The notes under the pieces were generated by a model. The model saw nothing but the letters and a program-made list of their open reading frames with translations, had not been told where the DNA came from and ran no database searches. A stretch of 64,000 nt of DNA from Escherichia phage 121Q. The position numbers were made by a program, and so were the translations under genes. Where the stretch lies: sequence record NC_025447.1, one strand, 5' to 3'. Shown here piece by piece: positions 1 through 64,000 of the stretch. How positions within the stretch are numbered: position 1 is the stretch's first letter; the number at the start of each line of letters is the position of its first letter.

Positions 1-107
1 GAGGTTCAGATTTAAGAATGCTTCTCACCCTAGACACAGATTCCCAAGAGCGTTTTGTCAATGAGCACATTAGAGCACTTTTAATGGAAATTCAAAGTAA
101 ACTATGA
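1..107 (+). CDS. LGT-QE family small protein (5' partial, runs off window start)
   Basis: In-frame ORF to TGA at 105-107 overlapping next ATG; motif LTLDTDSQERFVNEHIRALL resembles the LGTxxQE core of downstream paralogs. Confidence 0.45.
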   Translation, partial: GSDLRMLLTLDTDSQERFVNEHIRALLMEIQSKL

Positions 108-319
108 AGGTAATATCAAACCAAGAGTACTTGGCACTATTCAGGAAGAATAATCACAAATATATGGCACTTGATTCAAGAACTGATATAAGTGAACTTG
201 AAAAAAATCTTTTGCGTTCAGAGATGATAGTACTGACACTCTTAGGAACACAGCATCAAGAAAGAACTGTTAATTCACACATAGAAATACTTAAGAAGCT
301 TATACAGGAAAAGTTATGA
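104..319 (+). CDS. LGT-QE family small protein
   Basis: 71 aa ORF; core LTLLGTQHQERTVNSHIEIL; ATGA coupling to both neighbours. Confidence 0.6.
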   Translation: MKVISNQEYLALFRKNNHKYMALDSRTDISELEKNLLRSEMIVLTLLGTQHQERTVNSHIEILKKLIQEKL

Positions 320-537
320 GAATCATAACACAACAAGATATTCTTAAGTTCACAAGGGTTCATGCATCTGAATTTGATGCTATATTATCAAAAAGTTACA
401 ACAACCCTTATACAGAAGATGTACACTACAATGAATTATGGGTGTATATACTTTTAGGTACAGATCATCAAGAGCAAGCCGTACAGAGGTATTTGAGTGC
501 TTTAAGTACTGCTACTGCTAATGGAGTATGTGTTTAA
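316..537 (+). CDS. LGT-QE family small protein
   Basis: 73 aa ORF; core YILLGTDHQEQAVQRYLSAL; start overlaps upstream stop. Confidence 0.6.
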   Translation: MRIITQQDILKFTRVHASEFDAILSKSYNNPYTEDVHYNELWVYILLGTDHQEQAVQRYLSALSTATANGVCV

Positions 538-781
538 TATGAAAGTACTATCTGAATTAGAAATGCATAATAGATTATACAAGTACTACCATTTACTTAA
601 ACCTATACAGAGGATTAAGTGTCCCTTTGAAGTGAAACAGGTTTTAATTTATGAGCATAAGTTCTTTGTATCATTAGGTACGAACCATCAAGAGTACTTT
701 TTGAAGTTGTACTTGATTACATTAATAGATTTAATTCACTATAAAACCAAACAAGCTAATAAAGAGAAATATGAAAACTAA
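521..781 (+). CDS. LGT-QE family small protein
   Basis: 86 aa ORF; core FVSLGTNHQEYFLKLY; alternative non-overlapping ATG at 539. Confidence 0.55.
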   Translation: MEYVFNMKVLSELEMHNRLYKYYHLLKPIQRIKCPFEVKQVLIYEHKFFVSLGTNHQEYFLKLYLITLIDLIHYKTKQANKEKYEN

Positions 782-1112
782 AATTCAACTCAGGGTATAC
801 ATATCGTATGAAAATATATACGTTAAAAGTAGTCTATGTAAAGATGTAATGGACTACAAAGGTAAACCATTCACAGTTACTTACAGTTTAACAGGAGGTT
901 TATATATCTCTTTTGCTAATTACGAAAATAATATGTACGAACACATTGACATTGAAGATTTAAGTACTTTATCACCAGAGGAATACTTTCAGGAATCATT
1001 AGTATGGGATTTAGAGTTTCCTATGCCATTAGTACATAAGATGATAGTACTAATGAAAGAATCTAAACAGGAGCCTAATGGTGATTATGAAGAACACATT
1101 ATTGAGTATTAA
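771..1112 (+). CDS. FQxS-core family protein
   Basis: 113 aa; C-terminal core SPEEYFQESLVWD shared with ~50 paralogs. Confidence 0.65.
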   Translation: MKTKIQLRVYISYENIYVKSSLCKDVMDYKGKPFTVTYSLTGGLYISFANYENNMYEHIDIEDLSTLSPEEYFQESLVWDLEFPMPLVHKMIVLMKESKQEPNGDYEEHIIEY

Positions 1113-1144
1113 GAGTTCTGATAGTACTGATAGTACAAATGTTC

Positions 1145-1173
1145 TTGACAGTACTTTTCATTACTGATATAGT
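1145..1173 (+). promoter_or_regulatory. sigma70-like promoter
   Basis: TTGACA, 17-nt spacer, TATAGT in intergenic gap upstream of 1203 ORF. Confidence 0.5.
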
Positions 1174-1202
1174 GCACCAACGTTAATCATAGGGTACAGA
1201 TT

Positions 1203-1448
1203 ATGTTAAAATTTTTAAATTTCCTTATCGTCTTGTGTATTGTTCTTGGAATTGCACCGTTTGTATTAGCGTATCTGGATTCAGATGAAATGCAGAAGAT
1301 GAATTGCACAAAGACAGGACAGAGTAGAGAAGAGACGGTTATGATGCCTGTAACGGTTATTGTGAATAACATACCAATTACGAACATGATTCCTACCCTA
1401 ACGACAACGTACCAGTACTCTTGTACAGATGGAGAGAGGTGGAGATGA
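1203..1448 (+). CDS. hypothetical small protein, hydrophobic N-terminus
   Basis: 81 aa ORF after promoter; N-terminal FLIVLCIVLGIAPFVLAYL looks like a TM helix; minus-strand ORF 1187-1387 judged a shadow. Confidence 0.4.
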   Translation: MLKFLNFLIVLCIVLGIAPFVLAYLDSDEMQKMNCTKTGQSREETVMMPVTVIVNNIPITNMIPTLTTTYQYSCTDGERWR

Positions 1449-1765
1449 AATTTAATATAGCAAAAACATCGAATGTATGTATATTTGGTTATGCAGATGA
1501 GTTAGGTGATATTGACATTCTTTTGTACAAAAAGGATGGTGTTATGCATTTCAAGTACCAGGATGAAGAGGCAGACAATTATCCTTTACCTAATTTAGTA
1601 CAAATGCAGGAAGAGGAATTATTCCAGTACAGCTTAGTATATGACATTGATATTTGCACGATGCCAGTACTAATTAATATTCAAAAAGTGATGCTCGATG
1701 TGTTTGATAGGCTAATACAAGGCACACAAGGAAGAACCATATATGTCAATGTACAAGACAATTAA
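1421..1765 (+). CDS. FQxS-core family protein
   Basis: core QEEELFQYSLVYD. Confidence 0.65.
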   Translation: MYRWREVEMKFNIAKTSNVCIFGYADELGDIDILLYKKDGVMHFKYQDEEADNYPLPNLVQMQEEELFQYSLVYDIDICTMPVLINIQKVMLDVFDRLIQGTQGRTIYVNVQDN

Positions 1766-1958
1766 TCAAGAATGGAAGACCCAAAAGTACAGGGAATTCA
1801 GTACTAGTTTAACAAAAGATGCATTGAATTTAAAAAGAACAGAGTTTGATATGTTTATTTTTCTTGGAACACGTTCACAGGAACAATACATTCATTATTA
1901 TATAAGTTCATTGCGAACGGAGATCGTATGCAAAACACAGGGTATTATAAAAAAGTAA
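1743..1958 (+). CDS. LGT-QE family small protein
   Basis: core FIFLGTRSQEQYIHYYISSL. Confidence 0.6.
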   Translation: MSMYKTINQEWKTQKYREFSTSLTKDALNLKRTEFDMFIFLGTRSQEQYIHYYISSLRTEIVCKTQGIIKK

Positions 1959-2194
1959 ACCAATATTTGTACGCTACAAAGTACAGGGATTTTTGTTTAA
2001 AGGGTGGTGATGAAGATTTTTCTTTGCGATTATCAGAATTTAATCTGTTATTTTATCTTGGTACATCGGAACAAGAAGAAATGGCACAGAAATTTATCAA
2101 GCACCTTGAACAAAAAATTCATATGCAAATTTTGATGCTTAAGGTACATAATGAGATAAACAAATATGAACCCAACAATAGTACAGGATCTTAA
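1928..2194 (+). CDS. LGT-QE family small protein
   Basis: core LFYLGTSEQEEMAQKFIKHL. Confidence 0.6.
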   Translation: MQNTGYYKKVNQYLYATKYRDFCLKGGDEDFSLRLSEFNLLFYLGTSEQEEMAQKFIKHLEQKIHMQILMLKVHNEINKYEPNNSTGS

Positions 2195-2552
2195 ACAAGT
2201 AATATTCCTTTTGAATACAAGAAGTGAATTGTATACAGAGTTAGAAGAGATTAATGCATTTTATCAGAATTTTGTAATTCAAGAGTTCAGTGATTTAATT
2301 ACAGATGCATTATTTGAATTCTCGGAGAAATACAAAGGAACAGAGTTCAGTGTTAAGAATGTTATTCGTCCAATTACAAGGAAAATTATATTATCACATT
2401 TTACATTTGACAATAAAGATTTATTCAGTCATAATCCAAGTACAGCTTTATATTTTATTCCTGATTCAGACAAAAATCATCCTATTCATTACGGATGGAT
2501 TTTGTCGTACATAGTACAAGGAAAGGAGTATCCTATTAAATGGAACGATTAG
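2166..2552 (+). CDS. hypothetical protein
   Basis: 128 aa ORF in gene-dense + strand array; no recognisable motif. Confidence 0.45.
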   Translation: MNPTIVQDLKQVIFLLNTRSELYTELEEINAFYQNFVIQEFSDLITDALFEFSEKYKGTEFSVKNVIRPITRKIILSHFTFDNKDLFSHNPSTALYFIPDSDKNHPIHYGWILSYIVQGKEYPIKWND

Positions 2553-2900
2553 GGCGATTAGATTATTACACAATTAATACAAATTATTTGTTGCGTAATA
2601 TAAAATCCGATTACAAAATATGGATAAAGAACAGAGATAGTATGTGTTATGAATTTTATTTAGATTATGCCATCAAACGCTTTTTAAGAGAAGAACATTA
2701 ATGCACACCACGCACACAGAGCACAAAAATACAAAAACGATAAATGTTTTAAATGATTCTTTATTGGTGAGTATAAATTTATATTATAAAATTCATTTAA
2801 ATGGTGGTATTGAAAATTTTAGTTATTATTTGAGTACAATATCGCAAGAGCATTTAATATACCAAGATCATTTATTGCACCCGAATCCATAAGGCAAATT

Positions 2901-3446
2901 ATGAATGATATAGAATTATTAGCACACAAGATTAGTACAATAATGCTTATCCTCAATAACAACCATCCTATATCGAAGATAGATGGAATCCTGAGTCAGA
3001 GGACAGGTGGTAGTTTATATTTGACATTAACAGAGGTTATCGCAAGGAATTACATTGATATTGAAATCGAGAACAGTGATGCATCAGGAAAGGTTGATGT
3101 AGGTGCATTAATCAGTTCAAATCCAGTATCAGCATCCCCATTGACCAAAGGTGTTAGTACAGGATTCGAAGGGTATTTGTGGTACAATACCAATGATGAT
3201 TATTTTATATATCAGCATTCCAATACAAATTATGATGAAGACAAATTTCAGTTCATAGACCCTTATGATGAAGCTGAAGTATTTCAAAAATCATTAATCA
3301 CAAAACCGCATGAGATGATGTATCTAATGTTATTCAGTACAATGCATTTGAATCCATTAATTAAAGGTTTAAAATTTTATATTCAATTGAATTTAGTCCA
3401 TGTAGTTTATGATTTATTAATGCAAGGATATAGTTATGAAGTATAA
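2901..3446 (+). CDS. FQxS-core family protein
   Basis: core DEAEVFQKSLITKP. Confidence 0.6.
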   Translation: MNDIELLAHKISTIMLILNNNHPISKIDGILSQRTGGSLYLTLTEVIARNYIDIEIENSDASGKVDVGALISSNPVSASPLTKGVSTGFEGYLWYNTNDDYFIYQHSNTNYDEDKFQFIDPYDEAEVFQKSLITKPHEMMYLMLFSTMHLNPLIKGLKFYIQLNLVHVVYDLLMQGYSYEV

Positions 3447-3753
3447 AATGCTTAATACAGTATCAGGGGTATATGTAGAATTAGAATCCGATTATTCAGA
3501 TGGATGGAATTTTATTAAACGACACGATAGAAATACATGGTACATGGCACATTTGGATAATGACGTAATAATAGATAATTTTGTCGATTTTAATACATTA
3601 TCAGAAGAAGAATTTTTCCAAATGCAATTTGTGCTTGATACAAATGGATTTGATTTGCTATTATTAAGGAATATTCAGAAAGCGGTTAATGAATTCATAA
3701 TCCAAAATAATTCAGGTAAAATGGGGATGTTCCATGATCTGGAAGTACAATGA
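3436..3753 (+). CDS. FQxS-core family protein
   Basis: core SEEEFFQMQFVLD. Confidence 0.6.
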   Translation: MKYKMLNTVSGVYVELESDYSDGWNFIKRHDRNTWYMAHLDNDVIIDNFVDFNTLSEEEFFQMQFVLDTNGFDLLLLRNIQKAVNEFIIQNNSGKMGMFHDLEVQ

Positions 3754-4291
3754 AATTCAGTACACCTACGCTAATGCAATCCTTATGGGACAAAAGTTAG
3801 CTTGTATTGTTGCAGCCTTATATAATGCCCAGAAATATCACAAGCGTCATTTCCACAAATGTATTGGTATTATTCCATCGAAGTACAATACATATATTGC
3901 GTGCACGAGTCATTTTGATAAACGATTCAATACACCTGATACCCCAAATGCCAGTAGTGTTATTGGTCTTTTGGATTTCGCACCTGGTGCTGTTATTGGA
4001 AAGAATGATTTAGAGTACACATGGTATAATAAAAATGCCCCGTTAGTAATGGTAAAATATGATACAGAAACGAATAAAACAATAGAGTACAATACATATA
4101 AATCAGAGGAAGAATTTTTCCAAGGTTCATTGCTTGTGCCAGTGCGTTTGTTGTTTTATAATGTCCTTATTAGTACAGTACACAATAGTCCATTACACAA
4201 GAATCACAAAATTAATTTCAATTTTTGTGCTTATGCGATTGATGGTGTGTATGAGTGTTTAATGGAGGTATTGAGTTATGAAGCTGAATAA
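3734..4291 (+). CDS. FQxS-core family protein
   Basis: core SEEEFFQGSLLVP. Confidence 0.6.
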   Translation: MIWKYNEIQYTYANAILMGQKLACIVAALYNAQKYHKRHFHKCIGIIPSKYNTYIACTSHFDKRFNTPDTPNASSVIGLLDFAPGAVIGKNDLEYTWYNKNAPLVMVKYDTETNKTIEYNTYKSEEEFFQGSLLVPVRLLFYNVLISTVHNSPLHKNHKINFNFCAYAIDGVYECLMEVLSYEAE

Positions 4292-4619
4292 TACATTTGA
4301 TATTAATAAGTTAAGAGAATGGTTTTATAGTATTGAAATTGAAGCCATCCCGTATCATAGATATGAACAATATAATTTAACCAGTATTGATATCAGTGAG
4401 TTGTACGCGTATTATCAAAGTGCATTAGAGATGCATAAGTTATTTTTGAGTACAGATTTTGTTCTAAATTACAATTTTGAGGAATTTAATAATTATAATT
4501 TAGTACAGAAATATGTAGTAGCAAAGTATATGTACCTTCAAGGAATTACAAGTAATTTGGAATTCAATACAGTCCTTGCTTTAGTTGAGGTAATTTTATG
4601 CAGTACATGTATGATTTAG
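4278..4619 (+). CDS. hypothetical protein
   Basis: 113 aa ORF, overlaps neighbours by a few nt; no family motif seen. Confidence 0.45.
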   Translation: MKLNNTFDINKLREWFYSIEIEAIPYHRYEQYNLTSIDISELYAYYQSALEMHKLFLSTDFVLNYNFEEFNNYNLVQKYVVAKYMYLQGITSNLEFNTVLALVEVILCSTCMI

Positions 4620-5104
4620 AGTTCAGCTTAGATGCTGCATTTAAATATGTTCACAAGATAGAAACAATATACAGTACATTATGTGCAATACAATCAGTAT
4701 CATCTGAGTTTGATGTTGGTGAAAAATATCAGGTATGGAATAATACATTTCTAAACAAAGAACGTTGCTCTACGGGGTTTAATATTTTAACATTTAATCC
4801 CAGCAATTGTTACCCAGAGAAGCATGAACGTTATCCGAATGACGACATGTGGTTTGATTACACAAAAGATGGTGATATGTCATCCCTTGTAGTTCCTGAT
4901 GATTTTAATGCCGAAGATTTAACGGAAGAGTGGTGGTTTCAACAGAATTTAGTACACGATGATATTGATTTATTTTTTTATGTAGTATTTAAAATGCTTT
5001 ACCACAACAATATATTAAAAGATAGTGTGTTTTTTTCATGTCTATATATTGATGATTTGTACAATGAAATCCAAATCAACATTCCCAGCACGCCTGTATC
5101 GTAA
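4598..5104 (+). CDS. FQxS-core family protein
   Basis: core TEEWWFQQNLVHDD. Confidence 0.6.
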   Translation: MQYMYDLEFSLDAAFKYVHKIETIYSTLCAIQSVSSEFDVGEKYQVWNNTFLNKERCSTGFNILTFNPSNCYPEKHERYPNDDMWFDYTKDGDMSSLVVPDDFNAEDLTEEWWFQQNLVHDDIDLFFYVVFKMLYHNNILKDSVFFSCLYIDDLYNEIQINIPSTPVS

Positions 5105-5129
5105 GATATGGGCTTTTTTCGTTTTGGTA

Positions 5130-5158
5130 TTGACAAAGAAGTGCAAAGCTGTTATCAT
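5130..5158 (+). promoter_or_regulatory. sigma70-like promoter
   Basis: TTGACA, 17 nt, TATCAT upstream of AAGGAG RBS. Confidence 0.5.
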
Positions 5159-5186
5159 GTGTAATCATTTTAAAGGAGAACATATA

Positions 5187-5687
5187 GTGAGTTTCATAAT
5201 CCCAAGTACATACGAAGATGCATCAAGTGCAGTTCATAAGATTCATTATATTTTTAATTTAATTATTAGATCTGCAAAAATTAAAATGTATGCACCTCTT
5301 GTGACAAATAATCGAAATGAAGAAATTTTTATTAGCACAGACAAAATTATTTTTCCATATTTCAATGAAGATAGATTGTGGTTCATACATTTAGCTGCAT
5401 TACAAAAATATAAGATGTCAATTCGTAATAATTTGGTTATACCGTTATATCATCCCGATATTGGAGAGGATGAGTATTTTCAGTACAGCACAGTACACCA
5501 CCATGAAGATATCTTTGCTGCTATGCTTATTGCTAAATTGAACACCGTTGATTTGGAGCAGTACAAATACAATAATAAATCATGTAAGATCATAATCCCT
5601 GCATTCATAGCTCTTTATGATTATGTGGTGCATAACAAAAAAGATGATACATATGCTTTCAATGAAGAGTATTTGAATTTTTTTTAA
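5187..5687 (+). CDS. FQxS-core family protein (GTG start)
   Basis: AAGGAG 8 nt upstream of in-frame GTG at 5187; core GEDEYFQYSTVHHH; ORF-track start at 5025 would run through the promoter. Confidence 0.55.
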   Translation: MSFIIPSTYEDASSAVHKIHYIFNLIIRSAKIKMYAPLVTNNRNEEIFISTDKIIFPYFNEDRLWFIHLAALQKYKMSIRNNLVIPLYHPDIGEDEYFQYSTVHHHEDIFAAMLIAKLNTVDLEQYKYNNKSCKIIIPAFIALYDYVVHNKKDDTYAFNEEYLNFF

Positions 5688-5696
5688 GGAGAACAT

Positions 5697-6224
5697 ATGA
5701 GCAGTGACGTGCAGAAATCAATGACATTCAATGAAATTGGTGCATTTAAAGATAAGATCATTGATTGTCTTGAATACATGATTTGTAGTAATATCGAAAG
5801 TATCGAGATATTTAACAAGACAAATCGCTCTTACCATATGATGTACATTGCAAACAATAATGGTATCATTCCATTTATTTCGGATAGTACAATATGGTAC
5901 GCATGTGATACGAAAAAAACCACAATAGGTTTACATTTATTTGAGACACATTATGATCTAATTATTCCTGAACATTGTATGCAAGAAGAAGAATATTTTC
6001 AAATGCAATGTATACATTCACCATTAGTGTTGTTTAGTTTATATATTATACCTTATATCACCAAATGTGTTCATGAGAATAAAGCTCCGTGGAATCATGA
6101 ATTTGTATCGTTGAAGTTATTGTATAATGTATTAGTAGAATATTATGATTACAGGCACAATGGTACAATCAGTGATGTATGGGATTTTGAATCGCTAAGG
6201 GTGAAAACATACACAGGTGAATGA
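5697..6224 (+). CDS. FQxS-core family protein
   Basis: AAGGAG RBS; core QEEEYFQMQCIHSP. Confidence 0.65.
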   Translation: MSSDVQKSMTFNEIGAFKDKIIDCLEYMICSNIESIEIFNKTNRSYHMMYIANNNGIIPFISDSTIWYACDTKKTTIGLHLFETHYDLIIPEHCMQEEEYFQMQCIHSPLVLFSLYIIPYITKCVHENKAPWNHEFVSLKLLYNVLVEYYDYRHNGTISDVWDFESLRVKTYTGE

Positions 6225-6840
6225 TATGACCAGAATTAAAATGTATGATTTGATGCAGTACAGTAAAATTGCCATTCCAGTGCTTAATAAAGTGCTGGAT
6301 GCATTCATTGCCAAATACCCTGAGAATTCAGTGTTATGTATTCCATTTAGTGTTCCAGATAAAGATGATATATTCCAAGTGAATGTCAGTACACGTGGTA
6401 TTACATTGCAGCAGAAATACATGGATACGGAATATTATGGAATAAAGTTGGATTCAGTACAGGGTTCAAAATCAGCCTATGATTTTTTTGTTCCTAATAA
6501 TATAGAGTCATGGGAAACAAACATTTCAAAGAAAGATGAAAATGATGTTCCTATTAGTGGTGTGTTCAACAATAAAGTTTTTTATTATTACGAAACCGAC
6601 AAATTCCCTGAAGAGTTATATTACAATTCAGAAATGAGTGAGGATATAGATGCATTCATGTTTCAATTATCTTTAGTACATGATATCATTGATGTTCAAG
6701 AGTTAAGAGCAGAAATCAATTTAGCTAAAGAGTTATCGGACATGCTGCCACCGTTTAGTATGCTTTTTTGTGAAGGAGGTTATTTTTCAAAAGAAGTGTT
6801 TGAACATTTCGTAGATGTTGTAAAAGGGTTGGATATATAG
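6217..6840 (+). CDS. FQxS-core family protein
   Basis: core DIDAFMFQLSLVHD. Confidence 0.6.
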   Translation: MNDMTRIKMYDLMQYSKIAIPVLNKVLDAFIAKYPENSVLCIPFSVPDKDDIFQVNVSTRGITLQQKYMDTEYYGIKLDSVQGSKSAYDFFVPNNIESWETNISKKDENDVPISGVFNNKVFYYYETDKFPEELYYNSEMSEDIDAFMFQLSLVHDIIDVQELRAEINLAKELSDMLPPFSMLFCEGGYFSKEVFEHFVDVVKGLDI

Positions 6841-6841
6841 T

Positions 6842-7036
6842 ATGCTTATAATTGATATTAAACAAAAATACCGTAAGTTTGATTGGTTCACCGATAGTTT
6901 CCAGCTTGAATTATTACATATGAATATCAGTGAAACATTATGTGCAGAAACACAAGATGAATTTGATGATAGAGTGATGAACATAGTAATGCTTTCTTGC
7001 TTTAAACATTTTGGTTATTTTTTCGGACAGAATTGA
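6842..7036 (+). CDS. hypothetical small protein
   Basis: 64 aa ORF tightly following upstream stop. Confidence 0.4.
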   Translation: MLIIDIKQKYRKFDWFTDSFQLELLHMNISETLCAETQDEFDDRVMNIVMLSCFKHFGYFFGQN

Positions 7037-7045
7037 GGTAAAAAA

Positions 7046-7561
7046 ATGCATCAACACAAGCATCATTCATATGATTTTGCAATTAACATTATGAAGTTCA
7101 TTCGAGCGTTGGAGGATGGGAAGCTTAGTCATAAGTACAGGAAAGAGGGTAACAATTGGTTCAGAAATGATTCCGAGTTCAGTTGTCATAAAATCGTGTA
7201 TAGTAATCAGTACAGTGCCAATTACCTACAAGATGTAGTGATGTGTTTTGAATACGTGTTGCAGTTCAGGGGTTCAATCCAAGATGAGTTGATGGAGAAC
7301 ATGTACATCCGATACCTTCCAATGCTCAAAGATGAAAATGTATTATTAAATTCAATATACCAACGAGTTCGTGAAATTGAGTGCAGGGATATATTAGATA
7401 CAGAAGAATCGTATTTCCAGCATTCCCTGATTTATTCACCTGATTTATTACAGGTACATAATTTGTTTAATACATTACGTCAGAACATCAGTACAGACAT
7501 ATTTTTGTCATTATCGGATTATGATACATTTGTCAAAGATTTAGAGGAAATAGGTTTATGA
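7046..7561 (+). CDS. FQxS-core family protein
   Basis: core TEESYFQHSLIYSP. Confidence 0.6.
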   Translation: MHQHKHHSYDFAINIMKFIRALEDGKLSHKYRKEGNNWFRNDSEFSCHKIVYSNQYSANYLQDVVMCFEYVLQFRGSIQDELMENMYIRYLPMLKDENVLLNSIYQRVREIECRDILDTEESYFQHSLIYSPDLLQVHNLFNTLRQNISTDIFLSLSDYDTFVKDLEEIGL

Positions 7562-7899
7562 GTCGATTTTCGGTTTGTGTGGTAAACATAAAAAGTGATG
7601 GTAGTTTAATTGAATTAGATGTATATGATGATGATAATGCATATGGTATTAAAGTACAGGACAATGATGTGCAGTTCAGTTCAAGAACAAATTTTGAAAA
7701 TCCAGTCCAAGTTCCTAATTTCATAGAAGATGAAGCAGCACGTTTCCAATACGAAACGGCATATGACAATGTACATATGCATATTATTATGCAACAAAGT
7801 TTAGTTCAATTAGTTCCTTTGTTCAGACAAAATATATATGTACATGAATTGTCGATCAATGACGTTCGCAGTTCCGTATTGTTCGATACAAATATGTAA
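7558..7899 (+). CDS. FQxS-core family protein (divergent)
   Basis: core DEAARFQYETAYD. Confidence 0.55.
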   Translation: MSRFSVCVVNIKSDGSLIELDVYDDDNAYGIKVQDNDVQFSSRTNFENPVQVPNFIEDEAARFQYETAYDNVHMHIIMQQSLVQLVPLFRQNIYVHELSINDVRSSVLFDTNM

Positions 7900-7909
7900 G
7901 GAAAGTACA

Positions 7910-8461
7910 ATGAGTTCAATGAGTTTATTAGATACATTAGAAAAAGACAGAAGTGCAATTAAGCGTTTAAAAGAGCAAGTACAAAAGATTGTATACAACG
8001 TTGATAAGTTTGAAGTCCCAGGAAGATTTGGTGATATTTCCCATACGGAGATCAAATCCCTTAAGTCAGATTTGTTGATTAAAAATAAAAATGGGTTGAT
8101 TTTAGTTTTGAGTTCAGATATGATGGGGGCAACACATAGTTATAATGCAGTATCGGTGCGTTCCGAGTGTGAAGGTATATATCTATCACAGGGTTTCAAT
8201 AGCGAGACACAGGTTTGTTTTTGTGATGCAGTACATGATCCTATGAAGTTCACGAGAAGTGAAGCCCAAGCGTTATTAGAGCTATCAGACGAGAGTTTGT
8301 TTCAGTACAGTACAATGTATGACAATGATAAGCTTCGTTGTATGTACGCTGTAAAGCATTATACACAGGAGTTTTCTGGATTTGCATACCTTTTAGTTAG
8401 AACCAATACCAGATATATTGATATGTTAGAAGATTACATCGATAAAGTTGTTAATGTATGA
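7910..8461 (+). CDS. FQxS-core family protein
   Basis: ATG at 7910 after AGGAAAG; core SDESLFQYSTMYD. Confidence 0.6.
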   Translation: MSSMSLLDTLEKDRSAIKRLKEQVQKIVYNVDKFEVPGRFGDISHTEIKSLKSDLLIKNKNGLILVLSSDMMGATHSYNAVSVRSECEGIYLSQGFNSETQVCFCDAVHDPMKFTRSEAQALLELSDESLFQYSTMYDNDKLRCMYAVKHYTQEFSGFAYLLVRTNTRYIDMLEDYIDKVVNV

Positions 8462-8615
8462 TTTTGTGATGGGATGATGCTAATGAAAGAGTTATTTGAA
8501 GATCAGTTCAATACATATGTGGATAATATTCTTTATTCCAGTCGTGCCAGTCAACGAGGAAATCGTGCTTACAATATTGATTACCTATTGGTGGTGCTGA
8601 GTTCACAGTACACCA

Positions 8616-8846
8616 ATGCGGTACAAAGGGTTTATTATGAAAAGTGCAAGTAATAGTGATATTGCAAAGGAGAAGTTTAAGTGCAGTTTAGATTACGGTT
8701 TAAATGATTTTCTTACATGCACAATGTACAGGAATGATGATTATGAGCAATCCGTAATTTCGTTGCACAGATATTTCGAAATAATTTACGCAAGATATCT
8801 TAGAAGGTTAGAGGGAATAGGGGATTGGAATTATGATTACGTTTGA
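8616..8846 (+). CDS. hypothetical small protein
   Basis: 76 aa ORF; start uncertain (alternative ATG at 8637). Confidence 0.4.
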   Translation: MRYKGFIMKSASNSDIAKEKFKCSLDYGLNDFLTCTMYRNDDYEQSVISLHRYFEIIYARYLRRLEGIGDWNYDYV

Positions 8847-9069
8847 AGAACCAGAAACAATGAGTCCATATACGATGAAAGGTTTTGAATTCATGATGGA
8901 TTCGATTTTGAAGAATTCGTGTTTAGTACACAATCCTGAGCGTGCAACAGTGAGGGAATATCAGGACAATGCATTACAGCGTGTAATGAATATGTACAGG
9001 AATACGAGTCGCAAGCTTTGTGCGTTGAAAAGGATTGAAGAAATCAAGGTTTCTAGGCTGAATAAATAG
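8833..9069 (+). CDS. hypothetical small protein
   Basis: 78 aa ORF overlapping upstream gene end. Confidence 0.4.
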   Translation: MITFEEPETMSPYTMKGFEFMMDSILKNSCLVHNPERATVREYQDNALQRVMNMYRNTSRKLCALKRIEEIKVSRLNK

Positions 9070-9268
9070 AGACGTTTCATTTTGACAGGCCGCAGGGGGG
9101 GTCAAAAAAATTTCCGCTGAAAAACATGCTAAGGTATATGTTTAATATAAAGTTTTATATTGTGTTTTTCAGAGTACAGTTCATGTTTCCTGAAACAAAA
9201 AAAATACCCCGCCACCGAACGTGCTCTTTATATTGGAGTTTACCTTATTAATTATAGTAGAGATTAAG

Positions 9269-9646
9269 ATGGAAATAAAATATAATGAATTTTGTGCAAG
9301 GACATGGATGTACACTGGTGAGTTAGTTACGCACTCTAACTTATACAAGGGTGATTTAAACTACGCCAGGGACAAGATTTTAAAGTACTGGAATGCTGAC
9401 TTTTATTTGATGGATTTTAGTACTGGGTTTAGGGGTAAAGCAACCGAGATGTTGGACTATACAGTACTTGATGATGCTGCACTGTTTCAGGAGGCATTAG
9501 TATTTGATAAGAAGTACATCTGTACATTAGAAGAGATGATTGAATTACAGCGTAGAATTAAATGTATTCACAGGGAATGTATAGATATCTGGTGCAGTAC
9601 TGGTGAAGATAATTTTTGTAATCATTTCAATCTAGGGGAAGTGTGA
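9269..9646 (+). CDS. FQxS-core family protein
   Basis: ATG at 9269 (ORF-track start 9221 is GTG with no RBS); core DDAALFQEALVFDKKYICT nearly identical to 10235 and 10588 genes. Confidence 0.55.
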   Translation: MEIKYNEFCARTWMYTGELVTHSNLYKGDLNYARDKILKYWNADFYLMDFSTGFRGKATEMLDYTVLDDAALFQEALVFDKKYICTLEEMIELQRRIKCIHRECIDIWCSTGEDNFCNHFNLGEV

Positions 9647-9870
9647 TGGAATTTGATTTTTTAATATCAGTACATACGGTCAAGGGTGCACCTCAGTACC
9701 TTTGTAATTTAAACAAAGGTGATTTGATTATGGATACAGATACAGAGGTTGTATACAGTTCTAATGTTCTGTGCAAGGAATTTCAGAATTCGAAAATGCT
9801 TGAGTTATTGTGCATTGCTGATTGTAATATTCTGTACAAATTCAGTACTAATCTGAAGGAGATTTTATGA
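9643..9870 (+). CDS. truncated FQxS-family paralog (N-terminal module only)
   Basis: N-terminus MEFDFLISVH...CNLNKGDL matches the 10235 gene but the ORF ends before the FQxS core. Confidence 0.45.
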   Translation: MMEFDFLISVHTVKGAPQYLCNLNKGDLIMDTDTEVVYSSNVLCKEFQNSKMLELLCIADCNILYKFSTNLKEIL

Positions 9871-10235
9871 AAAAAGAAATTAGAATCCAATTCGGTATGA
9901 GGAAAAAAGAGGTCATCTGTACACTGAATCATGCGGACGTGGAAATGGGTGGTGCATTACAAAAATTCTCACATTTTGTTCTTGTACTATATGAAAATGG
10001 GTCTTTTAAAATCTTCACATATGATGATTCAAAAAATTACCGTAATGATTTTGTAAATCTTACAGTACTGTCAGAAGAGGAATTCTTTCAGGAAAGTACT
10101 GTCTGGAATTTACAAGGAGCACCAATTGAATACGTCCGTGCTACACAGGTAGAGATGATCAAAACAATGCAGAACTATCCAGAAGATTATATGACTAAGT
10201 TTCATGAATCTTTTAATGTAGAGGTTGAGTACTGA
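9867..10235 (+). CDS. FQxS-core family protein
   Basis: core SEEEFFQESTVWN. Confidence 0.6.
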   Translation: MKKEIRIQFGMRKKEVICTLNHADVEMGGALQKFSHFVLVLYENGSFKIFTYDDSKNYRNDFVNLTVLSEEEFFQESTVWNLQGAPIEYVRATQVEMIKTMQNYPEDYMTKFHESFNVEVEY

Positions 10236-10591
10236 TGGAATTTGATTTTTTAATATCAGTACATTCTTTTAAGCACAGTTTTCAGTACTTTTGTAATTTA
10301 AACAAAGGTGATTTAATGCACAGTGCGAATGAGTATATTCATTTTACTGATGGTAAATTCTCATTTATTGATTACAGTTCATTAGATTTTCCATACACTG
10401 ATATGCCGGACTATACATTGATGGATGCTGGTGAACTATTTCAAGCTGCATTAGTATTTGACAAGAAGTACATCTGTACATTTGAAGAAGTAATTACTAT
10501 ACAAAATGAAATGAAGGTGTATGCATCGTTGAATAAACCTAATGAATGTATTAATCAAGAATACAAATTCAATATAGGAATTCCAAAATGA
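10235..10591 (+). CDS. FQxS-core family protein
   Basis: core DAGELFQAALVFDKKYICTFEE. Confidence 0.6.
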   Translation: MEFDFLISVHSFKHSFQYFCNLNKGDLMHSANEYIHFTDGKFSFIDYSSLDFPYTDMPDYTLMDAGELFQAALVFDKKYICTFEEVITIQNEMKVYASLNKPNECINQEYKFNIGIPK

Positions 10592-10947
10592 CATATGATT
10601 ATTCTATGTACTATTATAAGTTACCTAAAGGATGGGACTTGTGCTGTAATCTTATTAAGGGAGACTCGGAACATGAGTTGAGTTTATATATGCACTACAA
10701 AGATTCTTGTTTTAAATTTATTCATGTATTACATGATGGCTATGACTATGAATCTGAGAGTCTTATAGATTATACAGTACTGGACGATGGTGAACTATTT
10801 CAGGAAGCATTAGTGTTTGATAAGAATAAGTACTCCTGTACATTTGAAGAAATGGTTTCTTTGCAAAATGAAATGAAGAGATTTGAAAAAGAAAACGTAT
10901 TTAATCCATCCCCATCAAGAACGAATAATTATTATTTCAATATATGA
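10588..10947 (+). CDS. FQxS-core family protein
   Basis: core DDGELFQEALVFDKNKYSCTFEE. Confidence 0.6.
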   Translation: MTYDYSMYYYKLPKGWDLCCNLIKGDSEHELSLYMHYKDSCFKFIHVLHDGYDYESESLIDYTVLDDGELFQEALVFDKNKYSCTFEEMVSLQNEMKRFEKENVFNPSPSRTNNYYFNI

Positions 10948-10956
10948 GATTATAAA

Positions 10957-11451
10957 ATGACATTACAGAGTTCATTGGAAAAAGCAAAGAAGATTCATGA
11001 GTACATGAATATGGTAAAAGAAGGTTCAGTTTACGGTGTTTTCAAAGACACAAGTACTCAATATTATGTGCCAGATAACCTCCTTTATAATGACTGCTCA
11101 GATACAGAAACGTGCGTACTGGATACAGAAACGTGTGTACTGGATACCGACCCTAATGATTATGAATGTTTCATTGATATGCATAATGAGTACATGGTCT
11201 ATATTAATGATGCAGATATTACCATATACAGTACTGACTGCGATTCCGATGACATTATAATTCCGAGTGAAGTACTAGAAGGTCAGTGGGATAGTGAAGA
11301 GTATTACTTCCAACAAAGTACTGTTTACGATGATGAAGTACTTGATGTTATTATAATTATGTGGTACTTTAAAAGTATTGGTTCTGGGAACTTCTATTTC
11401 GATTACAAATACGTAAAGAAAACTGTAGATAACGGTATTAACAGGTGTTGA
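10957..11451 (+). CDS. FQxS-core family protein (tandem subfamily copy 1)
   Basis: N-terminus MTLQSSLEKAKKIHEYM and C-terminus SEEYYFQQSTVYDDEVLDVIIIMWYFKS; contains in-frame 21-bp tandem repeat. Confidence 0.65.
   Translation: MTLQSSLEKAKKIHEYMNMVKEGSVYGVFKDTSTQYYVPDNLLYNDCSDTETCVLDTETCVLDTDPNDYECFIDMHNEYMVYINDADITIYSTDCDSDDIIIPSEVLEGQWDSEEYYFQQSTVYDDEVLDVIIIMWYFKSIGSGNFYFDYKYVKKTVDNGINRC
11101..11142 (+). repeat. 2 x 21-bp tandem direct repeat inside a CDS
   Basis: gatacagaaacgtg[c/t]gtactg twice, encoding DTETCVL DTETCVL. Confidence 0.7.
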
Positions 11452-11452
11452 A

Positions 11453-11923
11453 ATGAGTTTAGAAAGAGCATTAGAGATTGCGAAGTTAATTGATTTATGC
11501 AGCAAAGAAATTGTATCAAATTGTCTCAATGGATATCTATTCAAGGAAGGTAAATCATATTGTCGAATGATATACGATGACAGTAGTGAATATATCCATA
11601 TGTATGAAGAAAACTTAGATTCTTCTGAAACAACACTCAATGGGTGTGATGTTAATTTGGAAGATAATTACATGTACTTCTGTCGTGATGCTGATATTTT
11701 AATACAAGATTCTGACATTCTAACTGGTGGTGAAGAGAAACATCTTCCGTATTCAGTACTGGATAATAACTGGGGTAGTGAAGATTACTATTTCCAGCAG
11801 AGTACTATATATAATGAAGATATACTTGACAAACTTGTTATTTCTTGGTACTTTCATAACACGGATTATAGTAGCTTCTACATAGACTTGGATCTACTAA
11901 GAGTACTTAAAGAGGATATATGA
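11453..11923 (+). CDS. FQxS-core family protein (tandem subfamily copy 2)
   Basis: core SEDYYFQQSTIYNEDILDKLVISWYF. Confidence 0.65.
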   Translation: MSLERALEIAKLIDLCSKEIVSNCLNGYLFKEGKSYCRMIYDDSSEYIHMYEENLDSSETTLNGCDVNLEDNYMYFCRDADILIQDSDILTGGEEKHLPYSVLDNNWGSEDYYFQQSTIYNEDILDKLVISWYFHNTDYSSFYIDLDLLRVLKEDI

Positions 11924-12360
11924 GTTTAGAAAAAGCACTAGAACTAGCCAACAAAATACATCAGTACCATGATAAAATAAAAAGTGGGTTCTATGCTGAT
12001 AAAGTACATGCATATGGGAATGAATATTACCTCACTGGAGTAAAGAGATACTCTAATGATATTTTACTTATGGGTCATGATAAAGACAATAATATACAGT
12101 ACTCTTCATGTAGTCAATATACTAGTTTTATGGTATATATTCCTGGTACTAAGATTACTTTTGACACATCAAATACACCTGTTGACTTCGAGGTACTTGA
12201 TGGCCCGTGGGGTACTGAAGAGTATTACTTCCAACAGAGTCTCATTTTTAACCAAGAAATGCTTGATTCCTTGGTTGTGTTGTGGTACTTTAAGGAATTG
12301 AATTTTGAACCATTCTTTCTTGACTGGGGATCATGTGAGTATTTAATTTCAGGGGAATAA
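11920..12360 (+). CDS. FQxS-core family protein (tandem subfamily copy 3)
   Basis: core TEEYYFQQSLIFNQEMLDSLVVLWYF. Confidence 0.65.
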   Translation: MSLEKALELANKIHQYHDKIKSGFYADKVHAYGNEYYLTGVKRYSNDILLMGHDKDNNIQYSSCSQYTSFMVYIPGTKITFDTSNTPVDFEVLDGPWGTEEYYFQQSLIFNQEMLDSLVVLWYFKELNFEPFFLDWGSCEYLISGE

Positions 12361-12362
12361 TA

Positions 12363-12851
12363 ATGTCATTACAAAGTGCGTTGAAAGAAGCAAAGAAGAT
12401 TCATGAGTACATGATTATGGTACAGGAAGGTTCAGTACCAGGTGTATACAAAACATCAGATACGGAATTCTTCGTTAAGGATAGAGATGATTATGACGAT
12501 TCAGAGGTATGTGCAGAAACATTAGTACTGCACACTGATACTGGTGACAGTGATAACTGTGAATATCATATGTACAATCAGTACATTAGTTATTGCCGTA
12601 ATGAAGATATTACCATCTACAACACAGATAGTGATGCTGATGACACTATCATTCCTTATTCAGTTCTGGAAGGTCAGTGGGATAGTGAAGAATATTACTT
12701 CCAGAATAGTACTATCTACAATGAAGAAGAACTGGATGTTATTGTGATTATGTGGTATTTCAAAAGTATTGACTCCAGTAGTTTCTATTTTGATTATGAA
12801 TATGTAGAGAATACAGTAGGAGAAGGTAATGTCATTACAAAGTGCTCTTGA
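12363..12851 (+). CDS. FQxS-core family protein (tandem subfamily copy 4)
   Basis: N-terminus MSLQSALKEAKKIHEYM; core SEEYYFQNSTIYNEEELDVIVIMWYFKS. Confidence 0.65.
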   Translation: MSLQSALKEAKKIHEYMIMVQEGSVPGVYKTSDTEFFVKDRDDYDDSEVCAETLVLHTDTGDSDNCEYHMYNQYISYCRNEDITIYNTDSDADDTIIPYSVLEGQWDSEEYYFQNSTIYNEEELDVIVIMWYFKSIDSSSFYFDYEYVENTVGEGNVITKCS

Positions 12852-13281
12852 AAAAGCAAAAGAACTACATGGATACTTTGAAGATATAAAGGCCGGAAAG
12901 TTCAAAGAAGTGTACAAAGCCGAGAACGGTAACTACTACAAAGATGAAATGTATAATAACTCCGTTGGTGTAAGGGTTATTCTTGGGTTGAATTCCAATA
13001 GCCCAGTGTCGTATTCGGAATACAATAGAGATGCAGAATTCATTAGTTATGTTGAAAATGGTAGCATTCGTTTTATTAATAGACAAAAACCATTAACATT
13101 GAATTGTGAAGTACTGAATGGTCCGTGGAATAGTGAAGAGTATTACTTCCAAAACAGTACTGTATATGATGATGAAGTACTTGAAGCATTAGTTATTATG
13201 TGGTACTTCAAGAGTGTTAGCTGTCCTCGATTTTATTTGGATTTCGAAGATCTTCGTAAAGTACCAGAAGGTATAGAATGA
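12829..13281 (+). CDS. FQxS-core family protein (tandem subfamily copy 5)
   Basis: core SEEYYFQNSTVYDDEVLEALVIMWYFKS. Confidence 0.65.
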   Translation: MSLQSALEKAKELHGYFEDIKAGKFKEVYKAENGNYYKDEMYNNSVGVRVILGLNSNSPVSYSEYNRDAEFISYVENGSIRFINRQKPLTLNCEVLNGPWNSEEYYFQNSTVYDDEVLEALVIMWYFKSVSCPRFYLDFEDLRKVPEGIE

Positions 13282-13592
13282 AAAACTTATTCAGTGTTCA
13301 GTACGTTCCTGGTGAAATTGGTTTATTGTATCTATTTGACCATGATAATTCATTATTACTAGTAGTGAAGAAATGCCAAGCTAGTTCGTTTGTTGAATAC
13401 ATTCACGATAGTGAATACATTCCTGATTTCCTAGAGTGTGATTATCACGATGAACATGAATCATTTATTTTTCAGGAATCACTCGTATGGGATAAATCGA
13501 TCAACTTCTTTACGTTAATTGAATTACAAAAGCAGGTGAAGTATTATTGGGATTACTTAATTACACAGGATTACATTGAGATTGAAACATAA
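13278..13592 (+). CDS. FQxS-core family protein
   Basis: core HESFIFQESLVWD. Confidence 0.6.
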   Translation: MKNLFSVQYVPGEIGLLYLFDHDNSLLLVVKKCQASSFVEYIHDSEYIPDFLECDYHDEHESFIFQESLVWDKSINFFTLIELQKQVKYYWDYLITQDYIEIET

Positions 13593-13900
13593 TGACAAAA
13601 AATGAATTTGATTCACTTTGTACGGTTTATAATTCATTGACAGAAATACCTGACTTTATTAATTACATTTCAGCTTTAAATCAAATTATGAATAGTTTTG
13701 AACAATCGTTTGAAGAGAAATATGCAGGTAGAAAAGTTCTATGTCATATGTCAATGTACTTGGGAGATGGTGAGCCTTACACTACCAGTACTACATGTGA
13801 AATAAAAAAATATAATATATTATTGGGCACAATAGAATTCACAGTATCCAATGGTGGTAGTTATATGTACTTTAGAGATGGAGTGGTTGAATTATTATGA
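13592..13900 (+). CDS. KYxG-V family small protein
   Basis: 102 aa; EEKYAGRKVLCH motif shared with small proteins at 45-49 kb. Confidence 0.5.
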   Translation: MTKNEFDSLCTVYNSLTEIPDFINYISALNQIMNSFEQSFEEKYAGRKVLCHMSMYLGDGEPYTTSTTCEIKKYNILLGTIEFTVSNGGSYMYFRDGVVELL

Positions 13901-14346
13901 GTTACGAAAGTGCAATCAAGAAAGCAAATGATATTCTAAAAGTTGTTCAGTTCTTCAAAGAAAATCCTGAATACTTAGCTGATGAAAACCATGATCACGA
14001 TGAGAGATTGAGACGAAAAATTGTCGCTTTATTTGACACTAATGCGGATAATTATAGTCTAATTGAGTTAGCATACGATTATATTTCATTGAACCGAAAC
14101 GGACATTTAGTTAATATAGAAAGACATGCGAGTGAAGAATCTTTTAAAATTTCAGACATTTTATCCCTGAGTACTGAAGAAGGGTACTTCCAGGGTAGTA
14201 CTGTTTATGAACAAGGAACACTTGACAATCTATGCACATTCAGTGTAATATATCAGAAATCAGTACTGGATGTATTTTATCTTGACACTGCTGAACTGGA
14301 TACACTAATCAATTTTGTTACTACTGAAGAGGCCACATTTGAGTGA
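13897..14346 (+). CDS. FQxS-core family protein
   Basis: core TEEGYFQGSTVYE. Confidence 0.6.
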   Translation: MSYESAIKKANDILKVVQFFKENPEYLADENHDHDERLRRKIVALFDTNADNYSLIELAYDYISLNRNGHLVNIERHASEESFKISDILSLSTEEGYFQGSTVYEQGTLDNLCTFSVIYQKSVLDVFYLDTAELDTLINFVTTEEATFE

Positions 14347-14879
14347 TGAAAGTTAACATCAATGACTTTGATGCATTACAAGATTTATCAAAAAAGATTC
14401 GCATAATCGTACCAGTACTCAAAAAATGCAGTACTGGTTTAATTGATCCTAGTACTGTTGTTAATGAGAAGTACAATTTTCATCGTGTATTACAGGGTAC
14501 AGGTGCATTTCAGAAGTGTGATGTACGTGAGAAACACGTAATTGATACATCATTGTTTTCTATTGGTGCACCTGTGTCGAATAATTCTATTTTCCTGGAT
14601 AACGCAGGAAATATTCAACAATTAACATTTAAGAAAAGGAAAAAGAACAATAACATTGGTGTGTACGCGATGAAGTGGGGTCAACCTGATTTGAAGCGTG
14701 AAATTCACATCCCTAAGTACAATTACAATGCATTTGACGAACAGTGTTTTCAACTATCGTGTACTGACCCTGACTATGCAATCATTCAGTTCTATATGGA
14801 ATTGCAGATAGCATTTAACAGTAATTTATATATTAACTTGTTGGCAATGAACATCGATGAAGTATTCAAAAACATTTAA
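14343..14879 (+). CDS. FQxS-core family protein (divergent)
   Basis: core DEQCFQLSCTDPD. Confidence 0.5.
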   Translation: MMKVNINDFDALQDLSKKIRIIVPVLKKCSTGLIDPSTVVNEKYNFHRVLQGTGAFQKCDVREKHVIDTSLFSIGAPVSNNSIFLDNAGNIQQLTFKKRKKNNNIGVYAMKWGQPDLKREIHIPKYNYNAFDEQCFQLSCTDPDYAIIQFYMELQIAFNSNLYINLLAMNIDEVFKNI

Positions 14880-15075
14880 TCGAATTGAATACATGAGAAC
14901 TGTGAGTGCAGTGTGGGACATATGGTTCACTACTAAACCAAAAATGGATTACCATGACTTTAAGCTCTTGTTCTTCGTTGGCTCTAACAAACAGGATGTT
15001 GCAATGAAGGGTTATATTCAGCACTTACAGGAACTAATACAGAAGAGGGTTAATGAAAATAATAGACCAAGATGA
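14857..15075 (+). CDS. LGT-QE family small protein
   Basis: core LFFVGSNKQDVAMKGYIQHL. Confidence 0.55.
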   Translation: MKYSKTFNRIEYMRTVSAVWDIWFTTKPKMDYHDFKLLFFVGSNKQDVAMKGYIQHLQELIQKRVNENNRPR

Positions 15076-15244
15076 TATTGCTAAACTATTCAATATATAT
15101 TCTACTAGAATGATGCAAACAGACTCATATAGTACTGAATTCAAAGAGTTGAAAGTACTGATGTACTTGGGAACCCAATATCAGGAACAAGTTATTTTGG
15201 AATATATTAATTCGTTGAAGAAGGATATCCGTTATGTACGATGA
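15053..15244 (+). CDS. LGT-QE family small protein
   Basis: core LMYLGTQYQEQVILEYINSL. Confidence 0.6.
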   Translation: MKIIDQDDIAKLFNIYSTRMMQTDSYSTEFKELKVLMYLGTQYQEQVILEYINSLKKDIRYVR

Positions 15245-15794
15245 TTTAGATCTTGCGTTTGAACGTATGGTAATTTTAATGCAATGTGCAGAAATGCATG
15301 AAACAATCCGTCGCACCAAAGGGATTGAATATACAAGTAAACTATTCTCATACGAAAGTCGTCGAGGGATGGATCATTTTTACTGCACTGATTGTTCAAA
15401 GTTTTCAGTACTGAAATATTATCATCCTACTGTTTCCAATAATAGTTTAATATCCACATATGACGGTGATCTGTTTAGTGTAATGTATGACACATTACAT
15501 CCATCAATTTCAATCTATAAAGATTGCGATAGTAGTTTATCGTATATAATTGAAGATTACTTATCTCCTAATACTGAAGAGAATATTTTTCAGAACAGTG
15601 TGTTGCATGATGAATTAAGTATAAAATGCATCTATATGTTCAATAAGTTAAAAGAGTACGCCGATAATAATTACTTCATTGATGATTTAGCGGTATTGTC
15701 TGTTTCCGTTTTTAATACAAATGATATTGATATGAAATACTATAATGAGATTTGTAAAGTACATCATATGTATAAGGAACTATTATGTCAATAA
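15234..15794 (+). CDS. FQxS-core family protein
   Basis: core TEENIFQNSVLHD. Confidence 0.6.
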   Translation: MYDDLDLAFERMVILMQCAEMHETIRRTKGIEYTSKLFSYESRRGMDHFYCTDCSKFSVLKYYHPTVSNNSLISTYDGDLFSVMYDTLHPSISIYKDCDSSLSYIIEDYLSPNTEENIFQNSVLHDELSIKCIYMFNKLKEYADNNYFIDDLAVLSVSVFNTNDIDMKYYNEICKVHHMYKELLCQ

Positions 15795-16387
15795 ATGCAA
15801 ATAAATGTTGTAGTGCAGATGTGCATTTGTTTTTTAAGAAATTAGCAAATGATATTATATATATGCAGGAAATGATTTATCACAAACGAGCGGATTTAGA
15901 AAAAGCATTAGTACAGTTCTCATTTATGCTTGATGGTGATATATTTCTAGAGAGTGATGCATTGCAAATAGTATTAGACAAAAATGCTAAAAGATTTTTA
16001 TTTCATATAGATAATAAATTATGTTCCTCCGTATGTCGTACTTTTTATAATCGTGATTCGGACTTATATCAATTCCTTTATTCTAAAGGTGCAGTAGAAG
16101 CATCATATGGTGATGGTTATGCCCTAGGAAAGAGTATTCCATTTATGAAATCATTTAAAATAGAACACATCAGTACTGATGAAGATGCAATGTTCACAAA
16201 TGATATAACTATGGGACGTGAAGATGCAATGCGATATATTACAAATTCTATGCATACATTCTTTCAACGAACAGAATTTGATAATGTATATATATCAAAT
16301 GTAAATATTTTCAATGACCTGTGTCAGTACTTGAGAAGTGTTTGTAATTTCGATGAAAGCTATTGTAAGCTATATACTGAGGTATAA
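15785..16387 (+). CDS. hypothetical protein (possible divergent FQxS member)
   Basis: 200 aa ORF; only a weak HTFFQRTEFD match to the family core. Confidence 0.45.
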   Translation: MSINANKCCSADVHLFFKKLANDIIYMQEMIYHKRADLEKALVQFSFMLDGDIFLESDALQIVLDKNAKRFLFHIDNKLCSSVCRTFYNRDSDLYQFLYSKGAVEASYGDGYALGKSIPFMKSFKIEHISTDEDAMFTNDITMGREDAMRYITNSMHTFFQRTEFDNVYISNVNIFNDLCQYLRSVCNFDESYCKLYTEV

Positions 16388-16392
16388 AACAA

Positions 16393-16755
16393 ATGAACAC
16401 ATTAAGTATTACATACTATACAACTAAAAAATTAGTTACTTGTTTAATATCTTTGAAGACAAACCATGATGATATGTTTGATATGGCTGCATATGAATTA
16501 GAATTATCAGAAGATGGCTTCAAGAGCTATGAAGTATATAGCTATGTCCGTGAAGATGTAATTGACACTACACTAATGCAAGAGGATGAGTTATTCCAAG
16601 AAAGTTTAGTATGGGATAATAAGTACGATTGTAACTTTGATTTCTTATGTTTAATCCAGAAAGAAATGAAAAGAATCTTTGATAATTATCCAATCAAACG
16701 TTTCAGTACTGCACCTGAGCAATATAAAAGGATTATATTCACCTATGAAGATTGA
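16393..16755 (+). CDS. FQxS-core family protein
   Basis: core QEDELFQESLVWD. Confidence 0.6.
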   Translation: MNTLSITYYTTKKLVTCLISLKTNHDDMFDMAAYELELSEDGFKSYEVYSYVREDVIDTTLMQEDELFQESLVWDNKYDCNFDFLCLIQKEMKRIFDNYPIKRFSTAPEQYKRIIFTYED

Positions 16756-17122
16756 ATTTGAAGTTATTACATATAGTATAGGTGATGGTATCCGTTGCTA
16801 TGTACAAGCAAGGCATATGGTTCCTGATGATAAACTGTCACCCAAAAGCTTCTGTATCACACAAGATCTCTTAGATATCAACGGAGAGTACAAGTACATA
16901 TATTATCTTACTAAGGGTTATTGTAGTACACGTGGTTTTAATATTGTAGCTGTTTCTAGAGATGAAATTGATGATTTAACTGAGTACGGGGAAGAAGAGA
17001 TGTTCCAGTACAGTACTGTTTTTAATGAACTGGATGTGTTTCTGTTACGAAAAATACAACACATTATGCAAGAATGTTTGCATCATAAGAGAGGTATGGT
17101 ATGCGACGTGAATCTGAATTAG
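16745..17122 (+). CDS. FQxS-core family protein
   Basis: ATG at 16745 overlapping upstream stop; core GEEEMFQYSTVFN. Confidence 0.6.
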   Translation: MKIEFEVITYSIGDGIRCYVQARHMVPDDKLSPKSFCITQDLLDINGEYKYIYYLTKGYCSTRGFNIVAVSRDEIDDLTEYGEEEMFQYSTVFNELDVFLLRKIQHIMQECLHHKRGMVCDVNLN

Positions 17123-17442
17123 TTAAAGTAATGTACGCTACTCATATTAAACTACTACTTGTTAAATTTGATTATAATAAAAAACATAATGATTTCTATA
17201 CTTTAATTCGTGATGAAAATACATTCTCCTTGCGATGCAACAATATACCCTTGAAGATAAATGATTTTACTTCACTTGACGAGGGGGAATTATTTCAAGA
17301 ATCATTAGTTTTTAATAGTAATATAAAAATTGATATAGAAGTTATTAAAAAATACCAGATTCTATTGAACAAAATTATGAATTGTTATCCATGTGAAATA
17401 GGTGGTCATATGCAGTTCAAATCAAAAATGTATGAATTATGA
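17101..17442 (+). CDS. FQxS-core family protein
   Basis: core DEGELFQESLVFN. Confidence 0.6.
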   Translation: MRRESELVKVMYATHIKLLLVKFDYNKKHNDFYTLIRDENTFSLRCNNIPLKINDFTSLDEGELFQESLVFNSNIKIDIEVIKKYQILLNKIMNCYPCEIGGHMQFKSKMYEL

Positions 17443-17449
17443 GGTTTAT

Positions 17450-17986
17450 ATGTTAGATAAAAAAATGAACTCTGGAACCCAATATAATCATCTTAAGTTG
17501 GATACATTCGAATCAGCTATCAGTACAGCACAAGATATAATTGATATTATCAAGTTCATTAAAGAAGATAAGTTCAAATGTTTGAAAATACTAAATCGTT
17601 CAATGTACCGTGATAAAAATATTCATGTATCAGTACGTAGACCGAAAGATCAAGAAAGTGGGAGAGATTTCTATAACAACAGTGAGCAGTTCGAATGTGA
17701 ATATGATCCAGAATTTAGAGGTGGTTTCATGTGTTACTGTATGAAGGATACCTCACACATTGAGATACGTTCATCGAAAGGTGGCATACGTACATTAGAG
17801 TTTATTGATATAGTTTTAAATCAGGAATACTACTTTCAACTATCATTATTGTTTCCTGCATACGATTTAGGAGTTCTATTCATGTATAAGTACTTTCATG
17901 AGCACTGGAATGAAGACTTCTATCTGGACTTAGAAGATTACCAATTAGTTTGGAAAGAAATGGTAGAACTTCGCAACCCATCTTGA
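17450..17986 (+). CDS. FQxS-core family protein
   Basis: ATG at 17450 after GAGG; core NQEYYFQLSLLFP. Confidence 0.6.
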   Translation: MLDKKMNSGTQYNHLKLDTFESAISTAQDIIDIIKFIKEDKFKCLKILNRSMYRDKNIHVSVRRPKDQESGRDFYNNSEQFECEYDPEFRGGFMCYCMKDTSHIEIRSSKGGIRTLEFIDIVLNQEYYFQLSLLFPAYDLGVLFMYKYFHEHWNEDFYLDLEDYQLVWKEMVELRNPS

Positions 17987-18012
17987 CACCCTCCGATTCT
18001 TTGTGATATAAT
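17983..18012 (+). promoter_or_regulatory. sigma70-like promoter with extended -10
   Basis: TTGACA, 18 nt, TGaTATAAT; sits in the gap before the 18046 gene. Confidence 0.55.
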
Positions 18013-18045
18013 CTCTTTATATTAATTGTAAAGGGTTATATCACA

Positions 18046-18522
18046 ATGTCCAAAGACCTATCATTTAGCAATGCACAAAAAATAGCAAAAGACATTATCA
18101 GGGTTTATAAATTCCTTACAAATGTTACTGAAGATTTTTCCGTGGGCAAACATACAGTCAAAAAACGAAATGGATACCTTTCCTTTATGGATGGGTTACT
18201 CTATAGTTCAGATGAATCAACTTGTAGTATTAGAGTGCTTGATGAAGTACCAAGTGGTGATTTTATTTCATACCATTTCCCAAGTTCAGATAATTTCAAA
18301 TACTACAATCATCATCTTATAAATGAAGGATTTGATACGGCTGAAATTAACACTGAAGAAGAGTTCTTCCAGTACAGTACTGTGTATCCAGAGAGGATTG
18401 TTTTCAGTTCAGTGATTTACACTGCCCTTAAAAATGAACTAAATTCAGATAGTGATCATTTCTACTTGGACCTGAACAATCTCGATTGTATTATTGAGTA
18501 CCTGGAGAAAAATGGTTTATGA
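18046..18522 (+). CDS. FQxS-core family protein
   Basis: core TEEEFFQYSTVYP. Confidence 0.65.
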   Translation: MSKDLSFSNAQKIAKDIIRVYKFLTNVTEDFSVGKHTVKKRNGYLSFMDGLLYSSDESTCSIRVLDEVPSGDFISYHFPSSDNFKYYNHHLINEGFDTAEINTEEEFFQYSTVYPERIVFSSVIYTALKNELNSDSDHFYLDLNNLDCIIEYLEKNGL

Positions 18523-19013
18523 TTACTACAGAATATGATTACGATGGTGTTTTAGAATTTGCAGACAATATCTATCGCATTGCAAAGGAGTTCAGAAGTC
18601 CTGACCCATTTGGTGGTATGTTCGAATACGATGAGTTTAGTTCATCCAAAGGAAGACTTGCGTTTACTAATGAAAGAGGTAATCAAATCTATGCCGAGTA
18701 CTTTGATGACAATGACTTTCATTACAAAGCCGGATACATTTCATATTGCCCTGGGTCTGATTTGAAGATTAATATTGACAATTATAGAGAAGCAGTATTT
18801 GTTAAGTATGATGATTTAGTGTTCATGTCAGAGGAAATGTACTTTCAGGGTTCTTGTATTCATGATGTAAAAGTACTTAATGCTATGTTATTTTATGGTG
18901 CACTACTTCATCATTACAAATACAAACAACGATTCTTTTTAGATTTAGTAGTATACTATAAATGCGTGGATTATTTGAATGCAAAATACGACAACAATTC
19001 AGTACATGACTGA
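18519..19013 (+). CDS. FQxS-core family protein
   Basis: core SEEMYFQGSCIHD. Confidence 0.6.
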   Translation: MITTEYDYDGVLEFADNIYRIAKEFRSPDPFGGMFEYDEFSSSKGRLAFTNERGNQIYAEYFDDNDFHYKAGYISYCPGSDLKINIDNYREAVFVKYDDLVFMSEEMYFQGSCIHDVKVLNAMLFYGALLHHYKYKQRFFLDLVVYYKCVDYLNAKYDNNSVHD

Positions 19014-19341
19014 TGGTACTGAATACTTTGTTTCAAGATATGTAATCAGACACAATCATTATGTAACCTATATTCCAGAATACAATCAATTTTATATCCA
19101 GATTTATCAAGACAATGGAAAGATAAATGATATATATTCAGAAATAAAAATCCCTGATTATAGTACTTTATCAGAAGAGGAATTGTTTCAGCAGAGCACT
19201 ATCAGTACTGAAGATGTGTACAAAATAATGGAATACCAGAAGGTACTTAAATATTTTCATGAAGTACAGGATATACAAATAGATATTCTTACTGCGTGGA
19301 GTTATATCACACACGAGGTAAATTATGTTCGAAATGATTAA
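19006..19341 (+). CDS. FQxS-core family protein
   Basis: ATG at 19006 overlapping upstream stop; core SEEELFQQSTIST. Confidence 0.55.
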   Translation: MTDGTEYFVSRYVIRHNHYVTYIPEYNQFYIQIYQDNGKINDIYSEIKIPDYSTLSEEELFQQSTISTEDVYKIMEYQKVLKYFHEVQDIQIDILTAWSYITHEVNYVRND

Positions 19342-19738
19342 AATTATGCAACGATGTGTTGTTGACCAACACGGGATATATGGATATCGTTTAAGTGCTC
19401 CTATTGACAAAAATAAAACAACCTATGTAAGCTATAATGCTGTACAAGGATTTGATATATTCATTAGTACTAATTATCAAATCAATCAAGCTAAAGATGT
19501 GTCTATAATGACCCCTGATGAGTTATTTCAGTACAGCTTAGTCTTTCCTTCATGTATCGATTTACAACGTCTAGGAGCGATACAGAAGGTTTTACGCGAA
19601 CATAAAGTACAACCCAATAAAGTCACACACATTCCAGAAACAATCTTCAAAACCATAGAAGTAGAAACTCCTGATTATATGTTAAGTGATGATGAGTACT
19701 ACGAGAAACACTTCCCTGGTAAAGTTTGGAGAGATTGA
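19325..19738 (+). CDS. FQxS-core family protein
   Basis: core TPDELFQYSLVFP. Confidence 0.6.
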   Translation: MFEMIKIMQRCVVDQHGIYGYRLSAPIDKNKTTYVSYNAVQGFDIFISTNYQINQAKDVSIMTPDELFQYSLVFPSCIDLQRLGAIQKVLREHKVQPNKVTHIPETIFKTIEVETPDYMLSDDEYYEKHFPGKVWRD

Positions 19739-20229
19739 TGAACCGAAAGTACAGAGAAACTATGAAGTTCGCTAGGGAGTGTTTAGAAGTGTTTGAGTTC
19801 ATCAATGCTCATAAAGATTTACTCCATAGATACATTGCAATCAGTGAGACAGATGACCATAGGTACATATGTTCTCGAATTCAAGATAAGATATATAAGA
19901 TTGTGTTCTCGGAAACATACACAGATACATCTAATTCACTATATGATTTTGCACGTACTGATTACGTTTCATACAAATCTTGGTCTGATAGTATTAAAAT
20001 TGTGCACAAGCAAAATACATTTTATTCTTTTCTTACGGACATTTCCGAAGAAAGTTACTTTCAAAACAGTTTAATTTATACAGAAAAAGAACTCAAAATG
20101 TTATATATTATGTCGTACTTTAAAAAGTACTGCAAATTTAATACATTATCTTTTGAGATTTCTGCAATGAAAGTATTCATTAAAAATGTAAAAGAACTAA
20201 AGAGGGCTTTTAATGTACATAGAAAATGA
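19738..20229 (+). CDS. FQxS-core family protein
   Basis: ATGA overlap start at 19738; core SEESYFQNSLIYT. Confidence 0.6.
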   Translation: MNRKYRETMKFARECLEVFEFINAHKDLLHRYIAISETDDHRYICSRIQDKIYKIVFSETYTDTSNSLYDFARTDYVSYKSWSDSIKIVHKQNTFYSFLTDISEESYFQNSLIYTEKELKMLYIMSYFKKYCKFNTLSFEISAMKVFIKNVKELKRAFNVHRK

Positions 20230-20755
20230 GAATGTAAAATGCATTACTGAAATTTGTATAAAATTAATGAAAATTTTCATTAACCCAAAATACAAAAAAC
20301 GTTCATTACATCATAATATTGATGAGCATTGTACCATTAATATACTAGGTAGTATTCTTGATGTAAAATATGATGGTAGAATGTTATTTGGCATAAGAGA
20401 AGAGAAAATAGATGATGCATTCTTTTCCTGTAAAGATAAATTTGAACCTTCTGATTATAAAGTAATTATTCGTGATGATAGCATCTACATTAGTAGTGAT
20501 TATTCAAATTACTTCGATAAAATATACAATGAAAACGTTGACTACCATTATGAAATGATAGATTTACCAGTAACAGACATTGATATGGAGAGAATCAAAT
20601 TTTCATTATCAGATAATGAGTACTTAGGTATACAAACATATTATTCACTACAAGGAAAGATTCCACCTGCTATGTATATAAGGATTGAGATTGGTAATGT
20701 ATTCAATGATAAGGTTATATCTATTGCTGATAAAATATTGAGGGTTGAATTATGA
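20213..20755 (+). CDS. hypothetical protein (possible divergent FQxS member)
   Basis: 180 aa ORF; degenerate core region ERIKFSLSDNEY. Confidence 0.45.
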   Translation: MYIENENVKCITEICIKLMKIFINPKYKKRSLHHNIDEHCTINILGSILDVKYDGRMLFGIREEKIDDAFFSCKDKFEPSDYKVIIRDDSIYISSDYSNYFDKIYNENVDYHYEMIDLPVTDIDMERIKFSLSDNEYLGIQTYYSLQGKIPPAMYIRIEIGNVFNDKVISIADKILRVEL

Positions 20756-21315
20756 ATATCAATGATTACCAATTTCATAGGCTTGAATTTCGTCATTGTG
20801 TTGCATTTGCAAAAACATTGATGTGCATCATTGACACTCTTTCATCCAAACAATTTCGTAAGGATAATGATTTATTTCTGAAAAAAGGTCGTGTAACATC
20901 AACCGATATCGGTATTGAACTATTTGTTGATATCAGTGTTGATACCGGAGACAGTACAAGGGTTGGTTGTATAGGTCATATTGGTACACATTGCTTCACA
21001 TGGAATCCAAATACAAGTCAAGTACGAGTTGATTATAGAAATTCACGTTGGGTTGATCTTAGTACTGAATCAGATTTAGAATCAGCTATGTTCCAGCTAA
21101 GTTTAATTCACAATCCTAATGAACTTCTTTACATTATTACTTTCAGTTATCTGTTACAAAACTACGATAATCCATCAGGATTTTTCATAGAATCAGATAT
21201 AGATGAAATTATGGAAGAGATTCCCAGTTTAAAGAATATTCTCGAAGAAAAAGATTTCTATGAAGACTTCAGAGATTTATACGACATGCACTTGGAGTTA
21301 TTTAAGAATGGATAA
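20752..21315 (+). CDS. FQxS-core family protein
   Basis: core LESAMFQLSLIHN. Confidence 0.6.
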   Translation: MNINDYQFHRLEFRHCVAFAKTLMCIIDTLSSKQFRKDNDLFLKKGRVTSTDIGIELFVDISVDTGDSTRVGCIGHIGTHCFTWNPNTSQVRVDYRNSRWVDLSTESDLESAMFQLSLIHNPNELLYIITFSYLLQNYDNPSGFFIESDIDEIMEEIPSLKNILEEKDFYEDFRDLYDMHLELFKNG

Positions 21316-21826
21316 AGATGATATTCTAATTAGACTAATTAATAGTTTAATAAAGTTCTCAAATAATGATGTCGATACATACAAAGTGGGGGATATTGAA
21401 TTTAAATCATTTGGTATGTACGGTGAGGATAAAACATATTATGCGTCAATGAAATTTCAAGATTTTCACGAGATGTTAATATCGTTATCATATGAAGATG
21501 TTGATCCAAGATGGAGTTCCAGTATTTCACTATCGAGAATGGTAATTCGTAGTAAGCATCGTTATATTTCGTCAAAGAATACTCCTAACTTGATTAATAT
21601 TGTGTTGAATGAAAATACAAATCCCCTATCTAAACATGATATCGTACCGTTAACCGATGAAGTTCTTTTTCAATTGAGTACCATTTGTGATGAAGATGTG
21701 ATATCATGTATGAAAATTTATGAGAAGGTTGGGAGTGATATTCCCATGAACTATTACCTAACTATAGATGGAACGTACCTTCGAGATGAGGTTCTAGCGT
21801 ACATTGACAGTGTTTTACCAAAATAA
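21308..21826 (+). CDS. FQxS-core family protein
   Basis: ATG at 21308; core TDEVLFQLSTICD. Confidence 0.6.
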   Translation: MDKDDILIRLINSLIKFSNNDVDTYKVGDIEFKSFGMYGEDKTYYASMKFQDFHEMLISLSYEDVDPRWSSSISLSRMVIRSKHRYISSKNTPNLINIVLNENTNPLSKHDIVPLTDEVLFQLSTICDEDVISCMKIYEKVGSDIPMNYYLTIDGTYLRDEVLAYIDSVLPK

Positions 21827-21847
21827 AGACCCGTATGGGTCTTTTTG
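21827..21847 (+). terminator. rho-independent terminator
   Basis: AGACCC-gtat-GGGTCT hairpin followed by TTTTT. Confidence 0.6.
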
Positions 21848-21913
21848 TGTTTATGGCTTTACAAGAGCATTCAGGTGTGTTATACTTGATTTTAACTAGA
21901 GTTGGAGGAATCT

Positions 21914-22480
21914 ATGAGTACTGAATTAATTAAAGAAGTCACATTACTTCTGAAGCATTGTTTTAAGTTCATTCCTGATACTGGCTCACGCCAGTACATT
22001 AAAGTTAATGAGAAATATAACATCAATATCCTTGTATCTGAAACTGCGAGCAGTTATGCTAACATTGAGTTGGATTCTGAAGAAAAATATACAGTATTAC
22101 AAATCATAGCAGATGTACAACGTAAACAAGATTATCGTTCTTCATTTTACAACGATTATCTGTGCGTTTGCTCAAACTTCAGTGAGAATAAAATTGTGTA
22201 TAAGAATTTATACACACATGAAGTGATTGATACATATAATTATAAAATTTCATCTGATGAATACAATGTTCTAATGTTCAACGCAAACCTTTTGTATGAT
22301 GCCAGTACTGTACGCTGTTTAGAGTTAGCATATAAAATTCCAAAGATCATGGAAAGAAAAGATTTGATTCACTTTAAAACAATTTTAAAATACAGTACAA
22401 AAGAATTAGAGGATTTAGTACAGGCTCTTAAGAATTTCATTAATGAACATGTACCTGTTAAATTCGAGGATGCACAATGA
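21914..22480 (+). CDS. hypothetical protein
   Basis: GGAGG RBS 5 nt upstream of ATG at 21914; no clear family core. Confidence 0.5.
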   Translation: MSTELIKEVTLLLKHCFKFIPDTGSRQYIKVNEKYNINILVSETASSYANIELDSEEKYTVLQIIADVQRKQDYRSSFYNDYLCVCSNFSENKIVYKNLYTHEVIDTYNYKISSDEYNVLMFNANLLYDASTVRCLELAYKIPKIMERKDLIHFKTILKYSTKELEDLVQALKNFINEHVPVKFEDAQ

Positions 22481-23061
22481 ACCATATCAGAACTAAAATT
22501 TTGAGACTCATGCATGACATTGCAGAACTTTCAGAGATTCATGACATTACGGAAATTGTTGAATTTGATAATTATCGACTGAAAATTGAAAACAAATCCA
22601 AACATCGTTTTGGTTCAGTTCAGTTGGATGTATATAAAACTTATGAATTTTCTAAAAAAATTAAAAGTTCATGGGATACGATTACTATGTACATTCGCAC
22701 ATCCAGAAATCGTGAACGTATTGGTTCTATTTCTTCTAATATGGTATTTGCGAATGCATTACATGAAAAAATGAATAAAATTGTAGAATCTGATTTCAGT
22801 GAAGATGATGGTTTTATTGGGTTGGATGTTCCACCAGAATTAGACCAAAGTGAAGATATTCGAGATGCATTCATTTTCCAGAAATCATTGTTGGACAATT
22901 ACAAAGAATTCGAGTACTTAATGCTTTGTTACGATACTGCAAAAATTCTTGATTGTGGTGAACTAGTTATGTACAATGATTTTATCAATTGCAAGACTGA
23001 TGTTCTGAATACACTACTTCAAAATATAGAATCTGTTAAGGAAAAATATGAACGCTTATAG
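22477..23061 (+). CDS. FQxS-core family protein
   Basis: core IRDAFIFQKSLLDN. Confidence 0.6.
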   Translation: MNHIRTKILRLMHDIAELSEIHDITEIVEFDNYRLKIENKSKHRFGSVQLDVYKTYEFSKKIKSSWDTITMYIRTSRNRERIGSISSNMVFANALHEKMNKIVESDFSEDDGFIGLDVPPELDQSEDIRDAFIFQKSLLDNYKEFEYLMLCYDTAKILDCGELVMYNDFINCKTDVLNTLLQNIESVKEKYERL

Positions 23062-23629
23062 TTATATGACAGAACGCCATCAGTTATTATATGATATCAG
23101 TAAAAAAATGCTATCAATTGTTGGTAGTGCGAAAGAAATTGAAAAACAATATCTCATCCGTGATGTAGCAATTTCATCTAAATGTTGGTCAAATGAATAT
23201 TACGACCACGGTATTCTTACTATTTCTGGGGCTAGAAATATTTGTATTGTAAAAAATAAAAGTAAAAGTAATGAAGAGTGTGAGATTAGAACCGATATAC
23301 AAATTAAGGATGATGGAAGTTTTTCACACCACCCATTCCATATTAGTACTATTGGTGTTTTATATAATATTAAAGTACTATTCGGTGATGAAGAGTATGT
23401 GTTAAAAGCTATCAATCCAGATTCAAGTACAGTTGAAGAAGAACTGTTCCAGATGAGCACTGTTATACCTGAAGAGGTTCTTAGTACTGTTGTTTTTTGT
23501 AGTTTAATTTATCATACATACAAAAAGAACCAATTCGATTTCCACATTTTAGGAACGTACATCTTCAATACTTTGAATGTTGATCGTTTAAAAGCATTAA
23601 ATGCAGCAATGGATAAGGTGCTACAATGA
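23048..23629 (+). CDS. FQxS-core family protein
   Basis: core VEEELFQMSTVIP. Confidence 0.6.
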   Translation: MNAYSYMTERHQLLYDISKKMLSIVGSAKEIEKQYLIRDVAISSKCWSNEYYDHGILTISGARNICIVKNKSKSNEECEIRTDIQIKDDGSFSHHPFHISTIGVLYNIKVLFGDEEYVLKAINPDSSTVEEELFQMSTVIPEEVLSTVVFCSLIYHTYKKNQFDFHILGTYIFNTLNVDRLKALNAAMDKVLQ

Positions 23630-24054
23630 CAAGAGATGATTGTTTGTACATATGGGATATAATTGAAACTACACTTTCAAATCCAGAAAATTATAAAACA
23701 AAAAAAAGACAACGACACAAAATATGGATAGATTTGTTCGTTGAGGGCATACACGCAGTGACTATTTGGGATTCACCGAGGGCATCAGCATCTACTCTAT
23801 TGGACAATGAATGCATTGATTGCATTAATTCCACTTTTCATCTCTACGGTACTACATTTTTCGGTACATTTCTGGATATTGAAAGTAAAGATGATATTGA
23901 TTCACTTGCGTTACAATACCAAGTACTGTATAATACTAAATTAATTTACGATTTAGTACTAGCTTCTTATGTGTATAAATTAATGATGAAATATAATCAT
24001 ATTTCTGTTTCAGTTTATACTAAGGATATTCTTTCATTAAGAGACAAAACATGA
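23626..24054 (+). CDS. hypothetical protein
   Basis: 142 aa ORF, ATGA-coupled; no family core. Confidence 0.45.
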   Translation: MTRDDCLYIWDIIETTLSNPENYKTKKRQRHKIWIDLFVEGIHAVTIWDSPRASASTLLDNECIDCINSTFHLYGTTFFGTFLDIESKDDIDSLALQYQVLYNTKLIYDLVLASYVYKLMMKYNHISVSVYTKDILSLRDKT

Positions 24055-24560
24055 GTTTATTAAATGCACGCGAATTAGTTGAGATGTATGAGATTTTGTC
24101 TTCATATAAAAATTCTCATGGAGATGTGATTCTCGACAAAAAGTTCCATGTCAGTGTTGAACATATATCAAATATAGATATGATTTCTTTGGTGGAAAGT
24201 AATAAGTCAGGTCTTGAACGCGATATCATGCGTTTGATTTATATTCCCAAACCATCATATACTAATGATAGTTCAATTAGTAATGAGACATTCATGTATA
24301 GTCCTGGTACGGATTCTACTATAGTATCGCTGTCCAATAAATCAATGGGTACTTTCCAATTCATCTATACCAGTACTGATAACATTGAAGAAATTGAATT
24401 TCAAAACAATACATTAAGTCCATGTAGTAGTGTTATAACCTTTATGTCATATCTATGGTCAACTAAAACAAGTGCTGTTGTATATAGTTCAAATTATACA
24501 CAAGATAGTATTGTTGAATCATATAAAGTTCTAAAGGAATACTATGAAAATAACAAATGA
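24051..24560 (+). CDS. FQxS-core family protein (weak)
   Basis: core IEEIEFQNNTLSP. Confidence 0.5.
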   Translation: MSLLNARELVEMYEILSSYKNSHGDVILDKKFHVSVEHISNIDMISLVESNKSGLERDIMRLIYIPKPSYTNDSSISNETFMYSPGTDSTIVSLSNKSMGTFQFIYTSTDNIEEIEFQNNTLSPCSSVITFMSYLWSTKTSAVVYSSNYTQDSIVESYKVLKEYYENNK

Positions 24561-25125
24561 TTTTATTAAAAGTGTAGTACACCCTATGCTTAGTATTATG
24601 AAAAAAATACAGAATCTACCGGAAGATAACGATTACAAGTTTAATCGTTTTGATTCAGATGTGTTTTGTATTGAAATTGAAATTAATAACAATCGCAATT
24701 TACATTTAAAATTCAAAGAATCGTCAAGTCCGTACTACAACTTTGATATGAATTTTAAAATAGATACTGACATTGAAGAAAACGTAATATCAAATCATAC
24801 TAGCAAAAATGGTTTTATGCATAGAACTACTATGTACAATAATAAAAATAGTATTATATCTAAATGGAATCATCAATTCACTAAAATTTGTGAAATTGAA
24901 TATAGTGATTTTGGTGAAGAGAATTACTTTCAGTTAAGTACAATTCATGAACTTCCACCGTATGATTATGTTAAAACATGGTTTGATATTCATAATATAA
25001 TTGATGATGCAATCAAACTTCCTTTTGGTGTGTCAATATCATATACTGCTCCTAAAACATTTGTTTTTACTGAAGATATGATTATGAAAAAGATATGGGC
25101 AATTATCCCACTTATGATGGATTAA
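24544..25125 (+). CDS. FQxS-core family protein
   Basis: core GEENYFQLSTIHE. Confidence 0.6.
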   Translation: MKITNDFIKSVVHPMLSIMKKIQNLPEDNDYKFNRFDSDVFCIEIEINNNRNLHLKFKESSSPYYNFDMNFKIDTDIEENVISNHTSKNGFMHRTTMYNNKNSIISKWNHQFTKICEIEYSDFGEENYFQLSTIHELPPYDYVKTWFDIHNIIDDAIKLPFGVSISYTAPKTFVFTEDMIMKKIWAIIPLMMD

Positions 25126-25130
25126 ATTCG

Positions 25131-25157
25131 TACCAGGGGTTGACTCTGGTATTTTTG
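25131..25157 (+). terminator. rho-independent terminator
   Basis: TACCAG-gggttgact-CTGGTA hairpin followed by TTTTTG. Confidence 0.55.
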
Positions 25158-25186
25158 TATGATACATTGTCCTAAAGGAGAATTTT

Positions 25187-25738
25187 ATGAACTACAATCA
25201 TGATCTTTTTACATTATGTGCATCCAAATGTGTTGATGGATGGACAGATAAAATCAATACCATAATTCATCGATATCTGGTCTTTAGTTCTCGTGCACGA
25301 AGTGAGGGGGCTATGGATTTCAAATATACACTATCTATTGATGGTGTAACTATCCATGCAGACGAAGAACGTCTGAGCATTAATTTGTATGATTCATGTG
25401 TATTTGCTATTCACCAAAAGATGGGGAAAGGATGGGGTTGTAATAACATTAACTCAAAAGCTATCTTTTGGGTTGGTCACCACCAGACAGTACTTGATCC
25501 TTCAATCAAATCTAATCTTTTATCCGATAATATGGTTTATGATTTATTGTACTCCGAAGAACAACATTTTCAGTTAAGTACATTACATGATCTGGCACAG
25601 TACGAGGATTGTTACAAAACATTAGAACTATGCCATTCCCTTGAACTTAAAGATAAATTGATACAAGTTTACCCTTCATTCTTTCATGAAGAAGTACAAA
25701 GTACACTAGATCATATTTTATATGGATACGATAAATGA
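25187..25738 (+). CDS. FQxS-core family protein
   Basis: AAAGGAG RBS; core SEEQHFQLSTLHD. Confidence 0.65.
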   Translation: MNYNHDLFTLCASKCVDGWTDKINTIIHRYLVFSSRARSEGAMDFKYTLSIDGVTIHADEERLSINLYDSCVFAIHQKMGKGWGCNNINSKAIFWVGHHQTVLDPSIKSNLLSDNMVYDLLYSEEQHFQLSTLHDLAQYEDCYKTLELCHSLELKDKLIQVYPSFFHEEVQSTLDHILYGYDK

Positions 25739-26337
25739 GAAAAAGTTATCAAGAAGCTATTGACTTAATTCGTGAAGTTATCAAGGTGGCTCCTGCTGCT
25801 ATTGAGTTCAAGAAGTCCATATACAAGAAGTATGGTTCAATGTCGAGTATGTGCTTTCAAAAGAAACGTAGAGCATTCACTACCCAGTACTGGAATGATT
25901 CTATCATCCTGAGCAATGAGACTCAGCGTATTTTAACACTAGAATCTGAACCTAATGAGTACGGGGAAGGGAACATTTGTGTACCTGATTATGATGAAAT
26001 TAACTTCAACTGCGGTGATTTTGAAACAACATTATTACTTCATGAGGGTTATCCAGAAGGTGATGTATTAGCTGAGTACAATCCAAAAACTAAAATTCTC
26101 AAAAGAGGAATCCAGTTCACTATTAATAACAAAGATGATGTTCAAGCAGCACTGATGCAACTGAGTACAAGTGAACCTATCACTATTAGTGTAGAAGAGT
26201 TATGGGGAATTATTTCAGTACTCAATGAGTGCTACAAAGTAAAATCATTGCGTAAACACAGCATTATATTACATACCAATATGGCAAATATAAAATGTAA
26301 GCACATTCAAGAAATGGTGGTTCCAGATGGACTTTAA
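25735..26337 (+). CDS. hypothetical protein (possible divergent FQxS member)
   Basis: 200 aa; degenerate core DDVQAALMQLSTSEP. Confidence 0.45.
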   Translation: MRKSYQEAIDLIREVIKVAPAAIEFKKSIYKKYGSMSSMCFQKKRRAFTTQYWNDSIILSNETQRILTLESEPNEYGEGNICVPDYDEINFNCGDFETTLLLHEGYPEGDVLAEYNPKTKILKRGIQFTINNKDDVQAALMQLSTSEPITISVEELWGIISVLNECYKVKSLRKHSIILHTNMANIKCKHIQEMVVPDGL

Positions 26338-26911
26338 AGAAATTGAAAGTAAATTAAAGTACTTCAAAGATATCAAACTTCTTTGGAAAAAGTATAAAGT
26401 TGATTACAATTTCAGTGATGATGAGACAATAAAATACATTGAGATTAATATCAAAATCAAGTTCAAGAATAATAATTATGGTGAAGTAACCTTAAATCAT
26501 ACTGGTATATCACTCAAGGACTATGATGGTACAACACTCGCATATTTTGACTTCACACCAGAACCAGGTGAAACACTACTTAGTGAGATAAATTCCTATG
26601 ACATGGAAGTGTTCGGCGGGAATCCGTTACTGTTCCGACTTTCTGAAGAGTGGAGTGAAGAGTACTACACTTACAAAGATGGTGTAGTACTTGACATTCA
26701 TGGAGAAGTTGTGAATGACTTGGAAGAACGTTTGTTCCAAGAATTGTGTGTTTCAAATACTTCATATGCATACAATCATATCCTTGACATGTTTGATTTA
26801 TATAGTAAAATAGATGCTGAAATGAAGGCACATGGTATTCATTACCTTACAATTAACGACTATGCTCAACTCGAAACCGCTGTGAAAGCATTGACTAAAG
26901 TACTGAAATAG
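26327..26911 (+). CDS. FQxS-core family protein
   Basis: core LEERLFQELCVSN. Confidence 0.55.
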   Translation: MDFKEIESKLKYFKDIKLLWKKYKVDYNFSDDETIKYIEINIKIKFKNNNYGEVTLNHTGISLKDYDGTTLAYFDFTPEPGETLLSEINSYDMEVFGGNPLLFRLSEEWSEEYYTYKDGVVLDIHGEVVNDLEERLFQELCVSNTSYAYNHILDMFDLYSKIDAEMKAHGIHYLTINDYAQLETAVKALTKVLK

Positions 26912-26920
26912 GAATGAAAT

Positions 26921-27334
26921 ATGAAACTGTATCATGCGAGTACTGTAAAAATTGATAACTTTTATATCCCGTATGGTGGTCTTCATATGGGAGGTAAACA
27001 CAGTGCTTTGGAAGCTGCATTACGCAAGCTGAGAAGCCCACTGAACGTAGTAGACGCATGTACAGTATACTTGCATACCTTAGAAGTTGATGTTGATAAC
27101 GTGCTTCTGTGTGAAGATTTAGGCAGTGATGATGAGTGGCGTTCACTTATTGAGAATTGCACTGCTCAAGGTTATGATGCTGTTCAGTACAAAAATGATT
27201 ACGAGCCAGACAATGTTCCTAGCTTTATGATTTGGGATGCATCTAAAGTTCGCATCATTGAAGTTGATGCTATGCATATGGATGAAGCTGAAATGATTAT
27301 CGAAGATTTTCTTGATGAATATGAAGGTGTATAA
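26921..27334 (+). CDS. hypothetical protein
   Basis: 137 aa ORF; overlapping minus-strand ORFs judged shadows. Confidence 0.45.
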   Translation: MKLYHASTVKIDNFYIPYGGLHMGGKHSALEAALRKLRSPLNVVDACTVYLHTLEVDVDNVLLCEDLGSDDEWRSLIENCTAQGYDAVQYKNDYEPDNVPSFMIWDASKVRIIEVDAMHMDEAEMIIEDFLDEYEGV

Positions 27335-27870
27335 TGTCTGACCCGATGGTAGCACTGGCACGTACAAAATTACTATTAAAGATTGGTGAGATTTTTACGG
27401 TTCTTCTGTCCAATAATATTGATATCACTGAGCTAGATATTAAGCAACCGTGGGAAGTGACTATGTTCTCGGCGTTCCACCGATTGTCATATAAAGGTGA
27501 AAGTGTTCTTGATTTTAACCCTAAAGCAAAATTCATAGATTATGCTGCGTTGTACAGAGAGTTGCACCGAAATATTTATTCCGGTTGTATAACCAATAAC
27601 TTCAAAGAAATTAAAGTTCAAACTGCATCACATGAGTTCAATGATTTACTTTATCCAGAATTTAATCTAACGGAAGAATTACTCTTTCAGTACTCGTTAA
27701 TTCTCACAAATCTCGAAACGCTAGAGTACTACAAAGAGTTAGTAGATATTTTTATGAATACACGACTTTCAAAAGATATTGTGATATTCTGGTATACAGA
27801 GCATGTTACGGAGGAATTGCTTACTGAATTTCTTCTAAATATGACAGCTATAAAGGAGAAGTTATGTTAG
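27334..27870 (+). CDS. FQxS-core family protein
   Basis: core TEELLFQYSLILT. Confidence 0.6.
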   Translation: MSDPMVALARTKLLLKIGEIFTVLLSNNIDITELDIKQPWEVTMFSAFHRLSYKGESVLDFNPKAKFIDYAALYRELHRNIYSGCITNNFKEIKVQTASHEFNDLLYPEFNLTEELLFQYSLILTNLETLEYYKELVDIFMNTRLSKDIVIFWYTEHVTEELLTEFLLNMTAIKEKLC

Positions 27871-28337
27871 ATATTTTAGGAAACATCGATACTGCAAATT
27901 ATTTTATCCAGGACGCACTGTTCAATACAGTTCAACAAGGATTAGAAGTTCGTCATAACGTTTACCAAGGTGATGGTTATTTCGTTGATATTGTTGAGGC
28001 ACGAAAGAATACGTTTAATGTTAACATTACAACACTGGGTAGACAGAACATTGCACGAATTTTAGTAAGTAAAGATGAAATTGTATTGAGATACAGTGCT
28101 AAGTTTATGTTGACTTATAAGAAAAAAACTGATATGTTCAGTACTAATTTATTTGATGAACCATTTGACCTTGAAGATATTGAAGCTACTTTCTTTACTC
28201 AAAGTACTATGGTAAAATACACTGATGTTCAATTTTCTGCTGATGTAATGTCAGAAACATTACAAATGATCAAGGTATTATTTTATGCATTTGAGCAATT
28301 TAGAGAAGAAAGAAACAAGGTTAACAACCACAGATGA
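27864..28337 (+). CDS. FQxS-core family protein (divergent)
   Basis: core IEATFFTQSTMVK. Confidence 0.5.
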   Translation: MLDILGNIDTANYFIQDALFNTVQQGLEVRHNVYQGDGYFVDIVEARKNTFNVNITTLGRQNIARILVSKDEIVLRYSAKFMLTYKKKTDMFSTNLFDEPFDLEDIEATFFTQSTMVKYTDVQFSADVMSETLQMIKVLFYAFEQFREERNKVNNHR

Positions 28338-28698
28338 ACTAATAGAGGCGATCACTAAGGAGTCAAAATACCACAAAGGGATTCGTCTATATTTTATAGA
28401 TATTGGTTCAATGGAAGGCATATACATTTATGGTTCACAATCTTTATCTTATGATGTAATGCCAAAAAAACATGTAAAAATCTTTTTAGGTTCAAATAAA
28501 AAAACTTTCTTGACAATTAATGATAAAAACGTTATTATGAATTCGTTGGGTCATGATAAGGTGGAAATTGATCTAAACACGCTTGAGGATATTGATTTTT
28601 TTCAATACGAGTGTTTAGGTGTTGACTTACATGGCATTAGTAGCGATAAGATAAAATCATTAATCAAATATTTCGAAGGTGTTCATAAATGTATCTAA
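28285..28698 (+). CDS. FQxS-core family protein
   Basis: core LEDIDFFQYECLG; start uncertain because of 53-nt overlap with upstream gene. Confidence 0.5.
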   Translation: MHLSNLEKKETRLTTTDELIEAITKESKYHKGIRLYFIDIGSMEGIYIYGSQSLSYDVMPKKHVKIFLGSNKKTFLTINDKNVIMNSLGHDKVEIDLNTLEDIDFFQYECLGVDLHGISSDKIKSLIKYFEGVHKCI

Positions 28699-29186
28699 CT
28701 AAATCAATGAAAAATTCATTTGATAAAATCAAGAGTTGTCTTGATGGGGAAAATATTACAAGTGTTACACAAACTGCTGACCAAATTCAAAGCAGTTCAA
28801 ATGATTGTACTGTTATTTTAGGTTTACATAGTCTACGTTTATCAATAGTAAATAATATTGACAACACTGCTATTGTAATCACACCATGCCATATTCAAAA
28901 TGAGAATGGTGTATATCTTCATCACATGGGAACAGTATTTCATATTTTCAATACAAACGAAAACATTGTTAAGGAATACAAATCTCTTAATATTGATTCA
29001 GGTGAATTATTTCAAATGAGTACTTTGTACTCATGTAATTTTACAGATACTTCATGTATTTTGCCATTTTTCTTGGAAATTATTAAGAAAATGGAAAATT
29101 TAAAACGTGAATACAATAAAGAAATGGTTCCTGAAGCTATATTAAATATTACTAATGCTATAGAGAAGTATAATGCAGTGACTTAA
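28689..29186 (+). CDS. FQxS-core family protein
   Basis: core DSGELFQMSTLYS. Confidence 0.6.
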   Translation: MYLTKSMKNSFDKIKSCLDGENITSVTQTADQIQSSSNDCTVILGLHSLRLSIVNNIDNTAIVITPCHIQNENGVYLHHMGTVFHIFNTNENIVKEYKSLNIDSGELFQMSTLYSCNFTDTSCILPFFLEIIKKMENLKREYNKEMVPEAILNITNAIEKYNAVT

Positions 29187-29228
29187 TAAAAACGCACATG
29201 GAGTGCATTAGAAGATCAAGGATAGATC

Positions 29229-29702
29229 ATGGAGATTAAAACTGTTGAAAATGGGAAAATTGATGACATTTTAGAGTTGGACGCATTCAAAGTTCATGAT
29301 ATAATGTTTAATGTGAAGGACATTATTCAATGTCTATTTTTGTGTAGCAAGACAATGCATGATTTTTTTCACAACCCAAATACTAACGTTTTTATACTAA
29401 CAATCAGTACTGAAAACTCGTTTATCATGGGTATGCCTATGAGTACAAATGAACAATATATTGATTGTGTTATTCGTAATAACGATAGTATTACGCCACA
29501 ATCTGAAGTACGTAAAAAGAAAAACACCTACACAATCAAAGATGATAAAATTATGATGTGCTGTAGTAAAGGGTTTATATTAGATAATTTTATCGTCAAA
29601 GACAGTTATCATGACTTTAAAGTGTCTGAAAATCAATCCAATGTAGTTCTTTATGCGAGTGACATAGAAAGTCTAACAGTTAAAGACCCCAGTTTGGAGT
29701 AA
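29229..29702 (+). CDS. hypothetical protein
   Basis: 157 aa ORF with AAGGAT RBS; no family core. Confidence 0.5.
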   Translation: MEIKTVENGKIDDILELDAFKVHDIMFNVKDIIQCLFLCSKTMHDFFHNPNTNVFILTISTENSFIMGMPMSTNEQYIDCVIRNNDSITPQSEVRKKKNTYTIKDDKIMMCCSKGFILDNFIVKDSYHDFKVSENQSNVVLYASDIESLTVKDPSLE

Positions 29703-29704
29703 GT

Positions 29705-29836
29705 ATGGCTAAGAAAGTAAACAATTTCGTACAGAAACACATGAATGAGTTTAACAAGCCTCAGACACATGTGGATCGTAAAAAAGAAATGAAAAATGGT
29801 AAAGTAAAACACAAGTCGAGATTTATTCTCGACTAA
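29705..29836 (+). CDS. small basic protein (43 aa)
   Basis: Below ORF-track size cutoff; GGAG 6 nt upstream of ATG; translation MAKKVNNFVQKHMNEFNKPQTHVDRKKEMKNGKVKHKSRFILD is Lys-rich. Confidence 0.35.
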   Translation: MAKKVNNFVQKHMNEFNKPQTHVDRKKEMKNGKVKHKSRFILD

Positions 29837-29865
29837 TTTTTTGTCTAAATTTATGAGGATTGTAT

Positions 29866-30714
29866 ATGTTAGACATTTCAGATTTTCTTAATTTTAAAAA
29901 ATATTCAGTACTTGAACATATCAACGAATTTCTGAATTCTACTACACCATTTGGTATCAGTACATCAGATGCATACGATGGATATACAATCTTCCCATAC
30001 AATGACTTTCAAATTTCCGTCAAAAAAGGTTTTACAAAAGAAGTTGCAATTCGTGATGTAGTAATGTATAGCGATTCTTCTATTTCTTACTGTCATGACG
30101 TGAACAAGTTTGAATCTCTTTCAACACCTAATTGTTCATACTACAAATCCCATGACACGATGATGTATAAAGAACAACATATTAATGGTGTTTCGTTCTA
30201 TAAAACTAGCAGTGATAAATCATATACATCTAGAGATGATTTTGGAAAATACACATGTACTATGCACACGGATAATGAAAAAACAAATTACACTCATTCA
30301 TTCGAGTCCAAATTCCAAGAGAGTGAAGTTTCAAATATCACTATACAAGAACAGGTTTCAGAAGGCATTGTATATCGTAGTACTGCATTCTTTCGCATGA
30401 AAGATATTGCCACAGGCAGACCAATGATGTACAATATTGACATATACATGAAAGGTGATATATCCGAAGTAGTGATTAGTACTGGTTATCGTGAAAAATA
30501 TACAGTTACAATGGAATCACCAGATGCATCATTAGTTCACCTCTTTAACAATTTATATACATTCCAATTCGAACTTAGTTTCGATCCAAATGAATATCAA
30601 ATATTTGATATATTAAAAAGTAATATTATTAATAAGTTAGAATATTACTACAAGTTAGGTGGTAAGATGTGCATAGTTAATACTATGTTACATAACATAA
30701 AAGAAACATTATAA
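29866..30714 (+). CDS. hypothetical protein
   Basis: ATG at 29866 after GAGGA (ORF-track 29860 is a TTG start); about 283 aa. Confidence 0.5.
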   Translation: MLDISDFLNFKKYSVLEHINEFLNSTTPFGISTSDAYDGYTIFPYNDFQISVKKGFTKEVAIRDVVMYSDSSISYCHDVNKFESLSTPNCSYYKSHDTMMYKEQHINGVSFYKTSSDKSYTSRDDFGKYTCTMHTDNEKTNYTHSFESKFQESEVSNITIQEQVSEGIVYRSTAFFRMKDIATGRPMMYNIDIYMKGDISEVVISTGYREKYTVTMESPDASLVHLFNNLYTFQFELSFDPNEYQIFDILKSNIINKLEYYYKLGGKMCIVNTMLHNIKETL

Positions 30715-30730
30715 ATCTGGAGGATTTGGT

Positions 30731-31027
30731 ATGGATACTAAATTCAAAATTATTTTTAAAACTAAGCCGTATATTCCACATACAGCAGAACGTTTTATAC
30801 CACATGGTGCTGAGGAAATTATTCACCAAGATGGTACTAAGTTATACCTTGTTCCTTGTTCTTATGAACGTGCAGTAGAAATGTTACTAATGAATGCTAG
30901 ACTATGCAAAAACAAGTACATTAGTTACCTATACAATGAACATATTTTAGATTTCAATGATGAAAATATGTTCATTCTAGCAATTGAGGATTTTGATAAC
31001 TGGTACAATATTATTAAAATCCAATGA
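30731..31027 (+). CDS. hypothetical small protein
   Basis: 98 aa; GGAGGA RBS. Confidence 0.5.
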   Translation: MDTKFKIIFKTKPYIPHTAERFIPHGAEEIIHQDGTKLYLVPCSYERAVEMLLMNARLCKNKYISYLYNEHILDFNDENMFILAIEDFDNWYNIIKIQ

Positions 31028-31032
31028 AAATA

Positions 31033-31071
31033 ATGTGAACATATTAGATTCTTGTGATATAATGTTCACAT
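31033..31071 (+). promoter_or_regulatory. promoter with extended -10 inside a 10-bp inverted repeat
   Basis: ATGTGAACAT ... TGTGATATAAT ... ATGTTCACAT; perfect 10-bp arms flank the -10 element. Confidence 0.45.
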
Positions 31072-31096
31072 CTTTTTTTTGATAACGGAGATATAG

Positions 31097-31483
31097 ATGA
31101 ATACAAGTTCAGTCCTAAAAGCAATTGGTGGTGTTTTACTCATTGAAGTAAAAGGTGAGCCAAAGCTATGCTGTTTAGAAGATATGAAGAATACAAAACA
31201 CTTCAGTACTGGTCAGATTTTCAATGCCATTCGTATTCTAAATGACAAATCCATTGCTGATTATGGAAAAGTTTGGCCTGTATATCAAAATGCTGATGGT
31301 GATATCAGTACTGATTGGAAAACAATTGAGGCGGTACGACAAAGTTGTGAGAGTGATTGGGACTTCATTGTTGAAGTTTGTGATCAACTACAAGAAGATG
31401 TTCCAGAAATTGTTGAACGAAAAGAAGTTCTAGCACGACTTGAAAAATTCCGTCACGGAACACTACAGTATGACACAATCTAA
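31097..31483 (+). CDS. hypothetical protein
   Basis: 128 aa ORF downstream of promoter; RBS ACGGAGA. Confidence 0.5.
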   Translation: MNTSSVLKAIGGVLLIEVKGEPKLCCLEDMKNTKHFSTGQIFNAIRILNDKSIADYGKVWPVYQNADGDISTDWKTIEAVRQSCESDWDFIVEVCDQLQEDVPEIVERKEVLARLEKFRHGTLQYDTI

Positions 31484-31532
31484 TCTGCTTATTAAAAATA
31501 TCTAATTAACATTATATAAAAGGAATTTAAAA

Positions 31533-31838
31533 ATGGAAGACAATGGAATGAAATTTGATATGTTTGAAGGTGTACCAGAGTTCGATTTCAACAAACTTGA
31601 AGAAGGTGAGGAATCAGAACTAGTTAGTGTTACGCTTAAAGCAGATTCTAAAAAGAAATATTCATCATCAGTACGTTCACGTTCACAAGAAGAATACGAA
31701 ACATTTATTGAAAGTATTCATTATGAAACATTCCATCACGCAGATGGAACTCCATATGAAGTACGTGTAACAGTACTGAAGCCTGAAGTAAATCCAATGG
31801 AAAATCTACGTCCTGTTTACTGCTGGGCAAGTCACTAA
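31533..31838 (+). CDS. hypothetical protein
   Basis: 101 aa ORF; AAGGAA RBS. Confidence 0.5.
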   Translation: MEDNGMKFDMFEGVPEFDFNKLEEGEESELVSVTLKADSKKKYSSSVRSRSQEEYETFIESIHYETFHHADGTPYEVRVTVLKPEVNPMENLRPVYCWASH

Positions 31839-31846
31839 TAAACCAA

Positions 31847-31877
31847 AGGACGGGATTTGTTATCTCGTCCTTTTTTT
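31847..31877 (+). terminator. rho-independent terminator
   Basis: GGACG...CGTCC hairpin followed by TTTTTTT. Confidence 0.6.
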
Positions 31878-31889
31878 GTCTGGAGATGT

Positions 31890-32744
31890 ATGAAACTTTA
31901 TCTAATCGTTGACTACAATAAGGATTATGCTGGTAACTTCACCGAAGATTCGGATGGATATTGCACATCGACTAATGTCAATGTACGTAGCAGTAGTGCT
32001 CATGAACATGAATCTTGTAAAAATCTAAAAGATTTTATCGCATACCGAGCATTTGAAAAGAACTTCTGCCGCAGTAGATATTCGAAGTTTGAGTACCCGT
32101 TAATTGATGTTCCTGATGATTTAATGTTCCAGTTAATGCTGACCGGAGTTCAAGATTATGATTACATAGCGTATAATCATATTACTAAGAAAATTTATAT
32201 TGGTACATCATCACATGACACTTCTATGTATGCATCATGCCCAGATGATCGAATGAATGATAGAAAATCATACTATAGTGGGTCAGTTGGTTTAAATGAT
32301 TCATTAAATAAAAATTCATTCTTTGAGTATGTTTATGATTACCATCATGAGAAAAAAGAACGTGAAGATTACTGTATAGCAATTGATAGTACTAATGGTT
32401 ATGAAGACGTGAAAGAAGCACTTATGCCGTACATTATTGAAAAGTACTACAAAGATTTTCAGTACTGTAGTAATTTTCTAATCAGAAATTCTATTATAAT
32501 CGGTCGCCAATCTAGTGCATACTCTCAGTACTATAATGATTCACCAGTAGCATCGGCAAATGAAATGTGTGATATTTTACAAATTCCACGTGAAGATATG
32601 GCATTCATTTTTACATCTTTTATTGAAGATGATGAGTTGTATATTAAAAATAAACACCGTTTCATGCCAAGCAAGATTGAGGTTATTCGAAGTTTTAGTG
32701 TTGATATACTAACAAATTTCACAGAAAAAACCGAATATAACTGA
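31890..32744 (+). CDS. FQxS-core-containing protein (large member)
   Basis: ATG at 31890 downstream of terminator; core PDDLMFQLMLTGV within a 284-aa product. Confidence 0.5.
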   Translation: MKLYLIVDYNKDYAGNFTEDSDGYCTSTNVNVRSSSAHEHESCKNLKDFIAYRAFEKNFCRSRYSKFEYPLIDVPDDLMFQLMLTGVQDYDYIAYNHITKKIYIGTSSHDTSMYASCPDDRMNDRKSYYSGSVGLNDSLNKNSFFEYVYDYHHEKKEREDYCIAIDSTNGYEDVKEALMPYIIEKYYKDFQYCSNFLIRNSIIIGRQSSAYSQYYNDSPVASANEMCDILQIPREDMAFIFTSFIEDDELYIKNKHRFMPSKIEVIRSFSVDILTNFTEKTEYN

Positions 32745-32774
32745 GACAAATGATAAGTTAATGATATAATATAA

Positions 32775-32807
32775 GGTGACAACATAATATGTTAGTCACC
32801 TTTTTTT
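32775..32807 (+). terminator. rho-independent terminator
   Basis: GGTGAC-aacataatatgtta-GTCACC hairpin followed by TTTTTTT. Confidence 0.65.
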
Positions 32808-32809
32808 AA

Positions 32810-33347
32810 TCCTGAAAGGTTCCCATAAGGAAATGATTAAAAGCCTAATCCACTCGAAAATGTAGAGGGTAGATGAGTAGTCCTTTCAGTACGAACAGCA
32901 GATGAAACCCGTTAGATGATGGCATAGTTTGAACCACTCACGGCAATGCGGCTGTATAAAGAACTCCAATAGGATAAAGAGAGTTCCTCGATAGACATAT
33001 AAGGATCGCACCTTACCAATTATCTAAGGGAGATTTCATAAGAAATATGCGGTCGGAATTATACAATATAGTTGCGTCCAAATTTTGTGAAATCAAATAC
33101 AAGTACTGGTCATATGGTATTTGTATTATGTGTCGGGATGTTTAAGACCGACGACCGTTGCTACAAGAACCGCGATAGAGAGAAACAGAGCAACCCGCTT
33201 TCGTCTCGTAAGAGAATTCGTGATATGAACTATGTGAAGGCCACCAGCGTCAAATTTTTTTGTTCTTTCCCCTGCGGGGGGATGAAATATGCTCAAGCAA
33301 ACCCCGTCAATATTAATTAAAAGAAAATAGTACTTGTAGAATTAGAC
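32810..33347. other. ORF-free, hairpin-rich island (candidate structured RNA or control region)
   Basis: No convincing ORF on either strand; locally higher GC by eye; complementary segments CTGAAAGG/CCTTTCAG, GAACTC/GAGTTC, GTCGG/CCGAC, TTGCT/AGCAA, CCCC-tgcg-GGGG. Confidence 0.35.
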
Positions 33348-33422
33348 ATGCGTAGCATGATAATTCTACTGATGTTGATGCAATCAACGTCACGTATATT
33401 CATTGATGTTTCCATAGGAATA

Positions 33423-33968
33423 ATGATGGCATTTATTAGAAAAGAAAAAACTGTTACTTATAAAACTTTGAATTTTGATGATTGCATTAATCAATCACAA
33501 GACGAAGATATCTTTACTGGATATGTGGTTATTAAAGAAAAAGGATGCATTTCTTATATAAAGGAATTACAAAATGGAATTGAAGTGACTTCAGTTAAAT
33601 TACTTCCTACTCAAAAACCAACAATATCAAAAGCCCAGTATGGTAATTATTTTGAAGAAAGATATAGTAATAATTCAATAAGTGTTAAGGCTCATATTAT
33701 TAAAGGAGAACTAGAAGGAGAATATAGAAAATACAACCCACAAGGAAAATGTGTTTGGGTTAAATACTTCAATTCAGGATATGATGTAACATCTGAAATT
33801 ATAGAGTTCTTGGGTTTAAAATGTACCCCTGAGACTATTCATGATTACAAGTTCAATACTGAAGAAGAGTTTAATCTGATGATGCGTTACGGTTCACATT
33901 TTAAATTTTTATATGAATATAACATTGACAGTAGTACTTTTGATAAGATAGTACACAACTGTCTCTAA
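33423..33968 (+). CDS. hypothetical protein
   Basis: ORF 33348-33968; first plausible ATG after RBS-like AGGAA at 33423; start uncertain. Confidence 0.4.
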   Translation: MMAFIRKEKTVTYKTLNFDDCINQSQDEDIFTGYVVIKEKGCISYIKELQNGIEVTSVKLLPTQKPTISKAQYGNYFEERYSNNSISVKAHIIKGELEGEYRKYNPQGKCVWVKYFNSGYDVTSEIIEFLGLKCTPETIHDYKFNTEEEFNLMMRYGSHFKFLYEYNIDSSTFDKIVHNCL

Positions 33969-33984
33969 CAAAAGGAATTATATA

Positions 33985-34506
33985 ATGTCGAAGAAGGATG
34001 CTTCGAAAAAACATTCAGTACATTTCAGTACTGGAAAAGATAACTGGACAACTCCCAAAGATTTCTTTGAAGATTTGGATGAGTTATGGGGATTTACACT
34101 TGATGCTGCTTGTGTAGATGAGACTGCATTGTGTGATAATTTTTTCACTCCAGAAGATGATTCACTATCACAGGATTGGGGAAATAATATAGTTTGGTTG
34201 AATCCACCATACAGTGACTTGAAAACTTGGTTATCTAAAGCAGTAGATGCATATAATAACGGGGCAACTGTAGTTATTCTTGTACCCTCAAGAACCGACA
34301 CAATTGCTTTTCAGGATTATGCTGCTAAAATATGTGATTGTATTTGTTTTATTAAGGGAAGATTACGATTTGGTATACCAGAAGAACCCGATAAGAAAAC
34401 AGATTCAGCACCATTTCCTTCGTGTCTGATAGTACTGGATAAGTACTTAACCACTGCTAAAATCAATTATCTTAAATCTCTTGGGTTGGTGATGAAGAAT
34501 TTATGA
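33985..34506 (+). CDS. DNA N6-adenine methyltransferase (phage Dam-like family)
   Basis: WTTPKDFFEDLDELWGFTLDAAC and catalytic NPPYS motif (WLNPPYSD) typical of phage N6-adenine MTases. Confidence 0.8.
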   Translation: MSKKDASKKHSVHFSTGKDNWTTPKDFFEDLDELWGFTLDAACVDETALCDNFFTPEDDSLSQDWGNNIVWLNPPYSDLKTWLSKAVDAYNNGATVVILVPSRTDTIAFQDYAAKICDCICFIKGRLRFGIPEEPDKKTDSAPFPSCLIVLDKYLTTAKINYLKSLGLVMKNL

Positions 34507-35036
34507 AAGAAACATGTGTATTAACGTTTGGTCGTATTAATCCTGTACATCGTGGACATGGTTTAGTTTTTGAAAAGGCCAAAACATTACAAGAACAGTA
34601 CAATGCTGATTTAAAAATATATCTAAGCACCAGTACTGACAATATAAAAAACCCACTCCCACCTGAACTAAAAATGTATTATACAGAGGGATTCTATCCT
34701 TCAGTGCAAGAGAACATCTACACAGAAGACAATCTATTTGATATAATGAGAGAACTGGATGGAAAGTACTTAGATGTTCTTTTCATTTGTGGTTCTGACC
34801 GTATTGATTCTTTTCAAAAAACTCTTGACATGTACAATGGTAAGTTGTATAATTTTTGTAGTATAAAAGCAATTCAGGCAGGTATTGACCGTAATGTAAG
34901 TCAATATAGCTCAACACAAATGCGTAACTTCGCAAAAAATGAAGATTTTGATAGTTTTCGTGAGTTTTTACCTGGAAATGACGAGGACTTAAAAATACAA
35001 TTATTTGAAGACGTTATAAAATACATGAGGAAATAA
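34503..35036 (+). CDS. HxGH nucleotidyltransferase (NMN adenylyltransferase-like)
   Basis: N-terminal TFGRINPVHRGH matches the G-R-F-x-P-x-H-x-G-H signature of NadM/cytidylyltransferase-fold enzymes. Confidence 0.5.
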   Translation: MKETCVLTFGRINPVHRGHGLVFEKAKTLQEQYNADLKIYLSTSTDNIKNPLPPELKMYYTEGFYPSVQENIYTEDNLFDIMRELDGKYLDVLFICGSDRIDSFQKTLDMYNGKLYNFCSIKAIQAGIDRNVSQYSSTQMRNFAKNEDFDSFREFLPGNDEDLKIQLFEDVIKYMRK

Positions 35037-35038
35037 TT

Positions 35039-35332
35039 ATGTCAGTACTGTTCAAAACCAATCCAGTACTTTGGGATCAAAATGAGCAATCAGGATTTCG
35101 TTCCATCCATGTTGAATACAAAGGTAATACTGTAGTTGCAATTATTGCTAACAAAACTCTAGGAAACTGGACTGCACAGGTTGTTCCTATGGGATATTCT
35201 TACACATCTGATGAGGTACAATTCCTGGCTGAACTATATCGCCAAGTGCCGTTTATCATTAATGTACTAGAAGGTAATGATACATTATCACATGCAGATG
35301 TGATTAATTTTCTTGGAAACTTGCATGTGTGA
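35039..35332 (+). CDS. hypothetical protein
   Basis: 97 aa ORF, tightly coupled. Confidence 0.45.
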   Translation: MSVLFKTNPVLWDQNEQSGFRSIHVEYKGNTVVAIIANKTLGNWTAQVVPMGYSYTSDEVQFLAELYRQVPFIINVLEGNDTLSHADVINFLGNLHV

Positions 35333-35612
35333 TGAAATAAATCTTACAGGATATTTTTTACAAGAATCAATGATTAAATTTAGTGAAAAATTTTCAGTAC
35401 TGGATGGTATCGAAATGTGGCATGTCAAACCACTGTTCCACACTTTCAGTAAAGAGCACAAAATGTTATTGACTGAAGCGAGTAAATCAAATAACATATG
35501 TGAAATCAAAATTGGTGTAAATGTCTATAAAGGGATGGTTATCTTTTTTGACAATAACAGCAACTACTTTTATATTGTTAAGGAGCATTACGTTGACAAA
35601 TACAAATACTAA
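35325..35612 (+). CDS. hypothetical protein
   Basis: ATG at 35325 overlapping upstream TGA. Confidence 0.45.
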   Translation: MCDEINLTGYFLQESMIKFSEKFSVLDGIEMWHVKPLFHTFSKEHKMLLTEASKSNNICEIKIGVNVYKGMVIFFDNNSNYFYIVKEHYVDKYKY

Positions 35613-36207
35613 TACATACTTCCGTTATCTTCGCTTAGGTCTTTCCCTACGTCCGATCCGTGGAAAGTGCGATTCACTCGCTGACCTTGACTATGCATAT
35701 GCATTACATCATGAAGGTGTACAGTATGTATTGGGTGATTATGGTGAATTTGAAGAAACAAATGACAGTACTGGAATTAATGCTGGTGTAGAAAATCTTA
35801 ACAACATTGCTAACAGTTCTCGCCATGACATTGTGTTACAGATTCAAAACTTTATTGAGCAGCACACAGGTAAACGTGTTTGGTGCTATGTCGGTACTGA
35901 TGCACAAATGTCAATTTCATTCGGTAACGATGAAGGATATGTTGCACAGCTTATTATGGATTTTGAATCTGAAGAGAAGTTTTTAGAATTCAAAGAAAAG
36001 ATTATTCAGTCACTTGTTGATATGGGTATCCCCGAAGATAAAATGCCAGAAGTTCAAAACATTGATGAATTTGTTTTGATTCCATCTGATGAGAAATATG
36101 ATGCAATGTTTACTGCCCTTAATATTCCAGGAGTTATTGTGGAGTACTTTGATGATGGTGATGATAGTATCTATATCGATCTAGATGACGATGACGACGA
36201 TGAATAA
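35521..36207 (+). CDS. hypothetical protein with acidic C-terminus
   Basis: ORF ends in DLDDDDDDE; start uncertain (alternative TTG at 35593 after AAGGAG); TNTNTNT low-complexity near N-terminus. Confidence 0.45.
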   Translation: MSIKGWLSFLTITATTFILLRSITLTNTNTNTYFRYLRLGLSLRPIRGKCDSLADLDYAYALHHEGVQYVLGDYGEFEETNDSTGINAGVENLNNIANSSRHDIVLQIQNFIEQHTGKRVWCYVGTDAQMSISFGNDEGYVAQLIMDFESEEKFLEFKEKIIQSLVDMGIPEDKMPEVQNIDEFVLIPSDEKYDAMFTALNIPGVIVEYFDDGDDSIYIDLDDDDDDE

Positions 36208-36214
36208 TGTACAT

Positions 36215-36245
36215 AGCCCGACATAAGTTCGGGCTATTTTTGTAA
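36215..36245 (+). terminator. rho-independent terminator
   Basis: AGCCCGA-cataag-TTCGGGCT hairpin followed by ATTTTTG. Confidence 0.65.
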
Positions 36246-36253
36246 GGGGATAT

Positions 36254-36529
36254 ATGAATTATAAAGTTCTACAATATACATACAGTGTTTTGTTTGATTT
36301 ACATCACAATGGAAGATATCTCAATACAATACGAGAAAACACATTCACTCATACTATCTGGATTAATCACTTAATAATGATACGTGAATATTTTGTTAAT
36401 AGTGAGATAATCATTCGTGGTAAAAAACATAAGATAGAACAAGTTAATAGTTTTGGTGGTAAATTAGTACTATCATTTATAGATAGTAATACTAATGAAA
36501 GATATAGTATAGATTTGGTGGACATATGA
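36254..36529 (+). CDS. TYK-LYDL family small protein (tandem array 1/7)
   Basis: N-terminus MNYKVLQYTYSVLFDL; ~90 aa like its six neighbours. Confidence 0.55.
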   Translation: MNYKVLQYTYSVLFDLHHNGRYLNTIRENTFTHTIWINHLIMIREYFVNSEIIIRGKKHKIEQVNSFGGKLVLSFIDSNTNERYSIDLVDI

Positions 36530-36792
36530 ATTATAAAGATTTCCTACTAACATACAAGATTATTCGAGATTTAGCACACGACAATGATAGCCCTAGTCTA
36601 GAAGACACATGCACTGAAATGATTCATACGATTCGTGGTAAGATTAAAAAAAAATTCAGTACTGTTATTATTGGTGATGACCATGCAGAATTTTCTGATA
36701 TAATCATTAGACGTGATGGTAAAGTTGAGGTTCAGTACTACACTGATTTTGGATTTACCAGTATTCCGTTGGAGATATTCCCTTGGGATTAA
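36526..36792 (+). CDS. TYK-LYDL family small protein (2/7)
   Basis: N-terminus MNYKDFLLTYKIIRDL. Confidence 0.55.
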   Translation: MNYKDFLLTYKIIRDLAHDNDSPSLEDTCTEMIHTIRGKIKKKFSTVIIGDDHAEFSDIIIRRDGKVEVQYYTDFGFTSIPLEIFPWD

Positions 36793-37094
36793 ATTTAAAT
36801 GATATACAATTCACTTATAAGATCCTATATGATTTGTATGATGTATACCTTGTTAGTAACAAAATAGGTTCACATAACCCATACAAAGAACAACCATTTA
36901 TTGATTTATATATTGAGTACTTAGATTCAGTAGGTGAATATATAAAAAAGAATTACAGTACTTTTATCGACGGAAATGATATATTCGAGTTCTCTGGAGT
37001 TAAATCATACAATGGGATTATCCATGTTGAATTTCTTGAAATAACCGATAGGGGATTTATCGAGATTAAAGTTGTGAAGTTGGTGAATTTATAA
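36783..37094 (+). CDS. TYK-LYDL family small protein (3/7)
   Basis: LNDIQFTYKILYDLYD. Confidence 0.55.
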   Translation: MGLNLNDIQFTYKILYDLYDVYLVSNKIGSHNPYKEQPFIDLYIEYLDSVGEYIKKNYSTFIDGNDIFEFSGVKSYNGIIHVEFLEITDRGFIEIKVVKLVNL

Positions 37095-37104
37095 GAGGTT
37101 ACAT

Positions 37105-37416
37105 ATGTTATTAAATGATATACAATTCACATACAAATTTTTGTATATCCAATACGCTACGGTTGATGCTGGAGAATATCTCTACGGTGAAATCTATCGT
37201 TCGGTATGGATAAAGTTTTTGGATGAATTACATGAATATTACCATGATTTGTGTATAGTTCGTGATAATAAAATATACAAATTCCGCGATATTGTTAGTC
37301 ATAGCGGTAAGCTACGATTGGAATTAAGTACTGATAGTGATGTTGATTGGATTGGTGTAAATTTACTGGAGTTGGAGAATGAAAAACAACTTAAAGGAAA
37401 TACAAGTATTTTATAA
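37105..37416 (+). CDS. TYK-LYDL family small protein (4/7)
   Basis: MLLNDIQFTYKFLYIQY. Confidence 0.55.
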   Translation: MLLNDIQFTYKFLYIQYATVDAGEYLYGEIYRSVWIKFLDELHEYYHDLCIVRDNKIYKFRDIVSHSGKLRLELSTDSDVDWIGVNLLELENEKQLKGNTSIL

Positions 37417-37663
37417 ATTCTTATACTTGTCATATGTAAAAGATGAGTACTATGAAAGTGTGTATTATTTTTTATGGCAACATTACCGTACTATAGTAAG
37501 AGATTTATATATAGGAAAATCTATCATATCCAATGGTGAAAAATGTATATGTACTGATGTTGTTAGTTTTAATGGTTCTTTAACACTGTGTTTCAGATGC
37601 GATAATAATAGTGGGTCATTTTCATTAAACGTATATCAGTTAGAAGGAATAAATTTTGAATAA
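37379..37663 (+). CDS. TYK-LYDL family small protein (5/7)
   Basis: LKEIQVFYKFLYLSY; DLYIGKSIIS motif. Confidence 0.55.
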   Translation: MKNNLKEIQVFYKFLYLSYVKDEYYESVYYFLWQHYRTIVRDLYIGKSIISNGEKCICTDVVSFNGSLTLCFRCDNNSGSFSLNVYQLEGINFE

Positions 37664-37856
37664 ATGTCCATATTGTAACAGTACTCAATTAGCTCGTTTC
37701 CGTTTAGATTCAGACTGGGCGACTGGTGCTGGTGATTTCTTCCCTATCAATGATGATGCAGAATACACCGAAGAACAGCACAAAGATTTTGATAAATCAT
37801 GGCGACCTGACATTGAGTGCATTTATTGCCTTAATTGTGAGCGTGTTCATGACTAA
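37656..37856 (+). CDS. C4 zinc-ribbon small protein
   Basis: CPYC near N-terminus and CIYCLNC near C-terminus. Confidence 0.5.
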   Translation: MNKCPYCNSTQLARFRLDSDWATGAGDFFPINDDAEYTEEQHKDFDKSWRPDIECIYCLNCERVHD

Positions 37857-38112
37857 AGCTGAACTAATAGTTCATACATATAAAATGATATCAAGTACTG
37901 AGTTATCATATAGTGCAGATAATCCAGTACTGGATTATTTTGTTGAATTATTGAAAGAGCATTATATTGGTAAATCACTGATTCTTAATAATATTAATTT
38001 CACGGTAAAGGATGTAGCACCTGGAAAAAACGTACTAATAGTATGTGTTACTTCATCTGATAACCCAGTATACCCAATATCAATAATTTTTGAGATATTA
38101 GGAGATTTATGA
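37850..38112 (+). CDS. TYK-LYDL / KYxG-V family small protein (6/7)
   Basis: ATG at 37850 overlapping upstream stop; MTKAELIVHTYKMIS and EHYIGKSLIL. Confidence 0.5.
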
Positions 38113-38399
38113 ATATCATTTTAATGCAGAAAACATATGCTATATTGGTGAAAGATTATTCCATTACTTTCGATTCACAAGAAAGTGCTCTACATAACCT
38201 ATACAAAAACGTAACACAAGAATACAGAAATATGTTTTCTGACTTAGTAGTAGGAAGGTATTTCAGTACTAGAAAATACCCAAAACTTCAAATAGTTGAT
38301 GTTTCTTTTTATTTCAATGGTCATATTACTATTCATAGTTTAGACCAAGATTCAACAACGTACTTAAACTTTTCATTTGATGAGGTAACATTTTTATGA
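38109..38399 (+). CDS. TYK-LYDL family small protein (7/7)
   Basis: MNIILMQKTYAILVKDY. Confidence 0.5.
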   Translation: MNIILMQKTYAILVKDYSITFDSQESALHNLYKNVTQEYRNMFSDLVVGRYFSTRKYPKLQIVDVSFYFNGHITIHSLDQDSTTYLNFSFDEVTFL

Positions 38400-38572
38400 G
38401 AACAGTATTTTTTATCTGGAGTCTTTTTTCATTGGCAGTACTGACAGTATGTGGGATTTGTTTCCTTTCATCAATTAATACTTGGTATATCAATTTACTA
38501 TTTCCATTTGTCGGTGTTGGATTAGGATTTACTTTACATAGTGTATGTAAGGATTACAATGAGAACAAATGA
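38396..38572 (+). CDS. small hydrophobic (membrane) protein, 58 aa
   Basis: Below ORF-track cutoff; ATGA overlap start; translation MRTVFFIWSLFSLAVLTVCGICFLSS... is largely hydrophobic. Confidence 0.35.
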   Translation: MRTVFFIWSLFSLAVLTVCGICFLSSINTWYINLLFPFVGVGLGFTLHSVCKDYNENK

Positions 38573-38837
38573 AGTACTTGTTGCTGAAACAATGAAGATG
38601 ATTTACGATATCACGTCAGCACAGAATATGCCATATCCAACTAAGTCTTTATTGAGGACTGTGTATCTGGGGATAGTACAGGAGTACTACAAATCCAAGC
38701 ACAGAAGCATTATTAGTGTTTATCGTGATTATGAAAGGATTCGTATTTTATTCTGGAACAAGAATCGAGTACGTTCTGAATGTGATCTAGTAGATTTTAA
38801 ATTAGAGAATCTTTATTGCTATAAACAGGGACAATAG
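38559..38837 (+). CDS. hypothetical small protein
   Basis: ATG at 38559 (MRTNEVLV...) in frame with ORF 38541-38837. Confidence 0.45.
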   Translation: MRTNEVLVAETMKMIYDITSAQNMPYPTKSLLRTVYLGIVQEYYKSKHRSIISVYRDYERIRILFWNKNRVRSECDLVDFKLENLYCYKQGQ

Positions 38838-38895
38838 TCTAATTCATGATATAATAATGGGTAAGGAACAATAATTAACACAAGGAGTGTGTGAA

Positions 38896-39624
38896 ATGCT
38901 TGACCGTATCCGTTTCGCTACAGAGATGGCGAATGAATTAAACATGGCAAATTTCCAAATGTTAACATCAGTAATGGCTGAACATGCATGTGCTTATTCT
39001 GTAAGTGGTGTGCAGTGTGGTCAGGAGAATATGTTAGCAGATGTTTATAGTGAAGTACAAAGTAAGCAATATAGTGTAAAGACATATAAGGATAAGTTTG
39101 TTAGTCTTTATATGAACGAAGATATTGCCGAAGACCGCAAATTCACTGATTTTATTATTGAACGCCGAGTATCAGGTGTATCTAATCCTAATGCATCAAG
39201 CGATGAAGTTTTTGCAGAAGTACTGAAAGATATATACGAAAATGAATTAAAAAGTAAGAATCATTACAATGTACGTGAAACTAACACAGTGCTCTTGGGA
39301 TATGATGAAGACGAAGAATACTATTATTTTCGTATGACTGAAGTTCCTTTTGAATACAAATCTCCATATACAACTACAGTGAAAGAATTTACTGAAAAAA
39401 GTAAAAACTTTATGAAGCATGAAGGAAATCGTTGTAGTATAAATGGTTATGACGAAAATGGCATTCACATTTATGAATGGGTTCACCCAAATTGTCAGAC
39501 ATACACTCGTTGCTTGAAAAAACGTTATAATTTAGAAGAGCATGAATCATTCTATTTTAAAGTTAAGAAGCAAGGTTATACTCGCCCCGCCGATTCTGAA
39601 TTGATGGGTATGATATATTTCTAA
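38896..39624 (+). CDS. hypothetical protein
   Basis: AAGGAG 7 nt upstream of ATG at 38896; 242 aa. Confidence 0.55.
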   Translation: MLDRIRFATEMANELNMANFQMLTSVMAEHACAYSVSGVQCGQENMLADVYSEVQSKQYSVKTYKDKFVSLYMNEDIAEDRKFTDFIIERRVSGVSNPNASSDEVFAEVLKDIYENELKSKNHYNVRETNTVLLGYDEDEEYYYFRMTEVPFEYKSPYTTTVKEFTEKSKNFMKHEGNRCSINGYDENGIHIYEWVHPNCQTYTRCLKKRYNLEEHESFYFKVKKQGYTRPADSELMGMIYF

Positions 39625-39634
39625 GGAAACTGCT

Positions 39635-39916
39635 ATGGATTTTTATCTACACACATGGACATACGAACAATATATTACATTATATCTTGAAATTATTAAC
39701 ACAGAACCTAGGTGTGGTTGTTGGTTCGCAGATATCATAAAAGAGTATGCGGACGAATTTGAGTTCGTGTATCTTGGTACTGATATATTTGTAAAAAGTG
39801 TAGGTAAAACCGGACGAATCACTGATATAGATTACGACACTGTTAGTGTGAATTTCTATGTTGATTTTCCTGATGCTGGCGTTGATGGTGTATATTGTCT
39901 TTATGAAATAATTTAA
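39635..39916 (+). CDS. hypothetical small protein
   Basis: 93 aa ORF; minus-strand ORF 39680-39958 judged a shadow. Confidence 0.45.
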   Translation: MDFYLHTWTYEQYITLYLEIINTEPRCGCWFADIIKEYADEFEFVYLGTDIFVKSVGKTGRITDIDYDTVSVNFYVDFPDAGVDGVYCLYEII

Positions 39917-39923
39917 ATTTTTA

Positions 39924-39947
39924 GGCCAGCGTTTGCTGGTCTTTTTT
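39924..39947 (+). terminator. rho-independent terminator
   Basis: CCAGC-gttt-GCTGG hairpin followed by TCTTTTTT. Confidence 0.55.
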
Positions 39948-39960
39948 CGCAGGTACAAAG

Positions 39961-40263
39961 ATGTTCAGTATAGATTTAATTAACAGTACTATCAAAATGT
40001 TGGCAGATTTGGTGAGACAATCCAATGGAACTTTATATTCTGCAATGTATAAAATGTTTGACCGATATATCAAGGATTGTAACATATCATTATATGGACT
40101 TGCTGTTGATATAGACGATTACTATGGAATTAATACTTCATATAAAACAGGAATTTTAATTGGTATTAATATAAAGATGGGGTATCTCCCTTATTACTGT
40201 ATAGGATTACCAGATAATACTTTGGTAGAATATCCAGCCAGTACTATTAAATTAAGAGGATAA
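39961..40263 (+). CDS. hypothetical small protein
   Basis: 100 aa ORF after terminator. Confidence 0.45.
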   Translation: MFSIDLINSTIKMLADLVRQSNGTLYSAMYKMFDRYIKDCNISLYGLAVDIDDYYGINTSYKTGILIGINIKMGYLPYYCIGLPDNTLVEYPASTIKLRG

Positions 40264-40270
40264 AACTAAA

Positions 40271-40849
40271 ATGAATGTATTAGAATTAAGTACTAAGCTG
40301 ATTACTATGCGTAACGAGTGGTACGATTGGTTTTATAATGGTACTGATATGGATTTTTCAAAATATCCATTTATGGAATCAGGATGTGATGCAAGATACC
40401 GCTGGTTGAGCAAAGATTGTTCTGGTTTACATATTCTAGTTGACGATAGTGGTCAGGGAATTATAAAAGATTTACTTCAAGTTGAACAACTCGTCCATGA
40501 TAATTGGTGTGATAACGATCCATACCTTGGAAATATGATTTATGTAAGTGAAGATGATTGCATATTCGTTATCCAGCGTCATGGTAATTCTATGTTTTAT
40601 GTAGCAGACAGCAGTACTCCAGAAGGTGCAGCAGCCGATGGTCTTATGCCTAAGATTGATATATTGGAATTTGGATTACCTGAGCACTTCCAGATTAGTA
40701 CTTTATACGATATTCCACCACTTGAGTTCTTTGAAGAATTTAAATTGTACTACAATGATCTTCAAAAATTGAGTACTGAGAGTCGCCTTGAAATAACCGT
40801 CAAGTACATGGACGGAACGAAATTAACCGATACGGGGATAGAATTTTGA
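40271..40849 (+). CDS. FQxS-core family protein
   Basis: core LPEHFQISTLYD. Confidence 0.55.
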   Translation: MNVLELSTKLITMRNEWYDWFYNGTDMDFSKYPFMESGCDARYRWLSKDCSGLHILVDDSGQGIIKDLLQVEQLVHDNWCDNDPYLGNMIYVSEDDCIFVIQRHGNSMFYVADSSTPEGAAADGLMPKIDILEFGLPEHFQISTLYDIPPLEFFEEFKLYYNDLQKLSTESRLEITVKYMDGTKLTDTGIEF

Positions 40850-41535
40850 TTAAAGATTTAGATAGAATTTTATATGTACTAAGGGGTGTAATTACATTAC
40901 ATCCACAAATCAATCGAATTGAAAGTACATTTCAGTTGGAGTCAAGAGAAACTCCATATTCACATATATCAAATGTAGTTGGTTCACTCAGTACTGAAGA
41001 CTCGTCTTACGATATTTGTGTATGTGAAGTACAACCAAGTTCGGATCTTGGATTTGCTATTTTTGATAAAGAACAAAATCTCATTAGTATGTTTCAGTGC
41101 AATAATCCTTTTTGGAAAACATGCCTGTATCCAGAGTGGGCTATGCTTGATCCAACCAAGAGTACCATTAAAGTTTATGACTCTAAAAATGATGAAGTCG
41201 TTATTGATTTGGATGAGTCAATGTCAGAGGAAGAACACTTTCAGCTAATGATGATGCGTGCTATGCCTGAGTACAATGCAATGATTAACACTGTGCAATA
41301 CATTAAGGATACTATGCCATCATTGCGTACACATGAGTTTTGTCATCCTGTATTGTATGAACATTTGGATTTAGATTTCAGTACTATTAAATTCAAAGAT
41401 AGTATTATAAAATATATTCAAGAAAATGTTAAATTTAATTTCATTAGTACTATGAACAATAATCCAAAAACGAATTTTAGGCATCAGTACAATGAATCTT
41501 TTTCTAATGGTCGTGATACCAGTTGGTGGAAATAA
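40846..41535 (+). CDS. FQxS-core family protein
   Basis: core SEEEHFQLMMMRA. Confidence 0.55.
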   Translation: MIKDLDRILYVLRGVITLHPQINRIESTFQLESRETPYSHISNVVGSLSTEDSSYDICVCEVQPSSDLGFAIFDKEQNLISMFQCNNPFWKTCLYPEWAMLDPTKSTIKVYDSKNDEVVIDLDESMSEEEHFQLMMMRAMPEYNAMINTVQYIKDTMPSLRTHEFCHPVLYEHLDLDFSTIKFKDSIIKYIQENVKFNFISTMNNNPKTNFRHQYNESFSNGRDTSWWK

Positions 41536-41536
41536 T

Positions 41537-41800
41537 ATGAATATCCAAGATAGATTACAATTACTGTACACTATTGAACAGGCTGCTTTTGAACTTGTTC
41601 GAAAAATATCAGATGAACTACCTAAAGGAACTAAAGTTCGTGTACGTGAGATGAATTATTTTTCTGGAGTAATTGAAGAACAAGTACTAACAGTGAATAA
41701 AGTAACATACTATGAATCTGAGTTGTCTATTCAGTGTGAATCGGATGATGGATTAATATCATATTATGGAACTGATGTAGATATAGAGGTAATAAAATGA
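41537..41800 (+). CDS. KYxG-V family small protein
   Basis: ATG at 41537; ELPKGTKVRVRE motif. Confidence 0.45.
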   Translation: MNIQDRLQLLYTIEQAAFELVRKISDELPKGTKVRVREMNYFSGVIEEQVLTVNKVTYYESELSIQCESDDGLISYYGTDVDIEVIK

Positions 41801-42939
41801 CCCTTTTACAAATATATGAAGATTTAATGCACTTATGTAATACAAACGATGCGTTTTTTTATGTGGATCATAAAAGTCCTGCTGGTGGTACGTATCGTGT
41901 ATTCAGTTATCGTCTAGCATCATACACTGATTTCATGCAACCAAATGCGTTGGAAACCCGTGGCTCTATGTGGGAAATTGATGAAGAAGGTGACATGATA
42001 CGTTGTGCAGCACGTACAATGAAAAAGTTCTTCAATGCTTACGAGAATCCTGCTACAATGTTCCCTGCTAACACCACATGCGATGACATTGCGGTAGTTA
42101 TGCCTAAGTTGGATGGTTCGATCATCAGTACTTATCGTGATAATGATGGTGAGATTCGTTGTAAATCACATACTGCATTGTATTCTGACCATGCGATTAA
42201 CAGTACTCGACTTATTAACGAGAACCAGAATTTGTATCAGTACATCGACGAAGCGGAACGTTTAGGTTACACAGTTAATATGGAGTATACAAGCCCAGAG
42301 TACCGAATTGTATTACCATATCAGGTAGAACAACTGTTTGTACTGAACGTTCGACATCGTGTGAGTGGTGAGTTGCTATGTGGTAAAGCACTACGTGATA
42401 AGTTTCCATGCCTTGCACAGTACAGTACTAATATGACCGGAAAAGATATTCATCACACTTTTCCGGTACGAAATACCTTCCGTGAAAGCGTGGAGGAAGT
42501 TCATAAAATGCTTGATATTGAGGGTTTTGTGTGCATCCTAAATAATGGGACAATGTGTAAAATAAAGACTGACTGGTACAGTTCATTACATCTTACAAAA
42601 GATAGTATTATTATTGATTCTCATTTATATGAAGCCGTATTAAATGGTTCAAGTGATGATTTAAAACAATTGTTCAGTACTGATGAATATGCTATGCAAA
42701 AGATATTAAGAATGGAACAATTGGTATTTTCGTGCTATAATGCATTACAAGATGAAGTAGAAAGCTTCGTCAAGGAACACAAGCACTTGGAGCGAAAGGA
42801 ATTCGCAATGAAGGTTCAGGAGTGTTTAACTAATGAACTGAATCGTCAGGGCTTGGCCTTTGCAATGTATAACAATAAGAAAGTTGATTACAAAGAGACT
42901 CTTATAAAATACATGAAAATTGTACTAAAGGATTTTTAG
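41797..42939 (+). CDS. rnlA: RNA ligase 1 (T4 Rnl1-type tRNA repair ligase)
   Basis: N-terminal FFY.D....GGTYRVFSY..ASY, ALE.RG, KFFN..ENP and nucleotidyltransferase KxDGS motif (PKLDGS), all as in T4 Rnl1. Confidence 0.85.
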   Translation: MTLLQIYEDLMHLCNTNDAFFYVDHKSPAGGTYRVFSYRLASYTDFMQPNALETRGSMWEIDEEGDMIRCAARTMKKFFNAYENPATMFPANTTCDDIAVVMPKLDGSIISTYRDNDGEIRCKSHTALYSDHAINSTRLINENQNLYQYIDEAERLGYTVNMEYTSPEYRIVLPYQVEQLFVLNVRHRVSGELLCGKALRDKFPCLAQYSTNMTGKDIHHTFPVRNTFRESVEEVHKMLDIEGFVCILNNGTMCKIKTDWYSSLHLTKDSIIIDSHLYEAVLNGSSDDLKQLFSTDEYAMQKILRMEQLVFSCYNALQDEVESFVKEHKHLERKEFAMKVQECLTNELNRQGLAFAMYNNKKVDYKETLIKYMKIVLKDF

Positions 42940-42966
42940 TACTATCTAGCCTAAGCACAAGGAGAA

Positions 42967-43224
42967 GTGATGGCTAAACCTAAGTATAAAAATGACGGTT
43001 CCCTTTCTCCGACTGAGTTCAGGAAAATACAAGAAGAAATCGATGAATTACAGCACAAACGCTCAATGAAAGGTGTGAAGATAAGTAAGAAACGAATCGA
43101 GAATACCTTCGGATGTAGTAGTACTGAATACAAGAAGAAAAGGAAACCAAAAGGTGTTAAGCCGAGAATACATGATGTAACTCGCTATACATCGAAACGT
43201 GAAAATAAATTTGATCCACTATAA
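42967..43224 (+). CDS. small highly basic protein
   Basis: 85 aa rich in K/R (KKKRKPKGVKPR); minus-strand ORF 42951-43133 judged a shadow. Confidence 0.45.
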   Translation: MMAKPKYKNDGSLSPTEFRKIQEEIDELQHKRSMKGVKISKKRIENTFGCSSTEYKKKRKPKGVKPRIHDVTRYTSKRENKFDPL

Positions 43225-43233
43225 GGAGTTCAT

Positions 43234-43464
43234 ATGAAAGTTGAAGTTCAGCATAGTATTGTTCAGGATATGTCAGTAGTTAAATTTCTTTCTCTGAAAG
43301 ATTACTTCAGATGTATCAAGTTCCTAGAAGAATCTCAATTACAGTGGACCCCATTAAAGTACAGTTCATCCAATGATACAGCTAGTATTCGTTGTGATGA
43401 ATCTGTACTTGTGAAAATCTCCAAACGATTTGGAGTAGGAAAAGTTAATGAGCACAGTAAGTGA
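43234..43464 (+). CDS. hypothetical small protein
   Basis: 76 aa ORF; GGAG RBS. Confidence 0.45.
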   Translation: MKVEVQHSIVQDMSVVKFLSLKDYFRCIKFLEESQLQWTPLKYSSSNDTASIRCDESVLVKISKRFGVGKVNEHSK

Positions 43465-43702
43465 CCTAAAATACTACAACAAAACTGCGGATACGTTTAT
43501 TACTCATTTATATGAAGAATTTAGTCGTATCCGTAAGGAATATACAGGTAAATGTATTTTATATAGTTCTTATCATAGTGGTGGAATTGAAAGTGCTTAC
43601 ATTACTAAAGTGAAGTTTTCTGATGACTATCAATTACTCTTTGAATTAGATGATTGTTTCGTTATTGAAGCTTGTTTGATAGTGGATGTTCTAGATAATT
43701 GA
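43448..43702 (+). CDS. hypothetical small protein
   Basis: 84 aa ORF. Confidence 0.4.
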   Translation: MSTVSDLKYYNKTADTFITHLYEEFSRIRKEYTGKCILYSSYHSGGIESAYITKVKFSDDYQLLFELDDCFVIEACLIVDVLDN

Positions 43703-43708
43703 GGACAT

Positions 43709-44023
43709 ATGAATAAAGAACTTGCATTTGAGAGGATCGAAAAGTTAAAGTACATTGAAAAGGAACTAATAGAATCTGTCGAATCAATGGTCGAAGATTA
43801 CGTTTTCGATTTTAAGAAAACATTGATTGGATGTAAAGTTAAATGCTGGGATCATACAATCAGAGAATGGTTCAGTACTATAATTCTTGATGTTAAAGTA
43901 TCGCGTACTGCTATTGGTAATTTAGTAAATGGTGAATGCTTTGTATACACTGAATACAATAACGGAACAAGAAACCTTTCAAGAGGATGGCACAAACTCG
44001 AAGATGTAGAATTCATTGAGTAA
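43709..44023 (+). CDS. KYxG-V family small protein
   Basis: KKTLIGCKVKCWD motif. Confidence 0.45.
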   Translation: MNKELAFERIEKLKYIEKELIESVESMVEDYVFDFKKTLIGCKVKCWDHTIREWFSTIILDVKVSRTAIGNLVNGECFVYTEYNNGTRNLSRGWHKLEDVEFIE

Positions 44024-44035
44024 CAAGGAGTAATA

Positions 44036-44968
44036 ATGCCAACTATTACACTGACAGTTGGATTACCTGGGTGTGGCAAAACCACATGGGCAGTTCAAGA
44101 AATTAAAAATGCCAAATCGAAGACTATCAACATTAACCGTGATGACATTCGAGAATCAATGGCAGGGTCACATGATGCATACAAATTCAACGACGCTAAT
44201 GAGCAGTACGTAACTAAAATGCAGTTCAGTGCAGCAAATTCAGCAGCAGAGAATGGTTGGAACATCATTGTGTCCGATACGAACCTTAAACAACATTTCC
44301 GTGATGAATGGAAACGTTGGGCTAAAGATAATGAATACGACTACAAAGAAAAGAACTTCTACGAAGATTTCGTACCTAATGAAGATCGTGGTGCAGATGT
44401 TCATGTTTTCTTTAAGATTAAAGAGTTCGTAAAACTTTGTAAGAAACGTAACCTCATGCGTGAGCGTTCAGTACAAGATAATATCATCGACACTATGGCA
44501 GATACGTACTATTATAGTAAGGCCATGCACATTGGTTACTATGGTAATTCACGAGAAGCTGCTGTTATCGTTGATATTGACGGTACTCTTGCTCATAAAT
44601 GGGGTCGCAATCCTTACGATGAAAGTACTGTTCTTCAGGATACACCAGATGAAGAAGTTATTTTGTCTATTATCGCTGAAGCAGTTTTTCATAAACGCAA
44701 GATTATCGTCATGAGTGGGCGTACTGAAGGGTGTCGTGCTGATACCGAACAGTGGCTTAAGAATTGGGGTATTCCTTACGATGCATTGTTTATGCGAGAC
44801 ATAGATGATAAACGTCCCGATGATGTTGTAAAATTCGACCTGTACATGAAAAATGTGGTTGATCATTACGATGTTAAAAAGGTTTATGATGACCGCGATC
44901 AAGTTGTATTCATGTGGCGTAAGCTACTTGGCTTGAAAGTAATGCAAGTTGCAGAAGGAAATTTCTAA
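44036..44968 (+). CDS. pseT: polynucleotide 5'-kinase / 3'-phosphatase
   Basis: N-terminal Walker A GLPGCGKTTW plus NINRDD; C-terminal HAD phosphatase motif VIVDIDGTLA and DDRDQVV; T4 Pnk-like. Confidence 0.85.
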   Translation: MPTITLTVGLPGCGKTTWAVQEIKNAKSKTININRDDIRESMAGSHDAYKFNDANEQYVTKMQFSAANSAAENGWNIIVSDTNLKQHFRDEWKRWAKDNEYDYKEKNFYEDFVPNEDRGADVHVFFKIKEFVKLCKKRNLMRERSVQDNIIDTMADTYYYSKAMHIGYYGNSREAAVIVDIDGTLAHKWGRNPYDESTVLQDTPDEEVILSIIAEAVFHKRKIIVMSGRTEGCRADTEQWLKNWGIPYDALFMRDIDDKRPDDVVKFDLYMKNVVDHYDVKKVYDDRDQVVFMWRKLLGLKVMQVAEGNF

Positions 44969-44972
44969 TACA

Positions 44973-44999
44973 AAAGGGATCATATGTTGGTCCCTTTTT
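44973..44999 (+). terminator. rho-independent terminator (weak stem)
   Basis: AGGGA...TCCCT hairpin followed by TTTTTC. Confidence 0.45.
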
Positions 45000-45017
45000 C
45001 TTTTAAGGTATATTATA

Positions 45018-45194
45018 ATGAATGTAAAAACACAGATGTTGTTACAAAAAGAATACTTAGAAAATATAGAAATGTTCTATAGATTGTCTTTATACGAAAA
45101 TAAAGATAAAAAATATAACTTTTCTAAACAACTAAACACAAGTACTAATGATTATCTATTTTCATCAATGTTTTATGTGAGAGGTTTATTATAA
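45018..45194 (+). CDS. hypothetical small protein
   Basis: Internal ATG at 45018 of ORF 44949-45194, downstream of terminator; weak RBS. Confidence 0.3.
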   Translation: MNVKTQMLLQKEYLENIEMFYRLSLYENKDKKYNFSKQLNTSTNDYLFSSMFYVRGLL

Positions 45195-45454
45195 TGGATA
45201 AATTTCACACAGATATAACACAGATAGGTAATCTTATCAATAGTCTAATTACTGATTTAGAAGAAAAGTATTTAGGTCGAAATGTATACGTAGAAATGTA
45301 TGAAACATATGGTGTTATTGATATGATTTATTACAGTGCATTGAAGTGTGAAATACGTTTAACAGTATGTTTGTTTGAAAAAAATACATTCAACAGAAGT
45401 ACTGCAATTCGCCAAGTTGGAGTTGATGATATAGAATTATACGAGGAACAATGA
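45194..45454 (+). CDS. KYxG-V family small protein
   Basis: LEEKYLGRNVYVEMYETYG. Confidence 0.5.
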   Translation: MDKFHTDITQIGNLINSLITDLEEKYLGRNVYVEMYETYGVIDMIYYSALKCEIRLTVCLFEKNTFNRSTAIRQVGVDDIELYEEQ

Positions 45455-45705
45455 TGTTTGAGCAAGACTTAGAGATATTCAAAAGTCATATTGATTACTT
45501 GACTATATTAGAAAATGATTTAACTACAAAGTACAAAGGTATTCGTGTTCTGTGCTGGTATGATGATTGGGATTATAAACGTGAACTCACTATTGATCGA
45601 ATTTATTTCAGTGACGGTGTACTAAATGTACATGGTGTAAATGATTTTGGTCATTCATATACATATTCTAATAATGCTAAATTTAAAAGGATCTACAATG
45701 AATGA
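45451..45705 (+). CDS. KYxG-V family small protein
   Basis: LTTKYKGIRVLCWYD. Confidence 0.5.
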   Translation: MMFEQDLEIFKSHIDYLTILENDLTTKYKGIRVLCWYDDWDYKRELTIDRIYFSDGVLNVHGVNDFGHSYTYSNNAKFKRIYNE

Positions 45706-46000
45706 ATATTATCATAATTTATTCGATTACATAAAACTAATAGATGATCTTTCTTTCGAATTTCTTAGTACTGAAAAAGTTCTTGAACCTCTCTATTATG
45801 ATTGTATTAGTTCACTATCTTTAGATGAAAAAGAGATATTATCAAATAATTTACCGTCAACCGTCTGTGTAATCAATGGTTCCAAGGCTGTGGTGTCTGA
45901 GGTTAATTTTCATAAATCACTTAATACAATTGTTTACAAGTTCGATAACACTTGGATCAATCATGTAACCAGTAATATTAAATCTGTGAGATTTTTATGA
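45698..46000 (+). CDS. hypothetical small protein
   Basis: ATG at 45698 (MNEYYHN...) overlapping upstream stop. Confidence 0.45.
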   Translation: MNEYYHNLFDYIKLIDDLSFEFLSTEKVLEPLYYDCISSLSLDEKEILSNNLPSTVCVINGSKAVVSEVNFHKSLNTIVYKFDNTWINHVTSNIKSVRFL

Positions 46001-46293
46001 ATATAAAAAAATTATTTGAACAAGTAAATTTATTGTACTGGTGTTCAGACGGTTCAGATAAGGAATATAGTGAAGTTTATTTAGAACTGTTTAGAACTGA
46101 AATTCATTATATTCGAAGATACTTAATTGATAACAAAACTAAAGTACAAGTAAGATACCATAATGGTACTTTAAAGGATGGTATAATTATTGGATTGATA
46201 GTTGCACGATGGTCTAGTAATATTAAAGTTGCAGTAAGATTAATGACTGATGATGGTGTCTACACAATAGAAGCTAGTGAGATTATATATTAA
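45997..46293 (+). CDS. KYxG-V family small protein
   Basis: ATGA overlap start; DNKTKVQVRYHNG. Confidence 0.45.
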   Translation: MNIKKLFEQVNLLYWCSDGSDKEYSEVYLELFRTEIHYIRRYLIDNKTKVQVRYHNGTLKDGIIIGLIVARWSSNIKVAVRLMTDDGVYTIEASEIIY

Positions 46294-46599
46294 ATGGATA
46301 TACAAACATTCAATAAGCTAAAGTACTATGATAATGGTTTTGCATTAATAATTAACGAACTTGATGGGATACCATACGAATATCATAATCAATTAATGAA
46401 GATAGTAAAATGTATATGTGAAGAATTAAAAAGTATGTTTAAAAATGAATATGTTTATGATTTAGGTAATAGTAGCAAAAAACTATACATAAAAAAATTC
46501 TGGGGAACGCATTGTGGTTTAATGGTCGATTTAGGTTTAAGTTTAGACGATAATTCTGAATCATGTTCATTATATATAGATGAAATGCGAATATCATGA
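46294..46599 (+). CDS. hypothetical small protein
   Basis: 101 aa ORF starting immediately after upstream stop. Confidence 0.45.
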   Translation: MDIQTFNKLKYYDNGFALIINELDGIPYEYHNQLMKIVKCICEELKSMFKNEYVYDLGNSSKKLYIKKFWGTHCGLMVDLGLSLDDNSESCSLYIDEMRIS

Positions 46600-46656
46600 G
46601 ACGTATCAGAATTCGGTGATATAATTTGATTACATCACCAATGTGGAGAAGTTGAA

Positions 46657-46983
46657 GTGAATGGTTCGTTTTTAACAATTTTAGAAAAGACATCCGAGAT
46701 GCTTTCTAGTTCGTTAATGCACATTTTCAGTACTAATAATTTATACAATACCCAGGTGTTAGATTCAATTAGTAATAACTATGTGGTAAGTATATCTGAT
46801 GAAATATGTCCATTTAATGCGTATACGAATTATAGTGTAGAAGAGTTTCATATATCCGAGATTCGATGTGGTTTTGGTGCTTGGTTAGTTCTAAATGAAC
46901 GTTCAGGGACGTCTTTATACATCGAAGAAATTGATAAATTTATATACAAAGGAGTAGAATATGTTAACCCCAATCATTCTTAG
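46657..46983 (+). CDS. hypothetical protein
   Basis: 108 aa ORF downstream of GTGATATAAT -10 element near 46614; start codon uncertain. Confidence 0.4.
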   Translation: MNGSFLTILEKTSEMLSSSLMHIFSTNNLYNTQVLDSISNNYVVSISDEICPFNAYTNYSVEEFHISEIRCGFGAWLVLNERSGTSLYIEEIDKFIYKGVEYVNPNHS

Positions 46984-47590
46984 CAGTGCATATGTAATCG
47001 GTATTATTATTTCTGGTATGCTTGCATATAACTATAACAGAAGTGTTATAGGTTATGTAGTACTTGGTACAGTACTAAGTCCAGTGATTGCTATTGGTCT
47101 TCTTGTTATGCTAGGTGAGAAAAATACAAACTTCTTTATTACTAAAGAACTTGATAAAATCACCCCAGCACCAGAAACAGTTATTCCAGAAGTTAAAGAA
47201 GAAGTTAAAGAAGTTGAAGTGCAAATGCAAGTTAAAGTGTATAATACACTTGAAGAAACTGACCCTAAAGTTGTAGTGAATGTAGTTCCAGTCGTTGAAG
47301 ATGTGAAACCAAAAGCTCCTAAAGCACAGAAAAATACTAAAACTGCAAAGAAAGCTCGTTACACTAAAGGTAAGAACAAAGGTAAATCTAAGGATGAACC
47401 ACAACTAGGTGTTCATGACCATACTGCACAAATTGCAACGGCAGCGACCGCAGCAGCAATCGTAACATCACCAATCTACAACAATGATGATTACAGTGAT
47501 TATAGCCGTCACAGCAGTTCTTCCTCTGATTCTTGTTCCTATGATAGCTCTAGTTCTGATTCAAGTTCATCTTCTGGAAGTTGTGATTAA
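46961..47590 (+). CDS. membrane protein with Ser-rich low-complexity C-terminus
   Basis: AAAGGAG RBS; two hydrophobic segments near N-terminus; C-terminal SSSSSDSCSYDSSSSDSSSSSGSCD. Confidence 0.55.
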   Translation: MLTPIILSSAYVIGIIISGMLAYNYNRSVIGYVVLGTVLSPVIAIGLLVMLGEKNTNFFITKELDKITPAPETVIPEVKEEVKEVEVQMQVKVYNTLEETDPKVVVNVVPVVEDVKPKAPKAQKNTKTAKKARYTKGKNKGKSKDEPQLGVHDHTAQIATAATAAAIVTSPIYNNDDYSDYSRHSSSSSDSCSYDSSSSDSSSSSGSCD

Positions 47591-47919
47591 TGTCAATGAA
47601 ACCACTAATTCAACATAATATTTTTTATAGGTCATTATTCAAAATTCAAGATGATTTTTATCAGACGTTGAGTAATGATCTTATAGGTAAAACTGTACGA
47701 TATTCGGAACAATACATCAAACGTATGACAAGTCAGTATATTGACCCTGAATACGAATACGACATTGAACACATTAATCCCAATACTAGAATGAAAATCA
47801 TTGAGATATTTAAGAATGGGAGAACTATAGGTGCTGAAATTGAGTACTTGAATTGTGATTGTTACATAGATACAGAGTTGAGTTTGGATTATCTTGTTTT
47901 AGTGGATGATGAGGAATAA
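47590..47919 (+). CDS. KYxG-V family small protein
   Basis: NDLIGKTVRYSEQY. Confidence 0.5.
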   Translation: MSMKPLIQHNIFYRSLFKIQDDFYQTLSNDLIGKTVRYSEQYIKRMTSQYIDPEYEYDIEHINPNTRMKIIEIFKNGRTIGAEIEYLNCDCYIDTELSLDYLVLVDDEE

Positions 47920-47921
47920 TT

Positions 47922-48137
47922 ATGATAACATTTTTCGCAATATATGGATTTGTAGCATTTGTTACATTTATAACCAACTTTCTAGTACTTAATTGGGGTT
48001 GTTTTAAAGATGAAATCATGATTATCATGAATCTCCAAACAGCAGCACTGATGGCTATTATTTGGCCTGTAACGTTAGTATATATTTTTATTTCACTTAC
48101 CCAAGATATTATTAACAAATATAAGAGAAAGAAATAA
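47922..48137 (+). CDS. small membrane protein
   Basis: 71 aa with two hydrophobic stretches; C-terminal KYKRKK. Confidence 0.5.
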   Translation: MITFFAIYGFVAFVTFITNFLVLNWGCFKDEIMIIMNLQTAALMAIIWPVTLVYIFISLTQDIINKYKRKK

Positions 48138-48388
48138 TGTTCAACAACGACTTATCACATTTGCGATATCTTATGTCTTTGGCTGATGATTTTATAAATG
48201 ATCTGAAGCCAAAATATATTGGTCAAGAAGTACGATTAATAAACTCCAGAGGGTATGGAAAATATATTATTACTGATATGTATATTAGTGGTGGTGAATG
48301 GCGTTTTAAAATTAATACTTATCTTAAAGATGGTTCTTTTGCTGGAACACAAGTTACTAAACACACTAATATTATATGGTTGGAGTAA
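48137..48388 (+). CDS. KYxG-V family small protein
   Basis: LKPKYIGQEVRLIN. Confidence 0.5.
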   Translation: MFNNDLSHLRYLMSLADDFINDLKPKYIGQEVRLINSRGYGKYIITDMYISGGEWRFKINTYLKDGSFAGTQVTKHTNIIWLE

Positions 48389-48390
48389 TA

Positions 48391-49134
48391 ATGAAACATT
48401 TCTTAGAAGTAACCGTACCTGATGATAAAGATTTATACATTGTAGGTGATTTGCATGGTAATGGTAAACTATGGGATGCTACAGTGAAAGAATTTGGTAT
48501 TACACACAATGATTATGTTTTCAGTGTAGGTGATATTATCGACCGTGGAGAACAAAATTCAAAGCTCCTTTTTGAATTTTTGTTCGGAGAAAATCGTTAC
48601 ATGATTGCAGGTAATCATGAGATGATGTGCGTTGATTCGGAAACACTTCGAGATTGGTATCATTGTTGGATAAGTAATGGTGGTGATAAATTCCTTGATG
48701 AAGTTGGAGGAACAGGCATTCAATTCTTTCGTCAGTACTTAAAAGATCTCCCTATGATTATCCAAATCAATCACCGAGGCTTGAAGATTGGGTTAGTTCA
48801 TGCTGGAGTTCCGTTGGAATATACAACATGGGAACGATTTGTTAATGGGACAAAATCACTTAGTGCTGATATAATTGATAAGTGCTTGTGGGATAGGAAA
48901 ACATTCGATTATTGTAGAACGAATAATACCTATTATGCACCTAAGTTAGATGGAGTGCATTGTGTCTTTAGTGGACATACAGCAGTTACTGATCCACTCA
49001 TTTATGGTAATCGCATTTGGATTGATAGTCAGTTCTTGACGGGTGACTTAACTCTCGCTACTCCACAAAGTGGTGGGATGAGATACTTACGTAAAGAAAA
49101 AGATGAATACTCATTCAATCGTTTCAAAAGGTAA
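48391..49134 (+). CDS. Ser/Thr protein phosphatase (PPP family, lambda-phosphatase-like)
   Basis: GDLHGN, GDIIDRGEQN and AGNHE metallophosphatase motifs; GGAG RBS 5 nt upstream. Confidence 0.8.
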   Translation: MKHFLEVTVPDDKDLYIVGDLHGNGKLWDATVKEFGITHNDYVFSVGDIIDRGEQNSKLLFEFLFGENRYMIAGNHEMMCVDSETLRDWYHCWISNGGDKFLDEVGGTGIQFFRQYLKDLPMIIQINHRGLKIGLVHAGVPLEYTTWERFVNGTKSLSADIIDKCLWDRKTFDYCRTNNTYYAPKLDGVHCVFSGHTAVTDPLIYGNRIWIDSQFLTGDLTLATPQSGGMRYLRKEKDEYSFNRFKR

Positions 49135-49139
49135 TAATT

Positions 49140-49409
49140 ATGCATGATGTAGTTAAAAAATATTTGAATGATAGATATATTATGAAAAAATCTATTAATT
49201 CTATCCTAAAAGATCATGCTAATCAAATACGTGAGATTCTATCAAATAAACTTATTGGTTGTTCAGTTGAGTTCAATTACAAAAAGAATGTAGTGAAGAT
49301 TGGAGTTATTAAACGTGTAGTTGCTGTTTATGACCAAAATGTATATGTTGAAATTGAATATGATGGTAAATTATCACAATTAAGTACTGAAGATTTAACA
49401 TTTTTATAA
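49140..49409 (+). CDS. KYxG-V family small protein
   Basis: SNKLIGCSVEFNY. Confidence 0.5.
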   Translation: MHDVVKKYLNDRYIMKKSINSILKDHANQIREILSNKLIGCSVEFNYKKNVVKIGVIKRVVAVYDQNVYVEIEYDGKLSQLSTEDLTFL

Positions 49410-49419
49410 GGAAATAGAA

Positions 49420-49647
49420 ATGAAAGTAATTCAAGTTATGGTAGAAAAATACCAAACTGAAGATGGTCGTATTTTTGATTCAGCTAAACAAGCTGAACAC
49501 CATGAACGTATTATTTCGGGTGCACGTAAAGTGTGTCCTACATGTAGTGGAACACAACAAGTACCGTCAGAAGATTACCGCAGCTTTTATGCTTGTCCAC
49601 ACTGTGATGGGAAAGGCTATGTAGAAAAACAAGAGGTATGGAAATGA
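49420..49647 (+). CDS. small zinc-finger protein (DnaJ-type CxxCxGxG)
   Basis: CPTCSGTQ and CPHCDGKG motifs. Confidence 0.55.
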   Translation: MKVIQVMVEKYQTEDGRIFDSAKQAEHHERIISGARKVCPTCSGTQQVPSEDYRSFYACPHCDGKGYVEKQEVWK

Positions 49648-50057
49648 AATTGTATTGCTTAACTAATATGTACTGTCAAGGTGTCCAAGCTGGTATTCAA
49701 GCATTCCATGCTGGTGTTAAACTAATTAAAGAATATGAAGGTACTGCTTTCAGTACTATTATTGATGAATGGTACTATGAACACGAAACTATTGTAGTTC
49801 TAAATGCTGGTGGACATGATAAATTAAATTCTTATTATAACAACCTTAGCAAACAGGGGAAAGTTCCGTTTGCCAAGTTCAATGAAGCTGGATTGAATGA
49901 TGCTATTACCTGTGTAGCAGTACTGTGTACGTCTGAAATGATTGAAGACATGGCTGTTATGCGTATGAATCTTCCTGCTGGTGATCAACTAATGCAAGTA
50001 AAATATGGTGCATTGTTTGACACACTAAAAGCAATCAGTACAATGAGGACTATTTGA
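49638..50057 (+). CDS. hypothetical protein
   Basis: 139 aa ORF. Confidence 0.5.
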   Translation: MEMKLYCLTNMYCQGVQAGIQAFHAGVKLIKEYEGTAFSTIIDEWYYEHETIVVLNAGGHDKLNSYYNNLSKQGKVPFAKFNEAGLNDAITCVAVLCTSEMIEDMAVMRMNLPAGDQLMQVKYGALFDTLKAISTMRTI

Positions 50058-51256
50058 TGGATTTTCCAGAGAAGTTATTTGTTGCACGTTCCTATGTAAA
50101 CCACAACCAAGTTGATGGTTTTATTATCGATGCAACAAAATCACATACAAAAGCGTTTGAAACAAAGAAAGAGAGAGCAGAGTACTGGGCAAAGAAGAAC
50201 AATCTTCCATCGTTATATATTGACAACGTTCCAACTACTGGATTTTGTGTAGTTGATAAATTAACAATTCATGCACGAGAAACATATTTCACAATCCGTC
50301 ACCCAGAAGGATTTGAATTTATGATTAGTGCCAAAAACATGAATGATTTAATTATCAATAACGATATAATCAAAGGTGTTTTTGTAGACCCAATGTTTTT
50401 CAACAATAACTTAGAATTAATTAATGGTAAAACAAAAACATTTGCTAAGTTAGTTGAAAAAGAAAATAAAAAAGAACAACAAAAAGAAACTGTAGCAGGT
50501 CTTAAAGTTGGTGATGGTTTCACGTATCTCAAAGAAGATTACTATTACTGCGGTAAAGTACATGCAATTTGTATAAAGAAAACTAAAGAATTTGCATACC
50601 CCGACAAAAGTTCTGTTTATCATTTACTTTTTAACAGTACTCGTGGAACTTATGCATTGAATCAACGTTTGGATAATTACAATCTGGAACCTCGTGCACT
50701 CTTGAATAAGAAAACTACGGCAGATGAAGAAATTAAACTTGCTAATGAATTTTGGCAAAGCTATAGAACAAACAGACATAATCCATTAGGTGAATCTAAC
50801 ATTCCAGTACTGGTACACAATAAATCATTTAAAGCAAAAGACCTAAAAATTAAATATGAAGAAATAAATGTTGATGATCTTATGAATAATGGACGTTTCA
50901 ACGAGAACGTACCATTTATGACTAAAGATAATGAACAATCTTATCGCGTATTTTTTGGTGTAAGTAATAATACAACACGTAGTTATTATGGACGTAGCGG
51001 GGATTATAATATTCATTATAATGATAAATTTGAACGCTTTAGTGCATACCCAGTTCAAATTGATGATAATGGAATTATGTCAATGGATGTTGATATTAAT
51101 GAGCACACATCATTTAGTACATGGAACGGTTATCGTTCACCATTCTTCCCACCAAATGAACGCAAAACATCAAGTTCTCGTTACTACCAAGATAAGCCGT
51201 GTCACGTTCAACTATCAATTAGTAATCCACTTTATATTGGAAAGTATTATCTATAA
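50054..51256 (+). CDS. hypothetical protein (400 aa)
   Basis: Long ORF with ATGA coupling; internal opposite-strand ORFs judged shadows. Confidence 0.55.
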   Translation: MMDFPEKLFVARSYVNHNQVDGFIIDATKSHTKAFETKKERAEYWAKKNNLPSLYIDNVPTTGFCVVDKLTIHARETYFTIRHPEGFEFMISAKNMNDLIINNDIIKGVFVDPMFFNNNLELINGKTKTFAKLVEKENKKEQQKETVAGLKVGDGFTYLKEDYYYCGKVHAICIKKTKEFAYPDKSSVYHLLFNSTRGTYALNQRLDNYNLEPRALLNKKTTADEEIKLANEFWQSYRTNRHNPLGESNIPVLVHNKSFKAKDLKIKYEEINVDDLMNNGRFNENVPFMTKDNEQSYRVFFGVSNNTTRSYYGRSGDYNIHYNDKFERFSAYPVQIDDNGIMSMDVDINEHTSFSTWNGYRSPFFPPNERKTSSSRYYQDKPCHVQLSISNPLYIGKYYL

Positions 51257-51267
51257 AGGAATATACA

Positions 51268-52686
51268 ATGAGCATTTTAGCAATTCTTGAAAGCATTAAA
51301 AATACTAGCAGTACTCTGGGCAAAAAGGCTATTCTTGAACAAAATAAAGATAATGTAACTTTGCAAAAAGTTCTGAAATATACACTCGATCCTAGTATTG
51401 TAAGTGGGTATAAAAAGCTACCAGACGCTGATAACGTGTATCAACATATGACATTGGATGAAGCTATTGATAAACTAGAATGCATCTATAAGCGTGCATT
51501 GACGGGACATACAGGGCGTGATTTCATTGCTTCAGTACTAGGTAGTGTGAGTCCAGATGATGCTGAAGTTCTTCGTAAGATGCTTACAAAGAACTTAGAT
51601 TGTGGTATTCAAGAAAAGAACTGCAATGATGTATTTGGTAAAGGATTTATTAAAGATGAACCATATATGCGTTGTTCTTTGCTTGATAAAAAGACTGTTA
51701 AGAACATCAACTTCAAAGGTCATGGTTATGCTGTCTCCGAGGTCAAGATGGATGGTCAGTACTTAAACCATGTAGTCATTAATGGTGCTCTTACCTCTTC
51801 CTCCCGTAATGGTAAACTATATGACTTCTTAGGTTGTCGTGATGGTGAGATGGCAGGTCTTGCACATCAAATTCAAATGAATGATGAACGTTTTAGTAGT
51901 GGTGTCGTCTTTATGGGTGAAGGTCTAGTACTTGATAATGACGGTGAAACTATTCTTCCACGAACAACTGGTAATGGTATCATTCAGAAGGCTGGTAAAG
52001 ATAGTATTAGTCAGAATGAAGCAATGCGTACTGTATTTGTACTATGGGATGTTGTTCCGTATGATGCATTCTGTGAAGGTACATGGAATGTAAAACGTAA
52101 AGAACGTCGCGAACTTCTTGAATCTGCCATCAATGTATTGGGTAGTGATTTTGTACGTATGGTGAAATACCGTAAGGTTCAAAACATTAAAGAAGCATTT
52201 GAGTACAATAACGAACTCATGGATCAGGGTGAAGAAGGATCAGTACTGAAATGTGAAGATGGTATCTGGAAATCACATACATCTCCTAAGCAGTTGAAAG
52301 TAAAACTAAAAATGCAATTGGATTTGCGTATTGTTGGTTTCAACGAAGGTGAAGGTAAGCGTAAAGGTTCACTTGGTTCTTTACAACTTGAAAGTGCATG
52401 TGGCACACTGAAGGTAAATGTAGGAACAGGTATCCGTGAAAAAGATGCAGAGTGGACATTCAAAACCATTTGGGAACGAATGCAAGAACTAATTGGTAAA
52501 GTCGTTACCGTTGAGTGCAATGAGATTGTAATCGACAAGCGTACAGGTGAACCATCACTATTTTTACCAGTGTTTATTGAATTTAGATTTGACAAAAACA
52601 CTTGTGACGATTATACTCGTATCTTAGAAATTCGTGATAGTGCTGTTGAGGTGTTCTCTAACAGTATTATTGAAGCACTTAGCTAA
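51268..52686 (+). CDS. ATP-dependent DNA ligase (T4 gp30-like)
   Basis: N-terminus ILAILESIKNTSSTLGKKAILEQNKDN parallels T4 ligase; adenylation KxDG motif EVKMDGQ. Confidence 0.85.
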   Translation: MSILAILESIKNTSSTLGKKAILEQNKDNVTLQKVLKYTLDPSIVSGYKKLPDADNVYQHMTLDEAIDKLECIYKRALTGHTGRDFIASVLGSVSPDDAEVLRKMLTKNLDCGIQEKNCNDVFGKGFIKDEPYMRCSLLDKKTVKNINFKGHGYAVSEVKMDGQYLNHVVINGALTSSSRNGKLYDFLGCRDGEMAGLAHQIQMNDERFSSGVVFMGEGLVLDNDGETILPRTTGNGIIQKAGKDSISQNEAMRTVFVLWDVVPYDAFCEGTWNVKRKERRELLESAINVLGSDFVRMVKYRKVQNIKEAFEYNNELMDQGEEGSVLKCEDGIWKSHTSPKQLKVKLKMQLDLRIVGFNEGEGKRKGSLGSLQLESACGTLKVNVGTGIREKDAEWTFKTIWERMQELIGKVVTVECNEIVIDKRTGEPSLFLPVFIEFRFDKNTCDDYTRILEIRDSAVEVFSNSIIEALS

Positions 52687-52705
52687 TCATTTATTGGAGG
52701 TAATT

Positions 52706-53497
52706 ATGAAATTTGTTGTAACATCTGACGTACACGGTGGAACTGATTACCTCCATAGCGGTGATTACAGTGATGTAGTACTGATCATTGCTGGGGACTT
52801 CGATGAAGTTAAACGCAGTCGTTACCGTACTGGTATCGAATCACTGTGTAAGCAGTTCAAAAATGTAGTACTGGTTCCAGGTAATCACGAATATTATGGT
52901 TCCAATATCATCAAAACGCATAAAGTACTATCCAATATGCAGGATGAGATTCCTAATTTTATCTTTTTGCAAAACAAATTTGTATGGCTGGATGGAGTAC
53001 TGCTTGTTGGTAGTACTCTGTGGACAGACTTCGATAAAGGTAATTCTTTGACGAAGTTTGATGCTCGTCAGAAGATGAACGATTACAAACATATCCGTCA
53101 TGGAACAACATCAGAGCCTTGGCGTAAAAAACTGACACCTGATGATACTGAGTTTATGCATCACAAAGATAAACAATTTATCAAAAATTCTATTGACACA
53201 GTTCGCTTTATGCATGATAATGATTTCAAGGTCATCGTGATTACTCATCACGCACCAAGTTATCAAAGTGTTTCACCAAAATATAAAAATGATTCACTGA
53301 ATGGTTGTTACTGTTCCGATATGGATCAGTACATTGAAGATTTGGGTGCTGATGTTTGGATTCATGGTCATGTTCATAGTAGCTTTGACTACCACATTGG
53401 TAAGACACGTATCATTTGTAATCCACGAGGCTATGAATCGTATAGTGGATCTTGTGAGAATTTTGATTACAATCCTAAATTTGTATTTGAAATTTAA
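52706..53497 (+). CDS. calcineurin-like metallophosphoesterase
   Basis: GGAGG RBS; DVHGG, GDF and PGNHEYY motifs. Confidence 0.7.
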   Translation: MKFVVTSDVHGGTDYLHSGDYSDVVLIIAGDFDEVKRSRYRTGIESLCKQFKNVVLVPGNHEYYGSNIIKTHKVLSNMQDEIPNFIFLQNKFVWLDGVLLVGSTLWTDFDKGNSLTKFDARQKMNDYKHIRHGTTSEPWRKKLTPDDTEFMHHKDKQFIKNSIDTVRFMHDNDFKVIVITHHAPSYQSVSPKYKNDSLNGCYCSDMDQYIEDLGADVWIHGHVHSSFDYHIGKTRIICNPRGYESYSGSCENFDYNPKFVFEI

Positions 53498-53509
53498 TGT
53501 GAGGATACA

Positions 53510-53893
53510 GTGTCATTGATTTATTTTGAACTACCAGAATATACCAATTATCCAAGCCGAGTTATTTGCTCAGTTTATAGTAATGCATATCATCACTTGT
53601 TAGTGAATAGTAATAAAGCTGTGCATTATTATCGAAATAAAGAACCACGTACATTAAAGAATCGTTATGGTTTTGACCCAACTAACACTGAAGTTGAACT
53701 CTGTGATCTGTTTGGGGAAGTAATGGTGGTGTTGAAACGAGATATTCATCTTTTCCATACATACAAACTTAATCAGTACTTTATGGAAACACTGTCTATA
53801 CGTTCCCATGCTCCGATGATTAAAGTTGATTTGAATTATGTTGATGATAAATTGAAATATGATTTCATAAATTCACTTGTTTATTTGGAGTAA
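53510..53893 (+). CDS. hypothetical protein
   Basis: 127 aa ORF. Confidence 0.45.
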   Translation: MSLIYFELPEYTNYPSRVICSVYSNAYHHLLVNSNKAVHYYRNKEPRTLKNRYGFDPTNTEVELCDLFGEVMVVLKRDIHLFHTYKLNQYFMETLSIRSHAPMIKVDLNYVDDKLKYDFINSLVYLE

Positions 53894-53894
53894 T

Positions 53895-54299
53895 ATGAAT
53901 ATACGTTCAGTACGAATATTTTCATTTGTTGATATGAATGAAAAACACTCTTATGTGTTTGAAACTGTCAATAAGTTAAATCCTCATACGGCAAAAATGA
54001 TTGAAACCATGAAGATCTTGAGTTTTCATATAGAAGTTTACTATCTTCATGACGATTCTGTTTTTGTATATGATGATGGATGGTATGACGGTGTGTTTTA
54101 TGATGACATTAGCACTACTGCTGATTACTACTTTCTAGTGAGTAACCCACTATTCAGTACTAAAACTTTGTTTGACATTACCGATACAAGCGTGTATGAT
54201 ACAAGTCATGTTGAGTTACTTAAGTTTGATCCAGTATTATTCAACAAAGAAACGGCGTATTGGATGACTGATTTCTTTTCAAATATTCCAGTAAAATAG
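53895..54299 (+). CDS. hypothetical protein
   Basis: ATG at 53895 after GGAG. Confidence 0.45.
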   Translation: MNIRSVRIFSFVDMNEKHSYVFETVNKLNPHTAKMIETMKILSFHIEVYYLHDDSVFVYDDGWYDGVFYDDISTTADYYFLVSNPLFSTKTLFDITDTSVYDTSHVELLKFDPVLFNKETAYWMTDFFSNIPVK

Positions 54300-54301
54300 T
54301 T

Positions 54302-54329
54302 TGGACATTTTAAATCTTAGTGATATAAT
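54302..54329 (+). promoter_or_regulatory. sigma70-like promoter with extended -10
   Basis: TTGGACA, 16 nt, gTGaTATAAT upstream of clpP RBS. Confidence 0.5.
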
Positions 54330-54363
54330 ACTCACTACAACGAAATAATAGAGGAAATTAACA

Positions 54364-55059
54364 ATGGTTGAACAATTCATGTTTGGTGGTTATGCTAATG
54401 GCGAAGTACGTAACATTTCTATTCCTTACGTAGTTGAGAAAGTTAATGGTTCAGAACGTACATATGATCTAGCATCTCGTATGATGCAAGACCGTATCAT
54501 TTTCCTTGATACTGATTTCAATGATCAAATGGCACATATCATCAAACAACAATTGGTGTGGTTAGACTCACAAGGTGATTCCCCTATTACATTCTACATT
54601 AGTTCACCAGGTGGTTCAGTACACGCAGGTTTGGGTATTGCAGACGTTGCTAAGTCTTGTATTTCCCCAATCCGCACTGTAGTTATGGGTTATGCGGCAT
54701 CAATGGGTTGCTATACACAATCTGTTATTGGAACTAAAGGTTTCCGTTTAGGTGGTAAACGTTCATACTTCATGTGTCACCAAGTAAGTTCTGGTACACA
54801 AGGTCTAATTACAGACCAGAAGATTTCCCTACAACATTCTGATGCACTGAATACATTGTTGACCAAAGAAATTGCAGAAGCAGTAGGCGTATCACATGAA
54901 CAATTACTAAAAGATGCTGACCGCGATTTGTGGTTAAATGCAGAAGAAGCACTTGAATATGGTGAACATGGTTTCATTGATGGTATTATTCTTGGACCAC
55001 GTAACGAAGAAGGCAAGTACTTAGTTAAGCGTCGCGGCGGTGTGGAAGAGTGGGTGTAA
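54364..55059 (+). CDS. clpP: ClpP-family serine protease subunit
   Basis: DRIIFLD, ISSPGGSV and MGYAASMG (active-site Ser context); His in FMCHQ. Confidence 0.8.
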   Translation: MVEQFMFGGYANGEVRNISIPYVVEKVNGSERTYDLASRMMQDRIIFLDTDFNDQMAHIIKQQLVWLDSQGDSPITFYISSPGGSVHAGLGIADVAKSCISPIRTVVMGYAASMGCYTQSVIGTKGFRLGGKRSYFMCHQVSSGTQGLITDQKISLQHSDALNTLLTKEIAEAVGVSHEQLLKDADRDLWLNAEEALEYGEHGFIDGIILGPRNEEGKYLVKRRGGVEEWV

Positions 55060-55107
55060 GATAGATTTTGATGCCTCAATATGGGGCATCATCTTTGTGG
55101 AGATTAT

Positions 55108-55398
55108 ATGAAAGTACTAGTACGTAATAATACGGAAGTAGCAAATGTATTAGAAGATTCCGATTTTATTAATGTTGCGTTCGATCAAATTAGTGCAGTA
55201 GCACTTGAGTTAAAAAATGTGGATGAATCTGAGCGTGTACTAAATGGTTTTGCAATTGTACTTGAATTAATGAAAGAAGTACTAATTAAAAAGAACATTA
55301 ATCCAGTTGATGCGGTTCAACATGCAGAAGCTGTGCGTAAAGAACACGGTACATTCTCTGACAAAAAATACATTCAAACTGATGAGGTAAAAGAATAA
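55108..55398 (+). CDS. hypothetical small protein
   Basis: ATG at 55108 after GGAG; alternative upstream start at 55081. Confidence 0.45.
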   Translation: MKVLVRNNTEVANVLEDSDFINVAFDQISAVALELKNVDESERVLNGFAIVLELMKEVLIKKNINPVDAVQHAEAVRKEHGTFSDKKYIQTDEVKE

Positions 55399-55399
55399 T

Positions 55400-55846
55400 A
55401 TGTCCAATGCACAATATAAAGATGGTTATGACGCATACAAAGCAAAAGTAGTTCTAAGTGCTGAACAGCTAAAAATGCAGCATCCATTATATCGTCAGGG
55501 CTATCGTGCAGCACAAGCAGAAGCAATGAAGAAAAATAATGTAACTTTCCCTACTACGCTATATGATATTCCTAAACGTCCACACATTTTTAAAGCTGAA
55601 TGGACTGATATTATGGCAGCGACAAAGCGTCCACGTTTTGCTAAATTACACACCGATGAAGGTCGCTGGTTGCTAATGGGGATTATGAAAGCAGTTGAGA
55701 ATCAATCTCATAAGATTGTTCGTTATAAAGATGTTGTTGCTATGGTTGATAAAGCATTTGACCTTGTACTTCAATATGGTTATGATGAAGGTGTACTAAC
55801 TGTTTCTGATTGTGAAAAATATCAGTACACCCCATATCAAAAATAA
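55400..55846 (+). CDS. hypothetical protein
   Basis: 148 aa ORF. Confidence 0.5.
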   Translation: MSNAQYKDGYDAYKAKVVLSAEQLKMQHPLYRQGYRAAQAEAMKKNNVTFPTTLYDIPKRPHIFKAEWTDIMAATKRPRFAKLHTDEGRWLLMGIMKAVENQSHKIVRYKDVVAMVDKAFDLVLQYGYDEGVLTVSDCEKYQYTPYQK

Positions 55847-55856
55847 TATTACAAAT

Positions 55857-55884
55857 AGGAATCCAGTACTGGATTCCTCTTTTT
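55857..55884 (+). terminator. rho-independent terminator
   Basis: Perfect 22-bp palindrome AGGAATCCAGTACTGGATTCCT followed by CTTTTT. Confidence 0.65.
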
Positions 55885-55964
55885 ATTGCTGTATATCAAT
55901 TTTCATCGATCAAAAAATGATCTATATAAGCTAAATACCCAAGGAATCATTGTTACTAGGGTAG

Positions 55965-56519
55965 GTGAATATGCAGCAATATAATTTAACTGAAGAACAA
56001 AGTGATATTTTTTATCATCATATGTTTTTAATTGATGAGTTTGCTTTGAAAATTAATTCTGAAGCAATTGATATATTGAAGAAATGGTATTCATGTTATA
56101 ATAAAAACAAAAAGTGGTATTGGTTTAATAGAAATTTAAAGTCATTTTTAAAAACAATAACACAAGTTGATAGTGTAGAAATGATACATAGTTCAATTGG
56201 ATATAGTTATTTGACTAAACACAATAATACTATGATGTTATCCGGTTTTAAAGTTGAAAGAATTTCAAAGCTTACAGGTTTATCATTAAAAACAATTTTA
56301 TATGATATAGAAAAGATTTGGAAAACTATAGAATTCATGCACAAAAATATGTCATTCATATATAGAAATTATGATATATTCACTGAGGTACGTCAATATC
56401 ATAATAAACCTTATGTATTGAATGAAAAGTACTATAATCATATGGAAGTTTGTTCTAAACTCGTTGATGATTGGAATCTAGAGGGACATAATGAAATACA
56501 CACACCTAAGTATAGATGA
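55965..56519 (+). CDS. hypothetical protein
   Basis: 184 aa ORF, very AT-rich. Confidence 0.45.
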   Translation: MNMQQYNLTEEQSDIFYHHMFLIDEFALKINSEAIDILKKWYSCYNKNKKWYWFNRNLKSFLKTITQVDSVEMIHSSIGYSYLTKHNNTMMLSGFKVERISKLTGLSLKTILYDIEKIWKTIEFMHKNMSFIYRNYDIFTEVRQYHNKPYVLNEKYYNHMEVCSKLVDDWNLEGHNEIHTPKYR

Positions 56520-57015
56520 TACTAATATCTGGTTAGATAACATAATCAAGACATTAGAATTAATTAAACTTACATTACAAAAAACTACTGATATTGAAAT
56601 TAATATTAAACAAGAAATATTAAACTATTATCATAGAAACAAATATAGCACGTTTATCTCTAAATTAATTTATGGATTATATGATATTGAAGATATTTGC
56701 ATCGGTTACAGTACTGGTATTTGCTTCACTGTTAATGGTTTAAAAAATGATTTAAATTTCAGACTTTCCGATGAAGAGCAAGATTTTCGTAGATTTTGTG
56801 ATAATATTATGGATACAGACAAAATTACATTTGTGATTGAATTAAATCAAACATGGTCTACATATGCAGATAAACCATTTGAAATTAATGAAACAGATGT
56901 GTTAAACTATATTCGAGTTATGAAAATTCATGATTTGTGTAAAAACGCATTGTTAAGTATTGGAGCTTATAATGAAACATACGACTTGGTTGAAGATAGC
57001 AGAAGTAGTTGCTGA
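56491..57015 (+). CDS. hypothetical protein
   Basis: 174 aa ORF. Confidence 0.45.
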   Translation: MKYTHLSIDDTNIWLDNIIKTLELIKLTLQKTTDIEINIKQEILNYYHRNKYSTFISKLIYGLYDIEDICIGYSTGICFTVNGLKNDLNFRLSDEEQDFRRFCDNIMDTDKITFVIELNQTWSTYADKPFEINETDVLNYIRVMKIHDLCKNALLSIGAYNETYDLVEDSRSSC

Positions 57016-57451
57016 GGAAAGTAAATGTATTTCACAAAAAGTTGGTTGTGTTATTGTTAAAAATAATAGAGTATTGAGTACTGGATACAATGGAACGCCA
57101 TCTAAGCAGCCAAACTGTTGTGATGTAAATCAACATTTAGTGAACGATGGTCGTTTTCAAGACTGGGTTGATGATGCAGCAAAACATGAACATCATGAGT
57201 GGAGTAATATTCATGAGATCCATGCAGAGATGAACGCTTTACTGTATAGTTCTCCTACTGAACGCCAAGGAGCAACTCTTTACACAACTCTACAACCATG
57301 CTATACTTGTTCTAAGTTAATCGCAGGTAGTGGGATTACCCGTGTAATTTATCACAAAAGTTATCCACGAACACCACCTGAAGCGATTAAAGTACTGGAA
57401 GATGCTGGGATTATTGTTAACTGCATTTATGACAAGGGTATGAATCAATGA
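56972..57451 (+). CDS. cd: dCMP deaminase
   Basis: Zinc-binding HAEMNAL and PCYTCSKLI motifs; GGAG RBS before ATG at 56972. Confidence 0.85.
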   Translation: MKHTTWLKIAEVVAEESKCISQKVGCVIVKNNRVLSTGYNGTPSKQPNCCDVNQHLVNDGRFQDWVDDAAKHEHHEWSNIHEIHAEMNALLYSSPTERQGATLYTTLQPCYTCSKLIAGSGITRVIYHKSYPRTPPEAIKVLEDAGIIVNCIYDKGMNQ

Positions 57452-57702
57452 CATTTATGATTGTTGGATTTCTATCAATATTAGTATTATTTTTTATAAC
57501 AGTAATGTTTGTTATTGATGATAATGACATTTCTCAACGAAACTATGAAGTGCGTTTTTCTGCACAAAACAACAAGTACTACATTGTAAACTGTATACAC
57601 CGTAGTGAGAAAAGGGTAACAAGTAGATTTGGATTTACCATTTATTATAAAGACCGAGTAGAAGCTGACATGATTTGTCAGAAGCTTAATACTGTAGAAT
57701 AA
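57448..57702 (+). CDS. small membrane protein
   Basis: 84 aa; N-terminal hydrophobic stretch MIVGFLSILVLFFITVMFVI. Confidence 0.5.
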   Translation: MTFMIVGFLSILVLFFITVMFVIDDNDISQRNYEVRFSAQNNKYYIVNCIHRSEKRVTSRFGFTIYYKDRVEADMICQKLNTVE

Positions 57703-57731
57703 AAAAAAAGGAGCCACAAGGCTCCTTTTTT
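57701..57731. terminator. bidirectional rho-independent terminator
   Basis: A9-GGAGCC-acaa-GGCTCC-T6 between convergent genes. Confidence 0.7.
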
Positions 57732-57732
57732 G

Positions 57733-58110
57733 TTAACCAGGGATGTTACAATAATACAAATCCCAAGGGTGATATTTCATTTCTCCAGTACTCAATTTAA
57801 TTTTATGAAACTGGAATGATTCGGCAAATGCACTATCATCAATCTTAATACAAAAAGTATTTTTTGCTAAAGTTGGTGCAATCTCTAGTGCAGTTTTAGT
57901 TGCATCTAATCTGATTTTATCTTTATCAAAACTTGTTATAGTTACAAAACGATAAACATTAAAATCAGTGTCGATAAGATCGTAAACACAACTAGAACGT
58001 TGATTAAAGATGTTCAAGTTATATTTCAATTCACCGTTTATATTAGCGGCGGTTACACAAAAGCCGCCGATATTGAATGGTAATTTACCTTGTGCTGCTA
58101 TAGCTTTCAT
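57733..58110 (-). CDS. hypothetical protein (antisense island, gene 2)
   Basis: 125 aa minus-strand ORF with AGAGGAAA RBS; N-terminus QGKLPFNIGGFCVTAANINGE is paralogous to the upstream small ORF. Confidence 0.55.
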   Translation of the reverse strand: MKAIAAQGKLPFNIGGFCVTAANINGELKYNLNIFNQRSSCVYDLIDTDFNVYRFVTITSFDKDKIRLDATKTALEIAPTLAKNTFCIKIDDSAFAESFQFHKIKLSTGEMKYHPWDLYYCNIPG

Positions 58111-58238
58111 ATTTTATTTCCTCTTATTAATAAACAACTACTTTTACAGATTGTTGTACCTTTTATATTTACACCGTCAACTAAATATCCACCTAAAGTG
58201 AATGGAAATTGGTCTTGTCCTGCGATTGGTTCCCCCAT
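58107..58238 (-). CDS. small protein (43 aa), paralog of the N-terminus of the downstream gene
   Basis: Hand translation MGEPIAGQDQFPFTLGGYLVDGVNIKGTT...; AAGGAG RBS 8 nt upstream; stop overlaps next ATG. Confidence 0.4.
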   Translation of the reverse strand: MGEPIAGQDQFPFTLGGYLVDGVNIKGTTICKSSCLLIRGNKI

Positions 58239-58357
58239 TAAGGGCACTCCTTATAAAAAAGCTTTACATTTGGTATGGGTTTGTGATAGAATCTTCACAG
58301 TGATTGTACTAAGGGGATTATCAGATGAGGGAAATTTGAGTTAAGTACAGAAAAAGT

Positions 58358-58386
58358 TTGACTTAAGTGTTTAAGTACTATATTAT
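58358..58386 (+). promoter_or_regulatory. sigma70-like promoter
   Basis: TTGACT, 17 nt, TATTAT upstream of the 58420 gene. Confidence 0.5.
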
Positions 58387-58419
58387 TTATATCTTCCTAA
58401 CCAAAATTAAGGATTTGTT

Positions 58420-59028
58420 ATGAAAAGACTATGGCTTGAGGTAGTACAAGCAGTAATGCTTCTGATGTTGATAAATTTTCCAGCCAGTGCTGGTGTTGAA
58501 AGTAAAAATGTGATAAAGTACAATCCTGAAACACGTAATGTATATTTCATCTCAGATATTACGGATGGGTCACTAAAGCGTATGATGGAGTTGTATGATA
58601 AAGAACACTATGATACCATTACCATCACATCGCCAGGTGGTGATTTTGATGCTGGGATTAAAATGGCAAACTTCGTTAGAGACAATGGTATAAATTTAAT
58701 TGTTTCTAGGTATTGCAACTCAGCATGTACTGTGGTATTCTTCAGTGTAGCTTTTGAAAAGCGATACATGATAAATCGCTCAGTACTGGGACTTCATAAC
58801 ATTTCTATTAAAAGTAATGTTAAAGACGGTGATAATTCTTTTGTATCAGTTAGGCAGCTATCAACTTTTACTGAAGAAATGGCAACTAAAGTAGGTTTTC
58901 TATTTACACTATATTCTGCAAATGGAATTCCACCAGACGTTCTATATAAAGTTAGCCGTTCGCGTGGTGAAGATGTTGTAATATTAACAAAACCAGAACT
59001 GGTTTTTTACGGTTCAGTCAAACAATAA
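58420..59028 (+). CDS. secreted ClpP/crotonase-fold-like protein (putative periplasmic protease-like)
   Basis: N-terminal signal-peptide-like LLMLINFPASAG; TITSPGGDFDAG resembles the ClpP-fold S-P-G-G loop. Confidence 0.4.
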   Translation: MKRLWLEVVQAVMLLMLINFPASAGVESKNVIKYNPETRNVYFISDITDGSLKRMMELYDKEHYDTITITSPGGDFDAGIKMANFVRDNGINLIVSRYCNSACTVVFFSVAFEKRYMINRSVLGLHNISIKSNVKDGDNSFVSVRQLSTFTEEMATKVGFLFTLYSANGIPPDVLYKVSRSRGEDVVILTKPELVFYGSVKQ

Positions 59029-59098
59029 AAATAATTAAAATAACAGGATGATTATGATGTACTTCCTTTGTTATTAATTATATTGAGATTATATAACT

Positions 59099-59359
59099 AT
59101 GACAAACATCCAAAATTTGACATCTATTATTTTTTATGCTACAGTAGTGATGTATATTACTGTACTTTTCCTAACAGTTTTCATTTACAAAGATTACAAA
59201 AATGGCTTTATTGATAACACAACAATGAAGTTCAATTCAAAGTTTGAAGCAATAATTTATTATGTTCTGGCAACATCATATTTGGTGTGTCTAATGTTAT
59301 TAGGTACATTGATTTATATTTTATATACAACTTTATTTGCAATTGGAGCTATTTTATGA
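59099..59359 (+). CDS. small membrane protein
   Basis: 86 aa with two long hydrophobic segments. Confidence 0.5.
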   Translation: MTNIQNLTSIIFYATVVMYITVLFLTVFIYKDYKNGFIDNTTMKFNSKFEAIIYYVLATSYLVCLMLLGTLIYILYTTLFAIGAIL

Positions 59360-59952
59360 CATGTATCATTGCACACACTGATGGTGTAACTTCTTTTATT
59401 GCAGGGGACAAACTGGGAAGTAACGGGTTCACAAAGTCCGTTCAAACTGAGCCTAAAGTATTTGAGAAAGAATTCATTAAAATCAATGATGATGCTGGTT
59501 TGACCCGTACAAAAGAAATTATGGCGATTGGTTACACCACATCATTCCGTATGGGTCAACTTCTTACTTACAGTTTGAATCTACCACAGCAAGATGCAAA
59601 TGAGACGTTTCCACAGTACTTAGTACTGAAAGTTATTCCTATTATTCGTCAAATGTTCAAAGAGGAATGGGGTTCTCGTGATCCTTCACAAGAAGTAGGT
59701 GGTGGACAGTTCATCATTCTTCACAATCATACAATTTATGAAGTTCAAGAAGATTTTTCAGTTCTTCAACCGAAAACACGAATCACCGCCGTAGGTAGCG
59801 GAACATATCATGCTATTGCAGCAATGCAAGCATATATTGAAGTTGAAAATGAATCAAAAGTGCCACTACATGAACGCATCAAATCAATTTTTAAAATTGT
59901 CAGTGATAATGTAACTAGTGTAAGTGCCGAGTTTGATGTTTTAAAGTATTAA
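59356..59952 (+). CDS. putative Ntn-hydrolase / HslV-like protein
   Basis: GGAG RBS; N-terminus MTCIIAHTDGVTSFIAGDKLGSNG resembles the HslV/proteasome-beta N-terminal Thr plus AGD pattern; weak. Confidence 0.35.
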   Translation: MTCIIAHTDGVTSFIAGDKLGSNGFTKSVQTEPKVFEKEFIKINDDAGLTRTKEIMAIGYTTSFRMGQLLTYSLNLPQQDANETFPQYLVLKVIPIIRQMFKEEWGSRDPSQEVGGGQFIILHNHTIYEVQEDFSVLQPKTRITAVGSGTYHAIAAMQAYIEVENESKVPLHERIKSIFKIVSDNVTSVSAEFDVLKY

Positions 59953-59970
59953 AATTATAAGAGAGAATAG

Positions 59971-60165
59971 ATGATGGCATACACAATTTATGAATGGGTT
60001 TTGAGTTTTTTTATAGTTTTTTCTATTGTTGTAATTTATAACAATGCTAAATGCTTATACAGGGACTTGAAATCCAATGGTTATCACAAAGATAATAATT
60101 TTATGTATGCCTATCATATTGGAATAATTCTGTTATTATCAATATATTTAATTGGTTTTTCATAA
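59971..60165 (+). CDS. small membrane protein
   Basis: 64 aa, two hydrophobic helices. Confidence 0.45.
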   Translation: MMAYTIYEWVLSFFIVFSIVVIYNNAKCLYRDLKSNGYHKDNNFMYAYHIGIILLLSIYLIGFS

Positions 60166-60174
60166 GGATCGAAT

Positions 60175-60927
60175 ATGATATCAGAAAAATTTATAAGTAA
60201 TGAAGGTAAAAAAAGATTACTGATTATATCTGGTGCAGGACTTTCAGTCGAAAGTGGGATGGAACCTTTTCGATTTGATGATGGTTTGTGGGATACATTT
60301 AAAATTAATGATGTATGTAACATTGCTAGTTTAACTACAAAATATCATGTTGTTCATTCTTTCTATAATACATTGCGTGTAAAATTGGGACAATGCGAAC
60401 CAAATGCAATGCATTATTTTATAAAATCGTTAGAAGAACAATATGGTGATTGCTTCCTTCATATGACTTCTAACATGGACGATCTTTATACTCGTATTGG
60501 TGGTCATGAGCTTAAACTTCATGGAAACTTGTGCGAAGTTATTGAAAATTATAGTATCAATTCTGATGATTATAATGTTATTAACTGCGGATACGAACCA
60601 TACATACCAAAACATGATGTTTTTGCTAAACCAAATGTGGTAATGATTGGAGAATATCATCGTTATGTTGATGGTATACGCTTACCAATTTACGAAGAAC
60701 GAAATAATGTGTTGAAATCTCTTAATGAAAATGATACAGTTATTGTAATTGGTAGTAGCGATACAGTACTAGTATGGTCGAGATTAGCAGCAGCATTACC
60801 ATGTTATAGTGTTAATGTTAACATTCGTAAAAATGATAATGATTTTTTGTTTAATGAAAAAGTTATCAAGCCAGCAACCAAAGCAATACCACATCTAGAG
60901 ACTATAATTAAGGAACGTATGAAATGA
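60175..60927 (+). CDS. Sir2-family protein (NAD-dependent deacylase / ADP-ribosyltransferase fold)
   Basis: GAGLSVESGMEPFR, TSNMDDLY, catalytic HG (KLHGNL), KPNVVMIGE and VIGSS motifs in sirtuin order. Confidence 0.8.
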   Translation: MISEKFISNEGKKRLLIISGAGLSVESGMEPFRFDDGLWDTFKINDVCNIASLTTKYHVVHSFYNTLRVKLGQCEPNAMHYFIKSLEEQYGDCFLHMTSNMDDLYTRIGGHELKLHGNLCEVIENYSINSDDYNVINCGYEPYIPKHDVFAKPNVVMIGEYHRYVDGIRLPIYEERNNVLKSLNENDTVIVIGSSDTVLVWSRLAAALPCYSVNVNIRKNDNDFLFNEKVIKPATKAIPHLETIIKERMK

Positions 60928-61475
60928 GTGTTAAAGAAGTTCCCTTTGGTGAATATGGCTCACGTGCAAATTTTGTATTTTGTTATTTCTTTGCAAGAAA
61001 ATGTAACCCTTACAAAAACTATGAGTTGAATGATATACCAGAAGTAAATTTAGTTTTACTACAATTACGATGGGATGGTCTTCTTGGTGGATGTGGTGGA
61101 ACCGTAGAAAGTACTGATATCTCACTAGAAGATGCGTTGCGTCGTGAAGTTCAAGAAGAAATGGATTACAATATTTTTGTTTCCCATCTTCGACCACTCA
61201 AAACTTTTGAAATTTACCCAGGTGCAAACAGTCATAGTTTTAGCTATGAAGTAAGCTATGACGAGTTGAAACACATTAGAGATGGATACACTAATGCTAA
61301 ACATGCGAGTGCTGAAGTTGCTGGTGTAAATTTATGTCATATTTCTCGTTATTCTAAGGGACAAAATCGAGAAGCGGGATATAATAATCTTATGACACAG
61401 AACTTCATCGGTACAGCAAAACAAGAATTGGAGTATCTGGTTCAAAAAGAAAACTTACTAATTAGTTATCTATAG
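60924..61475 (+). CDS. Nudix hydrolase-like protein
   Basis: GGTVESTDISLEDALRREVQEEMD approximates the Nudix box (compare MutT GGKIEMGETPEQAVVRELQEEVG) with a one-residue insertion. Confidence 0.55.
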   Translation: MSVKEVPFGEYGSRANFVFCYFFARKCNPYKNYELNDIPEVNLVLLQLRWDGLLGGCGGTVESTDISLEDALRREVQEEMDYNIFVSHLRPLKTFEIYPGANSHSFSYEVSYDELKHIRDGYTNAKHASAEVAGVNLCHISRYSKGQNREAGYNNLMTQNFIGTAKQELEYLVQKENLLISYL

Positions 61476-61484
61476 GAGTTTAAC

Positions 61485-61805
61485 ATGTCTTACGCAATGT
61501 TTTTGGATGATATTCGTGATGCAAATCTATATTATCCAAACCAAGATATGGTGGTATGTCGTGACTTTAAAAGTGCATGTGAATATGTTATTGAAAATGG
61601 AATTCCAGCATTTGTATCATTCGACCATGACTTGGGTGATGTGAGCGAAGACGAAAAGACTGGATATTCTTTTGCTAAGTTTCTTATTGATTATATGTTT
61701 GATAATAATATTAAAGAACCGTTTGAGTACTTTGTTCACAGTAGTAATCCTGTTGGTAAAATTAATATTGAAACATACTTAAACAATGGATTTAACGCAT
61801 TATGA
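61485..61805 (+). CDS. hypothetical protein with acidic FLDDIRD / SFDHDLGD motifs
   Basis: 106 aa; GGAG RBS; motif spacing reminiscent of receiver-like domains, unverified. Confidence 0.45.
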   Translation: MSYAMFLDDIRDANLYYPNQDMVVCRDFKSACEYVIENGIPAFVSFDHDLGDVSEDEKTGYSFAKFLIDYMFDNNIKEPFEYFVHSSNPVGKINIETYLNNGFNAL

Positions 61806-62104
61806 TTCAAACACACATCAAAAGTCTTATTTGTACTGTTCTGTTAGGTGCAGGAGTTCTTTGGTTCGGACAGTATCACGAGAACACTAAGCGTACCAAC
61901 ATTCACTACAATACCGCAGAAGTTGTTAGTTTAGGACAATGTAGCGAGTCCAAATGTTCATTCATGTATAAAACCCAAAGTGGTGAAGTACGTAATGGAC
62001 TATCAAGAGAACCAGTTTCAATTGGTCAACTTGTTTACCAGGAGTGCTGGGAAGAAAAGGTTCGAGGTTCACGTTGCTATGTTGAATACGAACCAAATAT
62101 GTAA
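61802..62104 (+). CDS. hypothetical protein with N-terminal TM segment
   Basis: 100 aa; hydrophobic LICTVLLGAGVLWF. Confidence 0.45.
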   Translation: MIQTHIKSLICTVLLGAGVLWFGQYHENTKRTNIHYNTAEVVSLGQCSESKCSFMYKTQSGEVRNGLSREPVSIGQLVYQECWEEKVRGSRCYVEYEPNM

Positions 62105-62164
62105 TAATCCGAGTCAATAACATTAGTCGAGTACAAGGATGTACTCATAACTCAAGGATGTTTT

Positions 62165-63604
62165 ATGAAAAAATATACAATTGACACAAACGTACTACTA
62201 TCTGACCCTAATGCATCTATTGCTTTTGATGGTGCTGCAATCATTCTACCATTTACAGTACTGGAAGAATTAGATTCGATTAAGAGTCGTAATGTAGATG
62301 TTTCACGCGATGCTCGTGTTGCTATTCGTAACATTGAAGCAATTATTGCAGATGCATCACATGACGAGATTAGTAGTACTGGTGTTAATATTGCTGATGT
62401 TCATACCAATATGAATCCTGATAGCAAATTGTTTGTTATTACAAACGAAGAAGCTGAGGCACTAATTCGTACTAAAGGTACAGAAGAGAAAGTTCAAACC
62501 CTTCTCAAAAGTACTGTACCTGATGATAAAATCATTCTGGTAGCTTTAGCAACAGAATCAGTACTGGTAACTCGTGATATCAACATGCGTATCAAAGCAC
62601 TAAGTTATGGTGTCGAGGTACAAGATTATCGCCATGATATTGTTATTGGTGATAGTGATTTGATTCACATTGGTCAACACCATCTGGAAATCAATTTTTG
62701 GGAAGTATACAGCAACTTAACCAATACTAATATTCAATCCGAACAAGTTGGTCGTCGTTTGTATCATTACATTTCTAAAAGCTTGATTGAACATCTGCTT
62801 CCACAAAATCTATGCATCGGTGATTATCTATATGATGATGCTGACGTATTATTTGTGTACGAAGGACAATCAGCAATTGAGGAAGATGATGGAACACTAA
62901 CACCAGAAGATATTTTGGTATTCCAAGACATTGGACAATCAGTGTCTTTACGTGCTAAAGTATGGGATATTAAAGCAAAGAATATCCAACAAGCACTCGC
63001 CATCAACAGTATTCTCGATCCTGATGTACATCTAACAGTACTGCTAGGTTCTGCTGGTACTGGTAAAACACTAATTACAATTGCTACTGCATTAGAATTA
63101 GTACTGGAAAAACGTAAATACGACCGAATCATCTTCTCTAAAACTCAAGACTCACAGTTTGAAGATATTGGTTTCTTGCCAGGTTCAGAAGCAGAAAAAG
63201 TGATTCCATTCTGTGGAGCCGCGATTGATGCGTTAGAGTTTCTTCATAAAGATGATGCCAATCCACAAGGTAGTATTGAAGAGATTATGAAACGTAATGT
63301 TATTCAATTTAAAGCACTAAACTTTGTACGTGGACGTTCATTCACCAACACTATTCTAGTAGTTGATGAATTCCAAAACATTACACCTGCACAAGCAAAA
63401 ACCATCTTGACACGAGCAGGGTTAAACTGTAAAGTAGTAATTATGGGTAACTTGAGTCAGATTGACAGTAAGTTTATTAGTCCTGTTAACAGTGGTTTGA
63501 CATATGTAACTGAGAAGTTTAAAGACTGGGCAGGTTGTCGTGTCATCGAACTAGAAGGTGTTGTTCGTTCACCACTGGCTGAATTTGCTGAAGAAAATAT
63601 GTAA
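62165..63604 (+). CDS. phoH: PhoH-like ATPase with N-terminal PIN domain
   Basis: PIN-like YTIDTNVLLSDPNA; Walker A LGSAGTGKT; Walker B VVDEFQN. Confidence 0.8.
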   Translation: MKKYTIDTNVLLSDPNASIAFDGAAIILPFTVLEELDSIKSRNVDVSRDARVAIRNIEAIIADASHDEISSTGVNIADVHTNMNPDSKLFVITNEEAEALIRTKGTEEKVQTLLKSTVPDDKIILVALATESVLVTRDINMRIKALSYGVEVQDYRHDIVIGDSDLIHIGQHHLEINFWEVYSNLTNTNIQSEQVGRRLYHYISKSLIEHLLPQNLCIGDYLYDDADVLFVYEGQSAIEEDDGTLTPEDILVFQDIGQSVSLRAKVWDIKAKNIQQALAINSILDPDVHLTVLLGSAGTGKTLITIATALELVLEKRKYDRIIFSKTQDSQFEDIGFLPGSEAEKVIPFCGAAIDALEFLHKDDANPQGSIEEIMKRNVIQFKALNFVRGRSFTNTILVVDEFQNITPAQAKTILTRAGLNCKVVIMGNLSQIDSKFISPVNSGLTYVTEKFKDWAGCRVIELEGVVRSPLAEFAEENM

Positions 63605-63605
63605 T

Positions 63606-63628
63606 ATTGTATGGGACATAATGTCCCA
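63606..63628. promoter_or_regulatory. 23-bp near-perfect palindrome (terminator hairpin or operator)
   Basis: GTATGGGACAT-a-ATGTCCCATAC just after phoH stop, followed by TGATATAAT -10-like element. Confidence 0.4.
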
Positions 63629-63672
63629 TACATGATATAATGTTGTTATCATAATACAGAAGGAGATATAAA

Positions 63673-63861
63673 ATGGCTAAACAACCTAAGAAACAAGAAC
63701 CAGTAGCAAAAGTTAAGAAAGAGAAAGTTATTCAATCCAAAGAACAACGTATGTACGAACAACGTAAGAGTGAAACCCTATCCGGTCTACAAGCTCTACG
63801 CAAGCAAGGTGTACTAACTCGTGCACAGTACCGTGAACTAGTAGCTCAGAAAGGTTTTTGA
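63673..63861 (+). CDS. small basic protein
   Basis: 62 aa, K/R/Q-rich; AGGAGA RBS 8 nt upstream. Confidence 0.55.
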   Translation: MAKQPKKQEPVAKVKKEKVIQSKEQRMYEQRKSETLSGLQALRKQGVLTRAQYRELVAQKGF

Positions 63862-63965
63862 TTCATTTGAAGCAATATTGTGGAGTTCTTAATAAATACT
63901 TTTATAAGAATAATAATACTTTTTATTAAATTAAAAAGAACTCCATGTGTTATTTCAGTTTTTCG

Positions 63966-63991
63966 TCCCTGTCTTTTGGCAGGGATTTTTT
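63966..63991 (+). terminator. rho-independent terminator
   Basis: TCCCTG-tcttttgg-CAGGGA hairpin followed by TTTTTT. Confidence 0.6.
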
Positions 63992-64000
63992 ATATCTATA

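Follow-up and report, generated by a model that had tools for sequence, protein, structure and literature searches.

Short LGTxxQE proteins of a jumbo coliphage form a lineage-specific, tandemly duplicated family with a predicted three-helix fold

Introduction

Why does a jumbo coliphage carry many adjacent copies of one very small gene, and what might the products do? We address this question at a 64,000-nucleotide stretch (hereafter, the window) that is part of an Asteriusvirus genome, that of a PBECO4/121Q-like jumbo coliphage. A preliminary description of the window named eight short ORFs whose ~70-aa products share a hydrophobic residue followed by LGTxxQE and an amphipathic segment. It took them for a paralogous family that it did not recognise, occurring as tandem pairs or triplets interleaved with genes of a second family carrying an FQxS motif. 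A function has yet to be assigned to about 83% of Asteriusvirus genes (reported for phAPEC6). The LGTxxQE family makes up roughly 5% of the gene count, its locus is among the most variable between isolates, and Asteriusvirus phages have been proposed as therapy against pathogenic E. coli.

Results

The eight ORFs belong to PHROG 4148

Membership was assessed with a non-circular HMM, namely one built from 24 paralogs of the related genome CRJP21, all upstream of the region equivalent to the window. All eight ORFs are present on the + strand:

1..107, + strand: 3' end of a family member, 34 codons plus stop, cut by the window edge (frame-3 translation); HMM E 1.4e-10
104..319, + strand: family member, 71 aa, LLGTQHQE; phrog_4148 E 2.9e-21; AF2 pLDDT 95.6
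316..537, + strand: family member, 73 aa, LLGTDHQE; phrog_4148 E 8.3e-22; HMM E 3.2e-10
539..781, + strand: family member, 80 aa, SLGTNHQE, final gene of the large array; phrog_4148 E 1.9e-21
1743..1958, + strand: family member, 71 aa, FLGTRSQE, upstream gene of an outlying pair; phrog_4148 E 4.1e-9; HMM E 2.5e-12
1928..2194, + strand: family member, 88 aa including a C-terminal tail, YLGTSEQE, downstream gene of the outlying pair; phrog_4148 E 3.6e-4; HMM E 6.4e-7
14857..15075, + strand: family member, 72 aa, FVGSNKQD, the most deviant motif; phrog_4148 E 4.7e-4; HMM E 7.6e-7; AF2 pLDDT 94.0
15053..15244, + strand: family member, 63 aa, YLGTQYQE; phrog_4148 E 4.4e-17; HMM E 4e-11

The HMM picks exactly these eight out of 923 six-frame ORFs, with E values from 5.7e-18 to 7.6e-7 and a next best value of 0.38. 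The pattern [LVIMF]G[TS]xxQ[ED] also has eight matches in the six-frame translation of the window; mononucleotide shuffles average 0.27 and never exceed 2. Seven of these are named ORFs, and the remaining one, at 61410, is a non-member by the HMM. In ORF 1-107, frame 3 reads ...LLTLDTDSQERFVNEHIRALLMEIQSKL up to the stop codon, with Asp in place of Gly (motif variant DTDSQE). Its orthologues are CRJP21 gp74 and the L003 gene 9787-10002, and the full-length form is found in L001 and L003. ORF 104-319 is 100% identical to 121Q_339 (P0009). The longest form of the fourth ORF would start at 521, but a start at 539 (MKVLSELE) is more likely because it fits the family N-terminus MKxL[ST] and is the start annotated in CRJP21; the phrog_4148 alignment begins at residue 7 of the longer form.

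All seven complete window ORFs (E 8e-22 to 5e-4) and the members from Klebsiella phage RaK2 match phrog_4148 over nearly the full length of its HMM; the E values of members from RaK2 and the uncultured contig L002 are 1e-17 to 2e-4. Together with a common predicted fold (see below), these matches indicate that the ORFs are true members of a paralogous family, whose ~70-aa proteins have the LGTxxQE core followed by an amphipathic helix. The family has no name, as the preliminary description implied, but it is already recorded as PHROG 4148. That entry has no name, fold, function or array description, and the literature searched contains nothing on the family; Pfam, NCBIfam and the PDB likewise hold no description of it. 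Matching clusters number only 84 among 1.84 billion representatives. On these sequence comparisons, the eight ORFs are members of a lineage-specific multigene family of RaK2-like jumbo myophages, and we place high confidence in this identity and in the anatomy described below.

The family forms a large tandem array at the edge of the terminal repeat

ORFs 1-781 are the final four genes of a 25-28-gene tandem array extending upstream of the window. The pairs or triplets of the preliminary description are therefore a window-edge artefact for this first group, while the outlying pairs 1743-2194 and 14857-15244 stand. The window holds eight members, but a genome carries at least 20-32. Specifically, CRJP21 has 28 tandem genes plus 2 plus 2 (32 members within 32 kb), and the count is 25 + 2 in L003 (97% identity with the window) and 20 in JNE01. 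The array itself comprises 28, 25 and 17 genes in three genomes.

The array begins at the inner edge of the left direct terminal repeat (DTR) of ~21 kb. In vB_Ec-M-J, where the DTR measures 21,525 bp, the array match begins at 21,599. In fEgEco12, whose DTR of 20,993 bp was confirmed by PhageTerm and restriction digests (PMC13070987), it begins at 21,669.

The genes are tightly packed. In the CRJP21 array, 23 of the 27 junctions overlap, 11 of them as ATGA, and the codons of the C-terminal I-R/K-S-K-L (AGGAGTAAACTATGA) encompass both the Shine-Dalgarno sequence and the start codon of the gene that follows. In the window, ORFs 104-319 and 316-537 each have an ATGA overlap with the preceding gene, ORF 1928-2194 overlaps its predecessor by 31 nt and has GGAG upstream, and ORF 15053-15244 overlaps its predecessor by 23 nt. 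A Shine-Dalgarno-like AAGGAAG lies upstream of ORF 1743-1958. Judged from these junctions, the overlapping genes of the array are probably translationally coupled.

The family is found in Asteriusvirus, Alcyoneusvirus and at least one uncultured relative. Related genomes have 20-32 members each, mostly in one tandem array; RaK2 has 13 members in 40 kb and L002 at least 15. Identity between paralogs is 17-56%, and for 30 of the 32 CRJP21 paralogs the best match lies within their own genome, often in the adjacent gene. Between genomes that are ~96% identical, three genes are present or absent and two are swapped in order, with orthologue identity of 72-100%; nucleotide coverage of the CRJP21 array over 34 Asteriusvirus genomes ranges from 3 to 100%. 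Head-to-tail paralogs and variation in copy number and content among close genomes, both seen here, are marks of a tandem lineage-specific multigene family. In Asteriusvirus, local tandem duplication enlarged the family to an array of 17-28 mostly overlapping genes.

Members are predicted three-helix bundles

The AF2 model of ORF 104-319 is a three-helix bundle, with helices at residues 6-24, 31-46 and 52-70. The most deviant member, ORF 14857-15075, has an equal helix layout, so that structure prediction, which the preliminary description had proposed, yields one fold for both. The models contain only two single-residue bridges as beta content. Members of the family are thus modelled as soluble three-helix bundles of ~8-10 kDa.

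In these models, the LGTxxQE motif is most simply read as the helix 2/helix 3 junction, structural rather than an active site. Specifically, Gly and Thr would lie in the short connection, Thr (or Ser) would form a beta-bridge to residue 2 of the N-terminus, and Gln-Glu would open helix 3, while the downstream [IL]xxLxxxI would be the buried face of helix 3. Conservation among 84 representatives follows this layout, with Q52 in 84, G48 in 79, T49 in 78 (plus 5 Ser), L63 in 78 and E40 (E or D) in 81; the hydrophobic a/d positions and the N-terminal pattern M-K-x-L-T/S-x-x-E-Y are also conserved. Exposed positions have an entropy above 3.3 bits in the same representatives, and paralogs range in pI from 4.5 to 9.9 and in net charge from -8 to +8. 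Because the conserved residues lie at the junction and on buried faces, they appear to build the scaffold, while exposed helix faces and net charge vary among paralogs. K2, T5, E8, E40, T49, Q52 and E53 are conserved and polar; they are expected to lie together at a single pole of the bundle, where they could form a common functional site instead of having a purely structural role.

Family genes are under purifying selection

For 26 orthologue pairs, the pooled Nei-Gojobori dN/dS is 0.33 (dS 0.124), compared with 0.23 for neighbouring genes, and the family genes are under purifying selection. The ratio nears 1 in just 2-3 genes. A value of 0.33 denotes constraint; positive selection is what would usually be expected of arms-race binders.

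The extreme divergence of the paralogs and the frequent gain and loss among closely related genomes might suggest that the ORFs are dispensable relics, i.e., neutrally drifting or selfish tandem duplicates, or non-coding repeats that stay open by chance. We regard this as very improbable. Synonymous changes are well in excess, the fold-defining residue pattern is kept across genera, and a shallow alignment suffices for very high AF2 confidence. Moreover, the start/stop overlaps and Shine-Dalgarno sequences are maintained, and four arrays contain no frame-breaking copies, save one possible fusion (P0001).

Resemblance to helix-turn-helix proteins is limited

A second alternative is that the family is a stripped-down helix-turn-helix (HTH), possibly derived from the alpha1/alpha2-loop-alpha3 core of an OmpR/PhoB-type winged helix, and that its members are small DNA- or RNA-polymerase-binding modulators of host or phage transcription. 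The OmpR/PhoB pattern (Trans_reg_C, PF00486) ..LL...WGTN....E/D.TV..HI..L..KL resembles the family pattern E..LL..LGTN.Q--E..V..YI..L, and on inspection the family N-terminus L-T-x-x-E-Y resembles L-T-x-x-E-F, the start of OmpR-family alpha1. Weak but repeated profile hits point in the same direction: the DNA-binding region of NCBIfam AdeR (OmpR family) matches window 104-316 with E 0.025, the SarA family matches window 1928-2191 with E 0.006 (NCBIfam) and 0.05 (Pfam), and Pfam SpoIIID (E 4e-4) and HTH_26 are matched by one and two of 86 members, respectively. When the family was aligned by hhalign to 99 PhoB DNA-binding domains, a PhoB-only template (Neff 2.1) chosen post hoc, family positions 33-68 fell on alpha2-loop-alpha3 (P 7e-4, probability 26%, 36 columns).

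However, none of the 86 members matches Trans_reg_C even at E up to 10, no curated cut-off is reached by any of them, and a profile search of PDB sequences to E 10 turned up no response regulator. Searches for classical HTH proteins (Cro/C1, SpoIIID, SarA) gave neither an above-threshold HMM match nor an HTH fold match, and fold searches gave no winged-helix match. The AF2 models have neither a C-terminal beta-hairpin wing nor an N-terminal four-stranded sheet; in their basic form the proteins end 0-3 residues past helix 3 and therefore have no wing. The spacing of elements also differs from that of the OmpR/PhoB winged helix, and net charge in the would-be recognition segment (49-62) averages -1.33, the segment being acidic in 75% and basic in 8% of the 84 representatives. 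The span of whole-protein pI likewise counts against this alternative. A DNA- or polymerase-binding HTH therefore seems an unlikely account of the family.

Relationship to the FQxS genes

The LGTxxQE family is distinct from the FQxS family (hhalign probability 0.3%), and the interleaving of the two is correct within the window, where ORF 14857-15075 sits amid FQxS genes. The co-occurrence in other phages that the preliminary description asked about was also found, in RaK2 and in an uncultured relative. The LGTxxQE proteins might accordingly be dedicated partners of the adjacent FQxS proteins (chaperones, adaptors, inhibitors or immunity-like factors), the two forming one system. The families co-occur in three of three lineages examined, with eight LGTxxQE and at least 19 FQxS genes in the window, 13 and 13-16 (by HMM or motif) in RaK2, and at least 15 and three in L002; the outlying LGTxxQE pairs are flanked directly on both sides by FQxS genes, with overlap between the reading frames. 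Neither family is detected in the syntenic 48 kb from an Eneladusvirus genome (best E 0.2 for LGTxxQE and 0.04 for FQxS). In contrast, no FQxS genes interrupt the main array, a continuous block of 25-28 genes, and there is therefore no one-to-one pairing. The copy ratios are far apart (15:3 in L002, 13:16 in RaK2), fusions of the two families are absent among the database matches listed, and co-occurrence may merely mirror a common location in one variable early region. We consider a dedicated partnership improbable.

Promoter-like sites and virion data

One further feature of the window is relevant to expression:

1145..1173, + strand: sigma-70-like promoter consensus match, TTGACA-17-TATAGT with TG, within the 1113-1202 intergenic gap

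From its match to the consensus, this site is a candidate early promoter for a unit including the pair 1743-2194. Promoter-like sites overall are not enriched in the window (84, versus 102.5 in shuffles). The best + strand sites fall in rare intergenic gaps, and promoter-like sites lie in the gaps that precede the array and the first pair.

Mass spectrometry detected 62 proteins in the phAPEC6 virion. No family member is among them, and none has a mass of 7-10 kDa or lies between gp347 and gp549, although small proteins give few peptides and are easily missed. The phAPEC6 family member P0193 is gp481c. The literature searched yielded no Asteriusvirus transcriptome and no proteome of infected cells.

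Discussion

Our preferred reading, to which we give about an even chance as a whole, is that the family comprises non-structural proteins made early, which duplication has diversified so that they bind different targets in the host. Early transcription would be by the host RNA polymerase, starting at sigma-70-like promoters, as suggested by the consensus matches, the gene orientation and analogy with other phages. The proteins would be a set of small binders, each for another host (or phage) macromolecule, with roles in host takeover, anti-defence or host range. The binding function itself, which we infer from anatomy, is put forward tentatively.

A more specific version, which we offer as speculation, is that the array is a library of ~20-30 'affibody-like' three-helix binders on one scaffold, each with its own target, a host protein or an anti-phage defence system, and all supplied from the genome end by one early operon whose genes are translationally coupled. 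Host range would then be tuned, from one Asteriusvirus isolate to another, as array members are gained, lost or replaced. In a variant of this proposal, the conserved pole (N-terminus and GT..QE junction) would dock a common partner and the variable faces would choose the targets.

Comparable arrangements are known. The MGF110/360/505 families of ASFV and the Bcl-2-like alpha-helical families of poxviruses are tandem paralogs near terminal repeats whose copy number and content vary by isolate, and they turn divergent surfaces on a conserved small scaffold against host functions. The likeness is one of working only, with no sequence or demonstrated structural relationship and a bacterial host here, and for the array a host-interaction role is a proposal. 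The SPO1 gp37-60 module, the T5 pre-early genes and the Twort-like Tre genes are host-takeover clusters in or next to long terminal repeats. Like them, the array may be seen as a collection of numerous short genes, packed closely in one orientation at the end of the genome, with sigma-70-type promoters (candidates here) and products that are not virion components. Unlike them, it lies just inside the repeat rather than within it and consists of 25-28 paralogs of one family, whereas those clusters hold mostly unrelated genes. Bacillus phage G has a ~35-copy zinc-ribbon family that is a lineage-specific expansion (Iyer et al. 2021, PMC7824862). There too, one jumbo phage genome holds dozens of copies of a very small domain whose function is merely guessed, but the family described here is all-helical, has no metal ligands, belongs to another phage lineage and has its copies in a single, probably translationally coupled tandem array next to the terminal repeat.

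Should the proteins prove to be binders for host interaction or anti-defence, the array would be a compact, experimentally tractable source of new inhibitors and a candidate host-range determinant. Even otherwise, it is a clean natural case of a minimal helical scaffold diversifying via tandem duplication in a phage, and its fold is predicted well enough for structural and binding screens to be straightforward.

LGT genes in the window

Over its first 16 kb, the window aligns with jumbo coliphages of the genus Asteriusvirus (PBECO4/121Q/G17 group). Of these, vB_EcoM_CRJP21 matches best, with 95.4% identity and 100% query coverage; in this genome all genes beneath the match are annotated 'hypothetical protein' and ~25.6-89.6 kb is the counterpart of the window. 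A metagenome contig, L003 (ENA ERZ27268763), is 97% identical to the window, which starts at the equivalent of L003 position 9896. The window is AT-rich (GC ~32%). GC skew is above zero in every 2-kb bin of 1-64000, with cumulative skew climbing monotonically, and the + strand carries the gene-like ORFs of the first 16 kb as well as every CRJP21 gene annotated in the corresponding 32 kb. Window 1-64000 yielded no tRNA genes.

The eight short ORFs that the preliminary description placed in a family with an LGTxxQE core (1-107, 104-319, 316-537, 521-781, 1743-1958, 1928-2194, 14857-15075 and 15053-15244) are all present as described. ORF 1-107 is the 3' end of an LGT gene cut by the window edge, and the third complete ORF probably starts at 539, not 521. 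The pattern [LVIMF]G[TS]xxQ[ED] occurs eight times in the six-frame translation of the window versus 0.27 times expected from shuffles. Consistent with the claimed homology, a non-circular HMM, built from 24 CRJP21 paralogs upstream of the region covered by the window, singles out exactly these eight from the 923 ORFs of the six-frame set, at E 5.7e-18 to 7.6e-7 with the next-ranked ORF at 0.38, and an HMM search of the remaining 49 kb gave no additional member.

Each of the seven complete ORFs has a match to phrog_4148, a group annotated 'unknown function'. Searches of Pfam (with 7, 32 and 86 members) and NCBIfam gave no above-threshold match and no recurrent family except scattered weak helix-turn-helix (HTH) matches. 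One matched protein, P0067, is labelled 'DUF3885 domain-containing protein' in UniRef, but Pfam does not reproduce this and the label was judged spurious. In literature searches, the motif, the PHROG identifier and jumbo-phage multigene families all yielded nothing specific; the family is catalogued but undescribed. The authors of the Klebsiella phage RaK2 genome went no further than noting that ~10% of its proteins are paralogues (PMC3622015).

Distribution of the LGT family

A word-indexed search with LGT proteins gave matches only to unnamed proteins that lack a Pfam domain and are encoded on ~350-kb contigs of E. coli or Salmonella phage type. When 1.84 billion cluster representatives were searched exhaustively by HMM, only 84 clusters reached E <=1e-3. 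The family nevertheless extends beyond Asteriusvirus. Specifically, RaK2 (Alcyoneusvirus) has 13 members in a 40-kb stretch, as singles, pairs and triplets among genes of the FQxS family, another expanded family. L002, a 9-kb contig of an uncultured relative with only 6-12% nucleotide coverage by known phages at ~70% identity, has at least 15 members and three FQxS genes. In an Eneladusvirus genome, the syntenic stretch (48 kb) contains no LGT members. Given this distribution, the interspersed arrangement looks ancestral and the large array looks like a later expansion.

A tandem array next to the terminal repeat

CRJP21 carries 28 consecutive LGT genes (gp50-gp77; L001 2625-8781, on the CRJP21 stretch) and, beyond them, the two outlying pairs also seen in the window, a total of 32 members within 32 kb. 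In L003, which ends short of the second pair's position, there are 25 array genes and the first outlying pair; of the 20 members in the divergent species JNE01, 17 belong to the array. The preliminary description had the genes in tandem pairs or triplets. The two outlying pairs stand, but ORFs 1-781 are not a triplet: because the window start lies inside this array, they are its final four genes, as comparison with CRJP21 and L003 shows.

Neighbouring genes of the CRJP21 array overlap at 23 of the 27 junctions, in 11 cases by ATGA; gaps occur at only four. The frequent C-terminus I-R/K-S-K-L* is encoded by AGGAGTAAACTATGA (CRJP21 array, L001 2625-8781; window 92-107 and 304-319), within which lie the Shine-Dalgarno sequence and the start codon of the LGT gene that follows. 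Together, the overlapping junctions and AGGAGTAAACTATGA suggest polycistronic, translationally coupled expression. Since these codons also supply the signals for initiating the following paralog (ribosome-binding site and start codon), a constraint from translational coupling may explain part of the apparent protein conservation at the C-terminus.

The direct terminal repeats of fEgEco12 and vB_Ec-M-J are 20,993 bp (experimentally supported) and 21,525 bp, respectively (PMC13070987), and array matches start at 21,669 in fEgEco12 (PP777464) and 21,599 in vB_Ec-M-J (OQ718158). The array therefore adjoins the left direct terminal repeat (~21 kb) on its inner side, at a distance of ~0.1-0.7 kb, with its genes directed away from the genome end. 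A conserved gene upstream of the array, the homologue of CRJP21 gp48, is present in two copies in records that include both repeats. Also upstream, by ~4.4 kb, an 84-aa gene (L003 564-818) has a precomputed Pfam ParE_like (PF24732) match, which suggests toxin-like genes in the terminal-repeat region.

Promoter-like sites overall are not enriched. Two strong sigma-70 matches, 5' of the array and 5' of the first-pair unit, occupy rare intergenic gaps:

L001 2567-2594: strong sigma-70 consensus match in the intergenic gap just ahead of the array
Window 1145-1173: strong sigma-70 consensus match in the gap before the unit with the first outlying pair, the best such site of the region
Window 1203-1448: 81-aa ORF with hydrophobic N-terminal segment MLKFLNFLIVLCIVLGIAPFVLAYL, directly 3' of the site at 1145-1173 and 99% conserved in CRJP21 and L003

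Because MLKFLNFLIVLCIVLGIAPFVLAYL is strongly hydrophobic, the product of 1203-1448 is probably a membrane or secreted protein.

Predicted structure of LGT proteins

The AlphaFold2 model of the window 104-316 protein (pLDDT 95.6, pTM 0.78) contains three helices, residues 6-24 (with a kink at 16), 31-46 and 52-70, and a beta-bridge between residues 2 and 49. The most deviant member, 14857-15072 (VGSNKQD), is predicted with the same elements (pLDDT 94.0). Among 84 representatives, Q52 is conserved in 84, G48 in 79, T49 in 78 (plus five Ser), L63 in 78 and E40 in 81 (E or D), and hydrophobic character is kept at L43, L47, V56, Y59, I60 and I67. Exposed positions on all three helices have entropy >3.3 bits, and pI ranges from 4.5 to 9.9. 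Mapped onto the model, this conservation places LGTxxQE at the predicted junction of helix 2 and helix 3, clasped to the N-terminus. Within the N-terminal consensus M-K-x-L-T/S-x-x-E-Y, T/S5-x-x-E8 fits an N-capping box of helix 1. An assignment of Thr49 as the N-cap (capping box) of helix 3 was revised, as DSSP opens helix 3 at Gln52 and puts Thr49 in the beta-bridge.

The weak HTH matches raise the possibility that the family is a remote HTH offshoot, which would concern its origin and not its function. Sub-threshold matches are to the AdeR/OmpR family (E 0.025), SarA (E 0.006-0.05), SpoIIID (E 4e-4, one of 86 members) and HTH_26 (two of 86). When the family profile was compared by hhalign with one made from 99 real PhoB DNA-binding domains, LGT 33-68 fell on PhoB alpha2-loop-alpha3 (P 7e-4, probability 26%). 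Against membership or DNA binding, the wing and N-terminal sheet of the OmpR/PhoB domain are missing from the LGT models, Trans_reg_C is matched by none of the 86 members, the fold-search matches listed include no significant HTH match, and 75% of members are acidic in the segment that would serve for recognition. We regard an HTH origin as improbable.

Domain fusions gave no clue to function: neither two word-index searches nor the exhaustive search gave an LGT fusion to a known domain. Three members have an extra ~55-aa C-terminal domain, and one protein fuses two LGT units:

L007 (RaK2 stretch) 9170-9535: RaK2 ORF362, with the C-terminal extension
L007 12814-13161: RaK2 ORF372, with the C-terminal extension
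L002 8470-8838: P0182, with the C-terminal extension
L006 371-835 (3-kb metagenome contig, ENA ERZ28596934): P0001, 154 aa, two adjacent LGT units fused, homologues of CRJP21 gp70 and gp71

The extension follows the pattern …GGYE.YKF.V…E[ES].E[EK]A….K.NNY…, has no Pfam or PHROG match and is a possible functional clue. P0001 may be a natural fusion or the product of a frameshift or assembly error.

Evolution of the paralogs

LGT paralogs share 17-56% identity, and for 30 of the 32 the best hit is in the same genome, often the adjacent gene. DNA repeats between them comprise only the motif (20-45 nt, 60-86%) and a few neighbour pairs (~75%), which rules out recent duplication or gene conversion. 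Because best hits are so local and DNA similarity so restricted, the duplications are taken to be tandem events of old date.

Between CRJP21 and L003, orthologues are 72-100% identical in amino-acid sequence (dS 0-0.44) with flanks ~96% identical, and the two genomes differ in the presence of three genes and in the order of two. Across 34 Asteriusvirus genomes, coverage of the CRJP21 array ranges from 3 to 100%. Pooled dN/dS is 0.33 for LGT orthologues versus 0.23 for neighbouring genes, and overt positive selection is not seen at this pooled CRJP21-L003 scale. As judged by these comparisons, LGT genes are constrained coding genes with mosaic turnover. The family is another case of lineage-specific expansion, a kind already known in jumbo phages, such as the zinc ribbons of phage G (PMC7824862).

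Possible function

The phAPEC6 particle proteome (62 proteins) contains nothing of 7-10 kDa and nothing between gp347 and gp549; one LGT member is gp481c. It is solidly established that the LGT family is real, narrow in distribution and expanded in tandem, and that its products are small non-virion proteins with a predicted three-helix fold, in which conserved residues build the scaffold and the surfaces vary; we are highly confident of its identity and anatomy. By analogy, its position, orientation, promoter-like sites, operon structure and scaffold-versus-surface pattern tentatively point to early-expressed binders, which would have diversified against different host targets and might serve host takeover, anti-defence or host range.

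The neighbouring FQxS family

The preliminary description called for a check of co-occurrence, and LGT and FQxS genes are found together in all three lineages (Asteriusvirus, RaK2 and the uncultured relative). Homology between them was ruled out (hhalign probability 0.3%). A one-to-one partnership is unlikely, because the main array is a pure LGT block and LGT:FQxS copy ratios differ between lineages.

By HMM, at least 19 FQxS members can be recognised in window 771-29183 (e.g. 771-1112, 1421-1765, 9867-10235 and 10957-13281), and the family has no Pfam match; there are 13-16 copies in 40 kb of RaK2, and it is also found in L002. Its core, [ED]-E-[YFL]-F-Q-x-S-[LT]-[VI], superficially resembles a TEV-type protease site (E-x-x-Y-x-Q/S). 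The FQxS block also contains:

Window 5092-5113: terminator-like hairpin and T-run, 17 nt before a sigma-70-like match at 5130-5158 (TTGACA-17-TATCAT with TG)

Hairpin and promoter match (5092-5158) may form a transcription-unit boundary within the block. At 10957-13281, five consecutive FQxS paralogs (164, 156, 146, 162 and 150 aa), all starting MSL[EQ][KRS]AL and containing EEYYFQ[QN]S, constitute a tight tandem sub-family inside the group.

Follow-up and report, generated by a model that had tools for sequence, protein, structure and literature searches.

A 64,000-nucleotide stretch of Escherichia phage 121Q (NC_025447.1), referred to here as the window, raises the question of why a phage that has lost many palindromes should keep one of them, AGTACT, in large numbers. 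The window is Asteriusvirus jumbo coliphage DNA, 99.6% identical to that of vB_EcoM_G17, and AGTACT is its commonest hexamer, counted at 3.0/kb, in line with the several per kb estimated by eye in a first-pass annotation. The features needed first are these:

1-64000, no strand assigned: iterated palindrome AGTACT, consensus TTCAGTACTGAA, 193 copies spread over every codon phase and non-coding DNA
1-1805, no strand assigned: dense AGTACT stretch, 13 sites (7.2/kb)
1806-9383, + strand: AGTACT-free island with 62 GTAC and 41 AGTAC, every AGTAC being AGTACA
51268-52686, + strand: DNA ligase gene, 5 AGTACT sites
62165-63604, + strand: PIN-PhoH gene, 6 AGTACT sites

Dinucleotide-preserving shuffles led us to expect 15.7 ± 3.5 copies (maximum 23), order-1 Markov simulation 16.8, an order-3 Markov model 74 and whole-codon shuffling within genes 23.1. 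When synonymous codons were shuffled, each protein and each gene's codon usage being fixed, 45.4 copies were expected (observed/expected (O/E) 3.9, z = 23) and none of 200 shuffles exceeded 61, so that the ratio stays far from 1. The over-representation in all codon frames first seen by eye was thus upheld (193 copies against 16-45 expected; phases 76/42/58, with 17 further sites non-coding), as was the frequent extension to an 8-mer: CAGTACTG accounts for 21% of the sites (41 observed, 0.8 expected), and TCAGTACTGA occurs 8 times where 0.1 is expected. The single-gene estimates needed correction, from about 8 to 6 sites for PhoH and from about 4 to 5 for DNA ligase. The enrichment claimed for the whole of 1-64000 holds overall but is not uniform, AGTACT being entirely missing from 1806-9383 (P = 5.5e-12).

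AGTACT is the sole strongly enriched 6-bp palindrome. The depletion of palindromes usual in phages is present here too, 26 palindromic hexamers and GCGC being absent and GATC reduced to 94 copies against 219 expected. AGTACT is ninefold enriched while, in the genomes of the clade, 23-26 other 6-bp palindromes, and likewise GCGC, have no copy, a combination that does not fit a restriction-modification site of the ScaI type. Retention amid such loss implies a conserved reader with a large fitness effect, one that must exceed the cost of exposure to ScaI-type restriction and that is accompanied by a dedicated tRNA-Ser(ACU).

The enrichment recurs in RaK2-, GAP32-, CBB- and fENko-Kae01-like genomes and was not found in more distant relatives: it was present in 12 of 12 loci with an RNA ligase of at least 57% identity and in none of 11 loci at 42% or below, these outgroup loci (GC 37-55% against 30-37% in the clade) not being composition-matched controls. 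A 352-kb relative holds 919 copies against 101 expected. Sites are spaced one per 0.33-0.38 kb (overall density about 2.6-3 sites/kb) and CAGTACTG one per 1.6-1.7 kb; a 50-kb sample of host chromosome has 0.22 sites/kb, which phage DNA exceeds 12-27 fold. The trait, at about ten times the chance frequency, is common to this whole clade of giant enterobacterial phages and independent of host, about 900 copies being retained in phages of Escherichia, Klebsiella, Cronobacter, Pectobacterium, Yersinia and probably others. It goes without mention in the searchable clade genome papers (RaK2, CBB, phAPEC6, Sharanji, fEgEco12 and G17), and is both a simple diagnostic for the clade in metagenomes and a constraint on recoding these phages.

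The first-pass annotation had placed the pressure on DNA rather than on a peptide, and codon choice, flanks and site location all bear this out. Ser-Thr pairs are encoded AGT-ACT in 379 of 711 cases (53%; 111 expected), and Tyr is encoded by TAC in 80% of AG..T contexts against 27% elsewhere. Measured against an 82%-identical relative, 72% of AGTACT sites are conserved, compared with 40% for all hexamers (P = 1e-7), and sites occupy shared codon positions among orthologues of about 58% amino-acid identity, as in one gene of the window:

41797-42939, + strand: RNA ligase gene, AGTACT at 42127, 42202 and 42676, all Ser-Thr codon pairs

These three sites fall in the same alignment columns in 7/10, 8/10 and 5/10 orthologues (~58% amino-acid identity), respectively. 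Position -1 is C and position +1 is G in 44-47% of sites, G is disfavoured at -1, and the flanks are T-rich at -3/-4 and A-rich at +3/+4, a dyad-symmetric preference that extends to ±4. All genes of the window lie on one strand; nevertheless, the flanks mirror each other. AGTACT also occurs in untranscribed DNA upstream of promoters and in terminal non-coding DNA. AGTACT is a dyad-symmetric signal in double-stranded DNA held by selection. It has the properties of a highly iterated palindrome (manyfold excess, coding placement in all frames, conservation above background) and also two traits of an operator or binding site for a dimeric protein (dyad symmetry beyond the core, a promoter register conserved between distant relatives). 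The flank footprint is typical of a dimeric binding protein and not of a 6-bp restriction or modification enzyme.

In the terminal repeat AGTACT reaches 6/kb or more, and the non-coding part of the Asteriusvirus repeat has 11.5/kb. At the sigma70-type early promoters of the Asteriusvirus repeat the palindrome takes two fixed registers, AGTAC abutting TTGCAA or TTGACA, and AGTACTnTATAAT, which often co-occur 20-22 bp apart. Both registers recur in Klebsiella phage fENko-Kae01 (about 29% ANI), whose 50-kb locus has 10 and 11 matches where about 0.1 is expected; of these, 9 and 8 belong to the + strand of the terminal repeat. In both genera the non-coding left genome end bears arrays of 11-14 AGTACT sites. 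Outside the terminal repeat the sites show neither helical phasing nor paired spacing. The registers could in part be opportunistic overlap, the final T being shared with TTGACA. Two further features of the window contain AGTACT:

1145-1173, + strand: sigma70-like promoter match, TTGACA-17-TATAGT with TG, a consensus match only
55857-55878, + strand: perfect palindrome of 22 bp, AGGAATCCAGTACTGGATTCCT, terminator-like in that a T-run comes after it; AGTACT forms the apex

In the first, AGTACT at 1150-1155 overlaps the end of the -35 hexamer, an arrangement analogous to that of promoter-embedded sites in the terminal repeat; in the second, the terminator-loop position described at first pass was found as stated.

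Of the three candidate functions originally offered, a recombination hotspot among them, the dyad flanks and the promoter registers agree best with a motif bound by a nucleoid or packaging protein, and we propose, with a probability of roughly 0.4, that AGTACT is the binding site of a putative phage-encoded dimeric DNA-binding protein. Such a clade-specific homodimer would mark or coat the phage DNA, bound roughly every 400 bp, with its greatest occupancy at the left genome end, which is non-coding. At the early promoters of the terminal repeat AGTACT would act as operator, the sites that cover the -35 hexamer and those that abut the -10 hexamer being separated by about two helical turns. Self-recognition would then proceed by sequence rather than by modified bases, and the genome would be organised or regulated as by SPO1 TF1 or phi29 p6. 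In the AGTACA island full sites would not be tolerated and a one-sided, uniformly oriented variant would be selected instead; however, the model does not account for AGTACA reaching full strength there in one orientation. A reader of this kind would inform the organisation, regulation or protection of 350-kb chromosomes in nucleus-less, unmodified jumbo phages.

TF1 and p6 are abundant proteins that bind all along their phage genomes, with a preference for genome ends or for the early promoters of terminal repeats, and act as repressors of early transcription; AGTACT shares the geography of their binding. The recognition differs, as TF1 reads hmU-containing DNA and p6 a bendability pattern, neither of them a discrete enriched hexamer. 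No TF1 or p6 homologue and no other reader was identified here: the conserved terminal-repeat proteins screened yielded a DksA/TraR zinc finger and a ParE-like domain but otherwise nothing recognisable, and screens of conserved early proteins gave no DNA-binding family. In E. coli, the SlmA-binding site GTGAGTACTCAC is a 12-bp palindrome bound at dispersed chromosomal sites by a TetR-family dimer (PMC3020112), and it has the same AGTACT core. SlmA, however, requires G1, T2 and a purine at position 3, whereas beside the core the phage sites favour C and avoid G; 0 of 919 sites fit GT[AG]AG[CT][AG]CT[CT]AC, and GAGTACTC is the rarest flank combination (4/919).

A bolder version, possible but doubtful, is that AGTACT serves as a sequence-encoded identity tag in the role of the hypermodified bases of T4 and SPO1. 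A phage reader would judge tag density, shield or organise the chromosome, shut off the terminal-repeat early promoters and spare phage DNA while the host is being taken over; to a tracking machine, the AGTACA island would be a directional dialect. If true, an iterated palindrome would underlie viral self/non-self discrimination of a new class.

The island is new here; neither it nor the clade-wide reach of the trait had been noticed at first pass. Its 41 AGTACA copies use all three frames and are oriented 41:0, no two of them sharing a sequence context. The + strand has no GTACT (about 5 expected, P about 0.005) and no [CGT]GTACT (9.9 expected, P = 5e-5). Within the island genes AGTACA occurs 39 times against 13.1 (synonymous shuffle) or 4.9 (codon shuffle) expected, a 3-8 fold enrichment that matches the strength of AGTACT elsewhere. 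The island is conserved in OR844650.1, TH47 and fEgEco12; it may be a phenomenon separate from AGTACT, because CBB has no AGTACT-free island. The dense stretch at 1-1805 extends upstream of the window and lies between the genome's two AGTACT-free islands; in OR844650.1 its homologous 'centre' is at 293.7-296.1 kb, in fEgEco12 at 26.5-29.0 kb. EcoP15I sites in T7 are likewise biased to one orientation, an asymmetric word running uniformly over a long stretch; the T7 word is not enriched, whereas AGTACA in the island is, and it replaces the palindrome.

It is unlikely that AGTACT is a Chi-like 'self' signal steering a tracking enzyme (helicase-nuclease, translocase or packaging motor), bidirectional as the palindrome and one-directional in the island. 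The density contrast with the host sample, the peak in the terminal repeat and at the DNA end, and the 41:0 orientation, which would matter only to a directional reader, all speak for it. Motif-based nuclease control is moreover already present, with true Chi GCTGGTGG at 28 copies against 2.5 expected and clustered in the terminal repeat, and genes for a RecD-like helicase and a Cas4-like nuclease have been reported. Like AGTACT, the Chi, KOPS, architecture-imparting and DUS/USS words are short, about tenfold enriched and genome-wide at about one per kb, and they identify self to DNA-processing machines. Tracking signals such as Chi and KOPS are, however, asymmetric and skewed across the genome, and the other words of this group are likewise asymmetric and strand-skewed, while AGTACT is palindromic and its half-site skew is confined to one island. 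In bulk the half-sites AGTACC, AGTACG, GGTACT and CGTACT are not enriched (O/E 0.9-1.3), and thus the functional unit is the full palindrome. CBB, without the island, also counts against this reading, and evidence for 'opposite polarity' in the second island is weak because its sites lie mostly at paralogous positions of a tandem gene family.

Quite unlikely, too, is an epigenetic mark, in which a phage DNA methyltransferase targets AGTACT, the fully, hemi- and unmethylated states time early promoters, packaging or self-recognition, and AGTACA, methylatable on a single strand, is permanently marked on one strand. AGTACT is the kind of palindrome that restriction-modification systems recognise, two or three DNA methyltransferase genes are present in the phages, the overlap with -35 and -10 elements is like that of Dam-regulated promoters, and the terminal array recalls the GATC cluster that the P1 pac site contains. 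The window has one such enzyme:

33985-34506, + strand: Dam-family N6-adenine DNA methyltransferase gene (PF05869), the window's only DNA methyltransferase gene

This gene is followed by a nucleotidyltransferase-like gene, the pair being syntenic in fENko-Kae01, and the enzyme, also present in CBB, is probably not the reader of AGTACT. The clade's other type, a C5 enzyme of 286 aa, can be aligned end to end with the catalytic domain of DNMT3A/B, which implies a short target-recognition domain; RaK2 DNA is reported to carry CpG methylation by bisulfite sequencing (PMC3622015). Only Dam-family and DNMT3-like (CpG) enzymes were found among the clade's DNA methyltransferases, with none evidently specific for AGTACT, which contains neither GATC nor CpG. 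Because these enzymes look Dam- and CpG-type, the modification site suggested at first pass is disfavoured; in addition, the flank preferences reach past 6 bp and tenfold enrichment is not normal for targets of orphan methyltransferases. In fEgEco12, 10 enzymes cut the DNA as predicted, ScaI and RsaI not being among the 10.

We consider it very unlikely that AGUACU in transcripts is the selected element, for example as a self-complementary pairing or cleavage motif, with the DNA palindrome a by-product and the island mRNAs exempt. The one-strand gene arrangement, the specific avoidance of sense-strand GUACU in the island, the AGTACT at hairpin apices and a density higher in early than in late regions would suit it. 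It is weakened by sites that overlap -35 hexamers or lie upstream of them, by sites in the non-coding terminal array, and by flanks that are mirror-symmetric despite one-strand coding, although strand counts cannot separate a self-complementary RNA word from a DNA palindrome.

The closest analogue of AGTACT is cyanobacterial HIP1 (GCGATCGC), found about once per 1.1 kb in Synechocystis (PMC6604393). Both are short perfect palindromes in manyfold excess, inside coding regions, maintained by selection and unsettled in function. HIP1 differs in belonging to cellular genomes rather than to a phage clade that otherwise eliminates palindromes, and in embedding CGATCG and GATC, targets of known methyltransferases, whereas AGTACT appears to match neither phage methyltransferase type. 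We know of no HIP1 counterpart to the promoter registers, the terminal array or the island of an asymmetric variant. Once its reader is identified, AGTACT would offer a tractable model for the function of iterated palindromes such as HIP1. The standard proposal for HIP1, a functionless mutational drive in which biased mismatch repair (very-short-patch type) or another directed process makes the word from near-sites, would agree with a genome-wide, frame-independent trait. Here it is highly improbable: one-mismatch neighbours are not depleted (AGTATT O/E 1.07, AATACT 0.95 against codon shuffling), conservation is above background, the promoter registers are kept across genera, the 7.6-kb island carries another word at equal strength, and a non-systematic look noticed no Vsr-like gene.

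That base composition, codon usage or amino-acid content produced the signal as an artefact is conceivable in that Ser and Thr are preferentially encoded by AGT and ACT and the order-3 Markov expectation is already 74, but it is refuted by the excess that persists with proteins and per-gene codon usage fixed. Enrichment in non-coding DNA also speaks against it, as do outgroup loci that lack the enrichment, though these are more GC-rich. More probably the motif has given rise to the codon bias, a relative's genome encoding a tRNA-Ser with anticodon ACU.

AGTACT is the top-ranked hexamer of the window by count, with 193 copies. The over-representation claimed in the first-pass annotation holds under four null models, which predict between 15.7 and 74 copies:

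Dinucleotide-preserving shuffle: 15.7 expected (maximum 23)
Order-3 Markov model: 74 expected
Whole-codon shuffle within genes: 23.1 expected
Synonymous-codon shuffle, each protein and per-gene codon usage fixed: 45.4 expected (maximum 61; z = 23)

The codon-shuffle and Markov-model checks proposed there are among these, and the excess survives both; the synonymous and codon shuffles rule out a codon or composition artefact. CAGTACTG was observed 41 times in the window, where 0.8 copies are expected. As had been described, AGTACT falls in all codon frames (76, 42 and 58 sites in the three phases, and 17 non-coding), and it occupies the apex of a 22-bp perfect palindrome in the terminator-type hairpin at 55857-55878; the per-gene counts were slightly off, the PhoH gene having 6 copies and the DNA ligase gene 5, rather than about 8 and 4.

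Over 12 kb, the window matches Escherichia phage vB_EcoM_G17 at 99.6% identity. Its other close kin are Sharanji, phAPEC6, PBECO4 and slurp01; all are Asteriusvirus jumbo myoviruses, their genomes ~350 kb in size. The GC content of the window is 32.7% and the + strand carries ~131 of the 134 called genes. Among the recognisable genes are:

33985-34506, + strand, Dam-family methyltransferase gene
41797-42939, + strand, RNA ligase gene
51268-52686, + strand, DNA ligase gene
62165-63604, + strand, PIN-PhoH gene
In the window, Clp protease and Sir2 genes

A relative with 98% identity, OR844650.1 (352 kb), was assembled in full from eight segments. Its genome holds AGTACT 919 times (2.6/kb), and full 10-kb bins contain 12-67 each. 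Klebsiella phage fENko-Kae01, a member of the wider clade whose ANI to Asteriusvirus is ~29%, has AGTACT 204 times in 50 kb, where 14.5 are expected. The distribution across the clade rests on 23 loci and four genomes. At RNA ligase identities of at least 57%, AGTACT ranked first or second among over-represented hexamers in all 12 loci recovered (in the single locus where it came second, the overlapping CAGTAC leads), at 56-93 copies per 21 kb where ~6 are expected (one locus of 11 kb has 35); at identities of 42% or less, none of 11 loci was enriched, other 310-330 kb contigs among them. The 12 enriched loci come from two short fragments and otherwise from contigs 345-378 kb long. In E. coli K-12, sampled over 50 kb, AGTACT occurs at 0.22 per kb and CAGTACTG is missing. 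AGTACT enrichment is a trait of a clade.

That the pressure acts on DNA and not on a peptide motif, as first proposed by eye, is borne out by context-dependent codon choice and by the symmetry of the flanks. In OR844650.1, 379 of 711 Ser-Thr dipeptides are written AGT-ACT, where codon usage predicts 111, and the Tyr codon is TAC in 80% of cases between AG and T, compared with 27% elsewhere. The flanks are mirror-symmetric to ±4, with -1 occupied by C and +1 by G in 44-47% of sites, G disfavoured at -1, T-rich positions -3/-4 and A-rich positions +3/+4, giving the consensus TTCAGTACTGAA; within the window this symmetry is kept despite one-strand coding. When compared with the relative TH47 (82% identity), 72% of AGTACT sites are intact versus 40% of all hexamers (P = 1e-7), and for the RNA ligase gene 7-8 of 10 orthologues, at only ~58% amino-acid identity, carry AGTACT at identical Ser-Thr codons. 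These results show that the selective pressure acts on DNA. A very-short-patch-like mutational drive was rejected, since the one-mismatch neighbours of AGTACT are not depleted, which argues against an origin in biased repair. Regular or helical spacing was looked for, and none was found outside the terminal-repeat promoters.

The enrichment stands against a background of missing palindromes. Of the 64 six-base palindromes, 23 are at zero copies in OR844650.1, including CCATGG (48 expected), TGGCCA (44), GCATGC (40), CTGCAG (36) and GGTACC (33), and GCGC is likewise at zero (180 expected; zero versus 23 in the window). AGTACT is the sole strongly enriched one, with an observed-to-expected ratio of 9.1, the runner-up reaching 1.56. 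In the window alone, 26 of 64 are at zero (summed expectation 78). GGTACC and CGTACG are at zero copies although GTAC itself is 2x enriched. The lineage thus rigorously purges palindromes, with one exception. The spared palindromes include several that have CpG at their centre (AACGTT, CACGTG, ACGCGT, TACGTA, ATCGAT); shielding by reported CpG methylation would fit this. Other words are also depleted in the window: T4-late-promoter-like words strongly (TAAATA, 15 versus 39 expected; TATTTA, 14 versus 52), and GATC (94 versus 219) despite the Dam-family methyltransferase gene.

The relative fEgEco12 has a direct terminal repeat of 20,993 bp, confirmed experimentally (PMC13070987). The homologous zone of Asteriusvirus holds 6 AGTACT per kb (11.5/kb in non-coding DNA and 4.7/kb in genes), and there the sites keep two fixed registers within early promoters of the sigma70 type. 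In the first, the final T of AGTACT is the first base of the -35 hexamer (AGTAC followed by TTGCAA or TTGACA); in the second, AGTACT adjoins the -10 hexamer (AGTACTGTATAAT); often both occur in one promoter, 20-22 bp apart. A 50-kb locus of fENko-Kae01 contains 10 and 11 exact matches to the two registers, where ~0.1 are expected; 9 and 8 of these are on the + strand within the terminal repeat. In Asteriusvirus as well as in the genus of fENko-Kae01, 11-14 AGTACT lie in the non-coding left end of the genome. In the terminal repeat (OR844650.1 301-322.6 kb, outside the window) every small early gene is preceded by a strong sigma70-type promoter of its own, and after the promoter comes a conserved 5'-UTR hairpin rich in G/C, e.g. 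GGGGAGAATAGTTCTCCCC. Among the proteins encoded in the repeat are one with a DksA/TraR-type zinc finger and one with a ParE-like toxin domain; the most conserved of them, of 155 aa and 79% identical to the fENko-Kae01 counterpart, has no recognised fold or family match.

The true E. coli Chi site GCTGGTGG is ~11x enriched in OR844650.1 (28 versus 2.5 expected) and clusters in the terminal repeat, where nine copies share one orientation (302-322 kb); Asteriusvirus and fENko-Kae01 alike have an inverted pair, CCACCAGC..GCTGGTGG, ~0.5 kb in from the left end of the genome. Since Chi is enriched as a separate word, RecBCD is handled by a word other than AGTACT. The window has three copies, where 0.3 are expected:

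41881, + strand, Chi
49806, + strand, Chi
33241, - strand, Chi

One part of the window departs from the rule. The island at 1806-9383 has zero AGTACT (P = 5.5e-12); it contains 62 GTAC and 41 AGTAC, all 41 of which are AGTACA, and zero GTACT on the + strand. AGTACA occurs in all frames (15/12/10), with matching amino-acid contexts and 41 distinct 14-mers, so the sites are mutually independent. Its enrichment, 3x by synonymous shuffle to 8x by codon shuffle, equals in strength that of AGTACT elsewhere, while GTACT is absent where ~5 are expected (P ~0.005) and non-palindromic [CGT]GTACT where 9.9 are expected (P = 5e-5). These data show that in the island full AGTACT and one 5-mer orientation are excluded and a one-sided variant is positively selected. 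TH47 and fEgEco12 (75-82% identical) have the same island, as does an Illumina assembly made independently, which rules out an assembly artefact; an internal terminator-like and promoter-like pair argues against a single transcription unit. No AGTACA/AGTACT swaps were found at orthologous island positions. The region (1700-9600) is the most strain-divergent part of the window, with 92-95% identity among Asteriusviruses compared with 99.6% to G17 at 20-32 kb, and parts of it have additional paralogous matches elsewhere in Asteriusvirus genomes.

The island lies past the inner boundary of the terminal repeat, at a distance of ~8 kb. A second stretch free of AGTACT, 5.5 kb long and outside the window, adjoins that boundary directly. 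This second stretch has zero AGTAC on the + strand and ~10 TGTACT; since most of these share one offset within tandem 70-aa paralogues, its opposite polarity counts as weak evidence, and the notion of two opposite-polarity islands around an origin or terminus is weakened. The third-position skews of the two stretches show no mirror relation, and beside the other terminal-repeat boundary there is no AGTACT-free stretch. A miniature version of both is present in fENko-Kae01, and neither in CBB. In fEgEco12, 21.0-27.3 kb (just upstream of window position 1) is a tight array of ~28 tiny genes of ~70 aa each, which begins directly at the inner boundary of the repeat; several have GCTGTACTG at a shared offset of ~130 nt, and the array has zero AGTACT, and zero AGTAC on its coding strand. 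At window 9384-64000, AGTACA outnumbers TGTACT by 68 to 35 (P = 0.0015); codon shuffling predicts a similar bias (30-59 versus 21-27), which is thus probably coding-strand usage and not polarity.

Taking into consideration the 12-bp dyad symmetry, the conserved promoter registers, the terminal array and a genome-wide density of about one site per 400 bp, a putative dimeric sequence-specific DNA-binding protein fits best as the reader of AGTACT. The sites resemble SPO1 TF1 and phi29 p6 in geography. A search of Pfam, PHROGs, NCBIfam and PDB with the proteins of the island, the dense AGTACT stretch between the AGTACT-free islands, the methyltransferase neighbourhood and the conserved terminal repeat gave no DNA-binding family. 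The only matches in the island, dense-stretch and terminal-repeat screens were the DksA/TraR zinc finger and the ParE-like domain, the rest being unknowns; winged-helix candidates in the fEgEco12 supplement were weak.

Methylation of AGTACT looks unlikely. Two DNA methyltransferases were examined: the window enzyme, Dam-family by sequence, and a 286-aa C5 enzyme of fEgEco12 (279943-280803), which aligns end to end with the mammalian DNMT3A/B catalytic domain (E = 1e-23); its alignments to bacterial M.HhaI and M.HaeIII are poorer. This DNMT3-like enzyme is consistent with the CpG methylation of RaK2 DNA reported from bisulfite sequencing (PMC3622015). AGTACT contains neither GATC nor CpG, and neither enzyme could be assigned to it. 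A decoy for SlmA, whose E. coli site has the AGTACT core in common with the phage sites, is dismissed, as none of the 919 sites in OR844650.1 satisfies the SlmA-binding requirements.

The nearest described phenomenon is HIP1 of cyanobacteria, an octamer palindrome found about once per 1.1 kb and maintained by selection, without settled function (PMC6604393). AGTACT goes unmentioned in the genome papers of RaK2, CBB, phAPEC6, Sharanji, fEgEco12 and G17, and a full-text search for AGTACT with 'jumbo phage' gave nothing linking it to these phages. What is new here is thus an iterated palindrome within a virus clade, with copies embedded in promoters, and an island of its asymmetric variant.

Serine is encoded most often by AGT (34%), the codon with which in-frame AGTACT opens, and OR844650.1 encodes, outside the window, a tRNA-Ser whose anticodon ACU matches the AGU codon exactly (segment L002, 32413-32504). 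A34 is unusual in bacterial tRNAs, and the Sharanji annotation includes a tRNA adenosine deaminase.

Follow-up and report, generated by a model that had tools for sequence, protein, structure and literature searches.

Hua et al. (2017, PMC5646251) noted that 121Q and phage G each carry over 30 similar genes in tandem and described such arrays as one way in which genomes grow, an idea restated in the phAPEC6 paper. In the distant relative PA5oct, genes of the repeat region are early by RNA-seq (PMC7318152). The window analysed here (the whole stretch of 64,000 nt) is from an Asteriusvirus jumbo phage of the PBECO4/121Q type, with 96-98% nucleotide identity to G17, Sharanji, and slurp01. The direct terminal repeat of G17 is 20,668 bp, and those of Sharanji and fEgEco12 are similar in size (PMC11895373, PMC13070987); from the inner edge of the G17 repeat, it is ~6.7 kb downstream to the start of the array considered here. 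The array occupies ~28 kb (771-29186) of this giant E. coli phage and contains diverged paralogues of one uncharacterised small-protein family.

The first-pass annotation had described roughly 50 co-oriented, translationally coupled ORFs with a shared C-terminal core. The single family and its core were borne out by HMM convergence and an in-register motif, but the number is a slight overcount: 43 members are confident (41 co-oriented ORFs in 771-29186 and two at 40271-41535), two probable members bring the total to 45, and up to four doubtful ones would bring it to at most 49. An iterated HMM converged on 39 ORFs, every one within 771-29186, and a broader HMM added 40846-41535 (E=4e-6) and 7558-7899 (E=3.6e-4). 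Jackhmmer searches seeded with 14343-14879 and 40271-40849 retrieved 128 and 138 family proteins, respectively. The two probable members were placed by hhalign (24051-24560 at 87.5% and 20213-20755 at 60.7%), and profiles of the long and short types aligned with 98.2% probability. Member lengths range from 104 to 229 aa; gene starts are longest-ORF starts, some of which are over-extended. The members are as follows.

771-1112, +, family member, short type, 113 aa, SPEEYFQESLVWD; HMM E=5.3e-17
1421-1765, +, family member, short type, 114 aa; HMM E=1e-13
2901-3446, +, family member, 181 aa; HMM E=3.5e-17; phrog_19795
3436-3753, +, family member, short type, 105 aa, FQMQ variant; HMM E=1.6e-11
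3734-4291, +, family member, 185 aa, without orthologue in phage UE-S1; HMM E=8.4e-12
4598-5104, +, family member, 168 aa, FQQN variant; HMM E=3.5e-11
5025-5687, +, family member, up to 220 aa; HMM E=1.1e-11; G17 orthologue annotated at 513 bp
5697-6224, +, family member, 175 aa; HMM E=8.3e-11
6217-6840, +, divergent family member, 207 aa; HMM E=5.1e-5; window-only HMM E=2.7e-12
7046-7561, +, family member, 171 aa; HMM E=1.4e-14
7558-7899, +, divergent family member, 113 aa, EAARFQYET; HMM E=3.6e-4
7838-8461, +, family member, 207 aa; HMM E=1.3e-10
9221-9646, +, family member, short type, up to 141 aa; HMM E=5.6e-15
9867-10235, +, family member, short type, 122 aa, without UE-S1 orthologue; HMM E=4.5e-14
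10235-10591, +, family member, short type, 118 aa; HMM E=6.9e-17; AlphaFold2 pLDDT 83.8, pTM 0.80
10588-10947, +, family member, short type, 119 aa; HMM E=3.5e-15
10957-11451, +, family member, 164 aa, first of five recent tandem copies; HMM E=1.4e-26
11453-11923, +, family member, 156 aa, recent tandem copy; HMM E=6.4e-19
11920-12360, +, family member, 146 aa, recent tandem copy; HMM E=4.3e-21
12363-12851, +, family member, 162 aa; HMM E=4.9e-26; AlphaFold2 pLDDT 82.8, pTM 0.80
12829-13281, +, family member, 150 aa, recent tandem copy; HMM E=1.7e-25
13278-13592, +, family member, short type, 104 aa; HMM E=1.2e-7
13897-14346, +, family member, 149 aa, TEEGYFQGSTVYE; HMM E=4.6e-15
14343-14879, +, divergent family member, 178 aa, DEQCFQLSC; HMM E=0.044; jackhmmer retrieves 128 family proteins
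15234-15794, +, family member, 186 aa; HMM E=1.8e-10
16393-16755, +, family member, short type, 120 aa; HMM E=2.5e-13; phrog_13866
16679-17122, +, family member, up to 147 aa; HMM E=1.8e-12
17101-17442, +, family member, short type, 113 aa; HMM E=7.7e-13
17402-17986, +, family member, up to 194 aa; HMM E=6.1e-18
18046-18522, +, family member, 158 aa; HMM E=7.8e-16
18519-19013, +, family member, 164 aa; HMM E=1.3e-18
18979-19341, +, family member, short type, 120 aa; HMM E=4.1e-17
19325-19738, +, family member, short type, 137 aa; HMM E=3.5e-13
19726-20229, +, family member, 167 aa; HMM E=4e-16
20213-20755, +, probable family member, 180 aa; hhalign 60.7%, E=8e-5; tied by jackhmmer to three family proteins
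20752-21315, +, family member, 187 aa; HMM E=4.9e-12; RaK2 reciprocal best hit
21260-21826, +, family member, up to 188 aa; HMM E=1.8e-13
23048-23629, +, family member, 193 aa; HMM E=3.5e-12
24051-24560, +, probable family member, 169 aa, EIEFQNNTL; hhalign 87.5%, E=3.6e-6; HMM E=0.038
24544-25125, +, family member, 193 aa; HMM E=2.7e-10
25187-25738, +, family member, 183 aa; HMM E=7.1e-8
27334-27870, +, family member, 178 aa; HMM E=6.9e-7
28689-29186, +, family member, 165 aa, last of the main array; HMM E=8.6e-8
40271-40849, +, outlying family member, 192 aa, EHFQISTLYD; HMM E=0.0057; jackhmmer retrieves 138 family proteins
40846-41535, +, outlying family member, 229 aa, SEEEHFQLM; HMM E=4e-6

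The members are co-oriented, as had been claimed, and all lie on the + strand. Genes firmly assigned to the family account for 65.6% of the sequence in 771-29186 and for 29% of the whole window. Of the 66 gene junctions within the array, 51 are overlaps and a further 10 have spacings of at most 15 nt; therefore, "translationally coupled" is a fair description. Two outlying loci had also been assigned to the family, of which 40271-41535 stands, as two genes. The other, 31890-32744, is not supported: it has no HMM hit, jackhmmer retrieves its RaK2 orthologue only, and hhalign gives 2.7%.

The motif, [ST]-E-E-x-[YLF]-F-Q-x-S-[LT]-[VIL]-[YHW]-[DN], is in register across the alignment and sits 39-70 residues before the C-terminus, with F and Q as the sole invariant columns. 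Among 176 non-redundant relatives, conservation is S/T 63%, E 78%, E 76%, F 100%, and Q 100%, followed by S 89%, L/T 92%, and V/I/L 92%; F and Q are unchanged even among paralogues that are just 10-20% identical. FQxS occurs 48 times over the three + frames versus 6 over the three - frames. In 771-29186, the 67 + strand ORFs that are not nested contain it 36 times, where 2000 within-protein shuffles gave 1.2 +/- 1.1 (maximum 8). Similarly, the acidic-context form [DE]xxFQx[SQAN] was observed 33 times versus 0.46 expected.

No named domain had been recognised in these proteins, and Pfam, NCBIfam, and PADLOC searches matched none of 39 members, nor did a PDB sequence profile search match the family. 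PHROGs splits it over at least 25 groups, all of unknown function. When 1.84 billion representative proteins were searched exhaustively with an HMM, only 115 clusters were returned, all small, and EExxFQxS is kept in all but one (P0085, judged spurious). Fold matches in BFVD were to uncharacterised proteins of RaK2-like phages only. The family is thus confined to RaK2-like jumbo phages, with ~8-9 copies in GAP32, at least 31 in RaK2, 39 in UE-S1, and 43-45 here (39-45 across Asteriusvirus). In Klebsiella phage RaK2 the array is syntenic with the one here, and the reciprocal best hits between the two are collinear; for instance, 18519-19013 is the orthologue of RaK2 ORF419 (30% identical by tblastn; reciprocal best hit). 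Growth by tandem duplication, as previously suggested, is evident in the five adjacent genes at 10957-13281, which are 35-59% identical (59% between 10957-11451 and 12363-12851), and in the genes starting at 9221, 10235, and 10588 (41-45%). However, the syntenic RaK2 array of at least 31 copies and the ~8-9 copies of GAP32 argue against a recent burst in this genome. The expansion is old, and the family is real and kept by selection.

Between orthologues from two Asteriusvirus genomes, the family has a pooled omega of 0.27, which falls to 0.15 around the motif; neighbouring genes have 0.12. Each member is under purifying selection in this comparison: none has an omega of 1 or more (maximum 0.74; one near-identical pair was not estimable). 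The N-terminal regions had been noted to diverge strongly, which holds between paralogues but not between orthologues, where their omega is 0.271 versus 0.272 for the core domain; therefore, no signal of a fast arms race is visible at this timescale. These data bear on the possibility that the array is mostly neutral filler, in which tandem duplicates without individual function occupy an enlarged capsid through the headful "ratchet" of Hua et al. (2017). The published genome-growth idea and the recent tandem copies at 10957-13281 favour this. However, given the selection data, it is quite improbable; additionally, reading frames are unbroken in all genomes examined, F and Q are invariant across highly diverged paralogues, and arrays are common to several genera.

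The setting of the array is consistent with early expression. Candidate regulatory sites within it are as follows.

1145-1173, +, sigma-70-like promoter site in a 90-nt gap; TTGACA-17-TATAGT, 11/12, TG present
5092-5158, +, terminator-like hairpin (5092-5113), then promoter-like site (5130-5158); G17 terminator annotated at the same place
9082-9111, +, promoter-like site in a 151-nt gap; TTGACA-18-AAAAAT, 10/12
17983-18012, +, perfect sigma-70 consensus in a 59-nt gap; TTGACA-18-TATAAT, 12/12, TG present
21825-21886, +, terminator-like hairpin (21825-21844), then promoter-like site (21858-21886); 75-nt gap
25130-25168, +, terminator-like hairpin (25130-25152) overlapping promoter-like site (25140-25168); 61-nt gap

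All five intergenic gaps longer than 40 nt contain a sigma-70-like site, one matching at 12/12. Across the promoter scan as a whole there was no excess over shuffled sequence (110 sites versus 125 expected), and it is the placement in gaps alone that is suggestive. The true start of 5025-5687 is probably near 5175, downstream of the site at 5130-5158. Together with position and the analogy with PA5oct, these sites suggest that the array is expressed early. In the phAPEC6 virion proteome, no protein is listed from gp347 to gp549, a range in which one family member is gp442c.

The best explanation, given about even confidence, is that these are early, non-structural proteins that interact with the host and share a single conserved scaffold, forming a host-takeover or anti-defence battery. 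The array grew through successive tandem duplications where the terminal-repeat region meets the conserved early/middle gene block. Its proteins would be produced intracellularly at an early stage of infection, from a small number of operons transcribed by the host RNA polymerase, and would not be packaged, and each paralogue would probably bind a separate host or defence target, or a host-strain variant of one target. Position, promoter-like sites, and absence from the virion proteome fit such a role, while nothing specific points to the "decoy" role also proposed. If this is true, the array is a battery of accessory factors that broadens the range of cells open to the phage.

Against this explanation, orthologue comparison gave no diversifying selection, and the collinear orthologues kept between genera are also compatible with a role in the phage's own biology. 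The proteins could instead be regulators, chaperones, assembly factors, or hetero-oligomer subunits joined via the conserved helix pair, each paralogue being retained for a fixed internal role. Collinearity between Asteriusvirus and RaK2, purifying selection on every copy without an N-terminal excess, and an invariant F-Q that could form a shared interface are all in keeping with this. However, copy number varies ~five-fold among related genera (8-9, 31, 45) and 2 of 40 members are absent from a genome just ~8% diverged, a pattern more typical of accessory than core functions. The doubled omega relative to neighbouring genes and a virion proteome without any member also make an internal role the less likely one, and we consider it unlikely overall.

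The family comprises small, soluble, mostly acidic proteins with a predicted alpha+beta fold. Mean values are -0.31 for GRAVY, 5.2 for pI, and -9 for net charge, and a hydrophobic 19-residue window is present in just 2 of 39 members. This acidity raises the question of whether members act as DNA mimics or as anti-restriction proteins similar to Ocr and ArdA, whose negative charge would block host DNA-binding defence enzymes. The early position of the array and the recent sub-cluster at 10957-12851 (-21 to -26, pI ~4.05) are compatible with this. However, acidity is shared by non-family neighbours (mean pI 5.7), four members have a neutral or basic pI (7.0, 7.7, 8.65, and 9.07), fold comparison gave no similarity to any known DNA mimic, and the conserved feature of the family is not charge, making mimicry rather improbable.

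Two independent AlphaFold2 models (pLDDT 82.8 and 83.8, pTM 0.80 each) place the onset of helix 1 four residues ahead of F (H109-115 with F113; H65-74 with F69), followed by a second helix above a 5-7-stranded sheet. In these models the motif would be mainly a structural keystone: S/T at -5 may cap the N-terminus of helix 1, with E-E in its first turn, and D/N at +7 may cap helix 2. The conserved hydrophobic character of F at 0 and residues +4 to +6 suggests that they pack on the sheet, which would leave the remaining surface at liberty to differ among paralogues. The invariant Q is not accounted for by this role and may mark a common contact. A last reading, in which E-x-x-Y-F-Q-x-S is a protease recognition site and the proteins are protease substrates or decoys, is barely credible. 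The TEV/NIa protease consensus is E-x-x-Y-x-Q-(S/G), and the resemblance (for instance EEGYFQGS at 13897-14346) is in sequence only. No 3C/NIa-like protease was seen within the window, and both models confidently place the motif in a helix rather than an exposed linker. Moreover, whereas TEV/NIa sites have a small residue (S/G) directly after Q, most members have Y, L, E, or Q there, and the S of the family lies one position later.

The motif that defines the FQxS family of small paralogous proteins, [ST]-E-E-x-[YLF]-F-Q-x-S-[LT]-[VIL]-[YHW]-[DN], is a real feature of the main array (771-29186, + strand), as the first-pass annotation had proposed. FQxS is present 36 times in the 67 non-nested + strand ORFs of this region, compared to 1.2 ± 1.1 times in within-protein shuffles, and was counted 48 times in the translated + frames and 6 times in the − frames. 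The matches are in register, with F and Q the sole invariant columns in both full-length and domain alignments. Starting from the motif region, an HMM iterated over the window ORFs converged on 39 proteins, all within 771-29186, and a broader HMM brought in 40846-41535 and 7558-7899. Using jackhmmer, 128 family proteins were recovered with 14343-14879 as the query and 138 with 40271-40849. Two additional ORFs are probable members by hhalign (24051-24560, 87.5%; 20213-20755, 60.7%), and four more scored below 10%: 22477-23061, 26327-26911 and 23626-24054 at 4-9%, and 31857-32744 at 2.7%. Therefore, the "roughly 50" members initially counted become 43 that are confident, 45 with the probable ones, and at most 49 in all. 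The outlier at 31857-32744, which had been assigned to the family, contains PDDLMFQLML and has no HMM or jackhmmer link to it, and is not accepted here. ORFs 15785-16387, 21902-22480, 25735-26337, 26921-27334, 27864-28337, and 28285-28698 were also considered as hidden members and were rejected (hhalign ≤1.4%). The members fall into two length classes, one short (104-141 aa, 13 genes) and one long (146-229 aa), and the profiles of the two classes align with a probability of 98.2% over 73 columns. For 5025-5687, 9221-9646, 16679-17122, 17402-17986, and 21260-21826, the longest-ORF starts (GTG, TTG or an upstream ATG) are probably over-extended relative to annotated orthologues.

The family was described at first pass as having no recognisable named domain, and this was borne out: none of the 39 members has a match above curated thresholds in Pfam-A, NCBIfam, or PADLOC. 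Isolated matches were at chance level (best E = 0.004-0.006, one member each), and a sequence-profile search of the PDB gave no match to any protein with a solved structure. AlphaFold2 models were obtained for one long-type member (12363-12851; pLDDT 82.8, pTM 0.80) and one short-type member (10235-10591; pLDDT 83.8, pTM 0.80). The core common to both models is an antiparallel sheet, a helix starting four residues before the invariant F, a turn, a longer second helix, and a final strand, to which the long type adds an N-terminal helix and additional strands. The predicted fold appears to have no clear relative in the PDB. Among 176 non-redundant relatives, and with the invariant F numbered 0, the consensus is S/T at −5 (63%), E at −4 (78%) and −3 (76%), F and Q (both 100%), and S at +3 (89%), followed by L/T (92%), V/I/L (92%), Y/H/W, and D/N. 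In the models, S/T at −5 would cap the N-terminus of helix 1, the two glutamates would fill its first turn, and D/N at +7 would cap helix 2; the conservation of the hydrophobic motif positions suggests that they have a packing role. Given this assignment of capping and packing roles, the motif is best read as a predicted keystone of the fold, a role that leaves the invariant Q unexplained. A TEV/NIa-like protease cleavage site is a scarcely credible reading of the same residues, since the position after Q (+2) is not small (Y 30%, L 18%, E 9%, Q 8%) and the motif is predicted to be helical rather than exposed, with block-mean pLDDT of ~88-97.

The proteins are predicted to be soluble (mean GRAVY −0.31; a hydrophobic 19-residue window in two members only) and are mostly acidic, with a mean pI of 5.2 and a mean charge of −9; their non-family neighbours are acidic as well. 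DNA mimicry of the Ocr/ArdA kind is very unlikely. As a family-wide explanation it fails, because charge varies between −26 and +6, with four neutral or basic members (pI ≥7.0), and there is no fold match to any DNA mimic.

The genomic position of the array was established by comparison with related phages. By megablast, the window belongs to the genus Asteriusvirus (PBECO4/121Q-like jumbo myoviruses of E. coli, in the RaK2-like clade), with 97.6% identity to G17, Sharanji, and SHEFM2K over 10000-22000 and 96.7% identity to slurp01 over 41797-52686. Its G+C content is ~32%, and almost every long ORF lies on the + strand. The G17 record (MK327931) has a 20,668-bp direct terminal repeat with both copies present (1-20668 = 350150-370817), and terminal repeats of comparable size are described for Sharanji and fEgEco12, the latter backed by restriction mapping (PMC11895373, PMC13070987). 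Window position 771 corresponds to ~343420 in G17, and thus the FQxS array starts ~6.7 kb inward of the repeat. The Sharanji GenBank record (OR545507) ends at window ~9742, in the middle of the FQxS array and not at the G17-derived boundary, so its record start seems not to mark the physical genome end. Because of this disagreement, the boundary was taken from G17, whose record has both repeat copies. The 20.7-kb repeat of G17 holds ~53 very small genes in many short units, split by annotated rho-independent terminators, an organisation that differs strongly from the tightly coupled arrays downstream.

Along the direction of transcription, the order is terminal repeat, a 6-kb array of LGTNYQ ORFs (named for a conserved motif), the 28-kb FQxS array, and a block collinear with RaK2 and GAP32:

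104-319, 316-537, 521-781: LGTNYQ ORFs in the window; the array continues upstream in G17 (L002, reverse complement, 20960-27122)
33985-35036, 41797-42939, 44036-44968, 48376-49134, 51268-52686: conserved downstream block, with Dam methylase, cytidylyltransferase, RnlA RNA ligase, polynucleotide kinase/phosphatase, Ser/Thr phosphatase, and DNA ligase (annotations of Sharanji, UE-S1, RaK2, and GAP32)

RnlA and the kinase/phosphatase are the classic pair of tRNA-repair enzymes, which acts against PrrC-type anticodon nucleases. The LGTNYQ array, whose ~28-30 co-oriented tandem ORFs of 66-91 aa (~70 aa) separate the terminal repeat from the FQxS array, ends at window 781 and has the conserved C-terminal motif LGTNYQE-YV--YI--L---I--K. 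Kinship with the FQxS family was suspected because both arrays have an aromatic-Gln motif, and was rejected (hhalign 0.2-0.3%). A third set of paralogues, with mutual jackhmmer matches, lies at 36254-38399 and consists of six adjacent ORFs of 88-128 aa (36254, 36526, 36783, 37105, 37379, 37726/38109). Within the FQxS array, 2166-2552 and 13592-13900 belong to a separate family, of which RaK2 has ~10 copies of ~95 aa (L004, 2473-12125; jackhmmer).

The genes of the FQxS array are closely packed: 51 of the 66 junctions overlap, typically by 4 nt, ten more are separated by no more than 15 nt, and gaps wider than 40 nt occur at just five places. Each of these five gaps has a sigma-70-like site, although the scan total is not above that of shuffled sequence, so only the placement of the sites in gaps is suggestive. 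The promoter- and terminator-like sites of the window include:

1145-1173, + strand: sigma-70-like site in a gap
9082-9111, + strand: sigma-70-like site in a gap
17983-18012, + strand: sigma-70-like site in a gap, perfect (12/12 match, with TG)
21858-21886, + strand: sigma-70-like site in a gap, with a terminator-like hairpin ahead of it
25140-25168, + strand: sigma-70-like site in a gap, with a terminator-like hairpin ahead of it
5092-5158, + strand: terminator/promoter-like pair
31845-31873, + strand: strong terminator-like hairpin (stem of 8-12 bp, then a T run)
36213-36237, + strand: strong terminator-like hairpin of the same kind
39923-39942, + strand: strong terminator-like hairpin of the same kind

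The promoter-like site at 5130-5158 falls within ORF 5025. The 20-40 kb stretch has 18 terminator-like sites, compared to 5.6 expected from shuffles. In the distant clade member PA5oct, RNA-seq places the genes of the long terminal repeat in an early, highly transcribed class (PMC7318152); purely by analogy, the FQxS array may be expressed early.

When 1.84 billion representative proteins were searched exhaustively with an HMM of the family, 115 clusters were returned at E ≤ 1e-3, all of 65-348 aa. EExxFQxS is kept in all of them but P0085 (348 aa), which is on a 5.3-Mb gene-poor contig and was judged spurious. With Foldseek, the only matches in BFVD were uncharacterised proteins of RaK2-like phages (121Q, RaK2, Serratia BF, Yersinia fHe-Yen9-03/04, and, weakly, GAP32 and CBB). 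Copy number varies by phage, with 43-45 members in the window, 39 in UE-S1, at least 31 in Klebsiella phage RaK2 (in a syntenic array upstream of dam), and ~8-9 in GAP32, all of the long type and at a position equivalent to the array's downstream end. On a 13-kb metagenomic contig, 17 members lie within 12.5 kb. The divergent metagenomic members P0124 and P0078 have no tblastn match in the phage collection; the contig of P0124 is another FQxS array. Reciprocal best hits pair window and RaK2 genes in collinear order in the downstream half, where every gene from 25735 on has a one-to-one RaK2 partner. Judged from these sequence relationships and from the RaK2 copy number, much of the expansion is older than the split between the E. 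coli and Klebsiella lineages. Younger, lineage-specific duplications are found at 10957-13281 (five copies, 35-59% identity) and 9221/10235/10588.

Selection was estimated by comparison with UE-S1, which is ~92% identical.

Pooled omega for window genes relative to UE-S1
FQxS family: 0.27
Other array ORFs: 0.21
Genes at 29.2-41.8 kb: 0.125
Enzyme block: 0.12

The highest estimable value for a single member is 0.74, and one near-identical pair was not estimable. A contrast of dN/dS between the core and the variable N-terminal regions, suggested at first pass, gave no N-terminal excess (N-terminal part 0.271, core domain 0.272), and thus N-terminal diversifying selection was not seen; within six residues of the motif, omega is 0.15. 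Among 40 comparable members, two (3734-4291 and 9867-10235) lack an orthologue in UE-S1. Therefore, the genes are functional, under weaker constraint than their neighbours, and occasionally gained or lost, with no diversifying selection visible at the depth of UE-S1. That the array is neutral filler is contradicted by these data and is highly improbable.

The virion proteome of phAPEC6 (62 proteins) includes none between gp347 and gp549, a range in which gp442c is a family member; therefore, the family products are not detectably packaged. Overall, the FQxS family is best seen as an ancient, clade-specific superfamily of small cytoplasmic proteins, in which one scaffold was amplified at the repeat-proximal, presumably early genome end and its copies were diversified and kept as a battery of accessory factors, most likely acting on host targets. 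We consider this an about even proposition. An internal, phage-directed role, including hetero-oligomers, fits the retention of orthologues, fits less well with five-fold differences in copy number between genera, and is considered unlikely. A more specific form of host-directed battery, and a rather more doubtful one, is a phage-encoded repertoire of binders on a new scaffold. The conserved sheet-plus-helix-clasp core would then show at least 40 different surfaces, each adapted to its own target among bacterial immunity or housekeeping proteins, and this built-in anti-defence library would explain how RaK2-like jumbo phages cope with diverse Enterobacteriaceae; the invariant Q could point to a mechanism that all members have in common, for example through a shared partner or ligand.

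The individual proteins are not new to databases, as FQxS genes are annotated as "hypothetical proteins" in all published genomes of Asteriusvirus and RaK2. In PHROGs they are spread over at least 25 separate families, all of "unknown function" and with weak cross-hits only, and neither a unifying superfamily nor its copy number is recorded. Window proteins match PHROGs 9317, 12674, 13866, and 15629 (11, 11, 9, and 4 members, respectively) and at least 21 singleton PHROGs, every other member having its own PHROG, at E = 1e-50 to 1e-144; the entries are the same proteins from published RaK2-like phage genomes. Tandem gene arrays in 121Q and phAPEC6 have been remarked upon in one sentence in each of two papers (2017, PMC5646251; "array of closely related genes", PMC7247149). 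These remarks share with the FQxS array the phage genus, the part of the genome, and the explanation by tandem duplication, and probably refer to the adjacent LGTNYQ array of ~28-30 ORFs rather than to the FQxS family. In the literature on Asteriusvirus and RaK2-type phages, jumbo-phage paralogues, and anti-defence, no description of the FQxS superfamily, its motif, fold, distribution, or copy-number gradient was found, nor were expression data for these phages.

In a 350-kb phage, ~7% of all genes (coding sequence of ~20 kb) belong to this family, which is named in no database. One superfamily, recognisable by its motif, divided into two length classes, and with a predicted fold and copy numbers that grade from 9 through 31 to 45, now replaces 40-odd hypothetical proteins per genome, and what the scaffold binds and why so many versions exist become tractable questions. 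Tens of copies are kept by selection across several jumbo-phage genera with E. coli, Klebsiella, Salmonella, and Cronobacter as hosts. RaK2-like jumbo phages are therapeutic candidates, and for more than 80% of their genes no function has been assigned. If the family acts in host takeover or anti-defence, the array would be rich in new inhibitors of bacterial proteins; if its role is internal to the phage, it would be an unusual viral case of large-scale subfunctionalisation.

Comparable systems are known from other viruses. Bacillus phage G has a lineage-specific expansion of ~35 zinc-ribbon proteins, which are suggested DNA binders (Iyer et al. 2021, PMC7824862). As with FQxS, a single small domain has been amplified to tens of copies in one jumbo-phage lineage; however, the FQxS proteins are acidic, lack metal-binding cysteines or histidines, and have a different fold. 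The host-takeover and pre-early modules of SPO1, T5, and T4 consist of small early genes, mostly unrelated to each other, in or next to terminal repeats. They resemble the FQxS array in having small, non-essential-looking genes near the terminal repeat and products that are not in the virion, and their sigma-70-type promoters may have a counterpart in its promoter-like sites. In contrast, a single superfamily provides at least 43 genes in the FQxS array, which lies just inward of the repeat and not within it. The MGF110, MGF360, and MGF505 families of ASFV and the terminal host-range families of poxviruses have shown roles in host range and interferon evasion. Their sequences and hosts are unrelated to those of FQxS, for which a role in host range is putative and turnover between close strains is modest (2 of 40). 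Nevertheless, they too are tandem, co-oriented, highly diverged, non-structural paralogues near the end of a large linear dsDNA genome, and the FQxS array has the tandem co-oriented paralogues and lineage-varying copy number that characterise a terminal multigene family. As a phenomenon, the amplification of small early proteins within one lineage of large viruses is of a known kind; the scale here (~7% of genes), the age, and the unrecognised scaffold set the FQxS array apart.
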